64,000 nucleotides of DNA from NCBI GenBank assembly GCA_951406725.2, contig OX597824.1, positions 43,276,001-43,340,000 of the forward strand. The letters are read 5' to 3'. Below the pieces are notes generated by a model. The model had not been told where the DNA came from. It searched no databases and worked only from the letters and a program-made list of their open reading frames with translations. Below, piece by piece: positions 1 to 64,000 of the stretch. Source of the DNA: Octopus vulgaris. Taxonomy: Eukaryota. Position numbers and translations under genes: made by a program. How positions within the stretch are numbered: the first letter of the stretch is position 1; every line of letters starts with the position of its first letter.

Positions 1-199
1 CATCCATCCATCCATCCATCCATCCATCCATCCATCCATCCATCCATCCATCCATCCATCCATCCATCCATCCATCCATCCATCCATCCATCCATCCATC
101 CATCCATCCATCCATCCATCCATCCATCCATCCATCCATCCATCCATCCATCCATCCATCCATCCATCCATCCATCCATCCATCCATCCATCCATCCAT

Positions 200-280
<81 letters not shown>

Positions 281-291
281 TATATATATAT
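1..291. repeat. Compound microsatellite (CATC)n-(TA)n-(GATA)n
   Basis: Read directly from the sequence. Confidence 0.98.
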
Positions 292-796
292 AATTGTACG
301 GATTTTAGTCATTGAAATTGCTGCATCATTAACAAAGGTTCACGTCGATCTTATCTACACAGCAGCTAATTATATCTCACTCTGAGTTTCGATCCGTTAA
401 GCTACGCAGTGCAAGGAAAGATAGTTTAAACAACAACACTCTAGACCAGCGTTAACAAAAAGCTTTATCATAAAAATATTACACATTATAAATAAACCAC
501 TGCTGAAAGTTCAACGTCAAGACAAACTTGATTGAGCAGACACGTGATTAAAGGCGTTCCAGCATATATTATCAAGCATTTTACAACTTGGTCAATGTTT
601 TTGTTGTTTTTCATTTGCAAGGGAGAAATTTGTGCGAATTTAGCTGCTATTTCTGCCAAGTCGAACGATCGCGAAGCGTGTGAGAGAGAAAGAGAGAGAG
701 GCAAATTGTTTTGATTGCAAGTTTTTATTCTAGCCACGTCTCTATCCTAATAACAATTAGGGAAAATCATGCAGGTATAGAAAATACTGAACATGA

Positions 797-863
<67 letters not shown>

Positions 864-868
864 CGTGC

Positions 869-924
<56 letters not shown>

Positions 925-3429
925 CGCACTCGATGAAACAAAAGATAATATGACACGAGATGAGACTCTTAGACCCTCGCAATATGATCGTTACAAATAC
1001 TGGGATTTGTGTATGTAAATGTGTCGACAAAACTCTTTGTCTTAATATTATACTTAAATAGTTTATGCCAAGTGTTTTAAGACAGTAACAGAAGTGTTGA
1101 ATGATAGTGCTGTGATAAGGAACAAGAAAACGTATTACAATTCTGAGAAGTTTAAATGATTCTTCAAGCGATGGTGAAGATGTCAGTCATTTGTATTCGA
1201 AGTATTTGGAGCATCAATTAAAAATCTCAGTTGCATTTGAATCATAACTAGATATCAACTCAAAAGGGTTTCAGTTAACTTGGAGCATTATTAGCGATGG
1301 CTCATTAATCGATATTATTAGAAAATATCATGTCGTGGTGTAACGTTTAAAAGGTTTTAATATGAAGATAGTTAATATTAGCTATAGGCTTAATACTGAG
1401 AAGTCATTGATTAGTCGTTATAAAAGTTTTCAGTTATATTTTCTCATTAAATTTCAACCAATCAAATTTGACATATAAATTTATCGCAGCAATGCTTATT
1501 GAATATACAACCAGATTACACTAAGGTGAATACATTGCCATTGATTTGAAACTATGAAGAAACATACAGACAATTAGAGAACGAGCAAAATTTCATGGGA
1601 AAATTACGAAAAAAACCTATGGGCGATTCAAGAAATTTTTCTGGTGAGAAGTGAAAGAAGAAATTTATATAAAAACATAAAAACTAAAGTAAAATTAATG
1701 TCACTACTACCTGTGGCGATATACTGGGAAACATATCACTTGTGGATCCTGGAATCAATAGAGATATTGAAATGATTATATTAGGTTTCGAATTTATGAA
1801 AACTGACATCCATGGATGAAGGAAGAAAAGAAATTTACACCTAAAACACAAAGTTTTGACTGGCTATTGTCTACATTTGAAAATGCAGATTCTATGCTAG
1901 CTATCATACTTTTTGATTTTTCACATAATTAAGTGGAGACTTAAGTAGAATTGACTTAAAATCTTCTAACACATGAAAAACGCAATGTTGCAAGGGGATG
2001 AAAATAGAAAATCTTGATGATAATGTAAATCCTTGTTTGCTCGGACAACACTTTAAATTTTTGTTGTTATCAACGTGGTTATTTAACCCCCAGGTCATCC
2101 CTAATCACCCACACTCTTTATATAGCTAAAGTACATTACTCTACCTACCTTTATTTTCCAGGCAGAAGGTTGTGATTAAAGGAACCCTTTAATTGGTTTC
2201 AAGTTTAGTGTCATTCAAATGTTAGAGCTAGTTTCAGATCAGCACAAAGTGACAAGGCCTGAAAATATTAGAGACAATATCAAACATCAAATACGAAAAA
2301 ACTAAGGCGATATTGGTATAATAGATATAAAATATGCTACAAGGATATAAATCAATTTATCGTGTGAAAAATTATACTAGGGAGATACGAAGTAAACTAG
2401 GATTTCAGAAAAATTAAGCAAAACTAAACCTATCGTATTAAATGTAAGACAAATAGGAAATACATTTAATAATCAGACGGGGATATAATAAACTGGAAAT
2501 TGTTAAATCTTGGACTGTGGTCGCAGCAACATACAGCTTAAGTGGGGATATAGTAGAAGCTCGAAAAATAAACAACAAATGAATGCAAATAATTATAAAA
2601 AGCGAAATAAAATATGAAATAATTCATGATTGCATTATCCATAAGATGGCACACGATGTTTTCCATAGTGAAGCTAGGTTAAGATAGGATTATTACGCAA
2701 CTAGAGTTGACTAAAGAAAACAAATATTAATATAGGCATCTAAATCCACAACGATCTTCCAAAAATTGAAGGGCGACTTATTCAAAAAAATATCTGTTAA
2801 TAAATATTTATAAACCGGTACAACTATATTGCTCCGGTATTGCTGTAGAGTTTCGTATTGATAAATATGGCAGAGTTAATTTCCGATGAATCAAAGTTAC
2901 CAAGTCAGAAAACATTTGAGATTAAATTGGCCAGACAGTATAAAACTACAGACATGAGAGGTACATATGAAAATACCCATCAGGAGAAGACAACAGATAT
3001 AGCAAAGGAATTATTCAAAAGAAATATATTCGATCGCATATTGTGATCTAATTATAGAAATGAAATATGGAAGATAAGATTGCTTTGGTACTTTTTTAGA
3101 AATGACTGGAATGATTGTTGTACATCGTCCGTATAATCATCTGAACGATTGATAATTAACTCAAAATGGTCACGTAGATTTAAAAAAAACTTTTATCGAA
3201 CAAAAGTTGACACACCTAAGCAAACGAAAGAGAGTTACATACTCTCATTAACTATACCAAATGTCTTGAAACCTTTAACGAGTACCGCACCCTCGAGAAA
3301 GAATTACACACACACATATATACACACACAAATCAAAAATACGTCGTAAATCCGAATAAATAAAGATTATAAATCGCCATATTTATCTCCATAAGAACTC
3401 TTTAAATGAATCAATACTCTAGAAGCTAT

Positions 3430-3915
3430 GGAATAATACAATGGAATAGCAACAGAAAAAAGAGAGAAAGTAACCATACTGTGGGATACATACAATTAGA
3501 GAAATTAAGGCCAATAGGCCAGATATAATTGTCAGAGATCACCAACAAAAAAAAATGCTTTCTAATCGATGTATCAATACTAACAGATGACAATGTTTTT
3601 CTAAAGAAACGTAGAAACTTTCAAAATACAAAGAACTGGAAATAGAGGTAACTCGAATGTGGAGCCTAAAAACAGAAACAATTCCCATGATAGTAGGCGC
3701 ATTGTGTATGATACAAAATTTTCAGACAAATAAATAACAAAAACACCAGGACATACAAGTATATATAACATACAGAAAATAGCACTACGAGGCAACGGAC
3801 ACATCCTATGTAATACAATTTCAATACAGTGAAAATAAGAGCACCACAACAGATCATAGCACATACCCAAAACACACAGGCTGTACTCAGTAGTGCAGTG
3901 AAAGCAAATGATAAA
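3430..3915 (+). mobile_element. R4/Dong-like non-LTR retrotransposon 3' end (restriction-like endonuclease), degenerate
   Basis: Translates across frameshifts as ILWD..REIKANRPDIIVRD..CFLIDVS...KLSKYKELEIEVTRMWSLKTETIPMIVGAL, a PD-(D/E)xK RLE motif. Followed by a short 3' UTR and a (TAA)n tract. Confidence 0.85.
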
Positions 3916-3919
3916 AATA

Positions 3920-3960
3920 AAATAATAATAATAATAATAATAATAATGATAGTAATAATG

Positions 3961-4037
<77 letters not shown>
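3920..4037. repeat. (TAA)n microsatellite between two Dong-like fragments
   Basis: Read directly from the sequence. Confidence 0.95.
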
Positions 4038-4039
<2 letters not shown>

Positions 4040-4044
4040 AAATG

Positions 4045-4958
4045 AACCTGGGATACCATCTAAAGGGAAAATCTCAAACAATCAACCACCTCCTCTTCAT
4101 GGATGACTTGAAACTGTATGGCAAAGATGAGACACAAGTGAGTTCCTTATTGAACATGATCCGCTGTTTTAGTACTGATATTAGAATAGAATTTGGACTC
4201 AAGAAGTACGGAATAATCTACCAAAAAAAAGAGGCAAGGTACAGACCCTAGCAGTGACTGAATAGAGACTTGATTAAACAAACTGAAACGGAGGGATACA
4301 AATACCTTCGTGTACTGGAATTCAAGGAGATAACGGAAAAGGAAATGAAAGAGCAACTAAGGATGGAGTATTTCTGAAGACGTAGGTTGGTGTTGAGTTA
4401 TAGCATCACTTCGGTATGGAGCGGTAATTATAAAATGGCAAAAGAGAGAAGCGAAGAAAATGGATACCAAGACCAGAAAAATGGTGACAGTACACGTAGC
4501 CTTCCACACAGAGTGACACCGATAGGTAGTGCTTATCCAGAAGAAAGGGTGGGAGAGTTTTGATCAGTTGCCAGGACTGTAACAAAGCAGAGAAAAACAT
4601 CAGAGTGTGGTATATAAAAAGTGCCATGGAGCTACTATTGAAAAACACGAAGAAGACCAGCATCATCAAAACTGAAAATTGTGTAACGAAAGAAAAATTT
4701 AAACAAGAAATTAAGAAAATAAAAAAGGCAAAAGCATGGAAGAAAAAAGAAAATGTACGGCCAGTTTGCAAGAGATGTGGACGCGAACACAGATACAGAA
4801 GACCGGTGGCTATGGATTAGGAGGAGTGAACTGAAGATAGAGACAAAAGCACTAATATGCATAGCTCAGGAACAAGCGTAAGGACAAACTATATGAAGTG
4901 CAGAATAAACAACACTACCGATAGCGACAAATGCAGAATGTGTGGTGAGAGCGGTGAA
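4045..4958 (+). mobile_element. R4/Dong-like RT C-terminal and zinc-knuckle fragment, pseudogenised
   Basis: Contains INHLLFMDDLKLYGK...FSTDIRIEFGLKK, RRKGGR, AQEQA.RTNYMKCRI and DKCRMC, with multiple stops and frameshifts. Confidence 0.85.
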
Positions 4959-4959
4959 A

Positions 4960-5504
4960 TTTTGGGGGAGGGGACTAATCGATTACATCGACCCCAATAC
5001 TCAAATGGTACTCATTTTAATAACCCCGAAAGGATGAAAGGCAAAGTCGACCCCTGTAGTATTTGAACTCAGAAGGTGAAGACGAACGAAATACCTATTC
5101 CTTTACTACTCACAAGGGGCTAAACACAGAAGGGACAAACAAGGACAGACAAACGGATTAAGTCGATTACATCGACCCCAGTGCGTAACTGCTACTTATT
5201 TAATCGACCCCGAAATAATGAAAGGCAAAGTCAACCTCGACGGAATTTGAACTCAGATCGGAGCGACGGGTGAAATAGCTATTTCTTTACTACCCACAAT
5301 GGGCTAAACACAGAGAGGACAAACAAGGACAGACAAACGGATTAAGTCGATTATAACGATCCCAGTGCGTAACTGCTACTTAATTTATCGAAAGGATGAA
5401 AGGCAAAGTCGACCTCGGCGGAATTTGAACTCAGAACGTAACGGCAGACGAAATACCGCTGAGCATTTCGCCCAGCGTGCTAACGATTCTGCCAGCTCGC
5501 CGCC

Positions 5505-5506
<2 letters not shown>
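4960..5506 (-). mobile_element. tRNA-headed SINE with internal ~180 bp tandem module (family A)
   Basis: Minus-strand head GGCGGCGAGCTGGCAGAATCGTTAGC. The repeated module GATTACATCGACCCC...GGATGAAAGGCAAAGTCGACC also occurs at 17.1, 32.7 and 50.1 kb. Confidence 0.8.
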
Positions 5507-5582
<76 letters not shown>

Positions 5583-6337
5583 GTAATAATAATAATAATA
5601 ATAGAATTCTAGAAACGTAGAGCACAAGCATTTATTTACGCTCTTTACATGTGAAGTTCAAATCCTATTAGAATAAGCTTTGATTTTTATACTTTGAGCG
5701 CAATAAAATGAGTAGCAATTAATAGTAATGAGGTCAATATAATCGATAGTGCTCTCCTACAAAAGTGAGTAGCCTTGTGCCTGTAGTAGAAATCATTATC
5801 ATAGTGGTGTGAGATTGTTTTAACTATTGATTATAAGGGCGTTTCCTTTTTGGCATTATATTTGCTTTCATGAAAGGAGTTGCCCTTATTCTGAAATTAC
5901 ACGGCTGATAATTAAGTGTGGACAAAGTATATTTTATCTAATTAACCCCTAAAAAGACCCCTCTTTTATTCTGAGTGTTCACTTGGTTTCTATCCTGTAC
6001 GTGTGTCATCTAGTTTGTTTGAGTTATAGGTGGAGGTGATATTTATTCTCAGGTTTAATTCATAAGTACTTGTTTGTTTGCCTATTACTATCAATTAAGT
6101 TGTGATTTATGCGTGTAATCTTACTATGTAATACTGCAGTGGTAGAGGATATTAAATGGAACAAATTAAAGAAGGATTACAGTGACAATCTCGTAGCAAT
6201 TTCATAGGGAAACAATATTTGACTTCGAACACATATAGAGTTTACCATGTGTCGTATAAATCTGTCGCGTTTTCAGATATGCAATCACGCGCGCGCGCAC
6301 ATACCCACACATACACACTAACATACACGCACACAAT

Positions 6338-6368
<31 letters not shown>

Positions 6369-6934
6369 ATGTGTGTGTGTGTGAAAGAGAGAGAGAGAGA
6401 GAGAGCGAGCGATAATGTCAGCAGCAGCAGCAGCAATTTATATATAAAAACGCTACGTGTCTTTGTAAATGTGTACCTCTTTTGTGAGTAACACTAGCGT
6501 TTGAGGTTGTTGAATGTGTTCCAATTTATAAGATTTACTTTGTAAAACATTCGACACTAGCTAGAGTTACTCCGGCGTATATATACGTATATATATATAT
6601 ATAAAACGTAGACGATAATATTTTCAGCCGAGACATTGCGACTGTATCTGTTCAAGAACTACAATTCTGTGTATGTACATGTATTTACTAATTGCTAACA
6701 TTTATCAATAATTTGTCCCATTGTTTTGACGCACCGTTTTCTATCATTAATAAAACTGTCACCGCTTTTGACCACACGGGAATGTTAGTAAGAAATATTT
6801 AAGCAGAAAACGAAAAACGAAACAAGAAACAAAATTGGTAACTGACAGAAACATCTAATTGTGGACGTTTTCAAGGTAGGCCTGCTTCATGACAAATGCA
6901 TAACTTTTTCAGATTACATAATAAGGAGTAGGTA

Positions 6935-7085
6935 AGGATGTGTGATTAAGAAGCTCGCTTTGCAACCATGTCATTTTGGGTTCAGTCCCAATGCACGGCA
7001 CTGTATGAAAGTTACTTTAACCCCGTGCAGAGCAATACCTTCTGGGTGAATTTCGTTGAAGGAAACTTTGTGAAAGCTCATTGTA
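6935..7085 (+). mobile_element. Degenerate CORE-type SINE head (family B)
   Basis: AAGAAGCTCGCTTTGCAACCATG..TTGGGTTCAGTCCCA resembles the copies at 24.0, 27.0, 38.5 and 40.3 kb. Confidence 0.6.
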
Positions 7086-7086
7086 C

Positions 7087-7224
<138 letters not shown>

Positions 7225-8029
7225 TATTACAAAAGAGTTACTAACAGTTTCAGGCTTTAAGTTACATTAAATTGACTGATTTATATTACATACCATGTAT
7301 CTCAAAGCGCTCTTTCACGCTCGGTTAATAACGTTAGATGAATTTGACACTGGTCAATGAAATTATATGAGAAAATAAACGAGAAGAAAATGAAATAAGA
7401 CAAACACGCGAAGAAGGTTGATGCAAAAAAAAATAGAACAAGAAAAGAAAAGTAGGAAAAGTGAAGGTAGCCATGTATGGGATTTGAACACCAAATGCAC
7501 ACCACATACAATCAAGTGACAAATCGTAGAGAAACTAACACCATATGTAAATGGATCAAATGGATGCAAGTTATCCGTAGCTGAAAGATCACCTTCTTAC
7601 GCTACTTAATTCCAGATCCGAAAATTTTAGCAAATACATGCACATGGACAGATTTCTTTTCTCGAAGTGGAGGACACTACCCGCTCCAGATTGAATAGAT
7701 GTCTCACAGACTTCGGACTCCTTTCTGCTACATTATTCTGCTGCAGCTACTTTAATTATAGCTTCTTTCTTTCACTTGTCTATCACACACCTCTTCTTGA
7801 CGCTTTTCTGTTCGTGTTTAAGGCTCAATAATATATATAAAAAAAAATATCTGCTTTATTTAATCTTTAACATACTCATCATTCTTCCCTATGTCCTGTT
7901 TTTCATCTGTCAATGAGCATTTTAATGACACGTTGATAACATTCATTAGGTTTAAAATTGAAAAAGGATTTTGACTTATTTTCCACTCCTGCTCACTCAT
8001 GAAGTAAGTCTTAATCGACACAAAGGATT

Positions 8030-8068
<39 letters not shown>

Positions 8069-8186
8069 TATATTGTATATAAATACCGTTAATCGGCTAT
8101 ATTTACATACCGAATTCTACCAGTAAATAATTGTTGGTTTTTTTAAAAACCATTATAGAAATTATTTACTCTTATTATTATATTAC

Positions 8187-8302
<116 letters not shown>

Positions 8303-8706
8303 CTAGACTAGATTATCCGTGATCCGTTAGGTCACCGACGGTGCAGGTTATAAAACATTGAAGCTGATTTCAACATTGCATTGAAATGAAAGTTAATTTT
8401 ATGATGATTCAGTTAAAAATTTCAATTTGTTCGTGTCATCATAGGTCTGGTTTCAAGTTGATGTCTAAGGTTTTATTGATTATTTAATGCATATAATAGA
8501 AATAGAACTTTCAGGATAAACTTGAACTCCAGTAACAGCATTTATTTATGGTATATGTGTACACTTCTACAAATAGGCAAAATGAATTGTTATATAACGT
8601 AAATTGTTATATAACGTAAATAGAAAATTTTCACCGTATTATATACTTCCATTTTAGGGCATATATATATGTATATTCCAAATTAGTGTGAATGTGTATA
8701 GAATAA

Positions 8707-8950
<244 letters not shown>

Positions 8951-9114
8951 ATATATATATAGGTTAGGAAAATTAGAGAAATTTTCTACCAGTGAGACTA
9001 GCATGCATGAAAAGTCATTAGACAACATATTTTAATAAGTGTACATTTATACACAAAAGAGGTAACTCTAATAGGACACCTTAGATGCTGAAAGGAGGAG
9101 TGAAAGCCCCAAAA

Positions 9115-9250
9115 CATTTCTAATTTCCGTCTACCAATTCCACTCACAAGGTTTCGGTCGTTCCACGGCTATAGTAGACCGTGTCACATAGTGGGATTGA
9201 ACTGGAAACCATGTGGTTCTAAAACAAGCTTCTCACAACACGGCCACGCC
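9115..9250 (-). mobile_element. CORE-type SINE head (family B)
   Basis: TTTCCGTCTACCAATTCCACTCACAAGG...GTGGGATTGAACTGGAAACCATGTGGTT is the reverse complement of the family B head. Confidence 0.75.
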
Positions 9251-9281
<31 letters not shown>

Positions 9282-9308
9282 ACACACACACACACACACA
9301 TATATATA

Positions 9309-9497
9309 TAGTTGAAATTTACAGAAAAACAAAAGATGGAGACAGGTATATAAACAACAAGCAGGTGTATTAGTTTGGCGCTCAGGAAGGTGAGAAAGTC
9401 TCTTACGTTTCGAACCTACGTTCTTCAACAGAGAGGAACACGAAGAAATAAACAAAGAGAGAATTAAAAAAAACTTTAGAAGTTAGTGAGCAATCAT
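9309..9497 (-). mobile_element. ~185 bp non-coding element carrying a minimal hammerhead variant (copy 1 of 3)
   Basis: Homologous to 16215-16392 and 36800-36983. Minus strand 9435-9400 reads ctct CTGTTGA A gaac gtag gttc GAAA CG TA agag. Confidence 0.75.
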
Positions 9498-9969
9498 ATG
9501 TGTGTGTGTATGTGTGTGTGTGTGTGTGATTGTGTGTGTATGTGAGAGAGTGTGTGTGTGTGTTTGTGCGTGCGCATGTGTGTGTGTTAATGTATGTATG
9601 TATGTGTGCATGTTTCGCTTAGCCATTGGTGTTAGAACTCAATAAACGTATGCTTTTCAATAAAGCGTTAATTGGGTATAGAACGTAATACGAAATCAAA
9701 TAAAGAACAAGAAATTATGCGACGAACTTCACTAGTTTACAGCTCTTTCTGCCATAACGTGCACTGTAATCAGAGTTGAATATTTGTGTATCACCTTCTA
9801 GCTTCCTCGGACCTTCAAAAGTGAAGTTTAGGGTTGAGAAAGTATTTACATATACAGAAAACAGAAAGGACCACCGCTGAAAAATACCAAATGACAGCAC
9901 CTTATAATAGAAGCATACGTTGCCAATGAAGTTCATTGCATGATTTCCTTATTTTTAATTCATTTATTG

Positions 9970-10014
<45 letters not shown>

Positions 10015-10016
<2 letters not shown>

Positions 10017-10330
10017 CGTGATCACCGTGACCGACCAGGCTATCAGATGTTGCTACACATCGCTGGTCACAATGCGCTTCGCATTGTTTTAGCCTTCAAA
10101 TGACGCCACCCCGCTGGCTAAGCGAGCAGGCCAACAGAAGAAAGAGTGAGAGAAAGTTGCGGCAAAAGAATACAGCAGGGATCGCCACCACCACCCCCTG
10201 CAGGAGCCTCGTGGAGCTTTAGGCGTTTTCGCTCAATAAACACTCACAACGCGCGGTCTGAGAATTGACACCGCAATCCTGCGACCGCGAGTCCGCTGCC
10301 CTAACCACTGGGCCACTGGGCCATTGCGGC
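10015..10330 (-). mobile_element. tRNA(Arg)-like-headed SINE (family C)
   Basis: Minus strand reads TGGCCCAGTGGTTAGGGCAGCGGACTCGCGGTCGCAGGATTGCGG (A-box and a TCG-like loop), followed by a SINE body. Lies between microsatellites. Confidence 0.75.
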
Positions 10331-10865
10331 CCCCCCCCACACACACATACACACACACATACATACATACATACATACATACATACATACATACATACAT
10401 ACATACATACATACATACATACATACATACATACATACATACATACATACATACATACATACATGCGAATTCATATACGGAATTTAGCGGAAAATGGCTC
10501 TTTGTCGGTTGATTTCAGCAATGAAGTATTCTAGCAAACCGATGAACTTTAACTGACTCAAAGAATTATAGCATATGAGGACGAGTATTTCCCAGTCACT
10601 TGTAATTTTCAGAGATAATCAGAGTAATATAGTGCGTGACAAGGTTTCAAACAATGTTAATTTGGGTTGGGTCTATGACATGAAACGCTTGCCGAATGTG
10701 TCATGGAATGGGATCGAACCCGAGATATTATGCCTGCAAAAGTACCACATTAACCACTCGGCTATGCACGCACACACAAATCACGGACATACATATATTT
10801 ATATGAATGCATGTGTACTTGTAGACACACATCCTCATATATACACACACACATACACGCGCGCG

Positions 10866-10922
<57 letters not shown>

Positions 10923-10926
10923 ACAC

Positions 10927-10960
<34 letters not shown>

Positions 10961-10961
10961 C

Positions 10962-10993
<32 letters not shown>

Positions 10994-11070
10994 CGCATGC
11001 ACACACAAACAAAGATACATATTCATGTTTGTCAGCAATCATTTATTCCAATGTGATGATTATGATTATT

Positions 11071-11119
<49 letters not shown>

Positions 11120-11730
11120 CAGCAGCAGCAGTAGCAGCAACACAAGCACCAGCTTTTATATTGTCTAATAATATGGGAGCGAAAGAGAGAGAGAGAGAAA
11201 TTGCCTGATGTCCTATTGACATCAGGCAATCAGGTGAAGTATTGATTATGTTCAACATAGTGACACAGATGACGCATTGCGATCATGGTGAAGATACTTA
11301 ACTCCTACTGGCTCAATCAATCTAGCTGCAAAGATGTACCACTGCAATTTGCCGGAGCACTGAATAATTAACGATCGCTTGTCATTAGATTGCTTTGCCG
11401 TGTCCATATCGTCCTGTAAAATATGGGTCCAGTCCCTTGCTGACAGAAGAGCTTGAGGTATGACCATTTTTGATAATACGGACAAAAAAATAATTAATCA
11501 TTTATTAAATGTGAAGATATGTATTTTCTGATTTCGGTTATGGTATAGACATTTGTCTTAGGTAGTAGTGTGCTGTAATTGAAAAATGTGCCTATCAGAT
11601 TATAAAAAAACATCATGATGTATTTCAGATGATGCAACAGATTCAACATGCACAGATACTCATGCATATATATATGTGTGTGTGTATGTGTGTGTATATG
11701 TATGTGTGTGTGTGTTGTATGTGTTTGTGT

Positions 11731-11799
<69 letters not shown>

Positions 11800-11805
<6 letters not shown>

Positions 11806-12590
11806 GTCAGGCCACTCTTAGACGCTACTGGTAACATGTAACCCTACAACTTGGCAACTAAACTGGCAACCCCATCAAGCTTGCTTGGTGAGGAGGGCGA
11901 TTGTTAGACACCCTGCAAGAAGGAAAATAAGACCTGTCAAAGGGCGGAAGAGCTCCTGAGCAGTCAACGGCATTCCAACTATATGTGTACATGTCTATGT
12001 ATGCACGTATGTATGCGCGAGGACGTGGAAATGCCCGGGATGTTGTCCAGGCGCGCGGTTGTCCCACTGGAAGTGGGAAGCTCGCTGTTATTGTCACAAC
12101 ATGTCCCTAGGAGAGGGAAACTCTGAGAGAAAACCTGCGACACTGACAATATTCAATGATGTAGACTAGTTCTTCTTTTTGAGTTTATGTTGTCCTTGTT
12201 CAGTGAGTGGGATTGGATTTGTGCAAATCCTTTCCCCACTCTAAAAAATCATCATGCACAGGCAGTGCTTGAAGAAAAAAGTAGCCGATCGTTGAAGACC
12301 AAGTCCGGCAGCAAAGACTACAGTGATGCGGCCACGTTTGCATGACGAGAACAGGAAGATCACTACATCAACTATTGTGGCGGCAGCGATCCATGCACGA
12401 GTGAATCCAGCACAGCGCACCAGAAAAGACATGTGCGAATCAAATTAAGAAAGCCCTAAAATCGTAGCGCCTCGACCTTGGACATGCTAAGGCCAGTGCC
12501 ATGGATCGGAAAGCGTGAAAAGACATCATCACCAGAGGGTGTCTTCCAGCAGCACCAACAGCAGTGAGAGGACAGCCTGAAGTACTTAAT
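11800..12590 (+). mobile_element. Probable internally deleted RTE-type LINE derivative
   Basis: GC-richer block whose 3' part resembles an RTE C-terminus (GHVC...RKDM..SN..AMDRKA*KDI). No intact ORF. Confidence 0.4.
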
Positions 12591-12670
12591 CAAACAAATT
12601 GAGGCAGTTGAGACGACAGACCCCAAACCCCGCCGGTCGCCAGGTAGGTATTAAAGAATAAGATAAGATA

Positions 12671-12703
<33 letters not shown>

Positions 12704-12709
<6 letters not shown>

Positions 12710-12930
12710 GCGTATACTAAGGATGACCACAAAGTGGACATCCAATATACTAGAAGATCACCTACGATATATCTACAAAGAAAAGAATGTTCTCTAGAGA
12801 AATTCAGCAAACATCTGGTGTTTGCGGAATTTCTCTAGAGAACATTCTTTCTTTGTATATAGATCGTAGGTGAACTTCTTCTAGCATATTAGATGTCCAC
12901 TTAGTGGTCACCCCTATTATACGCATGTAT
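12704..12930. repeat. Foldback inverted repeat (~108 bp arms) between (TA)n tracts
   Basis: ATACATGCGTATA...GAATGTTCTCTAGAGAAATTCAGCAAACA, a short loop, then TGTTTGCGGAATTTCTCTAGAGAACATTC...TATACGCATGTAT. Confidence 0.92.
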
Positions 12931-13028
12931 TACAATTTTTCTGAATTTTCAGATTTTTCTCTATGCTAGGTTTTAAATTGATTTTAATTAAATTAAAATT
13001 AATATTCAATTTATCCCCCTCATTAATT

Positions 13029-13090
<62 letters not shown>

Positions 13091-13094
<4 letters not shown>

Positions 13095-14296
13095 GTTGTT
13101 TCACATGAAATGTCGTATTTTTAATTACTTGTTATTTCAGTCATTTAAATACTCAATTATGTATACCTTGCATTTAATTTTGACTCTTTTTCCTTCTCAA
13201 CAATATTAGTAGTGAAAATTCGTACCCACAAACCTTATGACAATGATAACAGCCAAACTTTGTTGAGTGATTTTCTGGTATAAATACAAACTGCGTCACT
13301 CTACCGCAGAAGCTCTACGGAATATCAAGTGAGCCTTTGGTAATGTTTTTTTATTTTACATCAGAACTGTTCAGAGTTGATTCCAAAGCTCTCTTACATA
13401 AGATGATAGCCTTGAAAATAAACCAAGGGGCAGGCCAAAATCAGTTATTCGGCATGATGGATTAAATGCTTTGGTTGAACGAAATCCGAGAACAAAGGTC
13501 CGAAAATTTACATCAGAACTCCAAACATCTCGCACAACTGTTTTTGGACACCTGTAAAAAATTGGAAAAGTCAAGAAAACAGATGGGTTTGTTCCACATC
13601 AACTGAACGAGATAAAAAAAATGCCTCGAAGTGTACTCCTTATTGCTTTCTCAACTAGAAAAAGACCATTTCTGCATCAAATCATTACTTGTAATGAGAA
13701 ATGGATACTCTTTTACAACAGCAGCAGAACAGGACAGTGATTACATGCAGGAGAGTCACCTAAACACTACCCAAACCCACCATTACATCCTACAAAGTTA
13801 GTGGTCACTGTATGATGGTCTGCGAAAGAAGTTATTCACTATTCATTTTTGCATCATGGAAAAACGGTAACGGCAACATCGTATTGATTGCATGCATGTG
13901 ATTTTGAAAAATAAGCAACCCAGACTACTGAACAGAGATGGCCCAATTTTGTTCCACAACAATGCACGTCCTCACACTCCACAAGCTCCTGTTCAAAAGT
14001 TGCAAAGCCTGAATTTTGAGATTTTGCAACATCCTCCCTATTCCCCTGATATCTCTCCTATTGATCATCACTTAAAACATTCTTAAATAGAGAAGAGGTA
14101 ATTGAAGCACTCGGACAGTTTATCATAGCAGAAGATGAATGTTTTTAAAAGATGAATTATATGACATAGAGAAACGTTGGGTAAACGTCAGAAATGAACA
14201 TGGCGCATACTTTGATTAAATAAATCAGTTCTCTAACACTTCTGAAACATTTTATTGTTACCTTTCAAATATGACATTTCACGTGAAACAGCCTTA
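13091..14296 (+). mobile_element. Full-length defective mariner (DD34D) transposon
   Basis: TIRs TTAGGTTGTTTCACATGAAATGTCGTATTT and AAATATGACATTTCACGTGAAACAGCCTTA with TA flanks. Motifs GFVPHQL, ITCNEKW, FHNNARPH, HPPYSPDISPID. Several stops. Confidence 0.93.
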
Positions 14297-14298
14297 TA

Positions 14299-15530
14299 CA
14301 GGGACTAGCATCATAGCATCATAATTTTGAAATATCTATAAAATCGTCAAAAGCTTGTTTATTTTTATGTTTTTTGATTTATTATTAGTGTTGCTTAACA
14401 TGTTTTACTAAAATTGTTGTTTCTTTTCAGATATCATCAGAAAAAGGTAATTAAAATTCATTAAAATGACAGATCTATCGGACTTTCAAAGAAGACAATT
14501 GGTTGGTGCTCGTATGGCAGTTGCTAGCGTAACAAAACAGCCGAAATCTTTGGTGTATGAAGAAGTGCTGTCTCGAAAGTAATGACAGCCTTTGAGAAAG
14601 AGGGAAAAACCTCCTCGTCGAAGCAAAACTCCGGAGGAAAACCAAAACTTTCAGATAGGGACCGCCGGATTCTTACGCGAATTATTAGAAAGGATCACAA
14701 ACGTACACCTCCCAAAATTACTGCAGAGCTTAATGACCATCACGAGAACCCAGTTTCCACATAAACTGTTCGCCGGGATCTGCACAAAGCCGGATTTCAC
14801 GGGAGGGCTGCAATCAGAAAACCACTACTTTCAAAAACAAACGTTGCAAAGCTTTTAGAGTGGAATAAAAACCTACAAAATTGGTCCCTAGCGCAGTGGA
14901 AGAATGTAATTTTCTCGGAAGAGTCATCCTTTACCTTATTTCCGACCACTGTTCGAGTATACATGTGGAGACAGCCAAAAGAAGCATTTGACCTAGACTG
15001 CCTTCTACCAACTGTTAAAAAACATGGGAGATGACCTGTGTTGATCTGGGGCTCTATATCTTGGAAATTCGCCGGCCCAATGGTTTCCATTCATGGCAGA
15101 ATAAATAGTCAAGACTATCTACGCATTTTATCTGATGAAATTCATCCTATGATTGCGGAACTGTTTCCGGAAGGAAACGCAATCTTTCAGGATGCTAATG
15201 CACCAATTCACACAGCCAAAGTTGTTACTAGATGACATGAGGAACATTCTAGTAAAGTTAAACATTTTATCTGACCACCACAGTCCACAGACCTCAATAT
15301 TATTGAACATTTATGGTGCCTTTTAAAAAAACAAATAAGGAGTCGATATCCTCCACCATCACCACAAAAAGAACTGGAGACTGTTTTAGCTGAAGGATGG
15401 ACAGAAATTCCTTTGGAAACGATTCAAATTTTGTACGAGTCCATACCTCGTAGAATTCAAGCCGTAATTACTGCCAAAGGCGGTCCTATCCCATATTAAA
15501 ATAAATTTGTTTGAAATTTTACAATCCTTG
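14299..15530 (+). mobile_element. Defective Tc1-like (DD34E) transposon
   Basis: Transposase from ATG ~14466: MTDLSDFQRRQLVGARMA..., GGKPKLSDRDRR, VIFSEESSF, FQDANAPIH, PPQSTDLNIIEHLW. Ends are TA|CAGGG and CCTTG|TA. Confidence 0.92.
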
Positions 15531-15537
15531 TATATAT

Positions 15538-15756
15538 TCTTTTACTTGTTTCACTCATTTGACTGCGGCCACGCTGAAACACCACTTTTAGTCGACACCA
15601 GGACTTATTCTGTGTAAGCCTAGTACTTATTCAATCGGTCTCTTTTGCCGAACCGATATGTTACGGGGACGTAAACACACCAGCATCAGTTGTCAAGCGA
15701 TGCTGGGGGGACAATTACACACGCACAAACGTACACACACACACACAGACACACAG

Positions 15757-15852
<96 letters not shown>

Positions 15853-16005
15853 CGACAGTCTTCTTTCATATTCCGTCTACCAAATCAACTGACAAGGCTT
15901 TGGTCGTCCCGATGCTATAGTAGAAGATACTTGCCCAAGGTTCTACACAGTGGGACTGAACCATGTAGTTGGGAAGCAAGCTACTTACTGCACATCCACT
16001 CCTGC
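15538..16005 (-). mobile_element. Full CORE-type SINE (family B) with internal microsatellite
   Basis: Reverse complement of the 40247-40685 copy, including the tail TTTACTTGTTTCA..TCATTTGACTGCGGCC. Confidence 0.85.
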
Positions 16006-16052
<47 letters not shown>

Positions 16053-16214
16053 AACAGTAGAGTCCAGAGTAATCCATAAGCAGGAGCGGTGCAGCCGGAG
16101 TGTAGGAAGTCCAAAAGAGAATCCGTAAAGGGTAGAAAGTCTAGTGGAGAAGTTCGTGTGTGATGAGAGGAGTCAGGATCAACTGGTGCGACCACTTGAG
16201 CATGTGATATATGG

Positions 16215-16392
16215 GGAGAATTCACGAAAAAACAAAAGACGAAGACAGGTGGTGTAGAAAACAAACAGATGTATTAGTATAACGCTCGGGAATTGAAAAA
16301 ATCTTTAACGTTTCGAGCCTACGCTCTTCCACAGAAAGGAACACAGAAAGAAACAAGGAGAGAAAAAATATGTGTAGTGGCTACCGATCTAA
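16215..16392 (-). mobile_element. ~180 bp hammerhead-variant element (copy 2 of 3)
   Basis: Minus strand 16338-16303 reads cttt CTGTGGA A gagc gtag gctc GAAA CG TT aaag. Confidence 0.7.
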
Positions 16393-16406
16393 TGATAATA
16401 ATAATA

Positions 16407-16450
<44 letters not shown>

Positions 16451-16987
16451 AGTAACCTACTTCAGAAGCAAGGAAAACTAATACAAATAGTCACAATACA
16501 AGAACAAAACAAAAAACTGCTTTAAGTTTTTAAGGAAGCTGACAAATGCAAAAAAGAAGTCACAGTAATCAACAACTATGAAGAAACAGAAGAAACAACG
16601 AAAGCTGTAAAACAACCCAAATCCAAACTAAAACTGGAACAGCAATTGAGCATGGATGAATGTAGTGGCTAAGAATGATCCCTGGCTTACCACCCATGCA
16701 GGAAGTGCAAAAGATTGTCTTAAGTGGTCCGTCACAGGTAATGAGAAGAGCATTGTCGCTGTGAATTTTCTTTCCTCTTTTCCCCCTTTATTTTCTTTGT
16801 TTACTTTTTAATTTTTATTTTTTATTTATCTTTCTGTCTTCCGCTTTTTCTCTACCACTTGACTTTGTAAATGAACATTCCGGTGTGTTTATTTTAATGG
16901 CCTACCAATTTATACAGTGCGTTTCTCTGACCTAGGTGTCAGGAGGACACTCGGTAAGAAGTGGAAGCAGAATTGAAAGAAGATGCT

Positions 16988-17033
<46 letters not shown>

Positions 17034-17039
17034 GTGATC

Positions 17040-17250
17040 CTTTACACTAAAGGCACAGGGGCTGAAATTTGGTGGGAAGGGTGTAGTTGATTACATCGAC
17101 CCCAATGTTTCACTGGTACTTAGTTTATCGACTCCGAACGGATGAAGGGCAAAGTCCTCCTCGGCAGAATTTGAATTCGGAACGTGGTAACAGACGAAAT
17201 ACCGCTAAGTATTTCACCCGGCGTGCTAACCATTCTGCCAGCTCGTCGCC
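17040..17250 (-). mobile_element. Family A SINE between (TAA)n tracts
   Basis: GATTACATCGACCCC...GTGCTAACCATTCTGCCAGCTCGTCGCC. Confidence 0.8.
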
Positions 17251-17299
17251 TTCAGTATAATAATAATAATGATGATGATGATAATAATAATATTAATAC

Positions 17300-17347
<48 letters not shown>

Positions 17348-17974
17348 TAATAAGTTTTTACAGGTTTTGGCTCGAGGCCAGTAAATTTCGGGAAAGGTAA
17401 TTAGCCGATTAGTGGACACATCGACCCCAATACGTCAAATCAAACAGAACGTCAAATCAAACAGAATATTCCAGGTTTTTCATTCACATGAATCTTATAA
17501 TAAACAGTAAAATCAATAAATTTGAAAAACCTTGATAGGAAACTGCTAACTATAATCGTATTTTTAATATCATGTATTTATTTATTTCATTATTGATTTA
17601 ATAATGTGTATATGTGTTCGAGTATGGAAGAAATTGTACAGGGAGAGAGAGAGTGTGTGTGTGTGTGTATATGTGTTTGAAAGTAATTGTATGTGTGCAA
17701 GTGTCTGCACGCGCATGTGTATGCGTGCGACCATGCATTTGAGGGTTATTATGTGCATCGACATCATTCCTGACAATTTATTAAAATCAGTCAAGAGCAT
17801 GTTACGTCTATTCTTTTGTTGCTTTCAATTTGCTTTTACCTGCCGTCTTTTTTCATTTCTTTGATAAATTATTTCGAAACTTGTCTTATAATAGATTTTA
17901 TTCACTGTGATATGATCATAATATTTCTAGTTTGCAATAGAATATTTTTTCACACACACTTCTTTTCTGCTCCC

Positions 17975-18049
<75 letters not shown>

Positions 18050-18819
18050 GTCTGTTTATCTATCTATCTGTTTATCTATCTATCAATCTACCTCTCTCTC
18101 TTCTTCTTTCTCTCTCTATCTCTCTCTCACACACATACACACGTACACACACACACTCACGCACAGACACGCAAACACACACAGAGTTTATTTCTTGTTT
18201 GATTTCATTTTATTTGAACTTTATTTTGTTTATCAAAAATTATAAAAATATAGAGGGCGCGAAAGGTGCAGAGGTGTATGTTTCAAATGTTGGTCCTTAG
18301 CCAGTACATTATCTCCTGCTCCCCAAGGACATTGATGTTTCTAATTCATTTATCATTTGCAACTCCAGATAATAACCACTATTTCTATTCCAGACACATA
18401 CATTCTTCTTGAATCATCTACGAAATTACTTTTTCTTAATTACCATCGTTAATTTTTAAAACTTATATTTTATGAGGGCTTATATGCACGTCTGGGTGTT
18501 TGTGTGCATGTAAGTGGTGTGAGTGTGCGTACATTTGTGTATGTATGTGTGAGTGGATATATTTGTTTATATCTGGACATGTGTGTGTTGATGGTTGTAT
18601 CTTCGTATTTACAAATAACTGTGAGTGAAGAATCGATACTAGACCTTAAATAGTACTTGTGTAGCGACGCTAAAACGATGAAAAGGGAAAACCGACCTCC
18701 GTGGGATTTTAAATCTGAGCTCTGAGAACTGGATCAAATAAAAGAAAGCATTCTAATCACCATTCTAAAGATTCTTTCATTTAGCCAGCATCTCTCTTCT
18801 TATGAAATGATCCAGACTA

Positions 18820-19815
18820 CAACTCGACTGACTTATATGAGCGGAGCATGTTTTTCGATGGCACAAGTGTTTCGAGAACAGTAGAGTGAAGATGAGAGAT
18901 GATGAGAGGTGTGAGAGGGAGAGAGGGAGAGGGGTGTGAGAGGGAGAGAGGTGTGAGAGGGGAGGGAGACGGTGGTCATCATATCAGAGCTGGTTGAGAA
19001 AATTCGTAATTCCATGGATAAAGACTGTTGTGTGTTTGTAAACACAATAAGCATACAGTTTGGAATGTTCATAGAAGAATTCATGAAGATGTGGACATGC
19101 GCAAACTTTGTTGGTGGCAGTATGGTGGTACATGAGCTCACTGCTTCCAGTCCAAGAGTACTTGAGTCTCGGATGATCTGTGACGAAAGCTGGATCAACT
19201 GTTATGAGAGACAGATTGCCCAATAGAAGCATCCTGGTTCATCCAGACCCAAGAAGACAAGGCAAAAGCAAGTCCACTCATGATGATCCCCTTTTTCGAA
19301 ATCAAGGACAGCAAGAGCATCATGCACATCCAGTGGGTTCCCTCAGACCAGACGGTCAAACGGAGTACGTGTAGAGATTTTATGGGAGTTCAGGAAGAGA
19401 CTTCGCCGCAAAAGGCCAGGGCTCTTCTATTCGGGTCGGTGATACCTGCATCAGGACAATGCACCAACCTACAATTCCATCCTTGTAACAAACTGTTTGA
19501 CAGTGTTGGCAGCAAAACTGTCCCCACCTCCAACTACCTTTGCAACCCAGACCTCGATTTTTGTGAGTTTGTTCCCCAAGCTAAAGGAGTAGCCTGAAGG
19601 TAAGTCGTCTTAAAGACATGGAGAAGATGTGACAAGGTTCCTGGACACTTTCATTTTGGAGGACTCCCATGAAGTCTTCTCGAAGTGGCTGGAGCGCTAC
19701 CAGTGCATTGAAATTAGAAGATCTTACGTTGAAGGAGAAAAGAGTTTTGTACTTTTTTGAAATTAATATACGTCTCTCCTGAAAAAAGTCTTAAAACTTC
19801 TAGGCTGCACATTGT
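18820..19815 (+). mobile_element. Degenerate mariner-like transposase remnant
   Basis: Contains ICDESWINCYE, HQDNAP and a PDLD-like motif, with a TIR-like end at ...TTGTA. Confidence 0.7.
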
Positions 19816-20148
19816 ACCTCCCTTTTTGTCCATTCTGCTAATGAAAGCACAACTTTCTCATACATTTCTATAATAATCTAACAACTAGAAACAGGATCAT
19901 ATCCGGCAAGATATAAAATATAGTATGTATAAATGCCAATATGTAAATTGGTTTCATAGTTAAGTGTCTCATAATAAATCTGATTTGTTCTTAAACAATT
20001 TGTACAAAAAGAAATTTTCTTTATGCAACTGTGAAGAGCTAATCCACTCTAATGCTGTAGTTAACGCACATGAATGAAAATACGTACACTAACAGGGACC
20101 ATATACGTCCAAAAAAGAGTAAAATTCTTCATATTACTCTATTTGCAA

Positions 20149-20222
20149 TCCAGCTGATGAAGGCATTTCATGACAATAGATTTTTTGAACGTCTAACTAG
20201 AAAAACAACGTTTATACCGGGA
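20149..20222 (+). ncRNA. Degenerate hammerhead-like motif
   Basis: CTGATGA, then aggcatttca...tgaacgtct (stem II), then GAAA aac aac gtt TA. Stem I is weak. Confidence 0.35.
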
Positions 20223-20515
20223 AAGATAATAACAATGTTATAAATTTAACATGCAAATAGATTATTTTCAAGCGTTTCTTCAATTTAGCATAGCATTATA
20301 CGCACACACACGCACGCACACACACACACACACACATACACATATATATATATATATATATATGTGCACACACAAATGTATGTATACATACGCATACACG
20401 TATACATACCCCCCCCATATATATATATATATACATATACTTAACATACACACATAGTATACATACACACACAGATACACGCATATTAATATATACACAC
20501 ACACACATACACACT

Positions 20516-20567
<52 letters not shown>

Positions 20568-21462
20568 GTGTGTGTGTGTGTGTGAGATGAGTGGGGGGAA
20601 CACGCGTCCAAATATAAATTTGAATATTTTATATATTTATTCCAGCATGTAGATTGATAATGCTTTCAAACGCCTCTTGATTATCGCACTATAACATATA
20701 CATCATTATATATTTGCATATTTATATGATTTTAGGTGTGAGTGTACGTGTAGGCTACAAGAGCGCAGATACAATACTTAAACATATATACATAACTGTA
20801 CATCATAATCACGCATACATACGCAAACGACGTATCACGAAAACTCGATTAGAACGCAAACAGACGTTAGTAATATTTTAGTTTTAACACAACCATTCTG
20901 CATCATTCTACATATAGATAAAAGGTGAGAATGGGTCGATTCTTCACACTATTACCATTCCCAATAACTGGCTAGCCTTTTTCATCCATTTTATTAAATT
21001 TGTTTGGAATTTTTTCACTTGTTTCGTTGATTGTCTGCTTCTTTGTGTTTTTTATATTTGCCATATCATTAATGTTTAATGATGATCAATATTGATTTGG
21101 TTTGACAAGGCACAAGGCCAACTTTTGTAGGAATGCGCTGTACTCTATAAATGGAATGACCCCAGTATAATACATATTATTTATGCTATCGAACAGGCAA
21201 AGATGAACTAGTCGAACATCGTTGTTATATGAAGTCAGACAGTGGAAGTGGATGAACTTGAATATCGTAAATTACACTGAGTTTTGAAGATTCATTGTTT
21301 CTGCTAAATTCTTTTTTCGTCACTCCAATTAAGACTAGTGGCAATAGCCATACATATTTATAAAGCATTTTTCTCCGTAAATTCGTACGACGTGGAATTT
21401 AAAATAGTTTTCCCTCTTTCACTGCCTCACACATAAACGTATACATACATGCCTACATACAT

Positions 21463-21509
<47 letters not shown>

Positions 21510-21612
21510 TACATACATACAGATATATATATATATGCATATATACATATATATATATATGTATGTGTATATGTAGTGGATTTGGTTGACGGAAACTGAA
21601 AGAAGCACGTCG

Positions 21613-21686
<74 letters not shown>

Positions 21687-21702
21687 TGTGTATATGTGTA
21701 TA

Positions 21703-23147
21703 TATCGCCCAATCTCACTCACCTCCCACATCATTAAAGTGTTTGAAAGAGTGTTAAGATCAAGGATAGCTGACTTCCTGGAGACCCACAAACTCCTAAA
21801 TGCAAATCAGCATGGCTTTCGCTGTGACAGGGACTGTCTAACACAGCTCTTACACCACATTGAAGATGTACTCAAAGCCTTGGGAACAGCTTCGAACTCT
21901 GACGTCATATATCTTGACTTCAGTAAAGCGTTCGACAGGGTAGACCATAATATCCTACTCTCAAAATTGGCAAATGTTGGAATCCGGGGAAAAGTTCTAC
22001 ACTGGTTTAAGTATTTCCTGGCGAATAGAATACAACATGTTGTAGTTGATGGAGTCCACTCAAGCCCAGCAAAAGTCACCAGCGGTGTTTCCCAGGGGAC
22101 TGTTTTGGGTCCGCTACTCTTCATAATTTACATAAACGACCTTTCCAGTGTCGTACATTACTGCAAAGTGAAAATATTTGCTGATGACACTAAGCTCCAG
22201 CAAATCGTCAATGAAGAAGCAGACCGAACTCAACTCTAGTCTGATCTATATGCCGTTAGTCAATGGGCAGACAGAAATAAAATACAACTGAATGAGGGAA
22301 AATTTGAGCTGATGCATTTTGGAAGAAATTCCTCACTAAAACAACCATACTCTCTTCCTTCAGGGGAACCGCTCACAGCCTCTAACAATATCAGAGACCT
22401 GGGTGTAGTTGTTGATGACGATCGCAGTTGGAGTGCACACATCAACAAGAAGGTCGATATAGCTCGTAGGATGAGTTCCTGGATCTTAAGAACTTTCCGG
22501 TCCAGAGAACAAGGTGTCATCATACCACTTTCTTCCTCCCTTGTACGGCCACACCTTGAATACTGCTGCCCACTGTGGTCTCCCCATACAAGACAAAACA
22601 TCTCCAGAATTGAGTCTCCCCAGAGGGCACTCACTAAACGAATTGAAGGCATGGCCGCTCTCGATTATTGGGATCGCCTTAAGCCTTGAAACTTTACTCC
22701 CTCCAGCATCGCCGTGAGCGGTACATCATTTGTACGATGTGGAGAATATAGCGCCAACTTTGCCCAAACGACCTTAACATTAGCTTCAAGGTTCATCCAA
22801 GACTGGGACCACGGGCCATACGACCTCTGCCCAGTTCAAGATCACAACATACATGTACACTGCAACATAATTTCTTTTCCTCAACAGGCCCTGCCCTATT
22901 TAACATTGTCCCGAAGAAGATCAAAGAGGAAAAGGATCCCATCAACTTTAAACGGAGTCTGGATAGATTTCTTCAAAGAATACCAGATAAGCCACCCATA
23001 ATTCGATACAACTCACCCAACAAGAACTCACTACTTGAACAAAACTTGCCTTAAACAGGATTCGAATAATCCTATCAGGTGGTGCTATTAAATTAGACAT
23101 GGCCTGGACCAATCTTGGTCGAAACATATCTAAGTTTATCTAAGTTT
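21703..23147 (+). mobile_element. 5'-truncated CR1/L2-group LINE (RT), copy 1
   Basis: YRPISLTSHIIKVFE, NQHGFR, YLDFSKAFDRVDH, GVSQGTVLGPLLF, FADD, RDLGV, VRPHLEYC. Ends in a 3' stem-loop and a (TATCTAAGTT)2 tail. Confidence 0.95.
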
Positions 23148-23222
23148 ATATATATATATATATATATATAATTGTGTGTGTGTATGTATGTATGTATGTA
23201 CGTATATATCATATACATACAT

Positions 23223-23576
23223 ATAAGAAAATGAGATGAAAAAAGAATAAGAAAGGTTTTATTATGAACTTTATTAGCTTTCAGATGCAGTGGACTCATA
23301 GTTGAGTGGCTGAATAACAACCTATGCCTTCATCGGTGCCTCGAATATAGATTTAATCTAATTACCTTTGGATATACGCTTTTTTATATACATCAGTACT
23401 AACTTTGTGTCTGGGAATACTTTTTTCTAAATATAATGCACTTCATATTCGTCGCTTCGATGAAGTTATAGGATGTTATTCTGGCAGTCAAATATGAGTC
23501 TACTGCACCCAATAGCAGAAACGGCTCTAAGCTAAGGAAGTTCATTTTTTTTTTCATTGTCATCTCATTTTCTTAT
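23223..23576. repeat. Degenerate foldback element with hammerhead remnants in both arms
   Basis: ATAAGAAAATGAGATG pairs with CATCTCATTTTCTTAT, and GCAGTGGACTCATA pairs with TATGAGTCTACTGC. Plus arm 23454-23532 reads gct TCGATGAAG...AGAAAC ggctc TA agc. The minus arm retains CCGATGAAG. Confidence 0.65.
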
Positions 23577-23689
23577 TGCTGCTATGTACTCGTCTAACAC
23601 TTCATTCTAAAGCATACGTACACAGAGTTTTACCACAGCTCATTAGTCTCGCAATGCCTAAGTGAAATGAATACGCACGCACACACACA

Positions 23690-23784
<95 letters not shown>

Positions 23785-23976
23785 ATATATATAGGATTCA
23801 ATCCAATTGACAACGTAGGTCAAGTAGGTACTGTAAATTTAGGGTGAATACTTGATAAGTGTAAGCACCTGTATACGCCACCTAGTGGCAGGGGTGAGAG
23901 GGTATATATCAAATAAAATCAAAACCAGAATATATATATATATCCGGTGTGTGCAGTTAAGGCAGTATTAAAATAG

Positions 23977-24152
23977 GCGCAGGCGTGGCTGTGCGGTAAG
24001 AAGCTTGCTTCGCAACCTCATGGTTCCGGGTTCAATCCCACTGTGTGGCACCATGGGCAAGTGTCTTTTGATTTAGCCTCGGGACGACCGAAGTCTTGTA
24101 AGTGGATTTGGTAGACGGAAACTGAAAGATGTCCGTTGTGTATATATATGTG
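23977..24152 (+). mobile_element. Family B SINE head, truncated at the duplication breakpoint
   Basis: GGCGCAGGCGTGGCTGTGCGGTAAGAAGCTTGCTT...GGATTTGGTAGACGGAAACTGAAAG. Confidence 0.9.
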
Positions 24153-24163
24153 TGTTAAGATCG

Positions 24164-25572
24164 GAAAGAGTGTTAAGATCAAGGATAGCTGACTTCCTGG
24201 AGACCCACAAACTCCTAAATGCAAATCAGCATGGCTTTCGCTGTGACAGGGACTGTCTAACACAGCTCTTACACCACATTGAAGATGTACTCAAAGCCTT
24301 GGGAACAGGTTCGATCTCTGACGTCATATATCTTGACTTCAGAAAAGTGTTCGACAGGGTAGACCATAATATCCTACTCTCAAAATTGGCAAATGTTGGA
24401 ATCCGGGGAAAAGTTCTACACTGGATTAAGTATTTCCTGGCGAATAGAACACAACATGTTGTAGTTGATGGAGTCCACTCAAGCCCAGCAAAAGTCACCA
24501 GCGGTGTTCCCCAGGGGACTGTTTTGGGTCCGCTACTCTTCATAATTTACATAAACGACCTTTCCAGTGTCGTACATTACTGCAAAGTGAAAATATTTGC
24601 TGATGACACTAAGCTCCAGCAAATCGTCAATGAAGAAGCAGACCGAACTCAACTCCAGTCTAATCTATGTGCCGTGAGTCAATGGGCAGACAGAAACAAA
24701 ATGCAACTGAATGAGGGAAAATTTGAGCTGATGCATTTTGGAAGATATCCCCTCACTAAAACAACCATACTCTCTTCCTTCAGGGAAACCGCTCACAGCC
24801 TCTAACAATATCAGAGACCTGGGTGTAATTGTTGATGACGATTTCAGTTGGAGTGAGTGCACACATCAACAAGAAGGTCGATATAGCTCGTAGGATGAGT
24901 TCCTGGATCTTAAGAACTTTCCGGTCCAGAGAACAAGGTGTCATCAAACCACTTTTTTCCTCCCTTGTACGGCCACACCTTGAATACTGCTGCCCACTGT
25001 GGTCTTCCCATACAAGACAAAACATCTCCAGAATTGAGTCTCCCCAGAGGGCACTCACTAAACGAATTGAAGGCATGGCCGCTCTCCATTATTGGGATCG
25101 CCTTAAAGCCTTGAAACTCTACTCGCTCCAGCGTCGCCGTGAGCGGTACATCATTTGTACGATGTGGAGAATATAGCGCCAACTTTGCCCAAACGACCTT
25201 AACATTAGCTTCAAGGTTCATCCAAGACTGGGACCACGGGCCATACGACCCCTGCCCAGTTCAAGATCACAACATACATGTACACTGCAGCATAATTTCT
25301 TTTTCTCAACAGGCCCCGCCCTATTTAACATTGTCCCGAAGGAGATCAAAGAGGAAAAGGATCCCATCAACTTTAAACGGAGTCTGGATAGATTCACTCA
25401 AAGAATACCAGATAAGCCACCCATAATTCGATACAACTCACCCAACAAGAACTCACTACTTGAACAAAACTTGCCTTAAACAGGATTCGAATAATCCTAT
25501 CAGGTGGTGCTATTAAATTAGACATGGCCTGGACCAATCTTGGTCGAAACATATCTAAGTTTATCTAAGTTT
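24164..25572 (+). mobile_element. CR1/L2-group LINE RT, copy 2 (tandem duplicate)
   Basis: Near-identical to 21745-23147. ORF 24152..24805 contains GVPQGTVLGPLLF and FADD. Confidence 0.95.
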
Positions 25573-25637
25573 ATATATATATATATATATAATGTGTGTG
25601 TGTATGTATGTATGTACGTATATATCATATACATACA

Positions 25638-25991
25638 TATAAGAAAATGAGATGAAAAAAGAATAGGAAAGGTTTTATTATGAACTTCATTAGCTTTCAG
25701 ATGCAGTGGACTCATAGTTGAGTGGCTGAATAACAACCTATGACTTCATCGGTGCCTCGAATATAGATTTAATCTAATTACCTTTAAATATACGCTTTTT
25801 TATATACATCAGTACTAACTTTGTGTCTGGGAATACTTTTTTCTAAATATAATGCACTTCATATTCGTCGCTTCGATGAAGTTATAGGATGTTATTCTGG
25901 CAGTCAAATATGAGTCTACTGCACCCAATAGCAGAAACGGCTCTCAGCTAAGGAAGTTCATTTTTTTTTCATTGTCATCTCATTTTCTTAT
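25638..25991. repeat. Duplicate of the 23223-23576 foldback element
   Basis: Part of the tandem duplication. Confidence 0.7.
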
Positions 25992-26279
25992 TGCTGCTAT
26001 GTACTCGTCTAACACTTCATTCTAAAGCATACGTACACAGAGTTTTACCACAGCTTATTAGTCTCGCAATGCCTAAGTGAAATGAATACGCACACACACA
26101 CACACACAAACACACATATATATAGGATCCAATCCAATTGACAACGTAGGTCAAGTAGGTACTGTAAATCTAGGGTGAATACTTGATAATTGTAAGCACC
26201 TGTATACGCCACATAGTGGCAGGGGTGAGAGGGTATATATCAAATAAAATCAAAACCAGAATATATATATATATATATA

Positions 26280-26980
26280 CAAAATGAGAAAATGGAGAAA
26301 TATATCTAAATCAATCATCAACTATCAGATAATACCGAATCATATACTTTATTAAAACACTACACAATAGCAATGAGATTAGACATTAATACAGTACAAT
26401 AATTACAATCAATATGGTGAGATATAACTAAATAAATATAACAAGATATAAAAATATAAATATACATTTACATTATAACTGACAGCTGTTTCGGCCATGA
26501 AGATAGGTATGTCTCATTTAACCTGTTAGCCATATAATGCAGGTATAAATGAGACATTAACAAGAATATCTTACGGCCTCTTCGGAGATTCTAATGCAAG
26601 TATGAGTACAAACACTAAAATAATTTACATATAAATATAAATATGAGTGCATACATACTCATATTCTTACATATATATACATATACACAATAATACAATA
26701 TAAACAATATAAATCAATATGCATCAACAAACACAATAATGTTCCATATTGAACGCCACAGCTCCTCAACCAACATCAAGAAACCACAACAGACGCACTC
26801 ACACTCAATGCAGGCATATATATTAAACAGTTCAATATATTAAAATATGTCACTTCACAAAAAGCCAATAAAGTACCATCCAAGGCAAGTGGATATCTGC
26901 ATATATATGCAATCAGTTAAATTCCTCTGTTTGCATGGTATTAATTTTCACAGATGCATTCGATTGGCCTATACTTTTAA
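26280..26980 (-). mobile_element. ~700 bp non-coding hammerhead-bearing segment in (TA)n, absent from duplicate copy 1
   Basis: Copy 1 reads CAAAACCAGAA(TA)nTCCGGTGTGTGC at 23920-23955. Copy 2 has this segment between two (TA)n runs at the same site. Confidence 0.85.
26471..26596 (-). ncRNA. Type I hammerhead ribozyme motif with long stem II
   Basis: Minus strand reads cattagaatct CCGAAGA ggcc...aatgtctcatttatacctgc..aggttaaatgagacat...ggcc GAAA CAGCTG TC agttataatg. Confidence 0.8.
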
Positions 26981-27029
26981 TATATATATATATATGTCCG
27001 GTGTGTGCAGTTAAGGGAGTATTAAAATA

Positions 27030-27194
27030 GGCGCAGGCGTCGCTGTGCGGTAAGAAGCTTGCTTCGCAACCACATGGTTCCGGGTTCAATCCCACTGTGT
27101 GGCACCATGGGCAAGTGTCTTTTGATTTAGCCTCGGGACGACCGAAGCCTTGTAAGTGGATTTGGTAGACGGAAACTGAAAGATGTCCGTTGTG

Positions 27195-27269
<75 letters not shown>

Positions 27270-27530
27270 GTGTGTGTGTGCGTGCGCGTATGTGTATGTG
27301 TGTATTTGTGCATACGTGTGTCTGCGTTTACTCCCGACCATCACTTGACAACCGATGTTGGTGTGTTTACGACCCTGTAACTTACAGTTACCAAACGAGG
27401 CCGATAGAATATGTATCAGGCTAACAAACAATAAGTCCTGCGGTCGATTTCTTCGACTAAAAACTCTTTAAGGTGGTGCTCCTGTATGGCCGCAGTCAAA
27501 TAAGTGAATCAAGTAAAAGAAGAAAAGAAT
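27030..27530 (+). mobile_element. Full family B SINE
   Basis: Head, internal (TG)n, and tail TGGCCGCAGTCAAATAAGTGAATCAAGTAAAAG. Confidence 0.9.
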
Positions 27531-28231
27531 CTATGTATCATACTTGACGTATAGATGCTGTTGACAGGCAGGTAGCGAAGATTTTGTCGGAGATGAAATC
27601 TCTTACAGATAAGCTGTATTCAAAAGCGCGATATATATGACAGAGTTGCAAAAAGTCGTCCCGACAGTGGTTAAGGAAGACTGCCGGATGAATTTCGGCT
27701 TTCTTGGACCTCGTTAATGACGTGTATCGGTATATGCAAAATTTTATTTCGAGCTAAAGCCGTAGCATCTTGCTTGTCAAAGATGTATACACCTTAAGCA
27801 TGAAATGTAGATGGCTATTTTCATTTGCGAATATCGGATTTTTACGCAGTGCGGTGGCTATTCGCAATATCCGTGAATGTATTACTCACTGTTTCCTTTA
27901 TTGGAAGCAATAAATTTTGATTAAGCTGCTAGTATCCATCACTCACAAGCCTCAGGAGACCTAATGCACTCGATGTTCTTGATGGCCGCTGCTGGTACCT
28001 GTTATTGAACGTTGATATGTTCGCGTCTTTTTGCTAGATGTTTACAATATCAGGACTTTAACGCACATGGATTCAAGCAGGATTGCACCTAAATCCTTAT
28101 TTCTACAACATCGGAAAGTTGAACTGTGAACTTTTATGCTTTTTTTTCGTCTCTCTTTTCATCTTATTCATTTAATCCTGTCCCCTTTGTCGTCATTTCA
28201 TTAATCTATACCCTTCTCATTTTCCCTATTT

Positions 28232-28287
28232 GTCTCTGATGACAGAATATCCCATACTCTGGGGTATCCCAGAAACAGCTGTAAGAC
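28232..28287 (+). ncRNA. Type I hammerhead ribozyme, canonical core
   Basis: gtct CTGATGA ca gaatatccca tactc tggggtatcc ca GAAA CAGCTG TA agac: stem I gtct/agac, palindromic stem III, GUA cleavage triplet. Confidence 0.88.
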
Positions 28288-28682
28288 TTTGAATTTTTTC
28301 CAATAATAATAATATATGACTTAGGATGTTTGCCTTGCCTTAACGTTTGTTGTCCTCCTTAACAATTATATATCCGCCATATCGGAAATCTGCAATGATT
28401 CCATAACTACCGTTTCGGATACAACCTTGGAGACTTAGTAATCCGTTACAGCATTTACCCAGCGTACCAACTCGTTTGGATCACCTGTGATACTTTGTGT
28501 ATGTGTATATGTGTGTGTGTATGCGTGTATGTTTGCGCGTGCACGCGTATGTGTATGTGTGTGTGTGTCTGTGTCTATGTCTGTCTGTCTGCTTTACAGG
28601 GTACGTTTATCTCTGCCGATAACTACGGTGTCTTGTTTGTCTACGGTTTCTATATTACGTACATATATATATAAACGATATC

Positions 28683-28775
28683 ATTGACAGTAACTTCAAA
28701 GTTTCGGCCAGCTAAGTCATCATCGGACGAACCGACTATGGCTTAACTAACCGAAACATCGAAGTCACGGTCAAT
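28683..28775. ncRNA. Inverted pair of degenerate hammerhead motifs at the centre of a larger hairpin (~28640-28808)
   Basis: Minus strand: CCGATGA tgacttagctggcc GAAA CTTTGAAG TT. Plus strand: CCGACTA tggcttaactaacc GAAA CATCGAAG TC. The consensus stem III CTTCGAAG is a palindrome. Confidence 0.7.
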
Positions 28776-28847
28776 ATATATACGAAAGTATAGAGTAACC
28801 TATTAGACTGATGTAAAGAAAAGTTATTATAACTGAACACAGGAACA

Positions 28848-28902
<55 letters not shown>

Positions 28903-29298
28903 CAATAAGGGTTTTTTTGCAACAAGTTGCTTAACTACATACCGAAAATTTTAGAAATAGCACCCAAAGGACTACTATTTCCTTTTACTACAAAAATATG
29001 TCTCCACAGACAACAATATTTGTAACTCACATATGGCCAAAAAAGAAGAAAAATAACGAAATCAAGCAGTCTACGGTTAATTATGGACGTACGTTTCTGG
29101 ATTAGAATCATAAATATATATATATATATATATATTTATACCAGTTAGTCAAATGTGAATAACTGGAAAAAACATCAGTATTTACTTAAGTGAGTACGTA
29201 TTTGTAGTGATATATGGCCTGTACACAGTTGCGCTTGGTGCTTTCACTATTTAAATACCTTGATCTCTCGAATCCTGGAAATTTTGTGAGCGTGTGTT

Positions 29299-29354
<56 letters not shown>

Positions 29355-29432
29355 TGTGTACTCACACACACAGACATACGCATGTGTGTGTTTTTGCATA
29401 CAAACATACAAACAAACATACATATATATATG

Positions 29433-29503
<71 letters not shown>

Positions 29504-30042
29504 GTGTGTGTGTGTGTGTGTGTGTGTAGACACACACAAATATATGTATCTATATTTATATATATATCTTGTTACTGGGGAAGGAAATTATCAAATGTTA
29601 CCACTATATATTTCAGGGATTGAAGATTTATATGCACGATATGTATATATATGTATGTATAATTTTTTAATTAATTGTTAAATTTTCATTATTGCATTAA
29701 AATCTGCATTTTCAAATTTTGTTTCTACTATTTATAGTTTTACATTTACATGACTCTGTAAAATCACGTGTTGCCATGGCATCGGTTCTTTCCATAGAAA
29801 CAGCTATATTCCCTTTAATCATACGCGATTTCGGTATCTTTATTATCATTAATCTGTCACATGGACAAATATATATAAAGTATCGTATTAGAAATCGATG
29901 TTTACTTTGGAACGGTTATTTGCAACGTTCAGTGGATAGCTTAGGATGGATTTAATGGTCTAGTTATTTTATATGGTGGAATTTTATAACCAGGAGCGTT
30001 GTTGAAACCGTACGTATGTGATTGTGAGCGTCAACGTATGTA

Positions 30043-30107
<65 letters not shown>

Positions 30108-30440
30108 ATATACACTCACATATTACATATACATGTATATATCTTATTTTTAAATAGTAATTTCTATCTGTCTGCCTGTTACCATCTTGCTGCCCCTAGC
30201 AGCGAACCAATCTTCACGAAATTTGCATACACGTTACACTCAGTTTGAACATTCAGTTCATTTATAGACTGATTGGATTTCAATAAAAGTCAATAATAGG
30301 CTCCCTACATGGGTTAGACTCTTATGTAATAAAATGAGAAGGGTGCAAAGATTGTTAGTTTGTGGTAAATGTGGTGGCATAATGAGGGTAGCTAATATCA
30401 GAGAAGGGGAGAAAACAGGAAGAGACAGAAAAACAGGAAA

Positions 30441-30477
<37 letters not shown>

Positions 30478-31681
30478 GAGACAGGGAGAGAGCGGAAGAG
30501 AGAGAATGTGCTTACTTAAGGGAACAGCTAATTTTAATAATTTATTCTTTAATTTTTACCTATCATTTAACGCATACGCTTTAGTGAATCAACTATTGTG
30601 TGCTCAGTCAAAACTTTTACGATATGTCCAACAACACGTGTAAAACTAAGAAGCGAAAGATAAAGTGTTTTTGTGTTTGTTTTCAAATCACCATATTAAG
30701 ATTTATTAAAGCTTTACCAAAGTACTGAAACAATAAACTCTAGATTATGCCTTTCATTTTCTTCCATAGATGAACAACCCGTCGTTGTCGGGCAATTTTT
30801 ACAATAGAATGTCATATATATTTTTCGTTTTTACCATGTCAGACCATGCCTTCCCCGACAGATAGGCCTCTGTCCTAACGGACAGATTTGTGCAATTTTT
30901 CCGCAAAAAACTTTCCTTGACGACCTATTTCGTTTTTCATTTATATACATGTTTGTTCGACCATTTCACAGGGCTTTATTCATTAAAACTTATTAAAGCT
31001 TTAGAAGATCTTATAACTTTGGTCGTCGTAATGCTTTGCTTTCGTTTGTTTAATAATAATTCCTTCTCCTAATAATTATGCTATCATTTTGTGATAGACC
31101 GCTATCAAGCAGAAACTGCCAGCTTCCAAATCCTGTTCTCTGATTAGGTAAAATTGATTAAACTTTAAATCCCAGTAACATTTTACTGAAATTTTCCCGG
31201 AACAATTAAATAACAAAATAGGACTTAACGTGGATAATTATTACAATATACAAAATTTGAAAATTTTGACGTAATTTTAACATTTCACAAAGTGATACCA
31301 ACAGAGAAGATCCTCAAAATTAATAATAATTAACCAAAATTCAGTTGTTTCAGAGTCACACATCGTCAATCCGCTCATCCTTCCAACCATCCACCAATTC
31401 AATTTTGATATTACCTTACCATTGCAATCAATCGATTTTATAATTCAACTGTAATACTTGCCAGTATTTTGTAAATCTGTACCACAACACCGTGTATTTG
31501 TAAATCTATTTCTTATTTAAACGGGAATTGAACAGGGAACAGATTAAGACATGAAACAGTGTAATGGGAACTGGAAATAATCCCCGCTTTTCCGGGTATT
31601 ACCAAGTAATTCAACTAGTATATATATATATATATATATATATGCATATATGTATGTATGTGTGTGTGCGCGTGTGTATAC

Positions 31682-31723
<42 letters not shown>

Positions 31724-32561
31724 GTATGTAACAGATACATATATATATCCACAGACGCACACATACATATATATGTATGTATGTATATGCATCACACACA
31801 CAACACAGACACACATACATGTTAATAAAAGTACAGGAGTTACGATATCACTTTCATTAACTATTAGCTGCTTCAGTTGCATGGAACGGGCACCCGGAGT
31901 TGAGTGCCGTCTTATAGCTTACTCGGAGTCATTAAATGTGTATCTCTGCGTTGATTCCCTTTAACGATTCTTTACATTTCGATAAATAGATTGATAAAAT
32001 ATTTATCAGACTGGCATAACTACTGGTTCAAAAGGATCGACTATGTCCCTTGAAGGTCGTGCGCTAACATGACTGCAATTGAATGAATGAAACTAGTAAA
32101 TGAACAAAAGAATATGGTATTTAATTTTCTTCGGTGGACTGGTATTAAATCCTTTATACTGAAGCACAAATACCACTTTGTTAGTAATTTTACCAACAGA
32201 ACTGTAATGACGACATCAGAACGAATGCAGTAGTTCTCCAGATTGACTACAAGCCATGCAGCTGGTTATAGATTGCTAAGGCGATAATTTTCATATTTCC
32301 TATAAATAAATTATAATAGATAATAGAAGCATTCTTCAGTTCAGTTGTTACAATAGAATGAATACAGCGAAAAAATTTTTTAAACTTGGTCAAAATGATT
32401 TCAATTTAACCATAAGTGCTAAATTTTGTTATGAAAAAGTTGTTCTGATATGGAGCTAGTTCAAACTCCTACTTGCACCATTATAACGACTTCTTACAAG
32501 ACAGATTAAATTTTTAAATAATTGCTAGTGACGTTTTAAGGAGTAACGTTTGCGGTACGAT

Positions 32562-32609
<48 letters not shown>

Positions 32610-32650
32610 CCCGCGAATGTCTTAAAATTATCATTAATTAATAAAATAAG

Positions 32651-33045
32651 AGGCGGCGAGCTGGCAGAAACGTTAGCACGCCGGGCGAAATGCTCTGCAG
32701 TATTTCATCTGCTGCTACGTTCTGAGTTCAAATTCAGCCGAGGTCGACTTTGGTTTTCATCCATTCGGAGTCCGTTAAATAAGTACCAGTTACGCACTGG
32801 GTTCGATATAATCGACTTAATTCATTTGTCTGTCCCTGTTTGTCCTCTCTGCGTTTAGCCCCTTGTGGGTAGTACAGAAATAGGGATAATGTCCGTCTTT
32901 ACTTTCTGAGTTCAAATTCGGACGAAGTCGACTTTGCCTATTATATTTTCAGGGTCGATAAAATAAATACCAGTTGAGCAATGAGGTTGATGTAATCGAC
33001 TTACCTTCTCCACCGAAATTCCTGGCTTTGTGCCAAAAATTGAAA
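32651..33045 (+). mobile_element. Family A SINE with duplicated internal module
   Basis: GGCGGCGAGCTGGCAGAAACGTTAGCACGCCGGGCGAAATGC... Confidence 0.85.
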
Positions 33046-34139
33046 CAGTTTTTAATTAATAAAATTGATGAAGGTCTATCCTGTCCATAAAGGTAAACTT
33101 ATGCTATATAAAAAGCCTGTTCATAGAATTATCCGAGCATTCTTAATAACAAAAAGAGCCTTTTTGATGAGGCAGATGAGTATAAATATTTTATCAATTT
33201 TAATGTGTTGATATACTTGTGTAGCCCCAGGTCAGGTTTAATTGGACTGATCTATGACATACAGTAGTTAAACAAACGGCAACACTCATCCCATGTGCCA
33301 TCTTTTCACTGTAGACGACGAATGAATTTCTACGTGAGACTTCGATCAACTCAAAATATCAGCCAAATTCCCTTCAAATTTCAACCTACTCTCTGAAAAA
33401 TAAATGAATATATTGATTAAAGTAGATTTGTATAAAATTTATAAGAAAATTAAGAGAAGCCAAAACTGGAATGCCGGTTGGACGATGACAATTGAATACA
33501 AAGAAACTAGAAATGTAGATTTCTCCAGACATATTTTGAACACGATGACTATGCAATGATAAATTCTGATTATTGTAATGACCAAATATAATATATTATT
33601 ATGTGTTGAATCATTAAGAACAAGAATCATTAAAAACAGGAAACAAACAATCGACTTTTCATCATGGACCGCACCCAACCATTTTTTTTTCTTATTGGTA
33701 GATGTCAGATTCTAAAAACCCGGAGAGCTACAATATAAACAAGTGCCATAATGATCAATAGAGAAAAGATAAATCATCGAATGAGTCGAACATGACGCTA
33801 TGTAGTTTATCATACTCAGACTTACACGTATTTGCCAGAAAGATAAAAGTAGGTCAAACCAATAGCTTCATTCAAGACACACGAATATCTGACGAGAATA
33901 TCCCAAAAAGGAGAGGGAAAAAACACGAAATAATGCACCTTTGAATTTCAAAATCCATCTGCGGGGATCCGAAAGCAGTCCTGCTCATCCTTACAACAGT
34001 TATCTCTGAGGCCATGCGTATTACAAGCCCTTTAGTGAGGTGAGCCAAAATAAAAGTAGCAGTTCTGCTCTCTACTCCGATACAATATATATATATATTT
34101 ATATAGTTAGAATTTAGAAAAAAAGACGAAGACGGTGTG

Positions 34140-34187
<48 letters not shown>

Positions 34188-34419
34188 AAATTAAGAATAA
34201 AATCTTTATAAGAAATTATCAGTAGTTAGCGTGAAAAACCACGTAAGAGAAAAAATCTGTAAATTTTTCCACTTTGAAAATATTTATTTATATTATATAG
34301 AGGGTACTATTATTCATAGGTACCGCACGCTAGAGGGACTTTTGCAGTCAAAACTACTAAAATAAACAAATTGTACCGAATGCAAAACTTCAAAGCAAGT
34401 TATTTAAAAACAGAATTTA

Positions 34420-34483
34420 GTTACATATCACCTGTGATTTCGCAATCAATGCAGAATATGCATTCTATGCTCTTCAGTGCAAC
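34420..34483 (-). ncRNA. Type I hammerhead ribozyme (left arm)
   Basis: Exact reverse complement of 34522-34585. Confidence 0.85.
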
Positions 34484-34521
34484 GAACTCAAGATATATAA
34501 GAAAAAACATGTCTTGAGTTC

Positions 34522-34585
34522 GTTGCACTGAAGAGCATAGAATGCATATTCTGCATTGATTGCGAAATCACAGGTGATATGTAAC
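34522..34585 (+). ncRNA. Type I hammerhead ribozyme (right arm)
   Basis: gttgca CTGAAGA gca tagaatgcatattctgcattgat tgc GAAA tcac ag gtga TA tgtaac, with an AUA triplet. Confidence 0.88.
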
Positions 34586-34835
34586 TAAATTCTGTTTTTA
34601 AATGACATGCTTTGAAGTTTTGCATTCGGTACAATTTGTTTATTTTAGTAGTTTTGACTGCAAAAGTCCCTCCTAGCGTGCGGTACCTATGAATAATAGT
34701 ACCCTCTATATAATATATATATATAAATTAGTGTACAATTTTATATATAGAAGAGGTGAAAGGGCAGTTAAAGCTCAAACCACGAATAAGAGTAATTTCA
34801 AAGAGAATGAAAAATAAAAACATTTCAATAGTTAT

Positions 34836-34903
34836 CCTTATACTCGAGTTTCTGCATTAACGTGCAAATAAATTAATTTGCCATCCTTGCTTCTTCAGTA
34901 AGG
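34836..34903 (-). ncRNA. Type I hammerhead ribozyme, canonical core
   Basis: Minus strand reads cctta CTGAAGA a gca aggatg gcaaat taattt atttgc acgttaa tgc a GAAA CTCGAG TA taagg. Confidence 0.9.
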
Positions 34904-35269
34904 GCGCTAAAATTAATGCATATTTACGCAACACAGAAGATACCCGTTCTATCCTTATACATTATAACTTTTCAAATCCAAAAGAGAGGAAGGAGGATTT
35001 GCATTTTTATTTTGCTAAGTTTTTCACTCCTGGTCATAATAATATATTATATTTTAAAATTTCCCTCTACTAAATACTTTATATTTCTTTGTTTCTCTCT
35101 ACATCTTCAACAAACTTTTTAACCATGTAATTTCCGTGTTCATATATTTAACATTTATCTCTTTCTCTCTCTTTCACACACACGCACACTCTTTTACTCC
35201 ACCTCCCATTCACTCTATTTCTCTAACTATAATATAACGGGCGAACGAACAAGCAGGTTATTACGTATA

Positions 35270-35337
<68 letters not shown>

Positions 35338-35559
35338 CATATATATATACATATATATATGTGTGTGTTTGTATGTATGTATGCATGTATATATACGTAT
35401 ATATGTATGGATGTATGTTTGTATGTGTGCATATGTTCGTCTGTGTGTCTGAGTGTGTGTGCGTGTGTATGTGAGCCCTTGTCAGCAGAGTTTGAGTATG
35501 AGTGTGCCTATTTATGTGTATACATGCGTCATTTATTTGTATGTTCATGAGCAAAAGAG

Positions 35560-36692
35560 TAAGCAAAGAATAAATGTCAACATTTTCATTACATAGTATA
35601 TGTTGCGAATATAGTGTCTAAATTATTAAAACATTAGTCTCATATATTTGCTACAGCCTAACGAAATACCAGCAGTGAGACTGAATGGTATGGAAAGATG
35701 ATTTGTCTGATGGACCAAGACCAGGAGAGTATGGAGGATGAAACAAAACTTCCGTATTTAGTGCCTTAATCTTTTCGTGGGAGGCTTTGCCAATATGTTG
35801 TATTGCGCAATCCTGTAATAGTAACACTCCTTTACGATGGACCGATATTGGGTGAACTCTGGCAAATTTGTGTGCAATGCTTGCACTTGATATCTCTTTT
35901 CTGCATTAACTGTTTTCTTTTAGTTTCACACTTCACGATAGATCACACCATTCATATCCAACCACACGTAGAGCAAAACATTTTTTAGAGATATTGTCCT
36001 AGCTTGAGAATGGATTCTTCTTTTTCAATGGATGCTAGCGATTTGTCGTTTTCTTGAACATGATTAAGGGAGCACACATTTTTATCACTTGTGATGATGC
36101 TACCAGGGAAATGTTCGGTAACAAGGCTCTTCATTTCAAAGATGAACAGAGGGTAAATTTTTGGTTAAGCTGAGAATCAATCAGATGACGAAATACACAG
36201 ATCGAATTTAGACACTTTTCCTTGTTTATGAAGTATTTTATTTTCAAAGTGTGACTTGAATTGACTGTTCTACTAATTCTCGTGCAATTTGCTTTCTGGA
36301 TTTTCCTCAATACGGCTTTCAGAATTTCATTATTTACAATGCTTGGTCATTCAGAACAAGGGAATTTTCACGAGCGAAACTGGCCAAACCATTTTTAGTA
36401 AGCCCGAATACTTAAAGCTTCATGTCCATAGATAGAACGAATATTTCTTGCGCAACTATTCCCTAAGATCCCTTCTTGAATTCATACGGTATACGATGTC
36501 AGATAAGGCTATGACCTAAACTGATTTTAAAATAGTAAAATCGATTCGGATGTCACCACTATAGTGTAAAGTAATCGGCGATAAGACAGAAACATTTTAG
36601 ACTGTAAAAGGTAACGCTTATTTTACAGTTAGTATTGAAAAAAAATACGTCAAATCGACTCAAAATGGGACAGCGTTTTCCTTTTAACCTAA
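35560..36692 (-). mobile_element. Highly decayed mariner-like transposon
   Basis: Mariner-type TIR (reverse complement TATTAGGTTAAAAGGAAAACGCTGTCCCATTT) at ~36663-36693 and an IITSDKNV (ITGDEKW-like) remnant. Confidence 0.5.
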
Positions 36693-36738
36693 TATGTGTG
36701 TGTATATGTTTGCATTTGTATCTTTGTGTGTATGTGTA

Positions 36739-36799
<61 letters not shown>

Positions 36800-36803
<4 letters not shown>

Positions 36804-36983
36804 GAAATTTACAGAAAAACAAAAAAACGGAGACAGTTGTATAAACAACAAACAGATGTATTAGTTTAACGCTCGGGAAGGTGAGAGAGTCTTTTACGTT
36901 TCAAGCCTACGCTCTTCAACAGAAAAGTACACGTGAAAATAGAGAGAGAATAAGAAAGAAACTTTGGAGCTAGTGGTCAATCA
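36800..36983 (-). mobile_element. ~185 bp hammerhead-variant element (copy 3 of 3)
   Basis: Minus strand 36926-36891 reads ctttt CTGTTGA A gagc gtag gctt GAAA CG TA aaag. (TA)n on both sides. Confidence 0.75.
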
Positions 36984-37124
36984 TATATATACATATATAT
37001 GTATATATGTATATATATATACATATACACACACACACACGAGTAAGTGGACAAATGCCAGAGGGGCACTCAACCAATTTATTGTGAGTTACATGTAAGG
37101 ATCAAAACAGTTCGATTCAAATTC

Positions 37125-37170
37125 GTTGGTACTCTTGAGTTTCAAACGTGATGCTGGTCGTCAGTCATTT
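37125..37170 (-). ncRNA. Degenerate hammerhead motif downstream of a PLE remnant
   Basis: Minus strand reads CTGACGA ccagcatcacgttt GAAA CTC AA GAG TA. Stems I and II are eroded. Confidence 0.5.
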
Positions 37171-37689
37171 TGAATTTGAATGACATAAGTCAATTATTAT
37201 TACTGTAAGGTGGGTTGCGATTGGTCGAGGAAGATCACGCGGTTTGATGTTGGTATATGGGTAACAGACAGTTGGAAATTACTGCATGGTGAACAGAAAA
37301 TTGACCACGTCGCGATTAAATATCGGTTAGTTGGTTGTGGGGAGTAGGAAGGGGTATGTGCAAGTATATAGTTCTATTTGTGGGTGCGTTGAAGCGCTCA
37401 TATAGTTTTGTGTGCATGTGTATACTGATACGAGTGAGCGCATGTGTACATGAGCACGCACATGCGCGTCTACTCACAAACACACACACAAGCGCTTGGA
37501 CGATAACACACACGCGCGCACGCACGCACATTCACTCGCATACGCAGTCATGCACACACATACATGTATACACACACGTGCGTATTCATTCATTTACATT
37601 CCTGTACATTCACATGCATGTACGGAAGCACACCAGTGTGCGCATGCGCGAGTATACACGAACAAAACAAGCGTTGGGGATTAGTATGT

Positions 37690-38530
37690 GTTGGCGTTTG
37701 GTAAACATTGGGGATAGGCAAATATCGGTCCTAATCATCGGGATGATTCATAGCAGTGACTTTGGTGCAGGCGGTGCAGAGTAGCAGCTGGTGCTACGGT
37801 GGTATATCTAGGGTGTCGGCAGTCAGAGACCTGCAACCTCTGGTGACAGCAATACGATAAATCGTATTTCTTCTTGATGGATACTGCGGTTGTTGGAGGA
37901 TATGAAGTTTTACGCAGAGGCAAAGCTGGCAGCTGGGGGTGCCGGGTGAATATGGTGGTGCTCTGTCGACAATAGTCTACTTGATACTGGGTATTTCATC
38001 ACGGAGATCACGGAATCTCCAGTGAAAACGAAAGAGGGATGTAGAGTTCTCTCTGTCCTTGAATCTGAACGAGTGCATATGCTGGGAGTATCATATGAGT
38101 GCATATGCTGTCATACCTGTATAGTGCCCAGTAATGCCATCGGATGGTGTAAGGATTGCTCTGTATACTGCGATCCTTGAGAGACTACTAGAGGGTATAT
38201 GGTGGGATTTTAGCAGTTGCAGGTTAGGTTGGGGTGGTGTGGGTGCATTTTTACATCAGTTGATGCGTGCGATCTAAGATGCGATGTTGTCTAAGTAAGA
38301 GTAGCTCACCAAGATATTATGGGGTCTGAAGAGTTTGTGATACTTATGGCCTTTGGGAAGTGTTTCTTAATTAACGACAGGAAGCTTCTAGCTACGTTGG
38401 TGGAAACTTCTAAGCTGAAAGCGGGGTTATACCATCCTAATTTTCCTTCTCCAAATCCCAGTGGGTTGAGGAGAGGGTGTTTGGGGGTTGTTTAGGGGTT
38501 GTCCACATAAGTGAGCTTCGCAGTAAACCC
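37690..38530 (-). mobile_element. Penelope-like element C-terminal remnant
   Basis: Minus strand [36 protein letters not shown]...VSYSYLDN matches the PLE linker motif WFNPP..S..V.TN...FL.LI.KHFP. A later QLCLCVK Cys motif is present. Confidence 0.8.
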
Positions 38531-38534
38531 ACTC

Positions 38535-38679
38535 CATGGTTCTGGGTTCAGTCCCACTGCGTGGTACCTTGAGCAAGTGTCTTCTACTATAGCCTCGAGC
38601 CGACCAAAGCTTTGTGAGTGGATTTGGTAGACGGAAACTGAAAGAAGCTCGTCGTATATAAATATATATATCTATGTGT

Positions 38680-38724
<45 letters not shown>

Positions 38725-38950
38725 TGTCTGTGTGTCTGTGTGTCTGTGTGTCTGTGTTTGTCTCCCCAACATCACTTGACAACCGATGCTGGTACGTTTA
38801 CGTCCCCGTAACTTAGCGGTTCGGCAAAAGAGACTAGTAGTATAAGTACTAGGCTTACAAAGAATAAGTCTTGTGGTCGATTCGCTCGACAAAAGGTGGC
38901 ACTCCTGCATGGCCGCAGTCAAATGACTGAAACAAGTAAAATAAATAAAA
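38535..38950 (+). mobile_element. Family B SINE
   Basis: GGTTCAGTCCCACTGCGTGGTACCTTGAGCAAGTG...AAATGACTGAAACAAGTAAA. Confidence 0.88.
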
Positions 38951-40022
38951 GAATATATGAACGTCTCATCTATTACAAATTTATATGGAAAATACCTGTA
39001 AGGTTACCATCCAAATCGAGACTACAGACAGAAATATTGATAATCAAGAGATATACAATGAGGAGATATACAACAATAAGTACCTTAAATCAGAGTTAAT
39101 CAACCGCTGCGAACTGTCTGCAGTTTATTAGCTGATTCAAACTTAATGCGTATAACTGTGTTCTTTTTGAGTTCTCCTCACACAGCTTATGATAATGGCC
39201 ATTTAGGCCAGAAAAATATTGAATATAACTGAACGTGTTCCTTTACAAAAATACATATACATATATCTATAATAATATATGCGAAAGCGAATGTCAGTGT
39301 GTCACTGCGTCACACTTTTTAACTTTACTCCTCGACCCCCTCTTACATTATTCATTGTCACTTCTAGTATTCTTCATTCTCGTTTTTTTCTTCCTCCTAG
39401 CATTTTGAAAATATATTTCTCTAAATATTATAATTCCCAAAATAAACAATAAAAAAATCTTTCTCTAAATATTATAACTGTATGAAGTGATTTAACCATA
39501 ACACGAGCTTCATAACCTTCGGAACTGAAGTACTTATTGAACTCACTCTCTCATACAATATTACCTCTCATAACTCTCTACCATAAAAATGTTGGTAACT
39601 TAGTATTTTTTCAGATATTAATAAAATTTGTCGGACCTATTTTCATGCCGTCGGCCGTCAGAGCTATGGAAATTTAGCGCACTCCGACTACATGAAAATA
39701 AATTTGACTAATTTTGTTATTACCTTAAAAAATACTAAATTTCAAATATCTTTATGGTTTAGAGCACTCCCAAACCATGAAAATCACACTTTGAAATAGT
39801 GTTTAGCGACAGCGGTGTAATTTTCTTTCAAACAACGGACAGGAGATTGAATACGTACCAGCTACTACAAATAATTGTTTGTACGAAAAGTAAGGCCCTA
39901 TGTGCACCAAATTCTCTTTAAATAAAATGGCGGCGGAAGAATTGTCGTTCAACTCATAAAAGCTGATTTATTGCTGCCTATGGCCAGCTATATGTTGTTG
40001 TTCAAGAGTAGGGAATGGAAAC

Positions 40023-40069
<47 letters not shown>

Positions 40070-40075
<6 letters not shown>

Positions 40076-40235
40076 CAGGCCTCTTTCAGTTTTTGTCTAT
40101 CAAATCCACTCAGAAGGGGCTGGTCAGCCCGAGGCTATAGTAGAAGACACTTGCCCTAGGAACCATGCAGGGGGACTGAACCCAGAACCATGTGGTTGAG
40201 ACGCAAGCTTCTTGCCTTACATCCATGCCCGTGCC
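40070..40235 (-). mobile_element. Family B SINE head, head-to-head with the next copy
   Basis: Reverse complement of the family B head. Confidence 0.82.
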
Positions 40236-40246
40236 TATGTATTTAT

Positions 40247-40402
40247 GTGGCTGTGTGGTAAGTAGCTTGTTTACCAACCACATGGTTCCGGATTCAGTCC
40301 CACTGCGTGGCACCTTGGGCAAGTGTCTTCTACTATAGCCTCGAGCCGACCGAAGCCTTGTGAGTGGATTTGGTAGACGGAAACTGAAAGAAGCCCGTCG
40401 TA

Positions 40403-40457
<55 letters not shown>

Positions 40458-40685
40458 CGTGTGTGTGTACTGTGTGTCTGTGTTTGTCCCCCTAGCATTG
40501 CTTGACAACCGATGCTGGTGTGTTTATGTCCCCGTTACTTAGCGGTTCGGCAAAAAGACCGATAGAATAAGTACTGGGCTTACAAAATGAATAAGTCCCG
40601 GGGTCGACTTGCTCGATTAAAGGCGGTGCTCCAGCATGGCCACAGTCAAATGACTGAAACAAGTAAAAGAGTAAAAAAGAGTAAG
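40247..40685 (+). mobile_element. Full family B SINE
   Basis: GTGGCTGTGTGGTAAGTAGCTTG...CACCTTGGGCAAGTG...AAGTAAAAGAG tail. Confidence 0.9.
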
Positions 40686-41514
40686 AGTATATATATATAT
40701 ATATAAAGTGTAGCTAAATTGTTGGAAAATTGAATCTACAACCCAAGTTTGATTCTCCAGGCTGTAATTATACAAGATTCTGAATTTTTAGACTAATGGC
40801 TTTCCATTCTTTGTAATATTTATATTTATATTTCGTTTCAATACCACTGATATCCGATTCTAAATATGCATTCTAATGATGAATTTAATAATCCGGAAAA
40901 AATTAGAATCTTATTAACAGCAATTTATTTCATAATTAGACATGGAACTATTGAACTTGTTGAGCTAATTTCTGTTGGAAAACAATGGAATTTCAATGTC
41001 ACATTTTACATTTCACGGACGATAGGACGGTGGGATCAAATTTGGTCACCCGTTGATGGATGCAGATGTCTATTTACTAAAGTTCATGAAAAATCAATTG
41101 GGTCTATTGCACTTGACACTAATACTGAGCATGAATATTTATTTATTCATTATCTAATTCATACATACATACTTTACATTACATTGCATTAGTTATACAT
41201 ATACACATACATATATATGTTTGTATATACATATGTATGTATGTACGTATGTATGCATGTATGTATGTACAAAGCAATAGGTGAACTTTACAGGAAATCC
41301 CACTCCACCACGTAATAATTATCCCTGAGTGGAAGAAATTATGTCAAGCTCTATCATTCGACCGTTGATATTTCTAAAACATTTGAAAGAAAAATACCAT
41401 TAATTGTATTCCTCTTTCCATTTTTATATGGGATTGTACGCTAATGCTCATTCTTCCATATATCCTTTTGACTTCCATTTCCTTAAATATCACGTTTATC
41501 TAAACCAAGGGTTC

Positions 41515-41574
41515 TGGTTAAGGTGATTGACACCTCGCACTCGAGCGAGAGTTAAGTGTCAGTCACCTTAACCA
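41515..41574. other. Isolated ~60 nt stem-loop
   Basis: TGGTTAAGGTGATTGACAC pairs with GTGTCAGTCACCTTAACCA (19 bp, one G-U), enclosing CTCGC/GCGAG. Confidence 0.8.
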
Positions 41575-41662
41575 AGGTCTCTGTCTTCCTGATACTCTTT
41601 TAATTAGAGGCATAAAAGCATCCATCTATTAATGAGTGGCTGATCCCAAACTGCAGCAGAAT

Positions 41663-41727
<65 letters not shown>

Positions 41728-41808
41728 AACACACACACATACACACACACACAAACACACAAAAATACACACACACATACACACACACACACACACACAC
41801 ATACGCAC

Positions 41809-41848
<40 letters not shown>

Positions 41849-42058
41849 ATATATGTATGTATACCAGAAATCTTTTTCAAACTATACCTTAGTGCTTGAA
41901 AAATATAAGACACACAGGTCAATGTTTTGCTAGAGACGGAACGGACTGATCTGGAATGTCATCGGTTGCAGGTCTTTCTTTTGCAACAATACTAATTTGT
42001 GGCTAATCAACATGTGTGTGTGTATGTAAATAGATAGATAGATGATAGATGGATATAG

Positions 42059-42145
<87 letters not shown>

Positions 42146-42637
42146 CGTATATATACATAATACAATCTATATATACATCCCTTCAAATAAACATCACACA
42201 TACATTAATAATACGTTCTATTTTCATTTCCCACGTCACTCCACTGACCATATTTCAAACACAAAATAATCGCTTCATTTTCAACGCACAAACCTCTGCT
42301 TCAAAAATGGAGAACATAAGACACAATTTTACGCGCCACAATTTTATACACCACAATTTTCTCTCTGAACATACACTTTGGTTTCCTAACCCTAATTTTC
42401 TTCATCTGCCAATGTGTTCTTTCCTGTTTGGTCCTTGAATTAGGAAGGATCTTGAATCTATACCTTGTAATTAATTCCGTTGCATATACGAGAGCATATA
42501 ATTTACGTTTATTTTCGTATATCTCTCTATATATTGTATGTCTTCCTGGAAATTAGTGCATTTATCAGTGAGTAGTTACTACTACTGGCGAAATTCTCGA
42601 GAATTCTTAATTTAGAATTCCTATATGCACCCTCACA

Positions 42638-42685
42638 TACTACTACTACTACTACTACTACTAATAATAATAATAATAATAATAA

Positions 42686-42716
<31 letters not shown>

Positions 42717-43180
42717 GGGGAGGAGGAGGAAGAGAAAAGAAGAAGGGGAGGAGGTGGAAGAGAAAAGAAGAAGAAGAAGAAGAAGGGGGAGGAGGAGGAA
42801 GAGAAAAGAAGAAGGGGAGGAGGAGGAAGAGAAAAGAAGAAGAAGAAGAAGAAGAAGAAGAAGAAGAAGAAGAAGAAGAAGAAGAAGAAGAAGGAAGATG
42901 AAGATGAAGAAAAGGAAAAAGGAAGATGAAGAAGATGAAGAAAAAGAAAAAGGAAGATGAAGAAGATGAAGAAAAAGAAAACGGAAGATGAAGAAGATGA
43001 AGAAGAAGAAGAAGAAGAAGAAGAAGAAAAGAAGAAGAAGAAGAAGAAGAAGAAGAAGAAGAAGAAGAAGAAGAAGAAGGAGAAGGAGAATGCAGTTGCT
43101 GCTGCTGCTGCTGTTGATGATGATGATGACGACGACAACGATGATAACGATGATGATGATATTTATGCTGCAGCTACTGT

Positions 43181-43245
<65 letters not shown>

Positions 43246-43330
43246 CTACTACGACTACTACTACTACTACGCAACTACAACAACAGTGGCCACAACAAAA
43301 GGCACAATAAGGAGCATAGTAACAAGAGCA
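42638..43330. repeat. Compound trinucleotide repeat array
   Basis: Blocks of (CTA), (ATA), (AGA/GAA), (GAT), (GCT), (GAC), (ACT) and (ACA), with a duplicated purine unit at ~42690-42840. Confidence 0.95.
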
Positions 43331-43554
43331 ACAACAGCTATAGTCACACGATAAACAATGACGACAACGGCAAAGAAATAGCAAGAAGAGACGAAGAAAA
43401 ACCACCAAAACAGTACCGATACACCAACAAACGCAATAACTCTAAGCACAGAAATGCTGAGTCACAGACCTTTCGACTACATAATTCTCGGATGTGGGGG
43501 GTTGTTTGTTGGGGTCAATGCATTTAAATAAAGACAAAATTTTGACAAATGACA

Positions 43555-43740
43555 GCCTTAGTGTGCCATGATGCTACCCCACTACTTCTGCTCGTGACCA
43601 GAGATGCACATATCGTCAGCCACTAAGTGTCATGCTCAACTGGTTAAGGTGAAACAACTGACTGGCAAATCTGTGGTATTGAGCAGAATATTTGTTGTAG
43701 CCCATCTCTTATACCAAGACAATATATTATACCACGACAA
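43555..43740 (-). mobile_element. Probable SINE or LINE-tail fragment followed by (TTA)n
   Basis: GC-richer block CTGCTCGTGACCAGAGATGCACATATCGTCAGCCACTAAG... resembles an octopod interspersed repeat. This is from recall and unverified. Confidence 0.4.
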
Positions 43741-43742
43741 AA

Positions 43743-43800
<58 letters not shown>

Positions 43801-44490
43801 GTTAGCTCAAATCACACCAGAATCACTCTTTATTTTCCAATGATCTAGGCTCAATAAAATGAAGGACTAGACAGCTAATGCATTCGATATAGCCCACTGT
43901 TTTGCTTCCCTATACGAAGGAATTTTATTGACTTTTTTTTCTGATTAGGTGAGTATTATTAGGCAGAGATCAGAAAAAAATAGATGAACCTAAATAGACA
44001 TGTCTAGATGACAGTTCACAGTGACGAACTATGTCAAAGGATAGATAATAAACAATAAAATTAAGCAGCAGATTAAGTTCCATTTAGATTGGTCAAGCTG
44101 TTGGTGCAGTAAAGTGCTGCGAATTTCATTAATACGAATATGTTATTCTATGAGGATATAATTCTTGCTTGAACTTATTTGAACGAGCTAAGACTTGTTT
44201 CTTATACTGCATTTTCATTTTATATCTACCTCAAACAGGCATTTTTCTTCCCCTTAAACATCACTACCAGTCTATAATCTTGCGTATAGAGATTAGCTTC
44301 CTCACAGCTCATGGAAGACTTTAAAACAGTTCGATCCTTCCTGGTGGGTTAACATTGGACTTTAAAGAACTTAGGAAAGACTTGAAATTTCTAGTTTCAT
44401 AGTAATAATTGAATGATTTTATGGATTGACAGAAATTAATACAGCGAGAGTGAAGTAGAGTGACTGGCAAAAAGACAAACAGATAAAGAG

Positions 44491-44541
<51 letters not shown>

Positions 44542-46397
44542 AGAGATAGGTACATAAACAGATAAAGATGAGCATACATATCAAAGCGCAAATAAGTGAA
44601 TAAATGCAAAGATTGGTAGGTAAAGTGATAGATAGAGAAATAGGTAGATAAAGAGAGGGAAGGTAAACGGTGTGAAGAAAAGTATATACATGTGTGCGCG
44701 CGTGTGTGTGTATGTGTGCGCGCGTGTGTGTGTATGTGTGTATGTATATGTGTGTTTGTGTGTTTGAATGAAGGTGTGCACACGAGTGTATATGTATATA
44801 CATATAGAGATTCATAGAAAAGGAGTCATAGATTGATATTATAGATCTATGTGTGCGAGTGTATATATGTTTCTCTGTGTGTGTATATATGTATATATGT
44901 AAATAGATATAAATATAAATAGATATAAATAATATTCGTGATGAGAGAGAAACAGACAAACAGACGTAGAACAAAAGCGATAAAATGAAAACTAGGGACC
45001 AAGAATTACCGTGAAAATACTTAATTACTTCTTCAATCAGCTGATATTAATATGGCTGAATATTGATTTTCCTGTCATTATCGTTTCAGTTTCGTGTCCT
45101 CCAGCAACATTGCCAAAAGTATTACAACAAATACGCTCACTACTATCAATTCTAAGACGGCAATAGCTGTAAGTATACAAGTAACACTAGGCATGTAGGT
45201 ATGGTAGCGCCTCCAGGTTATGCAAGATAAAGGAACACCTTCCTCCATTCGAGCCACAAGAAACAAAGTAAAGCGATTCTCTGGAAGCAACAGAATATTG
45301 AAAAACAAACCGGAAGTTACGCCTTTGGAATATCAAACACGAAAACACTGGAAATAATCATCGTGTAGCGCTGACTTTGTTTTTTTTTGTTGTTTTTTTC
45401 CTGTGGAAAAATATAAATTGTCCGGATGGATAGAATGGTGTTCGTTTTGAAATTAATATTCGTCTTCAACCCGTTTAAAGGTCACACAAACGAGAGATAA
45501 ACACCAGCTACGTGAAGAACACACGCCCACATACAGTCACACATACAACACATTCACACACGAAGCCAAACAGTGAGTATGTACAGTTGAATCTATTAAA
45601 TTCTGTAATCTAAGGGCCTAGCTATTTGTAGATTACGGCAAAATGTCGGAAAACAAAAAGTGAATCTTCAGGATAGATCCTTAGTAAACATTGTGTTGCC
45701 ATCTCATACCACATCTGTATTTTCAACTGTGGAACAAAGCTTATAACAGAAAATAATAAAAATAATAATTCCTAAAAATATTTTAGAGGCGGAGACAAGC
45801 TGATTACATTAACCCCAGTTTTTGACTGATACAAAAGGACTAACGACAAAGCCGACATCGATAAAATTTTAGCTCAGAACGTAAAGAGCCGGAAAATAAT
45901 ATAATAATGGTTCAATTTTTTATACTGTCTCGTCTAAAACCCAAAATGTTCGAACATGTTACACCTTGATATCATTCACATCATCAACAGCTGCTGATGA
46001 TGAGGATATCTTCTACACTGGTATATCAGAGCCACATTTTCTATCACAATGTCGAGGTTTGGGGATATCTTTGTCTCTTCTGTTTATCAGGTATTTAGTA
46101 GCTATCTCCTGTTCCTGATTTGAATGCAATGGACCCACCAGAGGTTCAGGAGAGGTTACTCTTCTTGTCAATGCTGTTGTTATCTTCTAGCTTATGGAAT
46201 ATGTACCCATGAATTGCTTTTTACTAGTATGATGCCTGCTTCTCCTTTAAGCTTCTGTTTAGGTAGGTCAGTCATATATATATATCACTATATATAGGTA
46301 GGTCAGTCATATATATATATAAAGGGTAAAGACCCCCTTCGGTCATGAATGACCATGGGATTGCACCTAGAAAGTTACCCTCCTGGACACAAGTCTT

Positions 46398-46438
<41 letters not shown>

Positions 46439-46447
<9 letters not shown>

Positions 46448-46857
46448 AAAATAGTAAAGAGTGAAAAAACGACAGAAGGCTTAAATGTTAAAAAATATAT
46501 ATATTTGCGTCAAAATGTCTGGAGAATATTGGAAACATTTTTTTCCCTCCTTAAAATGACATAATTTTATAATTTTTAAAGAAATACCGGTTTCGCAGTT
46601 AGCTCTTCAAATTTCTTGTGACTTAATGTTTATTTTTAATAATACAAGGATTACGTTATTAAAAATAAACATTAAGTTACAAGAAATTTGAAGAGCTAAC
46701 TGCGAAACCGGTATTTCTTTAAAAATTATAAAATTATGTCATTTTAAGGAGGGAAAAAAATTTTCCAATATTCTCCAGACATTTTGACGCAAATATATAT
46801 ATTTTTTAACATTTAAGCCTTCTGTCGTTTTTTCACTCTTTACTATTTTCTTATATA
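46439..46857. repeat. Near-perfect palindrome (~203 bp arms) between (TA)n tracts, with a minimal hammerhead variant in each arm
   Basis: Arms 46439-46642 and 46656-46857 around a 13 nt loop. Plus strand 46681-46719 reads aagaaat TTGAAGA gc taact gc GAAA CCGG TA tttctt; the mirror copy is at 46579-46617. Confidence 0.95.
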
Positions 46858-46891
46858 TTCACCCACGTGCTTTACCAAACAAACTTTCTTA

Positions 46892-46933
<42 letters not shown>

Positions 46934-46949
46934 TATCCTTGTATCATCC

Positions 46950-47330
46950 AGATTACTGGATTTTGTTACGCATCGTTACTCACAATACGTTTCCAATTCT
47001 TTCTTGATTGCTCCTTTTTTCATCTTGGCAGCCCCAAATTGTTTAACTAAATCGTCTTCCCATCGTCATGGAGGACTTCCGAGTGGCCGTCTTTTCCGAT
47101 CTCTTTGATACCACTCAGCAACTACGGTAGTCCTCCTGTTGTCCCTGAAACGTGCGACATGTCTAAACCAGCGCAACTTGTGATTTCTGTATTCTGCTAT
47201 CACGTGGTTCACTCCACTCCGTTCTCGAAATATCTCATTTCGGATATGATCTCGAAATGATATTCTTAGCATGGATCTTTCTATGGCCTTTTGCATCGTA
47301 GCCACTCGATTTTCCTCCTTCTTCGTAGTA
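46950..47330 (-). mobile_element. RTE-clade LINE 3' fragment
   Basis: QKAIERSMLRIS..DHIRNE.FRERSGV...KLRWFRHVAR..DNR...W..RKRRPLGSPP.RWED. Confidence 0.88.
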
Positions 47331-47822
47331 GCTTACGTCTCACTTGCGTATAAAATCCGTGTGATATATATCGAGGGCGCGTAAGTAGGATATTGCATTC
47401 ACGATCGCGTGACCGTGTGTTTTTGATTCCCGGACGGGAAGAGTGGAGCGTTTGTTTTTGAGCAAAATACTTGATCTCACATTCCTCCGTGATCACTTCA
47501 AAATCTAACGCGTAGCACATCGTGCAACTCTACACATAATGTCGATTTGATGGAAAGAGTGATCAAATGTGCAGCGGAAACATTTGATCATTTGTGCAGT
47601 GTATTCAGCAAGAACCATCTTTCCCGAACTCGAGGAACTAGTATTAATTATAAAATTATATATACGTGTGTATATATGTGTGAGGGAGCATTTTTATAAA
47701 CAAATATCGAAGCATCAAGAGACTGGTATTTTACAACTGAAGGAAATCTTGAATGAAGGAGAATAGCTGCGGAAACAGAAGATCGGTTAAAATACCCTTA
47801 TAGACAGAAAAAAATGGCATGA

Positions 47823-47896
47823 AAGCCGTTACAAAGAATCGAATTCTGTGACTCTCAAATTCCGACCGAGTGCTCTTTCCATTGAGCTAAACGATC
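47823..47896 (-). pseudogene. tRNA-like sequence (degenerate cloverleaf)
   Basis: Minus strand reads GATCGTT TA GCTC AATGGAAA GAGC A CTCGG TCGGAAT TTGAG AGTC ACAGAA TTCGATT CTTTGT AACGGCT. The acceptor stem is mismatched and there is no U33. Confidence 0.65.
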
Positions 47897-48950
47897 CCTG
47901 GAAACGGTCACAGCGTTTTTATAACGCTTTTAGCTTTTGGGATGTGAGCACATTTTTATAAAGGAACATTGAAGCGTTAAGTACTTGATATTTTAAAAAT
48001 GAAGGAAATTTTGAACATGAAGAAAATTTTCCATCTATAAATGTATTTTACCCGATCTTCTAAGCTATTTTCACAACTATTTTCCTGCGTCCGAGATTGA
48101 ATAAAGTATCAGTCAGGTGCTGGATTGATTTTATCCACTAACACCATAACCCATAAACTTCATGGCATGCACCTGAACTAGAGGCATGGTACATCTATTT
48201 TCGTTTTGACAACCAAACCTTGAAGCACTTTTTGGGAACGATCCTTTGTCTACTACTACTACGACGACGAAGACGACGACGACGAAGACGACGACGACTT
48301 ATTCTAATTTTTACTTATTTCCTTAGCTCACTTTTTTGTCTTTCAATCCATGTTTTTTTTTTTTGTAGACGTTTTGCTTTCCATCTTTCTCTTCGACTTT
48401 TCTTTTTCTACTTCTTTGTCTATCGTCTTTCTTTACCTACATCAATTTTTTAAATCTTCATTCATGAATATGTTCTCATCAATATATATATTTTTTTCAT
48501 ATTTTACCTGTCTACTTTTTGTTCCATTTTATACTCCCACTTATTCTATATCCCGATTTGTTTTCCTCCTGCTAACCATATTCATTTTCTTTCGTGCTTT
48601 CTGTCTATCAACCCTACTTTTCTACTTATCTGCCCGCCAACGATTTCATGCTTCCTGCCTATCGCTCTGGTTATTTGATATTTCCAAACATTGCAACTAT
48701 ATATTCGGAACGGGGCTAGATCAATATATTTCTATTGGATGCTTCATGACTTCTGAATTACCTGTCACTTACCAGCATCTTTTTTTTATTTTATGTAATA
48801 CATGCAGAATTGTATACACTTATACGTACATAATGTACAAGTACACACAGCCAGACATATACACACTCATGCACATATATATTTATATACATACACACAC
48901 TAATATTTGTATACATATATATATATATATATACATACACACACACACAG

Positions 48951-49004
<54 letters not shown>

Positions 49005-50064
49005 TCAGTATACGTTGTACATTTTTTACCCTGTCATTGTTCATTTACAAAATATATTTCTTTTATAAACACACACACACGGCGTATATGAAATCTACTC
49101 AAAAGGCTTTGGTTAGCCCAGGGTAATACCAGAAGACACTAGCACCTTGGGCTAGTGGGACTAAACTTGGACCACGCAATTGGGAATCAAACATCTTAAC
49201 ATAAGGCCACACCTACGCCTTAAATATGTGTGTATGTGTGTGTTTGTGTGTGCTGTAACCACAATAGCATACATCTGTCATTCTCGCACATGTAAATATC
49301 AAAAGTATGGATATATATGTACACATACACGCACACCTGGATACATGTTCTTCAAGATAAACGCGCACACATTCATAAGTACACATAAATACATGAATGT
49401 ACATATTCACGAACACATATCTGTACATGCATCCTAAACACTACGCGTGCACACGCGTGTACAACAGGCGGTAACTCACATGTATTCGCCCACACATACA
49501 CTCATACAACTGATAAACACGCAGCTGATATACACAGCTAACATATACATCCCATGTATTCGCGCACATGAGTACACGGCCAAGAAGCACCCACGCACAT
49601 ACGTACACACCCTCGCAAACATACACATACGCATCAACGAGTTGATGTCATCAGCTCTCACTCACACGCCAGTTTACACACGCGCGCACCCGCCACACTC
49701 GTACACGCATAACTAATACACATAATCATCACACTCCCACAAATACTCACACATACTCTGGTATACACACATAAATCCACGGTAGCCATGTATTTGATAG
49801 CCCATAATCCTTTCAAAGTCCGACCAGACTGCAAGGCGCCACCAGCTTACTGTCCAGTATCGATCTCACTTCGAGCAACACCATATGAAAAGACTTGACC
49901 AAGAACAACTTAGTTTCCTATAACCGTCTTCGACTTCCTGCATTTCTTCATTCCGTTAACTGAGTTCAACGAACTAGTTTTCTGTAAGAAACCTTAGAAA
50001 CTTGAAGTCACATAGAACTGAATCAAACTGTTTTAAATGATAGTAATCATAATAATAATCATTT

Positions 50065-50235
50065 CTACTAAAGGCACAAGGCCTGAAATTTGGGGGCAGG
50101 GGACTAGTCGATTACATTGACCTCACTGTTTCACTGATGCTTAATTTAACGACCCCGAAAGGATAAAAGGTAAAGTCGACTTCGGCGGAATTTGCACTCA
50201 GAGCATAGCGGCAGACGAAATACCACTAAGCATCT
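50065..50235 (-). mobile_element. Family A SINE fragment
   Basis: GGCACAAGGCCTGAAATTTGG...AAAGTCGACTTCGGCGGAATTTG. Confidence 0.8.
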
Positions 50236-50269
50236 TACCGTCTTGATAACAATAATATTAATAATAAAG

Positions 50270-51060
50270 CGTGGAGTGGCTAACAAAGATGGAAAGACGA
50301 CTTGCAACAGTAATAAGACAAATCGACATGAGACAGTGAGGCAGAAATTTAAAAATATATAACAAACTGGAAAGGACCAGGCGCGGATGGAGTATAAGGC
50401 TATTGGTTGAAGAACTTTACACAGTTGCATGAAAGGATCGCTGCGCAACTAGATGACATCCTACACCCTGCTTGGATGACAAGTGGATGAACGCTGCTAT
50501 GCCTGAAGGATCCCTTGAATGGGAACTTGGCATCAAATTTTCGGCCTATAACTTAGCTGATGACAAGTGTCTTGGCGAAGGAGTTATAAAACCATCTGGA
50601 AAATAACAATCTACTTCCAGAAGAAGGGAAAGGCTGCAGGAAACAAAGTAGGGCAACAAAAGATCATTATTAGCCAGTAAAATGATAATTAGAAATTGTA
50701 GACGCAGATTGACAAGAATGAATGTAGCATCACTAGATTACAAAAAAGTGTACATGACATGATACCACACAGCTGGATAAGAAAGCAATGAGCACGTTTG
50801 GAATAGCAAAAAGCTTGGAGAAAATACTCAATGAAAGTATGAAACATTCGAATGCTGAATTTATCGTAGGAAAATGGAAATTCGGAAAAGTGAACATCAG
50901 TCGAAGAATATTCCAAGGTGATAGCTTATCTCCATTGCTATTCGTATTGACCATGACACCGCTCATTATGATGCTACGATTCGGGAAAAAGAAATGGTCA
51001 GATATATCATCTCCCTTTCATGGATGATATAACAGTTTATGCGAAAAATGAGAGACGATT
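50270..51060 (+). mobile_element. R4/Dong-like RT fragment
   Basis: NWKGPGADGV.GYWLK, NFRPI, PEEGKGCRKQSRATKDH, DYKKV, IFQGDSLSPLLF and FMDD. Confidence 0.85.
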
Positions 51061-51571
51061 TTGCTTCGCTTAGCTTTGAGATATACTGTGTTTTTAAACA
51101 CAATATGTCCTTAAGGATCTACCATGAAAGAAGTACCGCAGTTTCACAGCAGTATGACATGGTAATAATGTACTAGTGCAGTCGAATGCTACTATTATCT
51201 CCGGTAACACTATCAATCTACCCATACGCCTAACATCGTTTATGTGAGATCAGAGTCATGGTCTTCAGTCTCATCTGCCAATTGCCGTTTATGTATAATT
51301 TCCATCGCTGCTAAGGTGATGTCTGGTCGAAGAAGGTAGATAGACGAAAGCATGATTGATGGGCCACAAAATATATTTAAGTTACGTGTATTACAATGTG
51401 TATGTTGTATTGGTTCCACACACTTTACACTTGAGGTCAATCGGCTATCATCAAAAGATCGGAAACGGTGACGGGGTACTCCCGGGTCATAGAATTAACA
51501 TCCGAGTGCACTTCTCTTAGACAGTCCCAGGAACATCAATGCAGGAAAGTTACATAACAACAGGAGCATCA

Positions 51572-51621
<50 letters not shown>

Positions 51622-52092
51622 AGAGTGTATATATGTTTATATATACATGTATATATATATATATTTATATATATGTATACCTATATACATAATATCGCCC
51701 TCTCTTTCCTCTCTCTCTCTCTCTCACTCTTTCTGTCTGTCTCTCTCTTTCTCTCTTTCTCTCTCTCTCTCTCTCCCTCTTCATACGTACATATATACTT
51801 ACATTTATATATGCGTAAATATATGTATGTACATATGCATATCCTAGTTTATTTGTACCATTCTCTTTGTTTTGTACTGTTATTGATTATTTTTTTGTGT
51901 ATATCCAGTTATATGTATTCATGTATAAGTGCATATACGTGTGTGCGTGTGGGTGGGTGTTTATAATGAATGTACGTACGGGAATGTGTGTATACCCATA
52001 TTCATTAGTATGAATATGTTTGTATGCATTTATTTATTTACTATTTAGGTCTTCTCTTTTAGTATTCAGTTTCAAACACACGTACACACACA

Positions 52093-52158
<66 letters not shown>

Positions 52159-52453
52159 ACACACACACACACACACACACGTACACACACATGCACATAT
52201 AGTTTCGTTGTTCAGCTATTTCTTCATTGTCTGCCTTACCGGTTTCTGCTCATTAATTCCCCAGGTCCTACTAGTTAGCTGAGGCAACGCTTATCAATTA
52301 TTTATATGCACTAATGCATACATTTATCCTCGCACATCTACACAGTCGCATTATCATACACTCACAGACACACACGCATATATCGAATATATATAATTGC
52401 GTGTGTACATCTGTGTGTGCGTGTGTGTATCCACATGTATATATATGTATATG

Positions 52454-52495
<42 letters not shown>

Positions 52496-52890
52496 CATAT
52501 GCATACTAACGTCTATGTGTATTTATATATGTGTGTTCCATATTTGTACGTATGTATATGCATGTATGTCTATATATCGATAGAAGGGAGTCCACAATTA
52601 TTTCATGCAAACGGATATAAAAATTCGAAAAAATATAAAAGAACTTACACACATACATGTAATTACATTTAATTTCATGTGCATAAGAAATGCAGAAATG
52701 CATAAGCTCACGTATGCATTCATATAAGCGCATACATGCATGAAACATTTTCACAAATGCATACATTATCTCGAACATAAACAGACAGATAGCCATGCAT
52801 ACATATATATGTGTGTATAGAACTCTCTCTTTTCCCCCTCTGTCACTTTCTCTCTCTCCATCTCTCTTTTTCTCTCGATATATATATATA

Positions 52891-52938
<48 letters not shown>

Positions 52939-52981
52939 CACATACATATAAAACATATATACACAGGTATATATATGTAAT

Positions 52982-53026
<45 letters not shown>

Positions 53027-53730
53027 ATATATATATTACATATATACACAGGCATATATATATTACATATAGACGTACCAGTGTAAAAATTTGTATATGC
53101 CGAGACCCATAAATCCTTTTACTGTTTCAGAAACTCTTACTAAACAACTTCTACATTTGAACTCACTTTATGTACAACATATAAACCATTCCACGTGTAC
53201 GCATCTACATATGTGCACTGACAAGCATATGAATGTAAAACATGCAAACATGCTTCTGCATAACTCGTAATTATATATGTATGTAATATGAAGAAAAAAA
53301 GGGATTTAAAACCCTGGCAGATATCAATAAAATACTCAGTTTTAAGCGAATTTGGTCAACTATATCAGACACCTATAACAATCAGACACCTATAACAATC
53401 AGACACCTATAAATGCAAGTAGAATATACAATTCCTCATATATGACAAGTAGATCCAAATAGATTATATTTCTTCTTAACATTCTTTTTGTTGGCGTTCG
53501 TGCACTGGAAGTATTTCCTTAGTTTACTTTCAATTCAATTAATTTTGAATCGCCTTAAAAACGCTGTGTTAACACGTATTTTCGGAAATAATAATTTCAA
53601 TATTTTCTACATCTAAATATGTTAATACGATAGAAACAATTGTCGGCTAAATATGTTCATACGATGGAAACCATTGTAGATTGTAAATTCTACAATCAAA
53701 GAAGTGATTTTCACTATACGTATTTTTATG

Positions 53731-53762
<32 letters not shown>

Positions 53763-54444
53763 TGTATGTATGGATGGATGGATGTATATCGGTGTGTGTT
53801 TATGTGTGCAGCTTTTGTGCAGCCTACGAGTTATGCCGATGCTTGTTTGCATACTTAACATTCACACACACACACATACATATGTATGGATGTATAAATA
53901 CATCCATACATATAATCCCTTCCCCGTCTCTCACTAGCATTACCCTTTCTGTTTTTTTCCTTGATGTTTTTTATACATAAATTCTCTTTTAATCTTTGTG
54001 ATACCAAACTCATTTATTTATTTGTGACACTCACCTGCCTTGCTTGAACATTTTTCTTTTTACTTGCTTTGGGTATGTTTCTTAATTTCCGAACCGATTT
54101 TTGCCAGGTATTTTTAACTAGCTACATATATTATAAAGATTTTCCTATGAATCTATATTGCGATTCATTTTATTCAGCTATATTTTACTACGTTTTAATT
54201 TGTATGTTGTCTTCTGTCAACTGCTAATCGTACTATCCAAAGGACTTCTTTAATTTTGGAAAGCCATAATATTTTTTCCTAGCAGCTTTAAATTTTATTT
54301 GAATATTTTTTTTAATAATATACATTGCACTATTTATAACCGTTTCCAAATCATTGCATTATTTCAGAAATACTGTTCTGTCTGGTGGAGGTTTTTGGCT
54401 TCCATAAAACATCGTGCATGTGCGCGCACGTGAGTGTGTATGTG

Positions 54445-54499
<55 letters not shown>

Positions 54500-54899
54500 G
54501 TGTGTGTGTGTGCTCACGCGTGTTTGTGTGTGTCAAAATTAGTGTTAAAGGAATCAACTCATATAGACCAATAACATACTTTATGTAATTAAGTATAATA
54601 ATGCTCTAAATGTTGGTAACCAAAACATTTTCAGTGAATAGAAATTTGCACACAGAAATATTTTACACGTGAACAAACGACACACCTCCTTTGTATTTAA
54701 CACACACACACATACACACACACATACATATATATATATACATACATATTCATATACATACATACATACATACATACATACATACATACATACATACATA
54801 CATACATACATACATACATACATACATACGTTTATATATTTGTTTTGCAAGATTCCTGATATGAATTCGTGTGTTGAAACAGATATTGTTGTATTTGGG

Positions 54900-57660
54900 G
54901 ATGGTCATGTTGCCAGTTTGGATAATAAACACCACACGCACTTGCTTCAGCTTTATTTTATATTCATCGCATTTCGGCCAGAGTTCTTTCGTCACGCTTC
55001 TGTGACCTCATCAGTGGTCCTTTGCTTTCTTCTTTCTTTTTTGTGTGTCTTTTCTTACTAATGATCAGCCATTTTGTATTCCTATTGTGTCTTTATTCGC
55101 GAATGCGTATAACCCTGTGTGCCTATGCTTAGTGTGTGGGGGGATGTGCTTGTATTATCAGTATCTCCTGTTTATACACGTTCGTGTAATTTGTCTTTAT
55201 TTATTTTGCACATTTGTTTTTCTTTTCTTTCTTTTTTGTTTCTTTTTTTTATTCAATTCAATTTATTTTATTTTGTTAATGTATATAGTTATTTAATTCC
55301 ATTCATTTATCTGTGTATTGTATTATATTATATTCATATTGTTATCAGTTTATGGGGATCTTATTCTGTCATAGGTTGTGGTGTGGTGGGGTGTGTGCTA
55401 GTGTTGCATTCTAGTTTCCTATTCAGGCTAGGTTTATCTTCTATTATGTGTGTAGCTTCTGTAAATTGTCTGAGCGTTGCGTCTGTTCTATGTGTGGACT
55501 AGATTTTAACTTCTATGTTGTTGAGCGAGTCCCCGTGTTCCTGCTCGGCGGGCTGGTACAGAACCGATGAACTCTTCTCTTCCTTAAGTTCCCTCCGATG
55601 GTCATTTACCCGCTCTCCTATGCTCTGTGCTGTTTCCTCTACGCCTACGTACGTCGTTGTCTTGTTACTGCACCGTCCCTCTGTACATCTTATACTATAG
55701 ACTGCATCCCTGGCTTTACACCTACTAAAAAGGTTCTACCGATTAGGGATTTGATAGGGTTGCCTGGCCTTTCTACAACTTTAATTCTTAGCTTAAGTTT
55801 GTTTAGGGCCATTCTGAAGCGGTACGCCAGTTCGCCTCTTAGGGTGGTGTCGACGAACATGACACTGTGGTATTTGTGGTTATCATGCCATGAGTTGGCC
55901 TTCCTTTTTTCTTCTCAGTCTTTTCAATGGTGTTCCATGACTTGCTCCTATAGAATGGGCAAATCCCATTCCGATCGTTATGTATGATAGTTTCAAATTT
56001 CCTCATAGCTCCTTTATATACTCTGATCCTTTCTGTTTGGCTGTATCCTGAGAACTGCATGCTTTGAACGAAATGATGTATGTGTCTCTGTAACTCCGTA
56101 GGGTCGCACATGCATGACACATTTCTCACTACTCTGATGAGGTCTTCTATCAATATATTGAATTTGGCATTGTTCGCGATACTGAGTTCCGGTGGATCAG
56201 GTATTTGGAGGTCATAGGTTTGGCATAGTGTGAATGAAGGATTCGGGTTTTAATATTCACAGTTTCCAGCCAGAGTTCTGTATCTAGTACTGGTAGTCTA
56301 TGGCTGGAGTGTTTCTTTCGAAGGGTAGTCTATCGTAACCTTAATACTCTAGCGGATAGAGTTAGCTATTTGATGGATGCTCTCCACAGTATTAGTTTCT
56401 ATTTCTATTTCAAGAGTACTCTCTTGTGGGAGTACCTTTACCACTACCTTGATATCATTGACATAGCAGAGTACATGTTCATGAGTATGGAGTTCTGTAT
56501 CAGGCGTTCTTTAAGCCTTCTCTCCCACCATACCATGAAAAGTTTGGCCACATCACCAGTGATACTAACCCTGTTGGCTGTCCCCTCATCCTAGGCGTAT
56601 GCATTGTTGTTAAACTTAAACGTGTGGCCTTTTAGGGCAACTCTTATACTAGCTCCTAGTGCATGTGCGATCATTTTCTTTACTTGATATTCGTTTGCGG
56701 GAGTCCGTATGGTTCTGGTCCATCCGATCCATCTCTCTATAGGGGTCTTCCTAGCCATAGAAGTAATTGTGGGTGGTCTACCACTTACACATCTACTGGA
56801 GTAGAAACTTCTAAGGTAATGTTTGTCTATATATTCATTGTCATATGTCAGTCTAAGTAGGAGGCCCAGTTCCTCTATGTCGACATTGTGGAACTCCACT
56901 TCGCTCTCGTTGATCATCTCCATGCACTTCTCCACCGCAAAATCTACGTCGACAGATGGGTATAGGGATAGCACATGTATACTACCCACTACATCCTGTC
57001 AGGTCGCAGGTGTTGTTACAGTAGTTGATCCTGCTGAGGAGATGTTCCGTGCTGTCACAAACATCAGGTGACATCCGGCTTATGGGGTGTATGATCATTG
57101 AGAGGAAGTAGGAGATCCTGTAGTTGCTAGCGATATTCGCTCCACAGACTGACTGGTCTTGTTGGTGGTCCCGCCACAGGATCAGTGGTTACTTTGTGGT
57201 CCTTGCGGAATCCATACAGCTTCGGGATGTTGTTGTTCCAGGCTAGTAAATTGTTGGCTATGCGTTTATGTGGTCCAAGAACAATTGTCCACATCATCAT
57301 GTGAGCGTTGAGGACCTTTTCTCTCTCCTCATGCGCTCGCAAAGTTGTTACTTTCATATTGGCGATGTGAGGTTGCATTACCTGGATGTAGTTCAGCAAG
57401 CTGTCTATCGACATTCTGCCGGACTTATATGTGGGGAGGCATACCACCTCTCCGTTCATCCTGAGCTGCATGAGCTTAGGTAGGCAACACGGTATATTCC
57501 CGGGTTGTTGGGCATCTGTCTTATTTTTTATCTTAGTGTATAGTTCTAAAATCTGTCAAAGTTTGGTCCTAGGTATAGTGAATTGTGCTTCCATGTGATC
57601 ACTAGTATATCTTGTGATGCAGACCCTTTTGTTAAAGGGTAATGTTGTCGGGTAAATACT
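54900..57660 (-). mobile_element. Defective Penelope-like element: RT, GIY-YIG endonuclease and 3' hammerhead
   Basis: RT motifs IPKLYGFRKDHK..PPTRPV, GSIHVLSLYPS, FKFNN...G..S.TGDVAKLFM, LPVLD and LIRVVRNVS. GIY-YIG at 55720-55405: C..AVYSIRC..C...YVG..ET..SIGERVNDH...EATHI....PSLN. Multiple stops and frameshifts. Confidence 0.9.
54976..55019 (-). ncRNA. Hammerhead ribozyme in the PLE 3' region (pLTR)
   Basis: Minus strand reads gacca CTGATGA g gtcac agaagc gtgac GAAA G aa C TC tggcc. Confidence 0.85.
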
Positions 57661-57939
57661 GCTCATGTTGTACGATTTGTCACATATGTTGAAAAACTGG
57701 GTGTCAAGGGGGTGGGTATTGATGTTGTTGGCAATTCTAGGGTCATCTTCCTTACTACCACTACTACTACCACTAACGTCGTTACTGCTACCATCATCAA
57801 CTCTACTATTACTACCAGTAGTGGTAGTGGTAGTAGTAGCGGTAGTGAGGAAGATAACACCAGAAGGGCCGACGACATGAATACCCACCCGCTTGACTCT
57901 CAGTTTTTCAACATATGTGACAAATCTTACAACATGAGC
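57661..57939. repeat. Foldback (~115 bp arms) at the 5' end of the PLE
   Basis: GCTCATGTTGTACGATTTGTCACATATGTTGAAAAACTG pairs with CAGTTTTTCAACATATGTGACAAATCTTACAACATGAGC. Confidence 0.93.
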
Positions 57940-57999
57940 CGAAATACGATTAGCATAAAATAAAGCTGAAGCAAGTGAACACCATATATATGGGTACAG

Positions 58000-58522
<523 letters not shown>

Positions 58523-58752
58523 ATTGTGTGTATGTATGTGCGTGTGTGTGTGTATATATATTAATTAAAGGCAGTATAAACATATACATATGTATGCATT
58601 TATGTGTTTAACCATGTATATATGTATGTATATTCTTCGATCTGTCTCCTTTCTCTGAACAGGTGAACAGAGAGACTCATATATCCATATCAGAGCTTAT
58701 AACTGTACACACTGACATATACGTATATATGTGTGTGTATCTGTACGTATAA

Positions 58753-58825
<73 letters not shown>

Positions 58826-58912
58826 TGTGTAGGTAAATGTATGTGCATATATATGTGCATATGTATGCAGATACTTATGCTTAGATATGTGTGTTCATAC
58901 AGATCTAATATG

Positions 58913-58947
<35 letters not shown>

Positions 58948-58959
58948 AAATATGCATGC

Positions 58960-60010
58960 AAACTGCTGGATCAGGTCATGAAAGTTACAAAGAAAGTTAT
59001 TGCCCAATTAATTAAAAATAGAATTAAACTAGATGAGAAGCAGTTTGGCTTTGTGCCAGCAAAGCTACTGCAGATGCCATCTCCCTAGTAAGGCAGCTGG
59101 AGGAGAAGTATCTAGGCAAAAGTAAACCATAATACTTGCTTTCCTGAACCCGGAGAAATCTTTTGTCAGAGTAACTTGCCCTGTTATCTGGTACGAATTC
59201 GAGTTATAGAATCAAAACTAAAGGGCCTTAAATTTACTCTAGAGAAGACCAATGTTGTGAGCACGAAAACAGATAAGATTCTCTTTCCATCAAGTAAGCA
59301 GCCCTGCTCACTATGCAGGACAGGTGTTGGAAAGCACAGGCAATGAACATACAATAGGCAGAGTGGAATCACAGGTAGGTTAACAGAAAATTGTTTTTGT
59401 ATGTGCAGATGCACAAGAAAAATAAGTACCAAGAACACACAAGAATTAGATTTTCTCAAATGCCCAGGTGATTTCTGTGAGGTTGTAGATAGTTGCTGTT
59501 ACCTAAATTACCAAATTAGCAGTGGAGGAGGATGTTCTTATTCCAACAATAGGAATAGGGTGGAGGAAGTTCAAAGAGCTGTTAGTAACAAACCTCTCTC
59601 TGTAAGTGGATCTCAGGTTGTACGATGCTTGTGTACGAACAGGTAGGCTCCATGATAGTGAGGTGTGAGCCTTGAATACATAGGAAATGCGAAAACTGGA
59701 GGGGAATGAAACTAGTATGCTCCGATGGATATGTAACAACAGTGTACATGTATGGCAAAGTGCAAATATGCAGAGAGAAAAATTAGACATTAGATGAATT
59801 AGATGTTGAATGCAAGTGAGAATACTACCATTGTAGGGTCAGGTGATGCATATGAATGAAGGTGGCTGTATAAAAAAGTGCCAGTCACTTGAATCACACA
59901 CACATATGGAAGAGGGAAACCCAGGAAGATAAGGGCTGATTTCTAAATATTGACTTTAACGACGGAGATGAAAATGGATCAAGGTGTCTGGAGATATGAG
60001 TTGCTTTAGA
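58960..60010 (+). mobile_element. RTE-clade LINE RT fragment, internally deleted
   Basis: LLDQVMKV...LDEKQFGFVP..ADAISLVRQLEEKY...EKSFVRV, then MLRWICN and GRGKPRK. Confidence 0.85.
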
Positions 60011-60589
60011 AATCCTACTCATCTCAGCAAAGCTGAGTTCTAGAGGAAGCGCAGTGTGTTTTCACTCATAAGTAACATTAATTTACGCAGTCCACTGCAA
60101 TGAACCAAGCTACATCTCCATACCGTCCGTGTCTCTACCCCCACACTCCTGCAGTTCAAAGCCGCTCTGTCATCTTTCTTTCCTGTCCTACTCCTGCCAA
60201 TTGTGTCCTTACTCTCCTGTCGTTCCAATACATACCTGTGTTTCACCAGGCACTACATTCCCCCTCTCCTTCCTTTCTCGCCCTTTGCACACTCGTAAAC
60301 TCTCTTCTCACGCACCCTGTCCATTTCTCTACCACTCCACTTACATTCACTCCCTTCTCCCTTGAGGGTACGCCCTGATACATCGCCACCATCTCTCTCT
60401 CTCTCTCTCTCTTTAGCGCTCTCTCTTTTTCACTCTCTTTCAATCTCCTCCTCTGATTAGAGCAACCATGTATCTCCTCTACAGCAAGACACCTCTTTCT
60501 GTCCGTCTATCATAGTTTAACCTCTTGTCACTGGCACAAAACCAACACATTCACTACTACTCCCCCATTCATTTGAGAGATCATTATTT

Positions 60590-60808
60590 TGAAAGTTACT
60601 CGGTGACCTCGCTGGTGATGGTGCCACATGAAAAGCACCCAGTGCTCTATGTAAAGTGATTGGCGTTGGGAAGGGCATCCAGCCTTGGAAACCATGCTAG
60701 AAGATACAGTAAAGCTTTGCGCAGTCCTCTGGCTTGCCAAATCCTGTCAAATGGTCAAACCCATGCCAGCATGTAAGACAGGCGTTCAATGATGATGATG
60801 ATGATGAT
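60590..60808 (+). mobile_element. SINE-like fragment ending in (GAT)n
   Basis: GGTGCCACATGAAAAGCACCCAG..TGTAAAGTGATTGGCGTTGGGAAGGGCATCCAGCC..CCATGCCAGCATG followed by a GAT tail. Confidence 0.6.
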
Positions 60809-61849
60809 ACACACACATATATATATATATATATGTATACATACATACAGACACCTACAGACACAAGTATGCCTAAGAACTTTGAGATACAGATCAATAA
60901 CGATGTAACGATGTAAGTAGAATCTCCATTTTCCAACATGCCAACACTTGTTACAGTTCACATCCGCAGCAACAGTTTTTTTCTCTAACAACAACGTCGA
61001 CATCAACTACTGCTGCCTGTGCTGCTGCTACCACCACTACTACATCTGCTGCTACTGTTGCTACTTCTGCTGCTACTACTGCAACTATTACTACAATGAA
61101 AACAAACAATAATGATTTCTCAGATTGGCACAAAGCCAAAAACTTGAGTCAGTTGGATGTAGCCGGTCGCCCGTTCTCAGTACCGAACTGCTACTTCATC
61201 TAATCCACCCCAGTCGGATGCCTGTAGGAGTTCAACTCACAGATTCAATGTAACTAGCTACCTTATGTAATTCGGTCCGTGGAGATACCTGTTTTTGTCC
61301 ACTCACTGCCATACTACATGCAATCAATAATAATGGTTTCTAACATCGGTGCGGGACCACACATTTGGTAGGTAACTATACGCATGCAACCGTATGATGC
61401 TAATATCTATTTTAGCAAATCAAATGTAGGAAGGGGAGAACGTTTAAATCAGTTCCTGCTAGGATAATATTAATTTTATTTACAAAACCACAAAGCCACA
61501 GATTTATTGAAGATGAATAAAGAATCGATTTAATCGATTTCTGGTGCAAATTTCATCGACTCTAGACGAATATGGGTCACGGAGAATCCCAATAACGTTT
61601 GATTTGAGAATGAAACATAAATATCCTGGCACCTTTCTATTTCTGTCACTCCAACTTCTTAGTATAACTGGCAACAACAACAACAACAATAAAAATGACG
61701 ATGATGATGATGATTTCTTTGTTACATTGAGAAAAAACACTAAGGACGGCACAGAACAAAACACTGACTGTGTGCGTGTGTGTTTATGGATGTGCATGTG
61801 TGTTATTGTGAGGATTTTGCTTGCCAACTGGTTTAACAAAAGAAAGATA

Positions 61850-63100
61850 GTAATAACATTTTAACAATGAGCTTTCCTCAATAGGGAGCAGATCCTCGTG
61901 GAAAAACCCCATAAAACCACAGGTACTCTGACTTCTGGGGCAAGTGCTTTTCACAGTTCCTTATATCCGATTTACAGGCGTATTCACAAGGAAAGCTCGT
62001 TCACTCGCACCATTCTCACCACTCCTATGCACCTTTCAACAAAATGGCTAGAAGGCAACCCTTTCCACCCTTATTTTCCTCTTAAAGTGTCACTTGAAGA
62101 AGTTGATGAGGGATTAATCAAAAAGTAAAGTCTTTATCTCCACGGGTATTCCCTGATCGAAAATTCCTCAGGAACAACTAGCTAGGTCATTTCACTGACG
62201 TCCAGACATTCTCTGCAGCTAATCCTCGATAAATAGCTAGGGTGGAACATCCATCGATCTAGTTGCCCAACTTGGAGAGGGATGTGAGCGCCTGACAACA
62301 TTCTAGATCCCAGATGCCCAATCTTGGTATTGGCTTCATTCAGACCTACAGATCCAACATGGAGACGCGCAAGGGAAAGACATGCCGCACGAACGGTGCC
62401 CACACATGTTAACCGTCTAGGAATCGTTGCAGGTAGTGCAATTGCAGCATATGTCTGTGCACCAGCAGCCACAGTATGCCTAAGCCTCAGAGCAGCTGAT
62501 GGATTGCTTTACCATTGGAACACATTTCTTTCTCAAGAAATTGAGTGACAGACGTCTCAATTTGATCAGGAAGTTACTAACAAGGGCAAGGCATAGCCTT
62601 CAGACAGTATACAGAGTCGGAGATGGTGTTGTAAATTGTGAATAAGCTATGCTATCCCAAACGACTGAACTACACAATACTCTTTCTAGATATGCCCAGG
62701 ATGACCGTTTATAGTTTGCTCATATCCATATTTGCACTTTCAGGAAATCCACTCGGTACCTGTGACATAGTTGGAAATGTCTTCACAGGTTTTTAAGGCT
62801 ATTGTATACCCTTCTTCTATTGGCCTGCACTAAAGAGTACATCGAAGATACTGTTCCAATCTCTCACTGACACTAATGAGCAACTCGTTCCCAGGAAACA
62901 CTCCAGGAACTTAATGAAATCTTATTACCCGGCCCCAGGGCTGTAAACAGCTACTAGTCTGAAAAAAAAATAGTCTTCACTGCTGTTCAAGATCAGTACC
63001 ACAAATTTACCTTCTGAGTTTAAAAAGAGGATTCGTACTGCAAGAGCTAGTCATATATGAATTGACGCAGCAACTCCGCCTCCCAATCTCGGTTGATTTC
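61850..63100 (-). mobile_element. Decayed L1/Tx1-like LINE ORF2 remnant
   Basis: Minus strand has APE-like VRDWNSIFD and SSWAYLERVLC, then a post-RT GLGILWLLVHRHMLQLHYLQRFLD..WAPFVR segment. The RT core is missing. Confidence 0.5.
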
Positions 63101-63695
63101 AAGATAAATAGATCTCGTATCCACCGAAGACTCATGCGTCGGAGATTCTGGTCTTGCTGATTGCCACCACATATATGTGTGGGGACCTAAGGGAGAGGGT
63201 AACCCTACTTTTAAAGCGACCTCAAGCTACGTGCATTTACATCGCCTATTCTTAAAAAGGGTAACTTTGATAGAATGAAAAAAAAATGATATAGACCTAC
63301 TTACATTCCATTAATTGTGGAAGGGTGGAATCTTCCATCCCTCTGGTTAGTTGTGGGTGTTTTTGCGTGCATTCTTTCTATAGTCTTTTATTGATCTTCC
63401 CTTTGCAGACTCCTATTCTGTCGGGTTGTGTATTTTTATGGTGTTCGTGTAGTTTGGATACTCTTTATGTGTTGGTGTGTTATTTTTCTGGTGTGATGAA
63501 ATTGATTTCAGTAATGTTTGTGTGTTGAGGTATATGTTTCATTAAGTTTTTGCAATGTTAGTTATTTAATTTATAATGCTTCTTCGCTGTTGTTTTACGT
63601 TTGGATGTGAACGGAGTTTTGTTCGTGTTTGTAATGTTAGTTGTATTCCTGGTGTTATCACCACCTCTAAAACAACAAAGAAATCAAGAAGAATG

Positions 63696-63787
<92 letters not shown>

Positions 63788-63838
63788 GGTGGTGGTAGTG
63801 GTGGTGGTGGTGGTGGTGGTAGTAGTAGTAGTAGTAGT
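63696..63838. repeat. (GTA)n/(GTG)n microsatellite
   Basis: Read directly from the sequence. Confidence 0.97.
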
Positions 63839-64000
63839 GACTGTTGTTGTTTTTGTTTCTTCTAACATTAGCACGAAGACACATTCGATCATCTCGACTC
63901 CAGTTCTCAGCTGGCTCTTTATTTCATCGAGCTGGACCCAGCAGGGTTTTAACTGAAAACGTAAAAATGCAGCAAATAACGCCGAGAGTTTCTTTTTTTT

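Follow-up and report, generated by a model that had tools for sequence, protein, structure and literature searches.

Does a short repeat scattered through this 64-kb window (the whole stretch of DNA analyzed) carry a hammerhead ribozyme that has survived the loss of a fixed core base? We located three copies, all on the minus strand, at 9309..9497, 16215..16392 and 36800..36983 (copies 1, 2 and 3, respectively), with neighboring copies spaced 6.9 and 20.6 kb apart. They are 80–85% identical to each other (blastn E 1e-30 to 1e-48) and gave profile matches at E 1e-49 to 1e-54 (nhmmer), the 5' part of the element being the least similar (48–67%). We also observed a minus-strand stub at approximately 34105..34143 that resembles the left end of the copies and consists of the ~40 3'-terminal bases of the element, without the hammerhead. 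By nhmmer, the stub reached E 1.1 only; however, its local score against copy 2 was 43, a value that none of 2,974 random windows attained (random maximum 36). The alignments and the stub score confirm the three-copy family and stub proposed in the preliminary description.

Insertion sites and probable Penelope-like descent

The copies sit in simple repeats. Copy 1 is flanked by TA/TG microsatellites, copy 3 has a TA microsatellite at each side, the stub lies between two TA runs, and a short AT repeat marks the 3' end of copy 2, with (GAT)n past its 5' end. All four 3' ends fall within 5 bases of (TA)3, compared with a background of 4.8%. Such (TA)n targets have been described for Penelope-like elements (PLEs), and the family combines a shared 3' end, 5' truncation and a (TA)n target, as in PLE insertions; since the stub keeps only the 3' end, it reads as a 5'-truncated insertion.

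A search with 120 PLE proteins and their profile matched the window only at 55.3–58.2 kb. We found no PLE ORF beside the three copies or the stub, so PLE descent is argued from the motif, its polarity and the target site. Neither coding sequence adjoining the copies nor tandem copies of the repeat were found in the window. A separate, decayed PLE with a canonical A6 motif (at 55014) occupies 55.0–58 kb. We rejected it as the parent, since it has no DNA similarity to the family and carries a different, canonical motif.

The hammerhead motif and its altered core

On the minus strand of every copy, the motif spans 9400..9435 in copy 1 (C3 at 9431, U6 at 9428, position 17 at 9404), 16303..16338 in copy 2 (C3 at 16334; G at position 7 and U at position 17) and 36891..36926 in copy 3 (C3 at 36922, U6 at 36919, N7 at 36918, H17 at 36895). 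In copies 1, 2 and 3, respectively, the first core strand is CUGUUGA, CUGUGGA and CUGUUGA, the second arm is GAAA-CG-UA, GAAA-CG-UU and GAAA-CG-UA, stem II is gaac/gttc, gagc/gctc and gagc/gctt, and stem I is ctct/agag, cttt/aaag and tttt/aaag, the last with one U.G pair. The stems of copy 2 are the majority form of the family.

We compared the motif with the minimal hammerheads (min-HHRs) of PLEs (Cervera and De la Pena 2014, PMC4209133), as given in the available part of that paper. The published descriptor specifies a stem I of 3–7 bp, cuganga with an extra base, a stem II of 3–7 bp, a loop of 3–10 bases and gaaannuh. Each octopus copy fitted every term except A6. Stem I is 4 bp in 3/3 copies (12/12 cells paired), stem II is 4 bp with a GUAG loop, an extra A after A9 and G10.1-C11.1, and GAAANNUH with a palindromic 15.2-16.2 is present in 3/3 copies, whereas CUGUNGA replaces CUGANGA in all three. 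Features outside the descriptor are present as well, namely the extra base between 9 and 10.1, G10.1-C11.1, the palindromic 15.2-16.2 and a U-rich upstream sequence (73–77% pyrimidine). Position 7 is unconstrained in all hammerheads, and positions 7 and 17 are the two that are left free. Because CUGUGGA and CUGUUGA differ only at position 7, A6U is the sole core departure. The core had been described as CUGUUGA or CUGUGGA in place of CUGAUGA, within a hammerhead-derived motif, and the descriptor fit bears out both statements.

Within the available part of PMC4209133, PLE min-HHRs share with the octopus motif the type I layout, a 4-bp helix I, the lack of helix III and all four of the features outside the descriptor; their copies are likewise mostly solo and dispersed. 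An Acropora Neptune row has a 4-bp stem II and 4-base loop very similar to those of the octopus motif. The preliminary description was right about the GAAA-CG-UH arm, with helix III forming only between two copies; it is not a novelty, since this is the published norm (the arm occurs in 29/56 PLE min-HHR rows). The difference lies at position 6, which is A in 56/56 rows, although the descriptor required A6, and U in the octopus family. U3-A8 is the sole core change reported in that part of the paper, which includes no cephalopod row, and for the octopus copies no parent PLE was found in the window.

Other known systems are alike in part, again as far as the available portions of the sources go. 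The Bcep176 phage hammerhead (Perreault et al. 2011, PMC3088659) also has a natural change at position 6, but it is A6C in a single, assayed phage sequence, whereas the octopus A6U belongs to a high-copy family known from sequence alone. Animal non-LTR retrozymes (Cervera and De la Pena 2020, PMC7229834; Li et al. 2026, 10.64898/2026.07.22.740005) are similarly sized, short, non-coding, hammerhead-bearing and PLE-related, with solo monomers over chromosomes. They also form tandem repeats with mostly canonical, efficient type I motifs and circular RNAs; by contrast, the octopus family has a minimal motif and no tandem copy in the window, and is represented by DNA only. The PLE hammerhead variants surveyed in RNA Biol 14:1499 (Lunse, Weinberg and Breaker; via PMC6765202) resemble it in their short stem III, PLE association and dimer cleavage. 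Our literature search, whose coverage did not extend to the Lunse et al. survey, found no natural A6U hammerhead family.

As a chance comparison only, looser U6 and A6 core patterns were run against viral contigs (at least 120 loci each). Both stems were present in 3/3 window copies versus 0/120 phage-contig matches listed for the same U6 pattern; the A6 pattern also gave 0/120 among the matches listed, and none of the loci listed matched the family profile. The family pattern itself had 0 matches in viral contigs and 0 in prokaryotic genomes. A single metagenome match sits in a bacterial glycosyltransferase-like ORF and was rejected as chance. Rfam covariance models gave 0 matches to the copy 3 motif at E up to 10, and over the window returned microsatellite and hairpin miRNA look-alikes, with no hammerhead among 150 of 330 matches listed.

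Stem pairing and family-wide variation

All 24 stem cells pair across the three copies. In two of the eight pairs, each in copy 1, both partners are altered; in two more, each in copy 3, a single partner is (private changes at 36903 and 36926). The paired substitutions put forward in the preliminary description do keep both helices, and its stem I pairs ctct/agag and cttt/aaag were correct; however, it omitted the tttt/aaag of copy 3 with its U.G pair, gagc/gctt is a private CpG-type change rather than a paired substitution, and the double changes are confined to copy 1. In simulations, two double changes alone arose by drift at 0.2–2%, and two pair-keeping double changes without any broken pair in 0.01–0.09% of neutral runs. 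The fold seems maintained, as had been claimed, but the three-copy covariation from which this was argued was not significant in a shuffling test (53/500 shuffles reached the observed level) and comes from copy 1 alone.

To follow variation beyond the window, we used an alignment of 7,055–10,200 contigs per run (four runs, four organism labels), with copy 3 as the reference and an 80% cut-off. The table is unphased, with 40 of 78 rows listed, and its summed depth gives an order of magnitude only, not a copy number. A6 was absent from the 40 rows listed. Every listed row reaches 9.1%, so we took the listing threshold as ~9% and inferred the U6 share on that basis. U6 appears to be the norm of the family, and its majority state, in thousands of contigs per run under four organism labels; it is more than a three-copy quirk, a point that had been understated.

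Among the 40 of 78 rows listed, position 7 was the sole place with all three other letters (on the RNA strand for X1, U ~45%, A 27%, C 15% and G 13%), and position 17 was A or U (U 14–24%). No T>C change was listed at any place in these rows, which puts G17 and A-to-G at A9, A13, A14 and A15.1 below 2%. The remaining motif rows listed were a CpG pair (5–10% each) and the two private changes of copy 3. C11.1 accounted for 93–97% of read depth, with U in copy 3 only, and the stem I change of copy 1 was below 2%, copy-1-like contigs being near the 80% cut-off. The chance that both polymorphic non-CpG sites would be unconstrained single-stranded sites was 0.035, and that they would be exactly 7 and 17, 0.002. 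Read depth peaked at the motif and again at a second conserved block (36842..36876 in copy 3, minus strand). This block follows the hammerhead on the 3' side in the RNA sense and is a candidate RT-binding or initiation region.

Explanations for the U6 motif

At roughly even confidence, we favor the explanation that the repeat is a non-coding 3'-end (pseudo-LTR) PLE derivative whose A6U minimal type I hammerhead would have weak activity in source elements, dependent on dimerization or on protein. A PLE RT/GIY-YIG protein would act in trans, reverse-transcribing the RNA of tandem or read-through source copies into TA microsatellites, and helix III would form between two motifs via the palindrome A15.1-C-G-U16.1. 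Selection would act on a few source elements, and the scattered window copies would be inert and decaying through CpG-type changes. Self-cutting of the A6U motif is likely weakened. In favor of this reading, the natural A6C hammerhead of Bcep176 cleaves at <0.1 per min (PMC3088659), and in Anolis the PLE hammerhead needs the PLE protein in order to cleave. PLE hammerheads in general cut poorly. Against the reading, in addition to the lack of a PLE ORF beside the copies and of tandem copies in the window, changes in the CUGA turn had low activity in a saturating screen, and the double hammerhead was computed at -3.9 to -14.5 kcal/mol versus -18 to -22 for two monomers. Motif folding z-scores were not unusual (-0.5 to -1.8), and stem I, whose majority form comprises just 4 pairs with U-A in 3, was not predicted in the whole-element fold.

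A less likely but serious reading is that the motif, of PLE origin too, has lost cleavage and is retained as a structure bound by the mobilizing RT. With U6, U4-G5-U6 could form pairs with A15.1-C15.2-G16.2, so that a rod-like hairpin within a single RNA would replace the three-way junction. In the 46-base motif, the predicted probability of the 6-15.1 pair was 0.89, 0.31 and 1.0 in copies 1–3 and 0 with position 6 set to A, and in-register stem I rose from 0.03 to 0.55 (copy 1) and from 0.01 to 0.29 (copy 2) on going from A6 to U6. However, the rod probability was at most 0.06 in the full 185-base context, and the restriction of position 17 to A or U, with G17 unlisted among the rows listed, is what a cleavable site would show. 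In vitro, insertion by the Anolis PLE is not impaired when its hammerhead carries catalytic mutations (PMC11167929), and Naiad PLEs, among the clades without canonical hammerheads, have spread nonetheless (PMC8557442), as this reading would allow; in Anolis, though, protein binding maps to the entire stretch formed by the first 172 bases of the ORF and not to the motif specifically. That cutting is dispensable in this one in vitro system would also suit a founder that lost activity through A6U and whose dead motif hitch-hiked in the amplification, with no present selection, as would the CpG-type decay of 4–16% both within and outside the motif and the covariation from one copy. We consider this improbable. 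The two pair-keeping double changes of copy 1 are hard to obtain by drift, and the letter shares at position 7 are too large for a hidden A6 minority alone. Four letters at 7, A or U at 17 and an otherwise quiet core argue that U6 was fixed before several source lineages diverged, with the core kept in them.

It is very unlikely that the repeat is of another kind (a tRNA-type SINE, MITE or Helitron derivative) with an accidental likeness to a hammerhead. Its TTCGAA palindrome is like a Pol III B box, and, against the A and B box consensuses, B-box-like strings (1–2 mismatches) overlap the motif; in 2/3 copies the plus strand also has A-box-like strings (2 mismatches) ~35 bases upstream. These look-alikes are mid-element, the window has 0 tRNA genes, and the stub keeps the left end, which gives a plus-strand SINE reading the wrong polarity; we therefore rejected a Pol III SINE. 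A MITE was rejected because there are no terminal inverted repeats (best 9/20). The lack of an Rfam hammerhead match would suit an accidental likeness, but Rfam also missed the canonical PLE motif at 55014 as a hammerhead, and the variation at positions 7 and 17 is exactly hammerhead-like.

The new part appears to be A6U as the apparent family norm, the arm and the need for a dimer being already published. A family with an altered "fixed" core base, the other core kept and thousands of copies offers a direct comparison of U6 with A6 and, given an assembled genome, a natural alignment of great depth. Because U6 breaks the pattern, searches that require CUGANGA miss whole families. Were the motif dead and unselected, the repeat would be an ordinary decayed PLE remnant. 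It is plausible, at somewhat less than even confidence, that a retroelement family of several octopus-like species fixed A6U and kept the other hammerhead parts under selection, either as a new active core or as a non-cutting, rod-shaped Penelope RT signal. If so, the family would be a natural experiment on why PLEs keep hammerheads.

Copies and motif anatomy

We confirmed the overall observation of the preliminary description, which had proposed a three-copy family with an ultra-minimal hammerhead variant and compensatory changes; its interpretation was supported in part. The three copies of the ~185 bp repeat lie where it placed them, on the minus strand at 9309-9497 (copy 1), 16215-16392 (copy 2) and 36800-36983 (copy 3), and are 80-85% alike. 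A profile built from them found no full-length fourth copy in the 64 kb. The proposed stub was also recovered: ∼34105-34143 (minus strand) matches the left end of the copies with a score of 43, reached in 0 of 2,974 random windows, and has an nhmmer E value of 1.1.

On the minus strand, C3 of the motif falls at 9431, 16334 and 36922 in copies 1 to 3. The motif runs from stem I (4 bp) through CUGUNGA, one additional A, a 4-bp stem II with loop GUAG, and GAAA-CG-U-H back to stem I. All 24 stem cells are paired across the three copies, and merely 21-63% of cells pair in slid-register controls. The claim of covariation held for two pairs of copy 1, in which each partner is substituted, but not for two one-sided changes, both in copy 3; 53 of 500 shuffles matched or exceeded the three-copy covariation score.

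Insertion polarity and surroundings

The window is animal sequence rich in microsatellites, with 8% simple repeats. (TA)3 lies within 5 bases of the 3′ end (motif strand) in 4/4 cases, against a background of 4.8% of positions. The stub retains solely the 3′ end of the element, and copy likeness is lowest in the 5′ third (48-67%, versus 83-88% across the motif). The 3′ ends, the stub and the target match the insertion polarity and target expected of Penelope-like elements (PLEs), as described in sections of PMC8557442 and PMC11167929.

Neither 120 PLE proteins nor their profile revealed PLE coding sequence beside the three copies; outside 55-58 kb, the best tblastn E value for PLE proteins was 0.07. 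A separate, decayed PLE occupies 54978-58176 (minus strand), with stretches coding for RT and GIY-YIG spread over several frames at 55364-58176. Part of its RT element (55.3-58.2 kb) shares 72% identity with a protein whose source names it an Octopus vulgaris hypothetical protein. Its relatives have a cysteine linker and, in two of six scanned (Pfam), a C-terminal GIY-YIG domain; Neptune/Nematis PLEs are described with this arrangement (PMC8557442). On this basis we consider the host probably octopus-like. This PLE has its own canonical type I hammerhead (CUGAUGA) at 55014, ∼350 bases beyond the end of its coding segments, and we found no DNA similarity between it and the 185 bp family.

Other repeats share the window. 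Two adjacent copies of a LINE-type RT element, 97-98% identical (21745-23678 and 24164-26093; Pfam RVT_1, E 1e-24), have common flanking repeats and reflect a recent duplication or an assembly repeat. An unrelated, partly tandem ∼180 bp interspersed family, presumably SINE-like by its appearance, lies at 4955-5505, 17037-17251, 32651-33034 and 50058-50253. A third, of ∼130-160 bp, lies at 9124-9250, 15851-16005, 23973-24149, 27027-27202, 38527-38665 and 40072-40411, one copy directly adjoining copy 1. Long inverted repeats, MITE- or foldback-like, occur at 34281-34725 (95% over 427 bases), 40072-40401, 8661-8899 and 46573-46725.

Variation across the family

We aligned contigs of runs X1, X2, X3 and X8 (4 of the 22 listed; coded organisms A, B, C and E; three studies) on copy 3 with a cut-off of 80% likeness. 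Between 7,055 and 10,200 contigs aligned per run, and depth reached its maximum on the motif (1.3-4.8 million summed, versus about 4-63 for single contigs). Summed depth is not a copy number; the family comprises thousands of copies at minimum. In the sense of the RNA strand, a second conservation peak (36842-36876) follows on the 3′ side of the hammerhead, and in X8 its depth equals that of the motif. In each run, 190-259 contigs diverge from copy 3 at 36925, just 5′ of stem I, and continue into pyrimidine-rich sequence unlike that of copy 3, which suggests a further major subfamily that would carry the same motif.

Variants were read from 40 of the 78 rows of an unphased table (listing threshold 2%). 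Among these, position 7 (36918) was the sole site with all three other letters: on the RNA strand, A 27%, C 15% and G 13% in X1, and A 3%, C 14% and G 17% in X8. At position 17 (36895), U made up 14-24%. Transitions at the CpG C15.2-G16.2 reached 5-10%, as at CpGs outside the motif. Sites 36903 and 36926 differ from copy 3 in 93-97% and 86-96%, so its gctt and tttt are private changes; the majority stems of the family are those of copy 2. Position 6 (36919) had no variant row among the 40 of 78, and because each of these rows reaches 9.1% in some run despite the 2% threshold, any A6 share should lie below about 9%. No T>C change was listed for any site or run, so G17 and A-to-G at A9, A13, A14 and A15.1 each stay below 2% of aligned depth, as does copy 1's stem I change; copy-1-like contigs, only about 83% like copy 3 there, are possibly under-counted.

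A minimal hammerhead with U at position 6

The min-HHR descriptor of Cervera and De la Pena (2014; PMC4209133) is cuganga ... gaaannuh, and the portions of that paper cited here report an extra base, G10.1-C11.1, a palindromic 15.2-16.2, a U3-A8 core variant, mostly solo motifs with proposed dimer action, and cleavage that was nil for the monomer and low for the dimer. The arm described as ultra-minimal is present in the family but already known, since we counted GAAA-CG-UH in 29 of the 56 aligned min-HHRs there. A6 is universal among the 56, since the search itself required it. Judged by sequence, the family motif resembles a PLE min-HHR in its presumed working, but it departs from the descriptor at A6 and for that reason is not a member by it. 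Retrozymes, as described in parts of PMC7229834 and preprint 2026.07.22.740005, are tandem, unlike the copies in this window. The literature searched (Lunse et al. [RNA Biol 14:1499], Repbase/Dfam and figure-only supplements excluded) held no natural A6U family, and the word "hammerhead" is absent from the accessible text of a recent Octopus vulgaris repeat annotation (PMC13282606). Since Repbase/Dfam entries and figure-only supplements fell outside that search, the family itself may already be catalogued as a repeat, and supplementary material may already show the A6U variant.

Leaving its CpG aside, the 36-base motif is polymorphic at two sites, positions 7 and 17, those left free by hammerheads (chance of exactly these two, 0.002; of any two among six unconstrained single-stranded sites, 0.035). 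Neutral simulations (run on a star tree with copy 2 ancestral, for stems picked after the data were seen) gave two pair-keeping double changes in 0.2-2% and, with no broken pair in addition, in 0.01-0.09%. On both grounds the fold looks to be under selection in source elements, the scattered copies decaying. Several position-7 letters on a U6 background suggest that several source lineages kept the core after U6 arose. That the motif is dead and merely hitch-hikes seems unlikely to us. An accidental likeness to hammerheads is more improbable still. Both stems occur in 0 of the 120 phage-contig matches listed (at least 120 exist) to the same core pattern, versus 3/3 copies, and stem II by itself in nine of the 120.

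With the anatomy, polarity, target and variation pattern of the family established, we envisage the unit either as a PLE 3′ repeat or as a non-autonomous derivative, which a PLE RT/endonuclease would copy into TA microsatellites. Two motifs, in the same RNA or in trans, would pair via ACGU to form helix III. The predicted cleavage site directly follows position 17 (9404, 16307 and 36895 in copies 1 to 3). Computed dimer energies are weaker than those of two monomers. Given these energies, U6 and the 4-bp A-U-rich stem I, any cutting should be slow and protein-helped, a reading that we hold at about even odds. In excerpts of earlier work, one natural A6C motif cleaves at under 0.1 per min (Perreault et al., 2011; PMC3088659), every CUGA-turn change but the C3-G8 swap gives low activity in a pairwise-mutation screen (PMC9901934), and cutting by an Anolis PLE motif requires the PLE protein, insertion in vitro proceeding without cutting (PMC11167929). 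Alternatively, U6 might close the junction into a rod; isolated motifs favor this, with predicted 6-15.1 pair probabilities of 0.89, 0.31 and 1.0 in copies 1 to 3 and 0 with A6, but in the context of the whole element the value does not exceed 0.06, and we regard a rod as doubtful.

Overall, the minimal hammerhead of this abundant and probably PLE-derived family appears to be fixed for A6U under all four coded organism labels. The minimal arm GAAA-CG-UH being already known, what is new here is the A6U variant of the minimal hammerhead.

Follow-up and report, generated by a model that had tools for sequence, protein, structure and literature searches.

The palindromic locus at positions 34143 to 34725 contains two copies, joined head to head, of the 3' end of a very abundant repeat, the end that bears the hammerhead. 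They were likely laid down by one insertion of a Penelope-like element (PLE) into (TA)n, and both ribozymes are predicted to be inactive; we hold this reading as a whole with good confidence. Positions are those of the window, that is, the whole stretch of 64,000 nucleotides analysed. The family is likely to belong to the PLEs. As for the locus itself, it is probably a retroelement stump that is inert, and the family may be the more important of the two.

The full palindrome spans about 427 bp, with arms at 34290 to 34496 and 34509 to 34716 that differ by three substitutions and one indel. A repeat search of the window paired 34333 to 34496 with 34509 to 34672 (164 nt, 98%, spacer of 12 nt) and gave an outer arm pair at 34281 to 34333 and 34673 to 34725. 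Global alignment of the reverse complement of 34290 to 34492 with 34513 to 34716 showed 201 identities, two mismatches (34398/34607 and 34401/34604) and one gap, and there is a further G.T mismatch of the arms at 34494/34511, adjoining the spacer. The search and the alignment together bear out the description of two arms of about 205 bp with few differences that was given in the initial annotation. A recent origin had also been read from the similarity of the arms; we have dropped this estimate of age because there are just four differences and palindrome arms may homogenise.

The left-hand, longer copy lies on the minus strand at 34186 to 34509. Contig depth identifies it as 324 nt of the 3' end of the repeat, 5'-truncated at 34509 and likely to be a PLE pseudo-LTR. 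At its 3' end is a (TA)n tract (34143 to 34185; 34143 to 34184 with 21 copies according to TRF), which is the likely insertion target. The long copy can be divided, from its 3' end and on the same strand, into an optional 3' extension at 34186 to 34221, likely a PLE 'tail' (25-36 nt) and recognized from contig loose ends and a depth step; a 3'-terminal part of the element at 34222 to 34289, found on the left side only, which includes the most abundant part of the family; and the left palindrome arm at 34290 to 34496, delimited by the repeat search and the alignment. The left side had been noted to run about 100 bp further than the right, as far as (TA)n, and contig depth shows this 104-bp extension to be element sequence. 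The 12-nt spacer (34497 to 34508, minus strand) is not foreign DNA: family contigs continue through it to 34509, and it represents the 5'-most element bases, kept in the long copy only. The right arm (34509 to 34716, plus strand) is an inverted copy with a 5' end 12-13 nt shorter, and its other end is an internal TATATA continuous with (TA)n. The short (TA)n at the right junction, at 34713 to 34725 by sequence, means that (TA)n adjoins both insertion junctions at this one locus, and a target-site duplication is indistinguishable inside it.

Two further observations concern the sequence in and beside the palindrome. There is a TATAWAWR match at its centre (34494 to 34501, plus strand), kept in the long copy only, and helix I of the right hammerhead follows about 28 nt downstream of this match; an RNA starting at the match would be without the antisense arm. 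The stricter TATAWAWR form occurs outside the microsatellites of the window 31 times on the plus strand and 23 times on the minus strand, and the central match is therefore weak. Directly left of the element, between two TA tracts, is a 39-nt non-repetitive stretch (34104 to 34142) that is possibly another tiny microsatellite insertion.

Both arms carry an identical 64-mer hammerhead, at 34522 to 34585 on the plus strand and at 34483 to 34420 on the minus strand, each pointing outward and each recognized by descriptor scan and folding. The type I core (CUGANGA, GAAA and NUH), helices I to III and an open helix I are all present. C3 of the core is at 34528 in the right motif and 34477 in the left, and the cleavage nucleotide A17, in an AUA triplet, is at 34579 and 34426, respectively. 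In the right hammerhead, helix I is made up of 34522 to 34527 and 34580 to 34585, the core of 34528 to 34534, and helix II, with a 3x3 internal loop, of 34535 to 34563; GAAA follows at 34564 to 34567, then helix III at 34567 to 34578 and A17. The core of the left hammerhead (34420 to 34483) runs from 34477 to 34471. A17 is 240 nt from the outer 3' end, which places the hammerhead near the 3' end of the element.

When both strands of the 64 kb window were scanned with a strict and a relaxed descriptor, each matched just these two sites, confirming an outward-pointing, canonical-core hammerhead on each strand as first annotated. Block-wise dinucleotide shuffles gave means of 0.035 (strict) and 0.09 (relaxed) matches, with at least one match in 7/200 and 18/200 shuffles, respectively, and two matches in 0/200. 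Because the two real matches represent one duplicated motif, chance is fairly put at about 4-9% per window. The motif escapes Rfam, which returned no matches at the gathering score. In E-value mode it returned 26, mostly from miRNA-hairpin models on the palindrome and none from hammerhead models; a miRNA identity was rejected, as these are generic hairpin scores. Within the family, the free core position N7 is A or U, and G10.1 is replaced by A in approximately half of the family depth (among 40 of 162 variant rows listed). With its AUA site and a helix III of 5 bp, the hammerhead is a variant of interest for cleavage.

Public sequencing runs were searched with 34186 to 35260, and 20 of the 24 runs listed hold part of this sequence, under four organism labels. 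We compared contigs of four runs at 85% likeness: X1 (organism A), X2 (organism B), X4 (organism C) and X9 (organism A, guessed to be RNA). The family was found in all four, under three organism labels. Summed contig depth, which is no copy number, is 16,860-96,346 over the arms in X1, 443,200 at 34222 to 34257 and 98 in the near-unique bin 34942 to 34977. The depth profiles of X2 and X4 are shaped as in X1, and the peak bin is 34222 to 34257 in 4/4 runs, i.e. the profile is 3'-biased. The data suggest that the family is very abundant, probably with copies in the thousands.

The contigs also locate the ends of the element. Loose ends are found at 34221/34222 in X1, X2 and X4 and at 34189/34197 in X9, and the depth in X1 steps from 142,088 to 443,200 between the first two bins. 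The two loose-end positions imply two 3' ends, 25-36 nt apart, in the manner of a PLE-type 'tail'; the outer end (34186 to 34197, from the window and X9) is less sharply fixed than 34221/34222. On the other side, loose ends at 34507 to 34510 in X2, X4 and X9 show that other copies continue beyond 34509, so the left copy is itself 5'-truncated. Record 28 of X9 spans 34275 to 34509 with three differences and one gap and then runs 70 nt further 5'; the element is at least 394 nt long, with its 5' side open. X9 holds 51 family contigs in all, including a near-identical longer member, and these are informative at the level of the family, not of the locus or strand. TA tracts aside, blastn (word size 7) found no other family copy in the window. 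Loose ends also occur at 34254 to 34256, beside the depth peak at 34222 to 34257, and many copies may be just about 35 nt long.

Inverted joints recur in the family. Besides this locus there are at least 12 distinct joints of left arm to right arm, with single-contig depths of 22-61; among those listed, eight are in X1 and seven in X2, three being common to both, and none is in X4 or X9. Left out of the count are right-flank joints, a deletion on the same strand from 34221 to 34346 and an opposite-strand joint (34513 to 34638) judged ambiguous; no partial tandem (direct pLTR) is among the joints listed. The sides of the joints are short (21-44 nt, at 85% likeness), which weighs against our reading, as does the lack, among 32 of 4,998 pieces listed, of a contig across the centre of this locus and of an empty insertion site. 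Twelve joints are more than the alleles possible at one diploid locus. Their breakpoints are scattered, which suggests that each insertion likely makes its mirror half afresh. In two of the 12, the break is no more than 1 nt from the junction at this locus (p about 0.005 under a uniform model, post hoc). The initial annotation had seen here one long copy together with a truncated, inverted one, in the inverted-pLTR geometry known for PLEs. Both points stand: the left extension is element sequence, the depth peaks at the 3' side and the 3' end is double and tail-like, while the inverted joints recur in contigs and the arrangement is already in print.

The same data weigh on three other origins for the palindrome. 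An assembly or chimeric-read artefact at the locus is very improbable. Among 32 of 4,998 pieces listed, no contig bridges the centre of this locus (34509/34510), and assemblies are known to have difficulty with the inverted structures of PLEs (PMC8557442, accessible part). The arms differ at four sites, however, the flanks are unmirrored and there is no N in the window; at 34401 the left arm departs from nearly all of the family depth whereas the right arm matches it, and like junctions are found in two independent runs. We give a slimmer chance to a single copy that was later made palindromic by host break repair, apart from retrotransposition. On general grounds the short spacer and the junction microhomology would suit fold-back repair too, but the mirrored part ends inside the element and includes no flank, and similar junctions are found across the family. 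The near-perfect palindrome with TA on both sides might also be read as a MITE or foldback DNA transposon of palindromic form, which would have a TA target duplication and inverted repeats at its termini. This origin is largely refuted and barely credible, since the most abundant part (34222 to 34257) is unmirrored on the right, the depth is asymmetric, breakpoints differ between copies and other copies continue beyond the centre.

For the preferred reading, an insertion by a PLE, we propose the following sequence of events. The GIY-YIG endonuclease of the element would nick the TA tract, and the reverse transcriptase would copy uncleaved element RNA from the tail end, halting once 324 nt had been made, at a point 32 nt upstream of the core of the ribozyme. 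The end of this new DNA would then snap back on 1-4 nt of microhomology 12 nt behind it and copy itself for about 207 nt, until the internal TATATA paired with the opposite side of the cut TA tract. Alternatively, the second nicked strand would prime its own cDNA, and both cDNAs would then be joined. We lean somewhat towards snap-back because of the short loop and the TA microhomology at the right end. The site 34398/34607 speaks for two templates rather than snap-back, since the arms have different alleles there and each allele is common in the family. A lizard PLE studied in vitro uses mainly uncleaved RNA as its template, does not require ribozyme cleavage, and cleaves and extends both target strands (PMC11167929). 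Snap-back self-priming has been proposed for PLE inversions (PMC3846280), and the accessible parts of PMC8557442 and PMC3846280 state how PLEs form inverted copies as an open question.

PLEs of the endonuclease-bearing kind are defined by one ORF that encodes a telomerase-like RT and a GIY-YIG endonuclease. No RT or endonuclease ORF joined to the family was found by pattern scans of metagenome and viral contigs (0 loci). The palindrome had been described as having no ORF, and in agreement with this the longest frames in the copies are short, stopping near the ribozyme. A decayed, frameshifted RT remnant lies elsewhere in the window, at 55400 to 57600 on the minus strand. By eye and from its motifs, it resembles a Penelope-type element that has a C-terminal endonuclease. 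Pfam gave no relevant match to this remnant, and the Atlas clusters nearest to it are RT-domain proteins (0.86-0.87), a lead only. Its DNA is not similar to the palindrome and carries no hammerhead, and it was rejected as the parent of the palindrome.

It is also conceivable, but unlikely, that the repeat is a non-autonomous hammerhead element lacking its own ORF, either SINE-like or a non-LTR retrozyme, mobilized in trans by a PLE and inverted by the same route. Consistent with this, no ORF was seen and the type I hammerhead has a predicted dimer use; retrozymes have also been proposed to stem from PLE pLTRs (10.64898/2026.07.22.740005; PMC7229834; accessible parts of both). As described in those parts, however, the monomers of retrozymes measure about 170-400 nt and are arranged head to tail in tandem, and TRF shows no such array here. 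Among 15 of the 32 joints listed there is no goes-back joint, and the length of at least 394 nt, the open 5' side and the 3'-biased depth also argue against a retrozyme.

Folding predictions bear on the state of the ribozymes. For one copy alone, the predicted cost of folding into the hammerhead is +2.3 to +5.1 kcal/mol relative to the minimum-energy structure. The two hammerheads had been called intact, which holds for their sequence; it does not hold for the fold, as the hammerhead is not the minimum-energy structure of the monomer. Helix III by itself gives no fold, while its pairing with a second copy is predicted at -11.2 kcal/mol. The minimum-energy structure of the homodimer is the exact double hammerhead in 3/4 fragment lengths (28/28 pairs, 22/22 core bases free), and the double hammerhead is lost in the remaining 1/4 dimer folds (6/28 pairs). 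This suggests that the hammerhead likely works as a dimer, as other metazoan type I motifs do (PMC4209133). It would belong to the parent element, in which two sense copies in tandem would form the cleaving dimer.

Each strand of the palindrome has one sense copy of the hammerhead, with its own antisense arm transcribed before it. Given the predicted dimer use, the ribozyme would need a second sense copy. In the full hairpin, the penalty on the hammerhead fold is +101.5 kcal/mol on either strand, and read-through RNA is predicted to form a duplex of about 205 bp that buries the ribozyme and leaves it dead. That the hairpin sequesters the ribozyme, as claimed at the outset, thus stands as a folding prediction. 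The penalty on the active fold varies with the start of the RNA, from +9.3 kcal/mol at 34480 to +85 kcal/mol at 34426, and an RNA would be expected to escape sequestration only if its start lay no more than about 20 nt from the palindrome centre. The duplex is a plausible candidate substrate for ADAR or Dicer.

A hairpin kept by the host for regulation, either as an editing-controlled ribozyme switch or as a source of endo-siRNA, would make use of such a duplex, and we regard it as scarcely tenable. In its favour, the predicted duplex is near-perfect, octopus shows very high hyper-editing, and the editing of PLEs in lizard is heavy (PMC5625713, accessible part). Against it, no host exon was found among 150 of 242 filtered ORFs, in which the clearest Pfam matches are transposon domains and the remaining matches are few and below curated cut-offs. 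There is also no sign of selection; the arm differences lie outside the ribozyme, but four differences have no power.

A palindromic Harbinger repeat is a main source of the dsRNA and hyper-editing load in frog. By comparison, we put forward as a doubtful proposition that this PLE family makes a near-perfect hairpin at each insertion and is a main source of the unusually high dsRNA and hyper-editing load of octopus, and that the cluster of junctions marks the RNA start and decides between the inversion models. If true, the junctions would be a natural data set for snap-back against two-primer models. In an octopus genome, the self-made hairpins could help to account for the high editing load. 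More generally, an abundant young family with many junctions makes models of PLE inversion testable from sequence alone. Porath 2017 (PMC5625713, accessible part) reports octopus to be exceptional both in its hyper-editing and in its dsRNA potential, and Penelope to be heavily edited in lizard. Among the listed public runs holding part of the family, none is labelled as RNA; in X9, the A>G and T>C counts are similar to those of the DNA runs, and as counts from contigs they are uninformative on editing.

The window holds several other repeats, and its repeat landscape would suit an octopus. Two more multi-copy repeats are in the right flank of the palindrome, at 34758 to 34951 and 34982 to 35133, and the first of these also shows opposite-strand joints (34760 to 34802, three runs). 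A 1.96-kb LINE fragment is tandem-duplicated at 21745 to 23703 and 24164 to 26116 on the plus strand (96.8% identical; RVT_1, E about 1e-24). Tc1/mariner-like transposase fragments (DDE_3, HTH_Tnp_Tc3_2) are at 13871 to 15496 (plus strand) and 35654 to 35905 (minus strand). There are also two SINE-like families, one at 4972 to 5527, 17015 to 17349, 32627 to 33034 and 50036 to 50253, with a 184-bp tandem at 4972 to 5436, and the other at 15535 to 16005, 27033 to 27535, 38527 to 38959 and 40247 to 40683.

We found no description of this hammerhead-bearing family in the openly searchable literature; Repbase and Dfam are outside that search, and the family may already be catalogued. Several described systems resemble it in part. 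The non-LTR retrozymes of Cervera and De la Pena 2020 (PMC7229834) are likewise short, ORF-less and high-copy with a type I hammerhead, but in the accessible part of that source they form head-to-tail arrays, whereas none is seen at this locus and the copies are instead 5'-truncated and inverted. The minimal metazoan PLE hammerheads (Cervera and De la Pena 2014, PMC4209133, accessible part) share the type I form, the predicted dimer use, the long helix II and the dual motifs, which in metazoan PLEs lie on opposite strands 100-700 bp apart. Helix III in those hammerheads is absent or 1-2 bp long and there is an extra base after A9; here, in contrast, helix III occupies 12 nt and there is no extra base.

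Within the PLEs, the Hydra clade has a (TA)n target in 26/27 listed families, a hammerhead near the 3' end and an octopus member, and Naiads share the (TA)n preference with it (PMC8557442, accessible part). In its protein, the clade is marked by RWK and DKT motifs, a CxCX5C linker and an endonuclease that lacks CCHH. The present family resembles the clade in the (TA)n at both junctions of this one locus and in a canonical-core 3' hammerhead with a self-complementary helix III and a loop of 1-3 nt. It differs in its triplet and helix III, which are GUH and 3-4 bp in 26/26 rows of the accessible part of File S2 of PMC8557442 and AUA and 5 bp here, and in a helix II that is longer and has an internal loop. 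Placement in the Hydra clade, drawn loosely from the (TA)n flanks and the long helix III, is a lead to which we give somewhat less than an even chance. Identity with Hydra-1_Obim was rejected: the sequences differ by eye, and three motifs of 12-15 nt gave 0 matches in the accessible part of the PMC8557442 supplement.

The closest parallel is with inverted, 5'-truncated pLTR insertions. Arkhipova et al. 2013 (PMC3846280) describe a pLTR joined head to head to a shorter inverted one, a tail of 31 bp being present at one side; the inverted head-to-head arrangement of PLEs is also drawn by Craig et al. 2021, and Penelope-13_HM has an inverted 5'-truncated copy with a hammerhead on each strand (PMC8557442); the PLE tail is 30-40 bp long and is found at one end (PMC8557442; PMC11167929). 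In the accessible parts of PMC3846280 and PMC8557442, such insertions share with this locus the shorter head-to-head copy, the one-sided tail, the AT-rich or microsatellite target, arms of about 200 bp and a TATATA legible both ways near the 5' end. This locus differs in that both copies are short, with the terminal repeat alone left and no ORF, and in that a target-site duplication is not discernible. The arrangement is thus one already described for PLEs, and this family and locus are probably a further case of it.

Follow-up and report, generated by a model that had tools for sequence, protein, structure and literature searches.

What kind of insertion leaves a long, nearly perfect palindrome between two (TA)n runs, with a ribozyme-like motif on each strand? 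The question is raised by positions 46401-46930 of a 64,000-nt stretch of the Octopus vulgaris genome (hereafter the window, to which all coordinates refer), which is AT-rich (31-44% GC) and rich in microsatellites and decayed retroelements. We consider it highly probable (roughly 0.88) that a Penelope-like element (PLE) gave rise to this insertion, which would be either 5'-truncated or non-autonomous and consist of the pLTR end alone.

Architecture of the palindrome

The original prediction described a palindrome of ~420 bp with (TA)n on both sides, ~203 bp arms, a short loop and an extension of ~35 bp, and this description was borne out. Alignment of the two arms gave an inverted repeat of ~420 nt with 99.0% identity over 204 nt and only two differences, an extra C at 46536 and a substitution at the pair 46620/46678. 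The left (TA)n run (46401-46445, 45 nt) shares a few bases with the end of the arm and is likely one half of the microsatellite that served as target. It is followed by the left arm (46439-46642, 204 nt), an inverted, tail-less copy whose sense lies on the minus strand, then by a 13-nt loop (46643-46655, plus strand) and by the right arm (46656-46858, 203 nt), a direct copy with its sense on the plus strand and of pLTR-like size, delimited by the alignment and of multi-copy depth. A 35-nt A/C-rich tail (46859-46893, plus strand) extends the right copy, on this side only, and leads into the right (TA)n run (46894-46930, 37 nt). The left copy is 13 nt shorter than the right one at its 5' end, that is, at the centre, and the loop is likely the stretch of element sequence that lies furthest 5' in the longer right copy. 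The flanks of the palindrome show no mirror symmetry, and any target-site duplication would be masked by the (TA)n runs.

Two short repeated words were found at these boundaries. The 8-mer TTTCTTAT ends both the arm (46847) and the tail (46885), the two copies being 38 nt apart; it occurs 17 times in the window, both strands counted. The loop also has a 10-mer in common with the right flank, read as its reverse complement near 46935-46945, which we treated as chance because loop-like sequence occurs in family contigs.

The element is non-coding. Stops break all three sense frames, leaving no open frame through arm plus tail, and there is no RT plus GIY-YIG ORF between the arms; the 46.4-kb element is thus ruled out as an autonomous EN+ PLE. 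Searching the window with each arm (blastn, word size 7) returned only the element's own two arms, and all window matches to arm sequence outside them were of at most 20 nt. The top Rfam match in the window, MIR5380, scored 82.7 bits against a gathering score of 150 and mirrors the hairpin alone. Among the 150 of 237 Rfam matches listed for the window, microRNA-precursor models matched hairpins and microsatellites, all below their gathering scores.

The immediate surroundings are themselves repetitive. Left of the palindrome, a repeat of very high abundance (depth 0.5-3.4 million in the sequencing runs X1, X2 and X3 described below) is present at 46320-46400 as a truncated copy with a small internal hairpin and no Rfam match; its family contigs run past 46376-46381 into other sequence. 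Further left, at 46263-46321, a unique stretch of 20 nt is directly duplicated together with (TA)n. To the right, 46931-47500 (minus strand) holds the 3' end of a decayed LINE ORF2, which we take from its motif to be RTE-like and which ends at the right (TA)n run. Among the Atlas clusters closest to this ORF2 end is a fragment of an endonuclease-reverse transcriptase (score 0.95, low recognition).

A single hammerhead-like motif, doubled by inversion

Paired minimal hammerhead variants had been proposed for the two arms. A scripted scan combined with folding found the motif exactly as it had been written, at 46681-46719 on the plus strand and at 46579-46617 on the minus strand (N3 at 46610, position 8 at 46605), as a minimal type I core with the palindromic stem III ACCGGU. 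On the plus strand, a 6-bp stem I (46681-46686/46714-46719) is followed by an extra U at 46687, the core U3-U4-G5-A6-A7-G8-A9 at 46688-46694 (UUGAAGA), a 2-bp stem II, GAAA at 46704-46707 and ACCGGU at 46707-46712, and cleavage is predicted after A17 at 46713. The core fits N3-U4-G5-A6-N7-N8-A9 with a 3-8 pair (U3·G8), and the type I elements G12-A13-A14, A15.1-U16.1 and H17 (A, 46713) are all in place.

There is one occurrence of the motif per strand, and both point away from the palindrome centre. The "pair" is therefore one motif doubled by inversion, with one sense and one antisense copy on each strand. U3 in both arms, correctly predicted as a replacement of C3, is consequently not independent evidence, as the motif was duplicated together with its arm. 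Lying on opposite strands, the two copies are unable to form a dimer inside a single transcript.

The extra U had been missed. TTTGAAGA comprises 8 nt against the 7-nt core CUGANGA, which leaves one U (46687) between stem I and position 3. In an alternative register this U pairs with A46713, and no nucleotide 17 is left. A direct junction of stem I to both N3 and N17 is thus absent in either case, because of the extra U in one register and the absent N17 in the other, and for this reason we call the motif hammerhead-like, or a variant. The extra U is predicted to weaken cleavage.

Across the whole window, both strands included, the scan gave five matches, two from the canonical hammerhead of a palindrome at 34.3 kb, two from the 46.4-kb motif and a weak one at 12.2 kb, compared with 0.17 matches on average in block-shuffled windows (30 shuffles). 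The relaxed descriptor matched 2 of 5000 dinucleotide shuffles of arm plus tail. As this descriptor, which admits U3 and one extra base, was fixed after the motif had been seen, these figures overstate the significance. Rfam returned 3 matches at E up to 10 at the 46.4-kb motif and 4 at the canonical 34.5-kb motif, in both cases with no hammerhead among them.

Folding calculations suggest at most a modest ribozyme. The monomeric hammerhead fold was computed at +3.6 kcal/mol, indicative of an unstable structure. For dimers, the double-hammerhead form came to -13.1 kcal/mol, compared with -15.1 kcal/mol for the best form, which lacks N17, so that the catalytic register is computed to be about 2 kcal/mol less stable than the register without N17. 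A transcript through the whole palindrome folds at a computed -305.7 kcal/mol with all 39 motif bases inside the long duplex, and read-through transcription is accordingly predicted to bury the motif completely. By these models, the hammerhead would cleave weakly at best, and only as an intermolecular dimer through ACCGGU. It is likely the usual passenger of a pLTR and is probably dispensable for insertion; in the anole work of PMC11167929, hammerhead mutants still insert and the hammerhead is not needed.

Arms and tail belong to a multi-copy family

Words of the element were found in 20 of 24 listed public sequencing runs (10 studies, four organism labels), and the family was surveyed in the contigs of four runs, X1, X2 and X3 (DNA-like) and X11, which is possibly RNA, no run with such words being labelled as such. 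Bins across the arms reached a summed depth of about 1e4 to 4e5 in X1, X2 and X3, against about 25-62 for unique-flank contigs; summed contig depth serves here as a multi-copy marker and gives no copy number. The tail behaves alike: the bin 46869-46919 had depths of 10118/3249/8516 against 118/43/150 in the next bin (X1/X3/X2), and the tail is therefore element sequence. Arms and tail thus belong to a multi-copy family, which we take to be dispersed, with only one copy in the window. The contig that crosses arm and tail (X11, record 16) holds only about 23 nt of tail, below the 31-nt rule for bridging.

The family also defines the core, the prediction having left it to a family consensus whether U3 is fixed. 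At 46605, the base corresponding to sense A8 (read as T) accounted for 114056 of 128215 in X1 (89%, 22 contigs), 25805 of 34741 in X3 (74%, 9 contigs), 59692 of 63269 in X2 (94%, 9 contigs) and 2392 of 2392 in X11 (100%, 3 contigs). With A8 at 74-100% of the depth, the family core is U3-A8, a Watson-Crick 3-8 pair. No variant at N3 or at the extra U was seen among the variants listed (40 of 306; indels, 12 of 92). U3 thus held up in the family, whereas the G8 carried by both arms of the 46.4-kb copy is a minority base. Its presence in both points to one template, or a single source locus, for the two arms. The stem II loop is different in one X11 contig, in which the extra U, U3, A8, GAAA, CCGG and both pairs of stem II are retained.

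At 46678 all four runs carry the left arm's base; the right arm is therefore the one that mutated, after insertion. Many family contigs are 90-95% alike to the 46.4-kb copy, compared with 99% between its own arms. Two X11 contigs pass 46641 with sequence that resembles the reverse complement of the loop and extends further, and one has 28 unmatched bases upstream. As contigs continue past 46641, the family probably has no fixed end at the hairpin centre. Among the 12 of 92 indels listed, variants lie around 46537-46547 and 46753-46760. A joint of 46498 to 46825 in one X3 contig, among the 15 of 90 joints listed and given without strand, could reflect either a deletion variant or a hairpin centred elsewhere, and was left uncounted.

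Outside these runs, a degenerate hammerhead pattern gave 0 family members in the metagenome contig collection, and the viral contig collection likewise gave 0 matches. Six metagenome contigs matched an 18-mer of the arm and were rejected, blastn aligning at most 29 bases.

Related designs elsewhere in the window

The palindrome at 34.3 kb (34186-34749) had been described as sharing the architecture of the 46.4-kb element with an entirely different sequence. The latter part was upheld, the word-size-7 search with the 46.4-kb arms having found no homology between the two. As to architecture, arm and loop lengths agree (203-204 nt and 12 nt at 34.3 kb), but the unique stretch between (TA)n and arm is about 105 nt there, on the left side, and not ~35. 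The 34.3-kb palindrome carries a canonical type I hammerhead, again outward-reading (N3 at 34528 on the plus and 34477 on the minus strand). A small extra palindrome (34726-34749) follows its right (TA)n run.

A further element lies at 54940-57977 (minus strand). A protein fragment at 56591-56995 (minus strand) has 194 relatives at E up to 0.001, and eight of the longer ones map a frameshifted ORF over 55.4-57.7 kb (tblastn, best E 1e-79). For a full-length relative, P0007, the nearest Atlas clusters carry RVT_1 and GIY-YIG, and by eye its sequence has the CxxC linker and the GIY-YIG-like motif of EN+ PLEs. From these similarities we assign 54940-57977 as a decayed RT/GIY-YIG Penelope-like element. 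Near its 3' end lies a hammerhead (55014, minus strand), and its 5' end is folded back head to head (57661-57790 with 57813-57939), with a tip (57938-57977) that mirrors the 3' end. In this inverted tip, the switch to 3'-end sequence takes place at a short shared word next to the hammerhead. The relic was considered as the autonomous partner of the 46.4-kb element and rejected, as it has no similarity to the 46.4-kb arm or tail. It belongs to another family, yet it shows the same design on an element that encodes an RT.

An old palindrome at 23214-23588 (about 65% arm identity) has the 10-mer ATAAGAAAAT at its outer ends in common with the 46.4-kb element; a descriptor scan found no hammerhead in it, and it is possibly an older relative with the same 3' end. 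Four short palindromes (12706-12928, 8717-8846, 39574-39764 and 40071-40402) have arm identities of 73-87%. The first three were scanned and gave no hammerhead match, and the last is an inverted pair of a dispersed repeat. Separately, a LINE RT fragment (Pfam RVT_1, E 9e-25) is present twice in direct orientation, at 21745-23675 and 24164-26090 (1.9 kb, 96.7%), through either a tandem insertion or an uncollapsed haplotype.

The insertion resembles those of Penelope-like elements

Our assignment rests on a combination of features. The 46.4-kb locus holds a head-to-head inverted and 5'-truncated copy, a 35-nt 3' tail on one copy, a minimal type I hammerhead within the repeat, membership of a multi-copy family and a (TA)n target. 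We read it as a PLE insertion because the inverted head-to-head copy, the one-sided tail of 30-40 nt, the (TA)n target and minimal hammerheads on opposite strands are published hallmarks of PLEs. In PMC8557442, PLE insertions are described as inverted and 5'-truncated copies that show a (TA)n bias and often have a tail of 30-40 bp at only one end, and PMC3846280 reports pLTRs of 193-218 bp, a 31-bp tail and palindromes at head-to-head junctions that it attributes to self-priming. The EN+ PLE insertions of these papers (Penelope/Poseidon, Neptune, Nematis and Hydra; Pen2a_Av in PMC3846280; the legend of Fig. 2 in PMC8557442) share with the octopus element the head-to-head inverted copy, the repeat of ~200 nt, the 30-40-nt tail on one copy only, the hammerhead upstream of the 3' end and the (TA)n target. 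They differ from it in that the 46.4-kb copy has no ORF between its repeats. No sequence link to an autonomous PLE was found: the arms do not match the relic at 55-58 kb, and the scans of the metagenome and viral contig collections gave no homologue. The prediction had argued that one layout in unrelated families points to a shared insertion mechanism rather than chance (foldback or self-primed reverse transcription), and this agrees with PLE retrotransposition as described in PMC8557442, PMC3846280 and PMC11167929.

In vitro, the PLE protein of PMC11167929 cleaves and extends both target strands at AT-rich sites, and reverse transcription starts at two internal sites in an AC-rich stem-loop, whose spacing equals the tail. 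By analogy, the RT/GIY-YIG protein of an unseen autonomous PLE would have acted in trans and nicked the (TA)n run on both strands, and each 3'-OH would have primed reverse transcription on element RNA. The two internal sites used as starts would lie 35-38 nt from each other, with the same 8-mer at their ends. Two short cDNAs may then have stopped about 200-250 nt upstream and been joined head to head, the tail being carried by the cDNA from the downstream start. Priming from both strands would account for the observed polarity, with RNA 3' ends at the (TA)n runs and 5' ends central, and the same 8-mer at the end of arm and tail agrees with a pair of start sites that resemble each other locally and adjoin TA. 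Self-primed foldback, an equally published route to the same product, could also have produced the locus, and the two are not separable here.

The hammerhead fits the same picture. Minimal type I hammerheads are described in PLE pLTRs in PMC4209133, as dual motifs 100-700 bp apart on opposite strands, a pairing shared by the octopus motif, and with palindromic stem III and low, dimer-dependent cleavage. Among those printed in the text of its Fig. S3, Saccoglossus_kowalevskii(1) has the same UUGAAGA core (U3·G8), and the family core U3-A8 is that of Schistosoma_mansoni(3) and (4), the covariant U3-A8 having ~1,300 matches in Schistosoma mansoni. The shrimp hammerhead Marsupenaeus_japonicus shares the N-CG-N palindromic stem III, A17 and the absence of a nucleotide after A9. 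Unlike these, the 46.4-kb motif has a 2-bp stem II and the extra U before N3; a base between helix I and N3 occurs in none of the 56 rows of Fig. S3 in the text available. Natural U3-A8 cores, and 2a/2b insertions that impair cleavage, are reported in PMC3088659 for saltern metagenome and halovirus hammerheads. These share an insertion beside position 3 and stem I with our predicted motif, but they are prokaryotic or viral and a two-nucleotide insertion strongly lowered their cleavage, as opposed to one inserted U in an animal repeat. Small PLE hammerhead variants with cleavage in dimeric form were the subject of Lünse et al. (RNA Biol 14:1499, as cited in PMC6765202), where the extra-U variant may already be covered. 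Our literature search found no measured rate for U3·G8.

A link to non-LTR retrozymes was also considered. These are likewise non-coding with a type I hammerhead, and are thought to be derived from or mobilised by PLEs (PMC7229834; bioRxiv 10.64898/2026.07.22.740005). In these sources, however, the hammerheads of retrozymes lie on the same strand, in tandem repeats of 170-400 nt arranged head to tail, whereas the 46.4-kb element is a head-to-head pair with a tail; the window shows only the two inverted arms and no head-to-tail units, and a non-LTR retrozyme was ruled out.

Alternative origins

A DNA transposon of MITE or foldback type, with long inverted repeats as its termini, inserted at TA and carrying the hammerhead-like motif incidentally, would also yield a non-coding palindrome with TA on both sides, and the older palindrome at 23.2-23.6 kb, with ATAAGAAAAT in common at its termini and no hammerhead match, is what such a family might contain. 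The ends of the 46.4-kb element are asymmetric, however, as the multi-copy 35-nt tail lies outside one arm, so that the inverted repeats are not both termini, and family sequence extends beyond the inner end of the inverted copy (loose end in X11, at 46641). Both the covarying U3-A8 of the family core and the outward-reading hammerheads in two unrelated palindromes also argue against an incidental motif, and we regard a DNA transposon as very unlikely.

The near-equal arms (203-204 nt) and loops (12-13 nt) of two unrelated elements invite the view that the hairpin itself is the mobile unit, a non-autonomous PLE derivative that transposes as a whole foldback of ~450 nt and does not arise anew; the listed indels around 46537-46547 and 46753-46760 would fit such a non-coding family. 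About 200 nt is, on the other hand, the published size of a pLTR as well (193-218 bp in the text of PMC3846280). Moreover, arms that are 99% alike with a common minority G8, while many contigs stand at 90-95%, fit copying at insertion, and contigs with other sequence upstream of 46641 (X11 record 13 and the loose ends) do not suit a hairpin of fixed size, which therefore has only a slight chance of being correct.

Lastly, an assembly or library artefact, in which one repeat copy was folded back into a chimera, is extremely improbable: although no contig among those listed from the four runs bridges the whole element, such a hole proves nothing, and the two arm differences (with the left arm's base at 46678 in four runs, as after post-insertion mutation), the unmirrored flanks, the one-sided tail and the recurrence of the design at 34.3 kb and at the PLE relic all speak against it.

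Returning to the PLE insertion, a more elaborate version can be imagined, in which an animal PLE family keeps an active hammerhead with U3-A8 and a family-wide inserted U, and slippage between the cleaving register and the stabler register without N17 acts as a brake that is released by the PLE protein; the hairpin plus tail of ~450 nt might also move as a unit. We consider this unlikely.

Significance

The value of the finding is mainly one of annotation. Where a long palindrome lies between (TA)n runs and has outward-reading hammerheads and an extension of 30-40 nt on one side, it can be taken for the footprint of a PLE insertion and not for a new class of element. At 46.4 kb the geometry agrees with the model of two start sites that came from studying the anole element in vitro, and the 8-mer common to both 3' ends is a small testable detail. 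U3 cores are not new, both U3-A8 and U3·G8 being printed for PLE hammerheads in PMC4209133; the remaining oddity is the extra U between stem I and position 3. If this family-wide U is compatible with cleavage, it would add one more tolerated variant of the hammerhead core.
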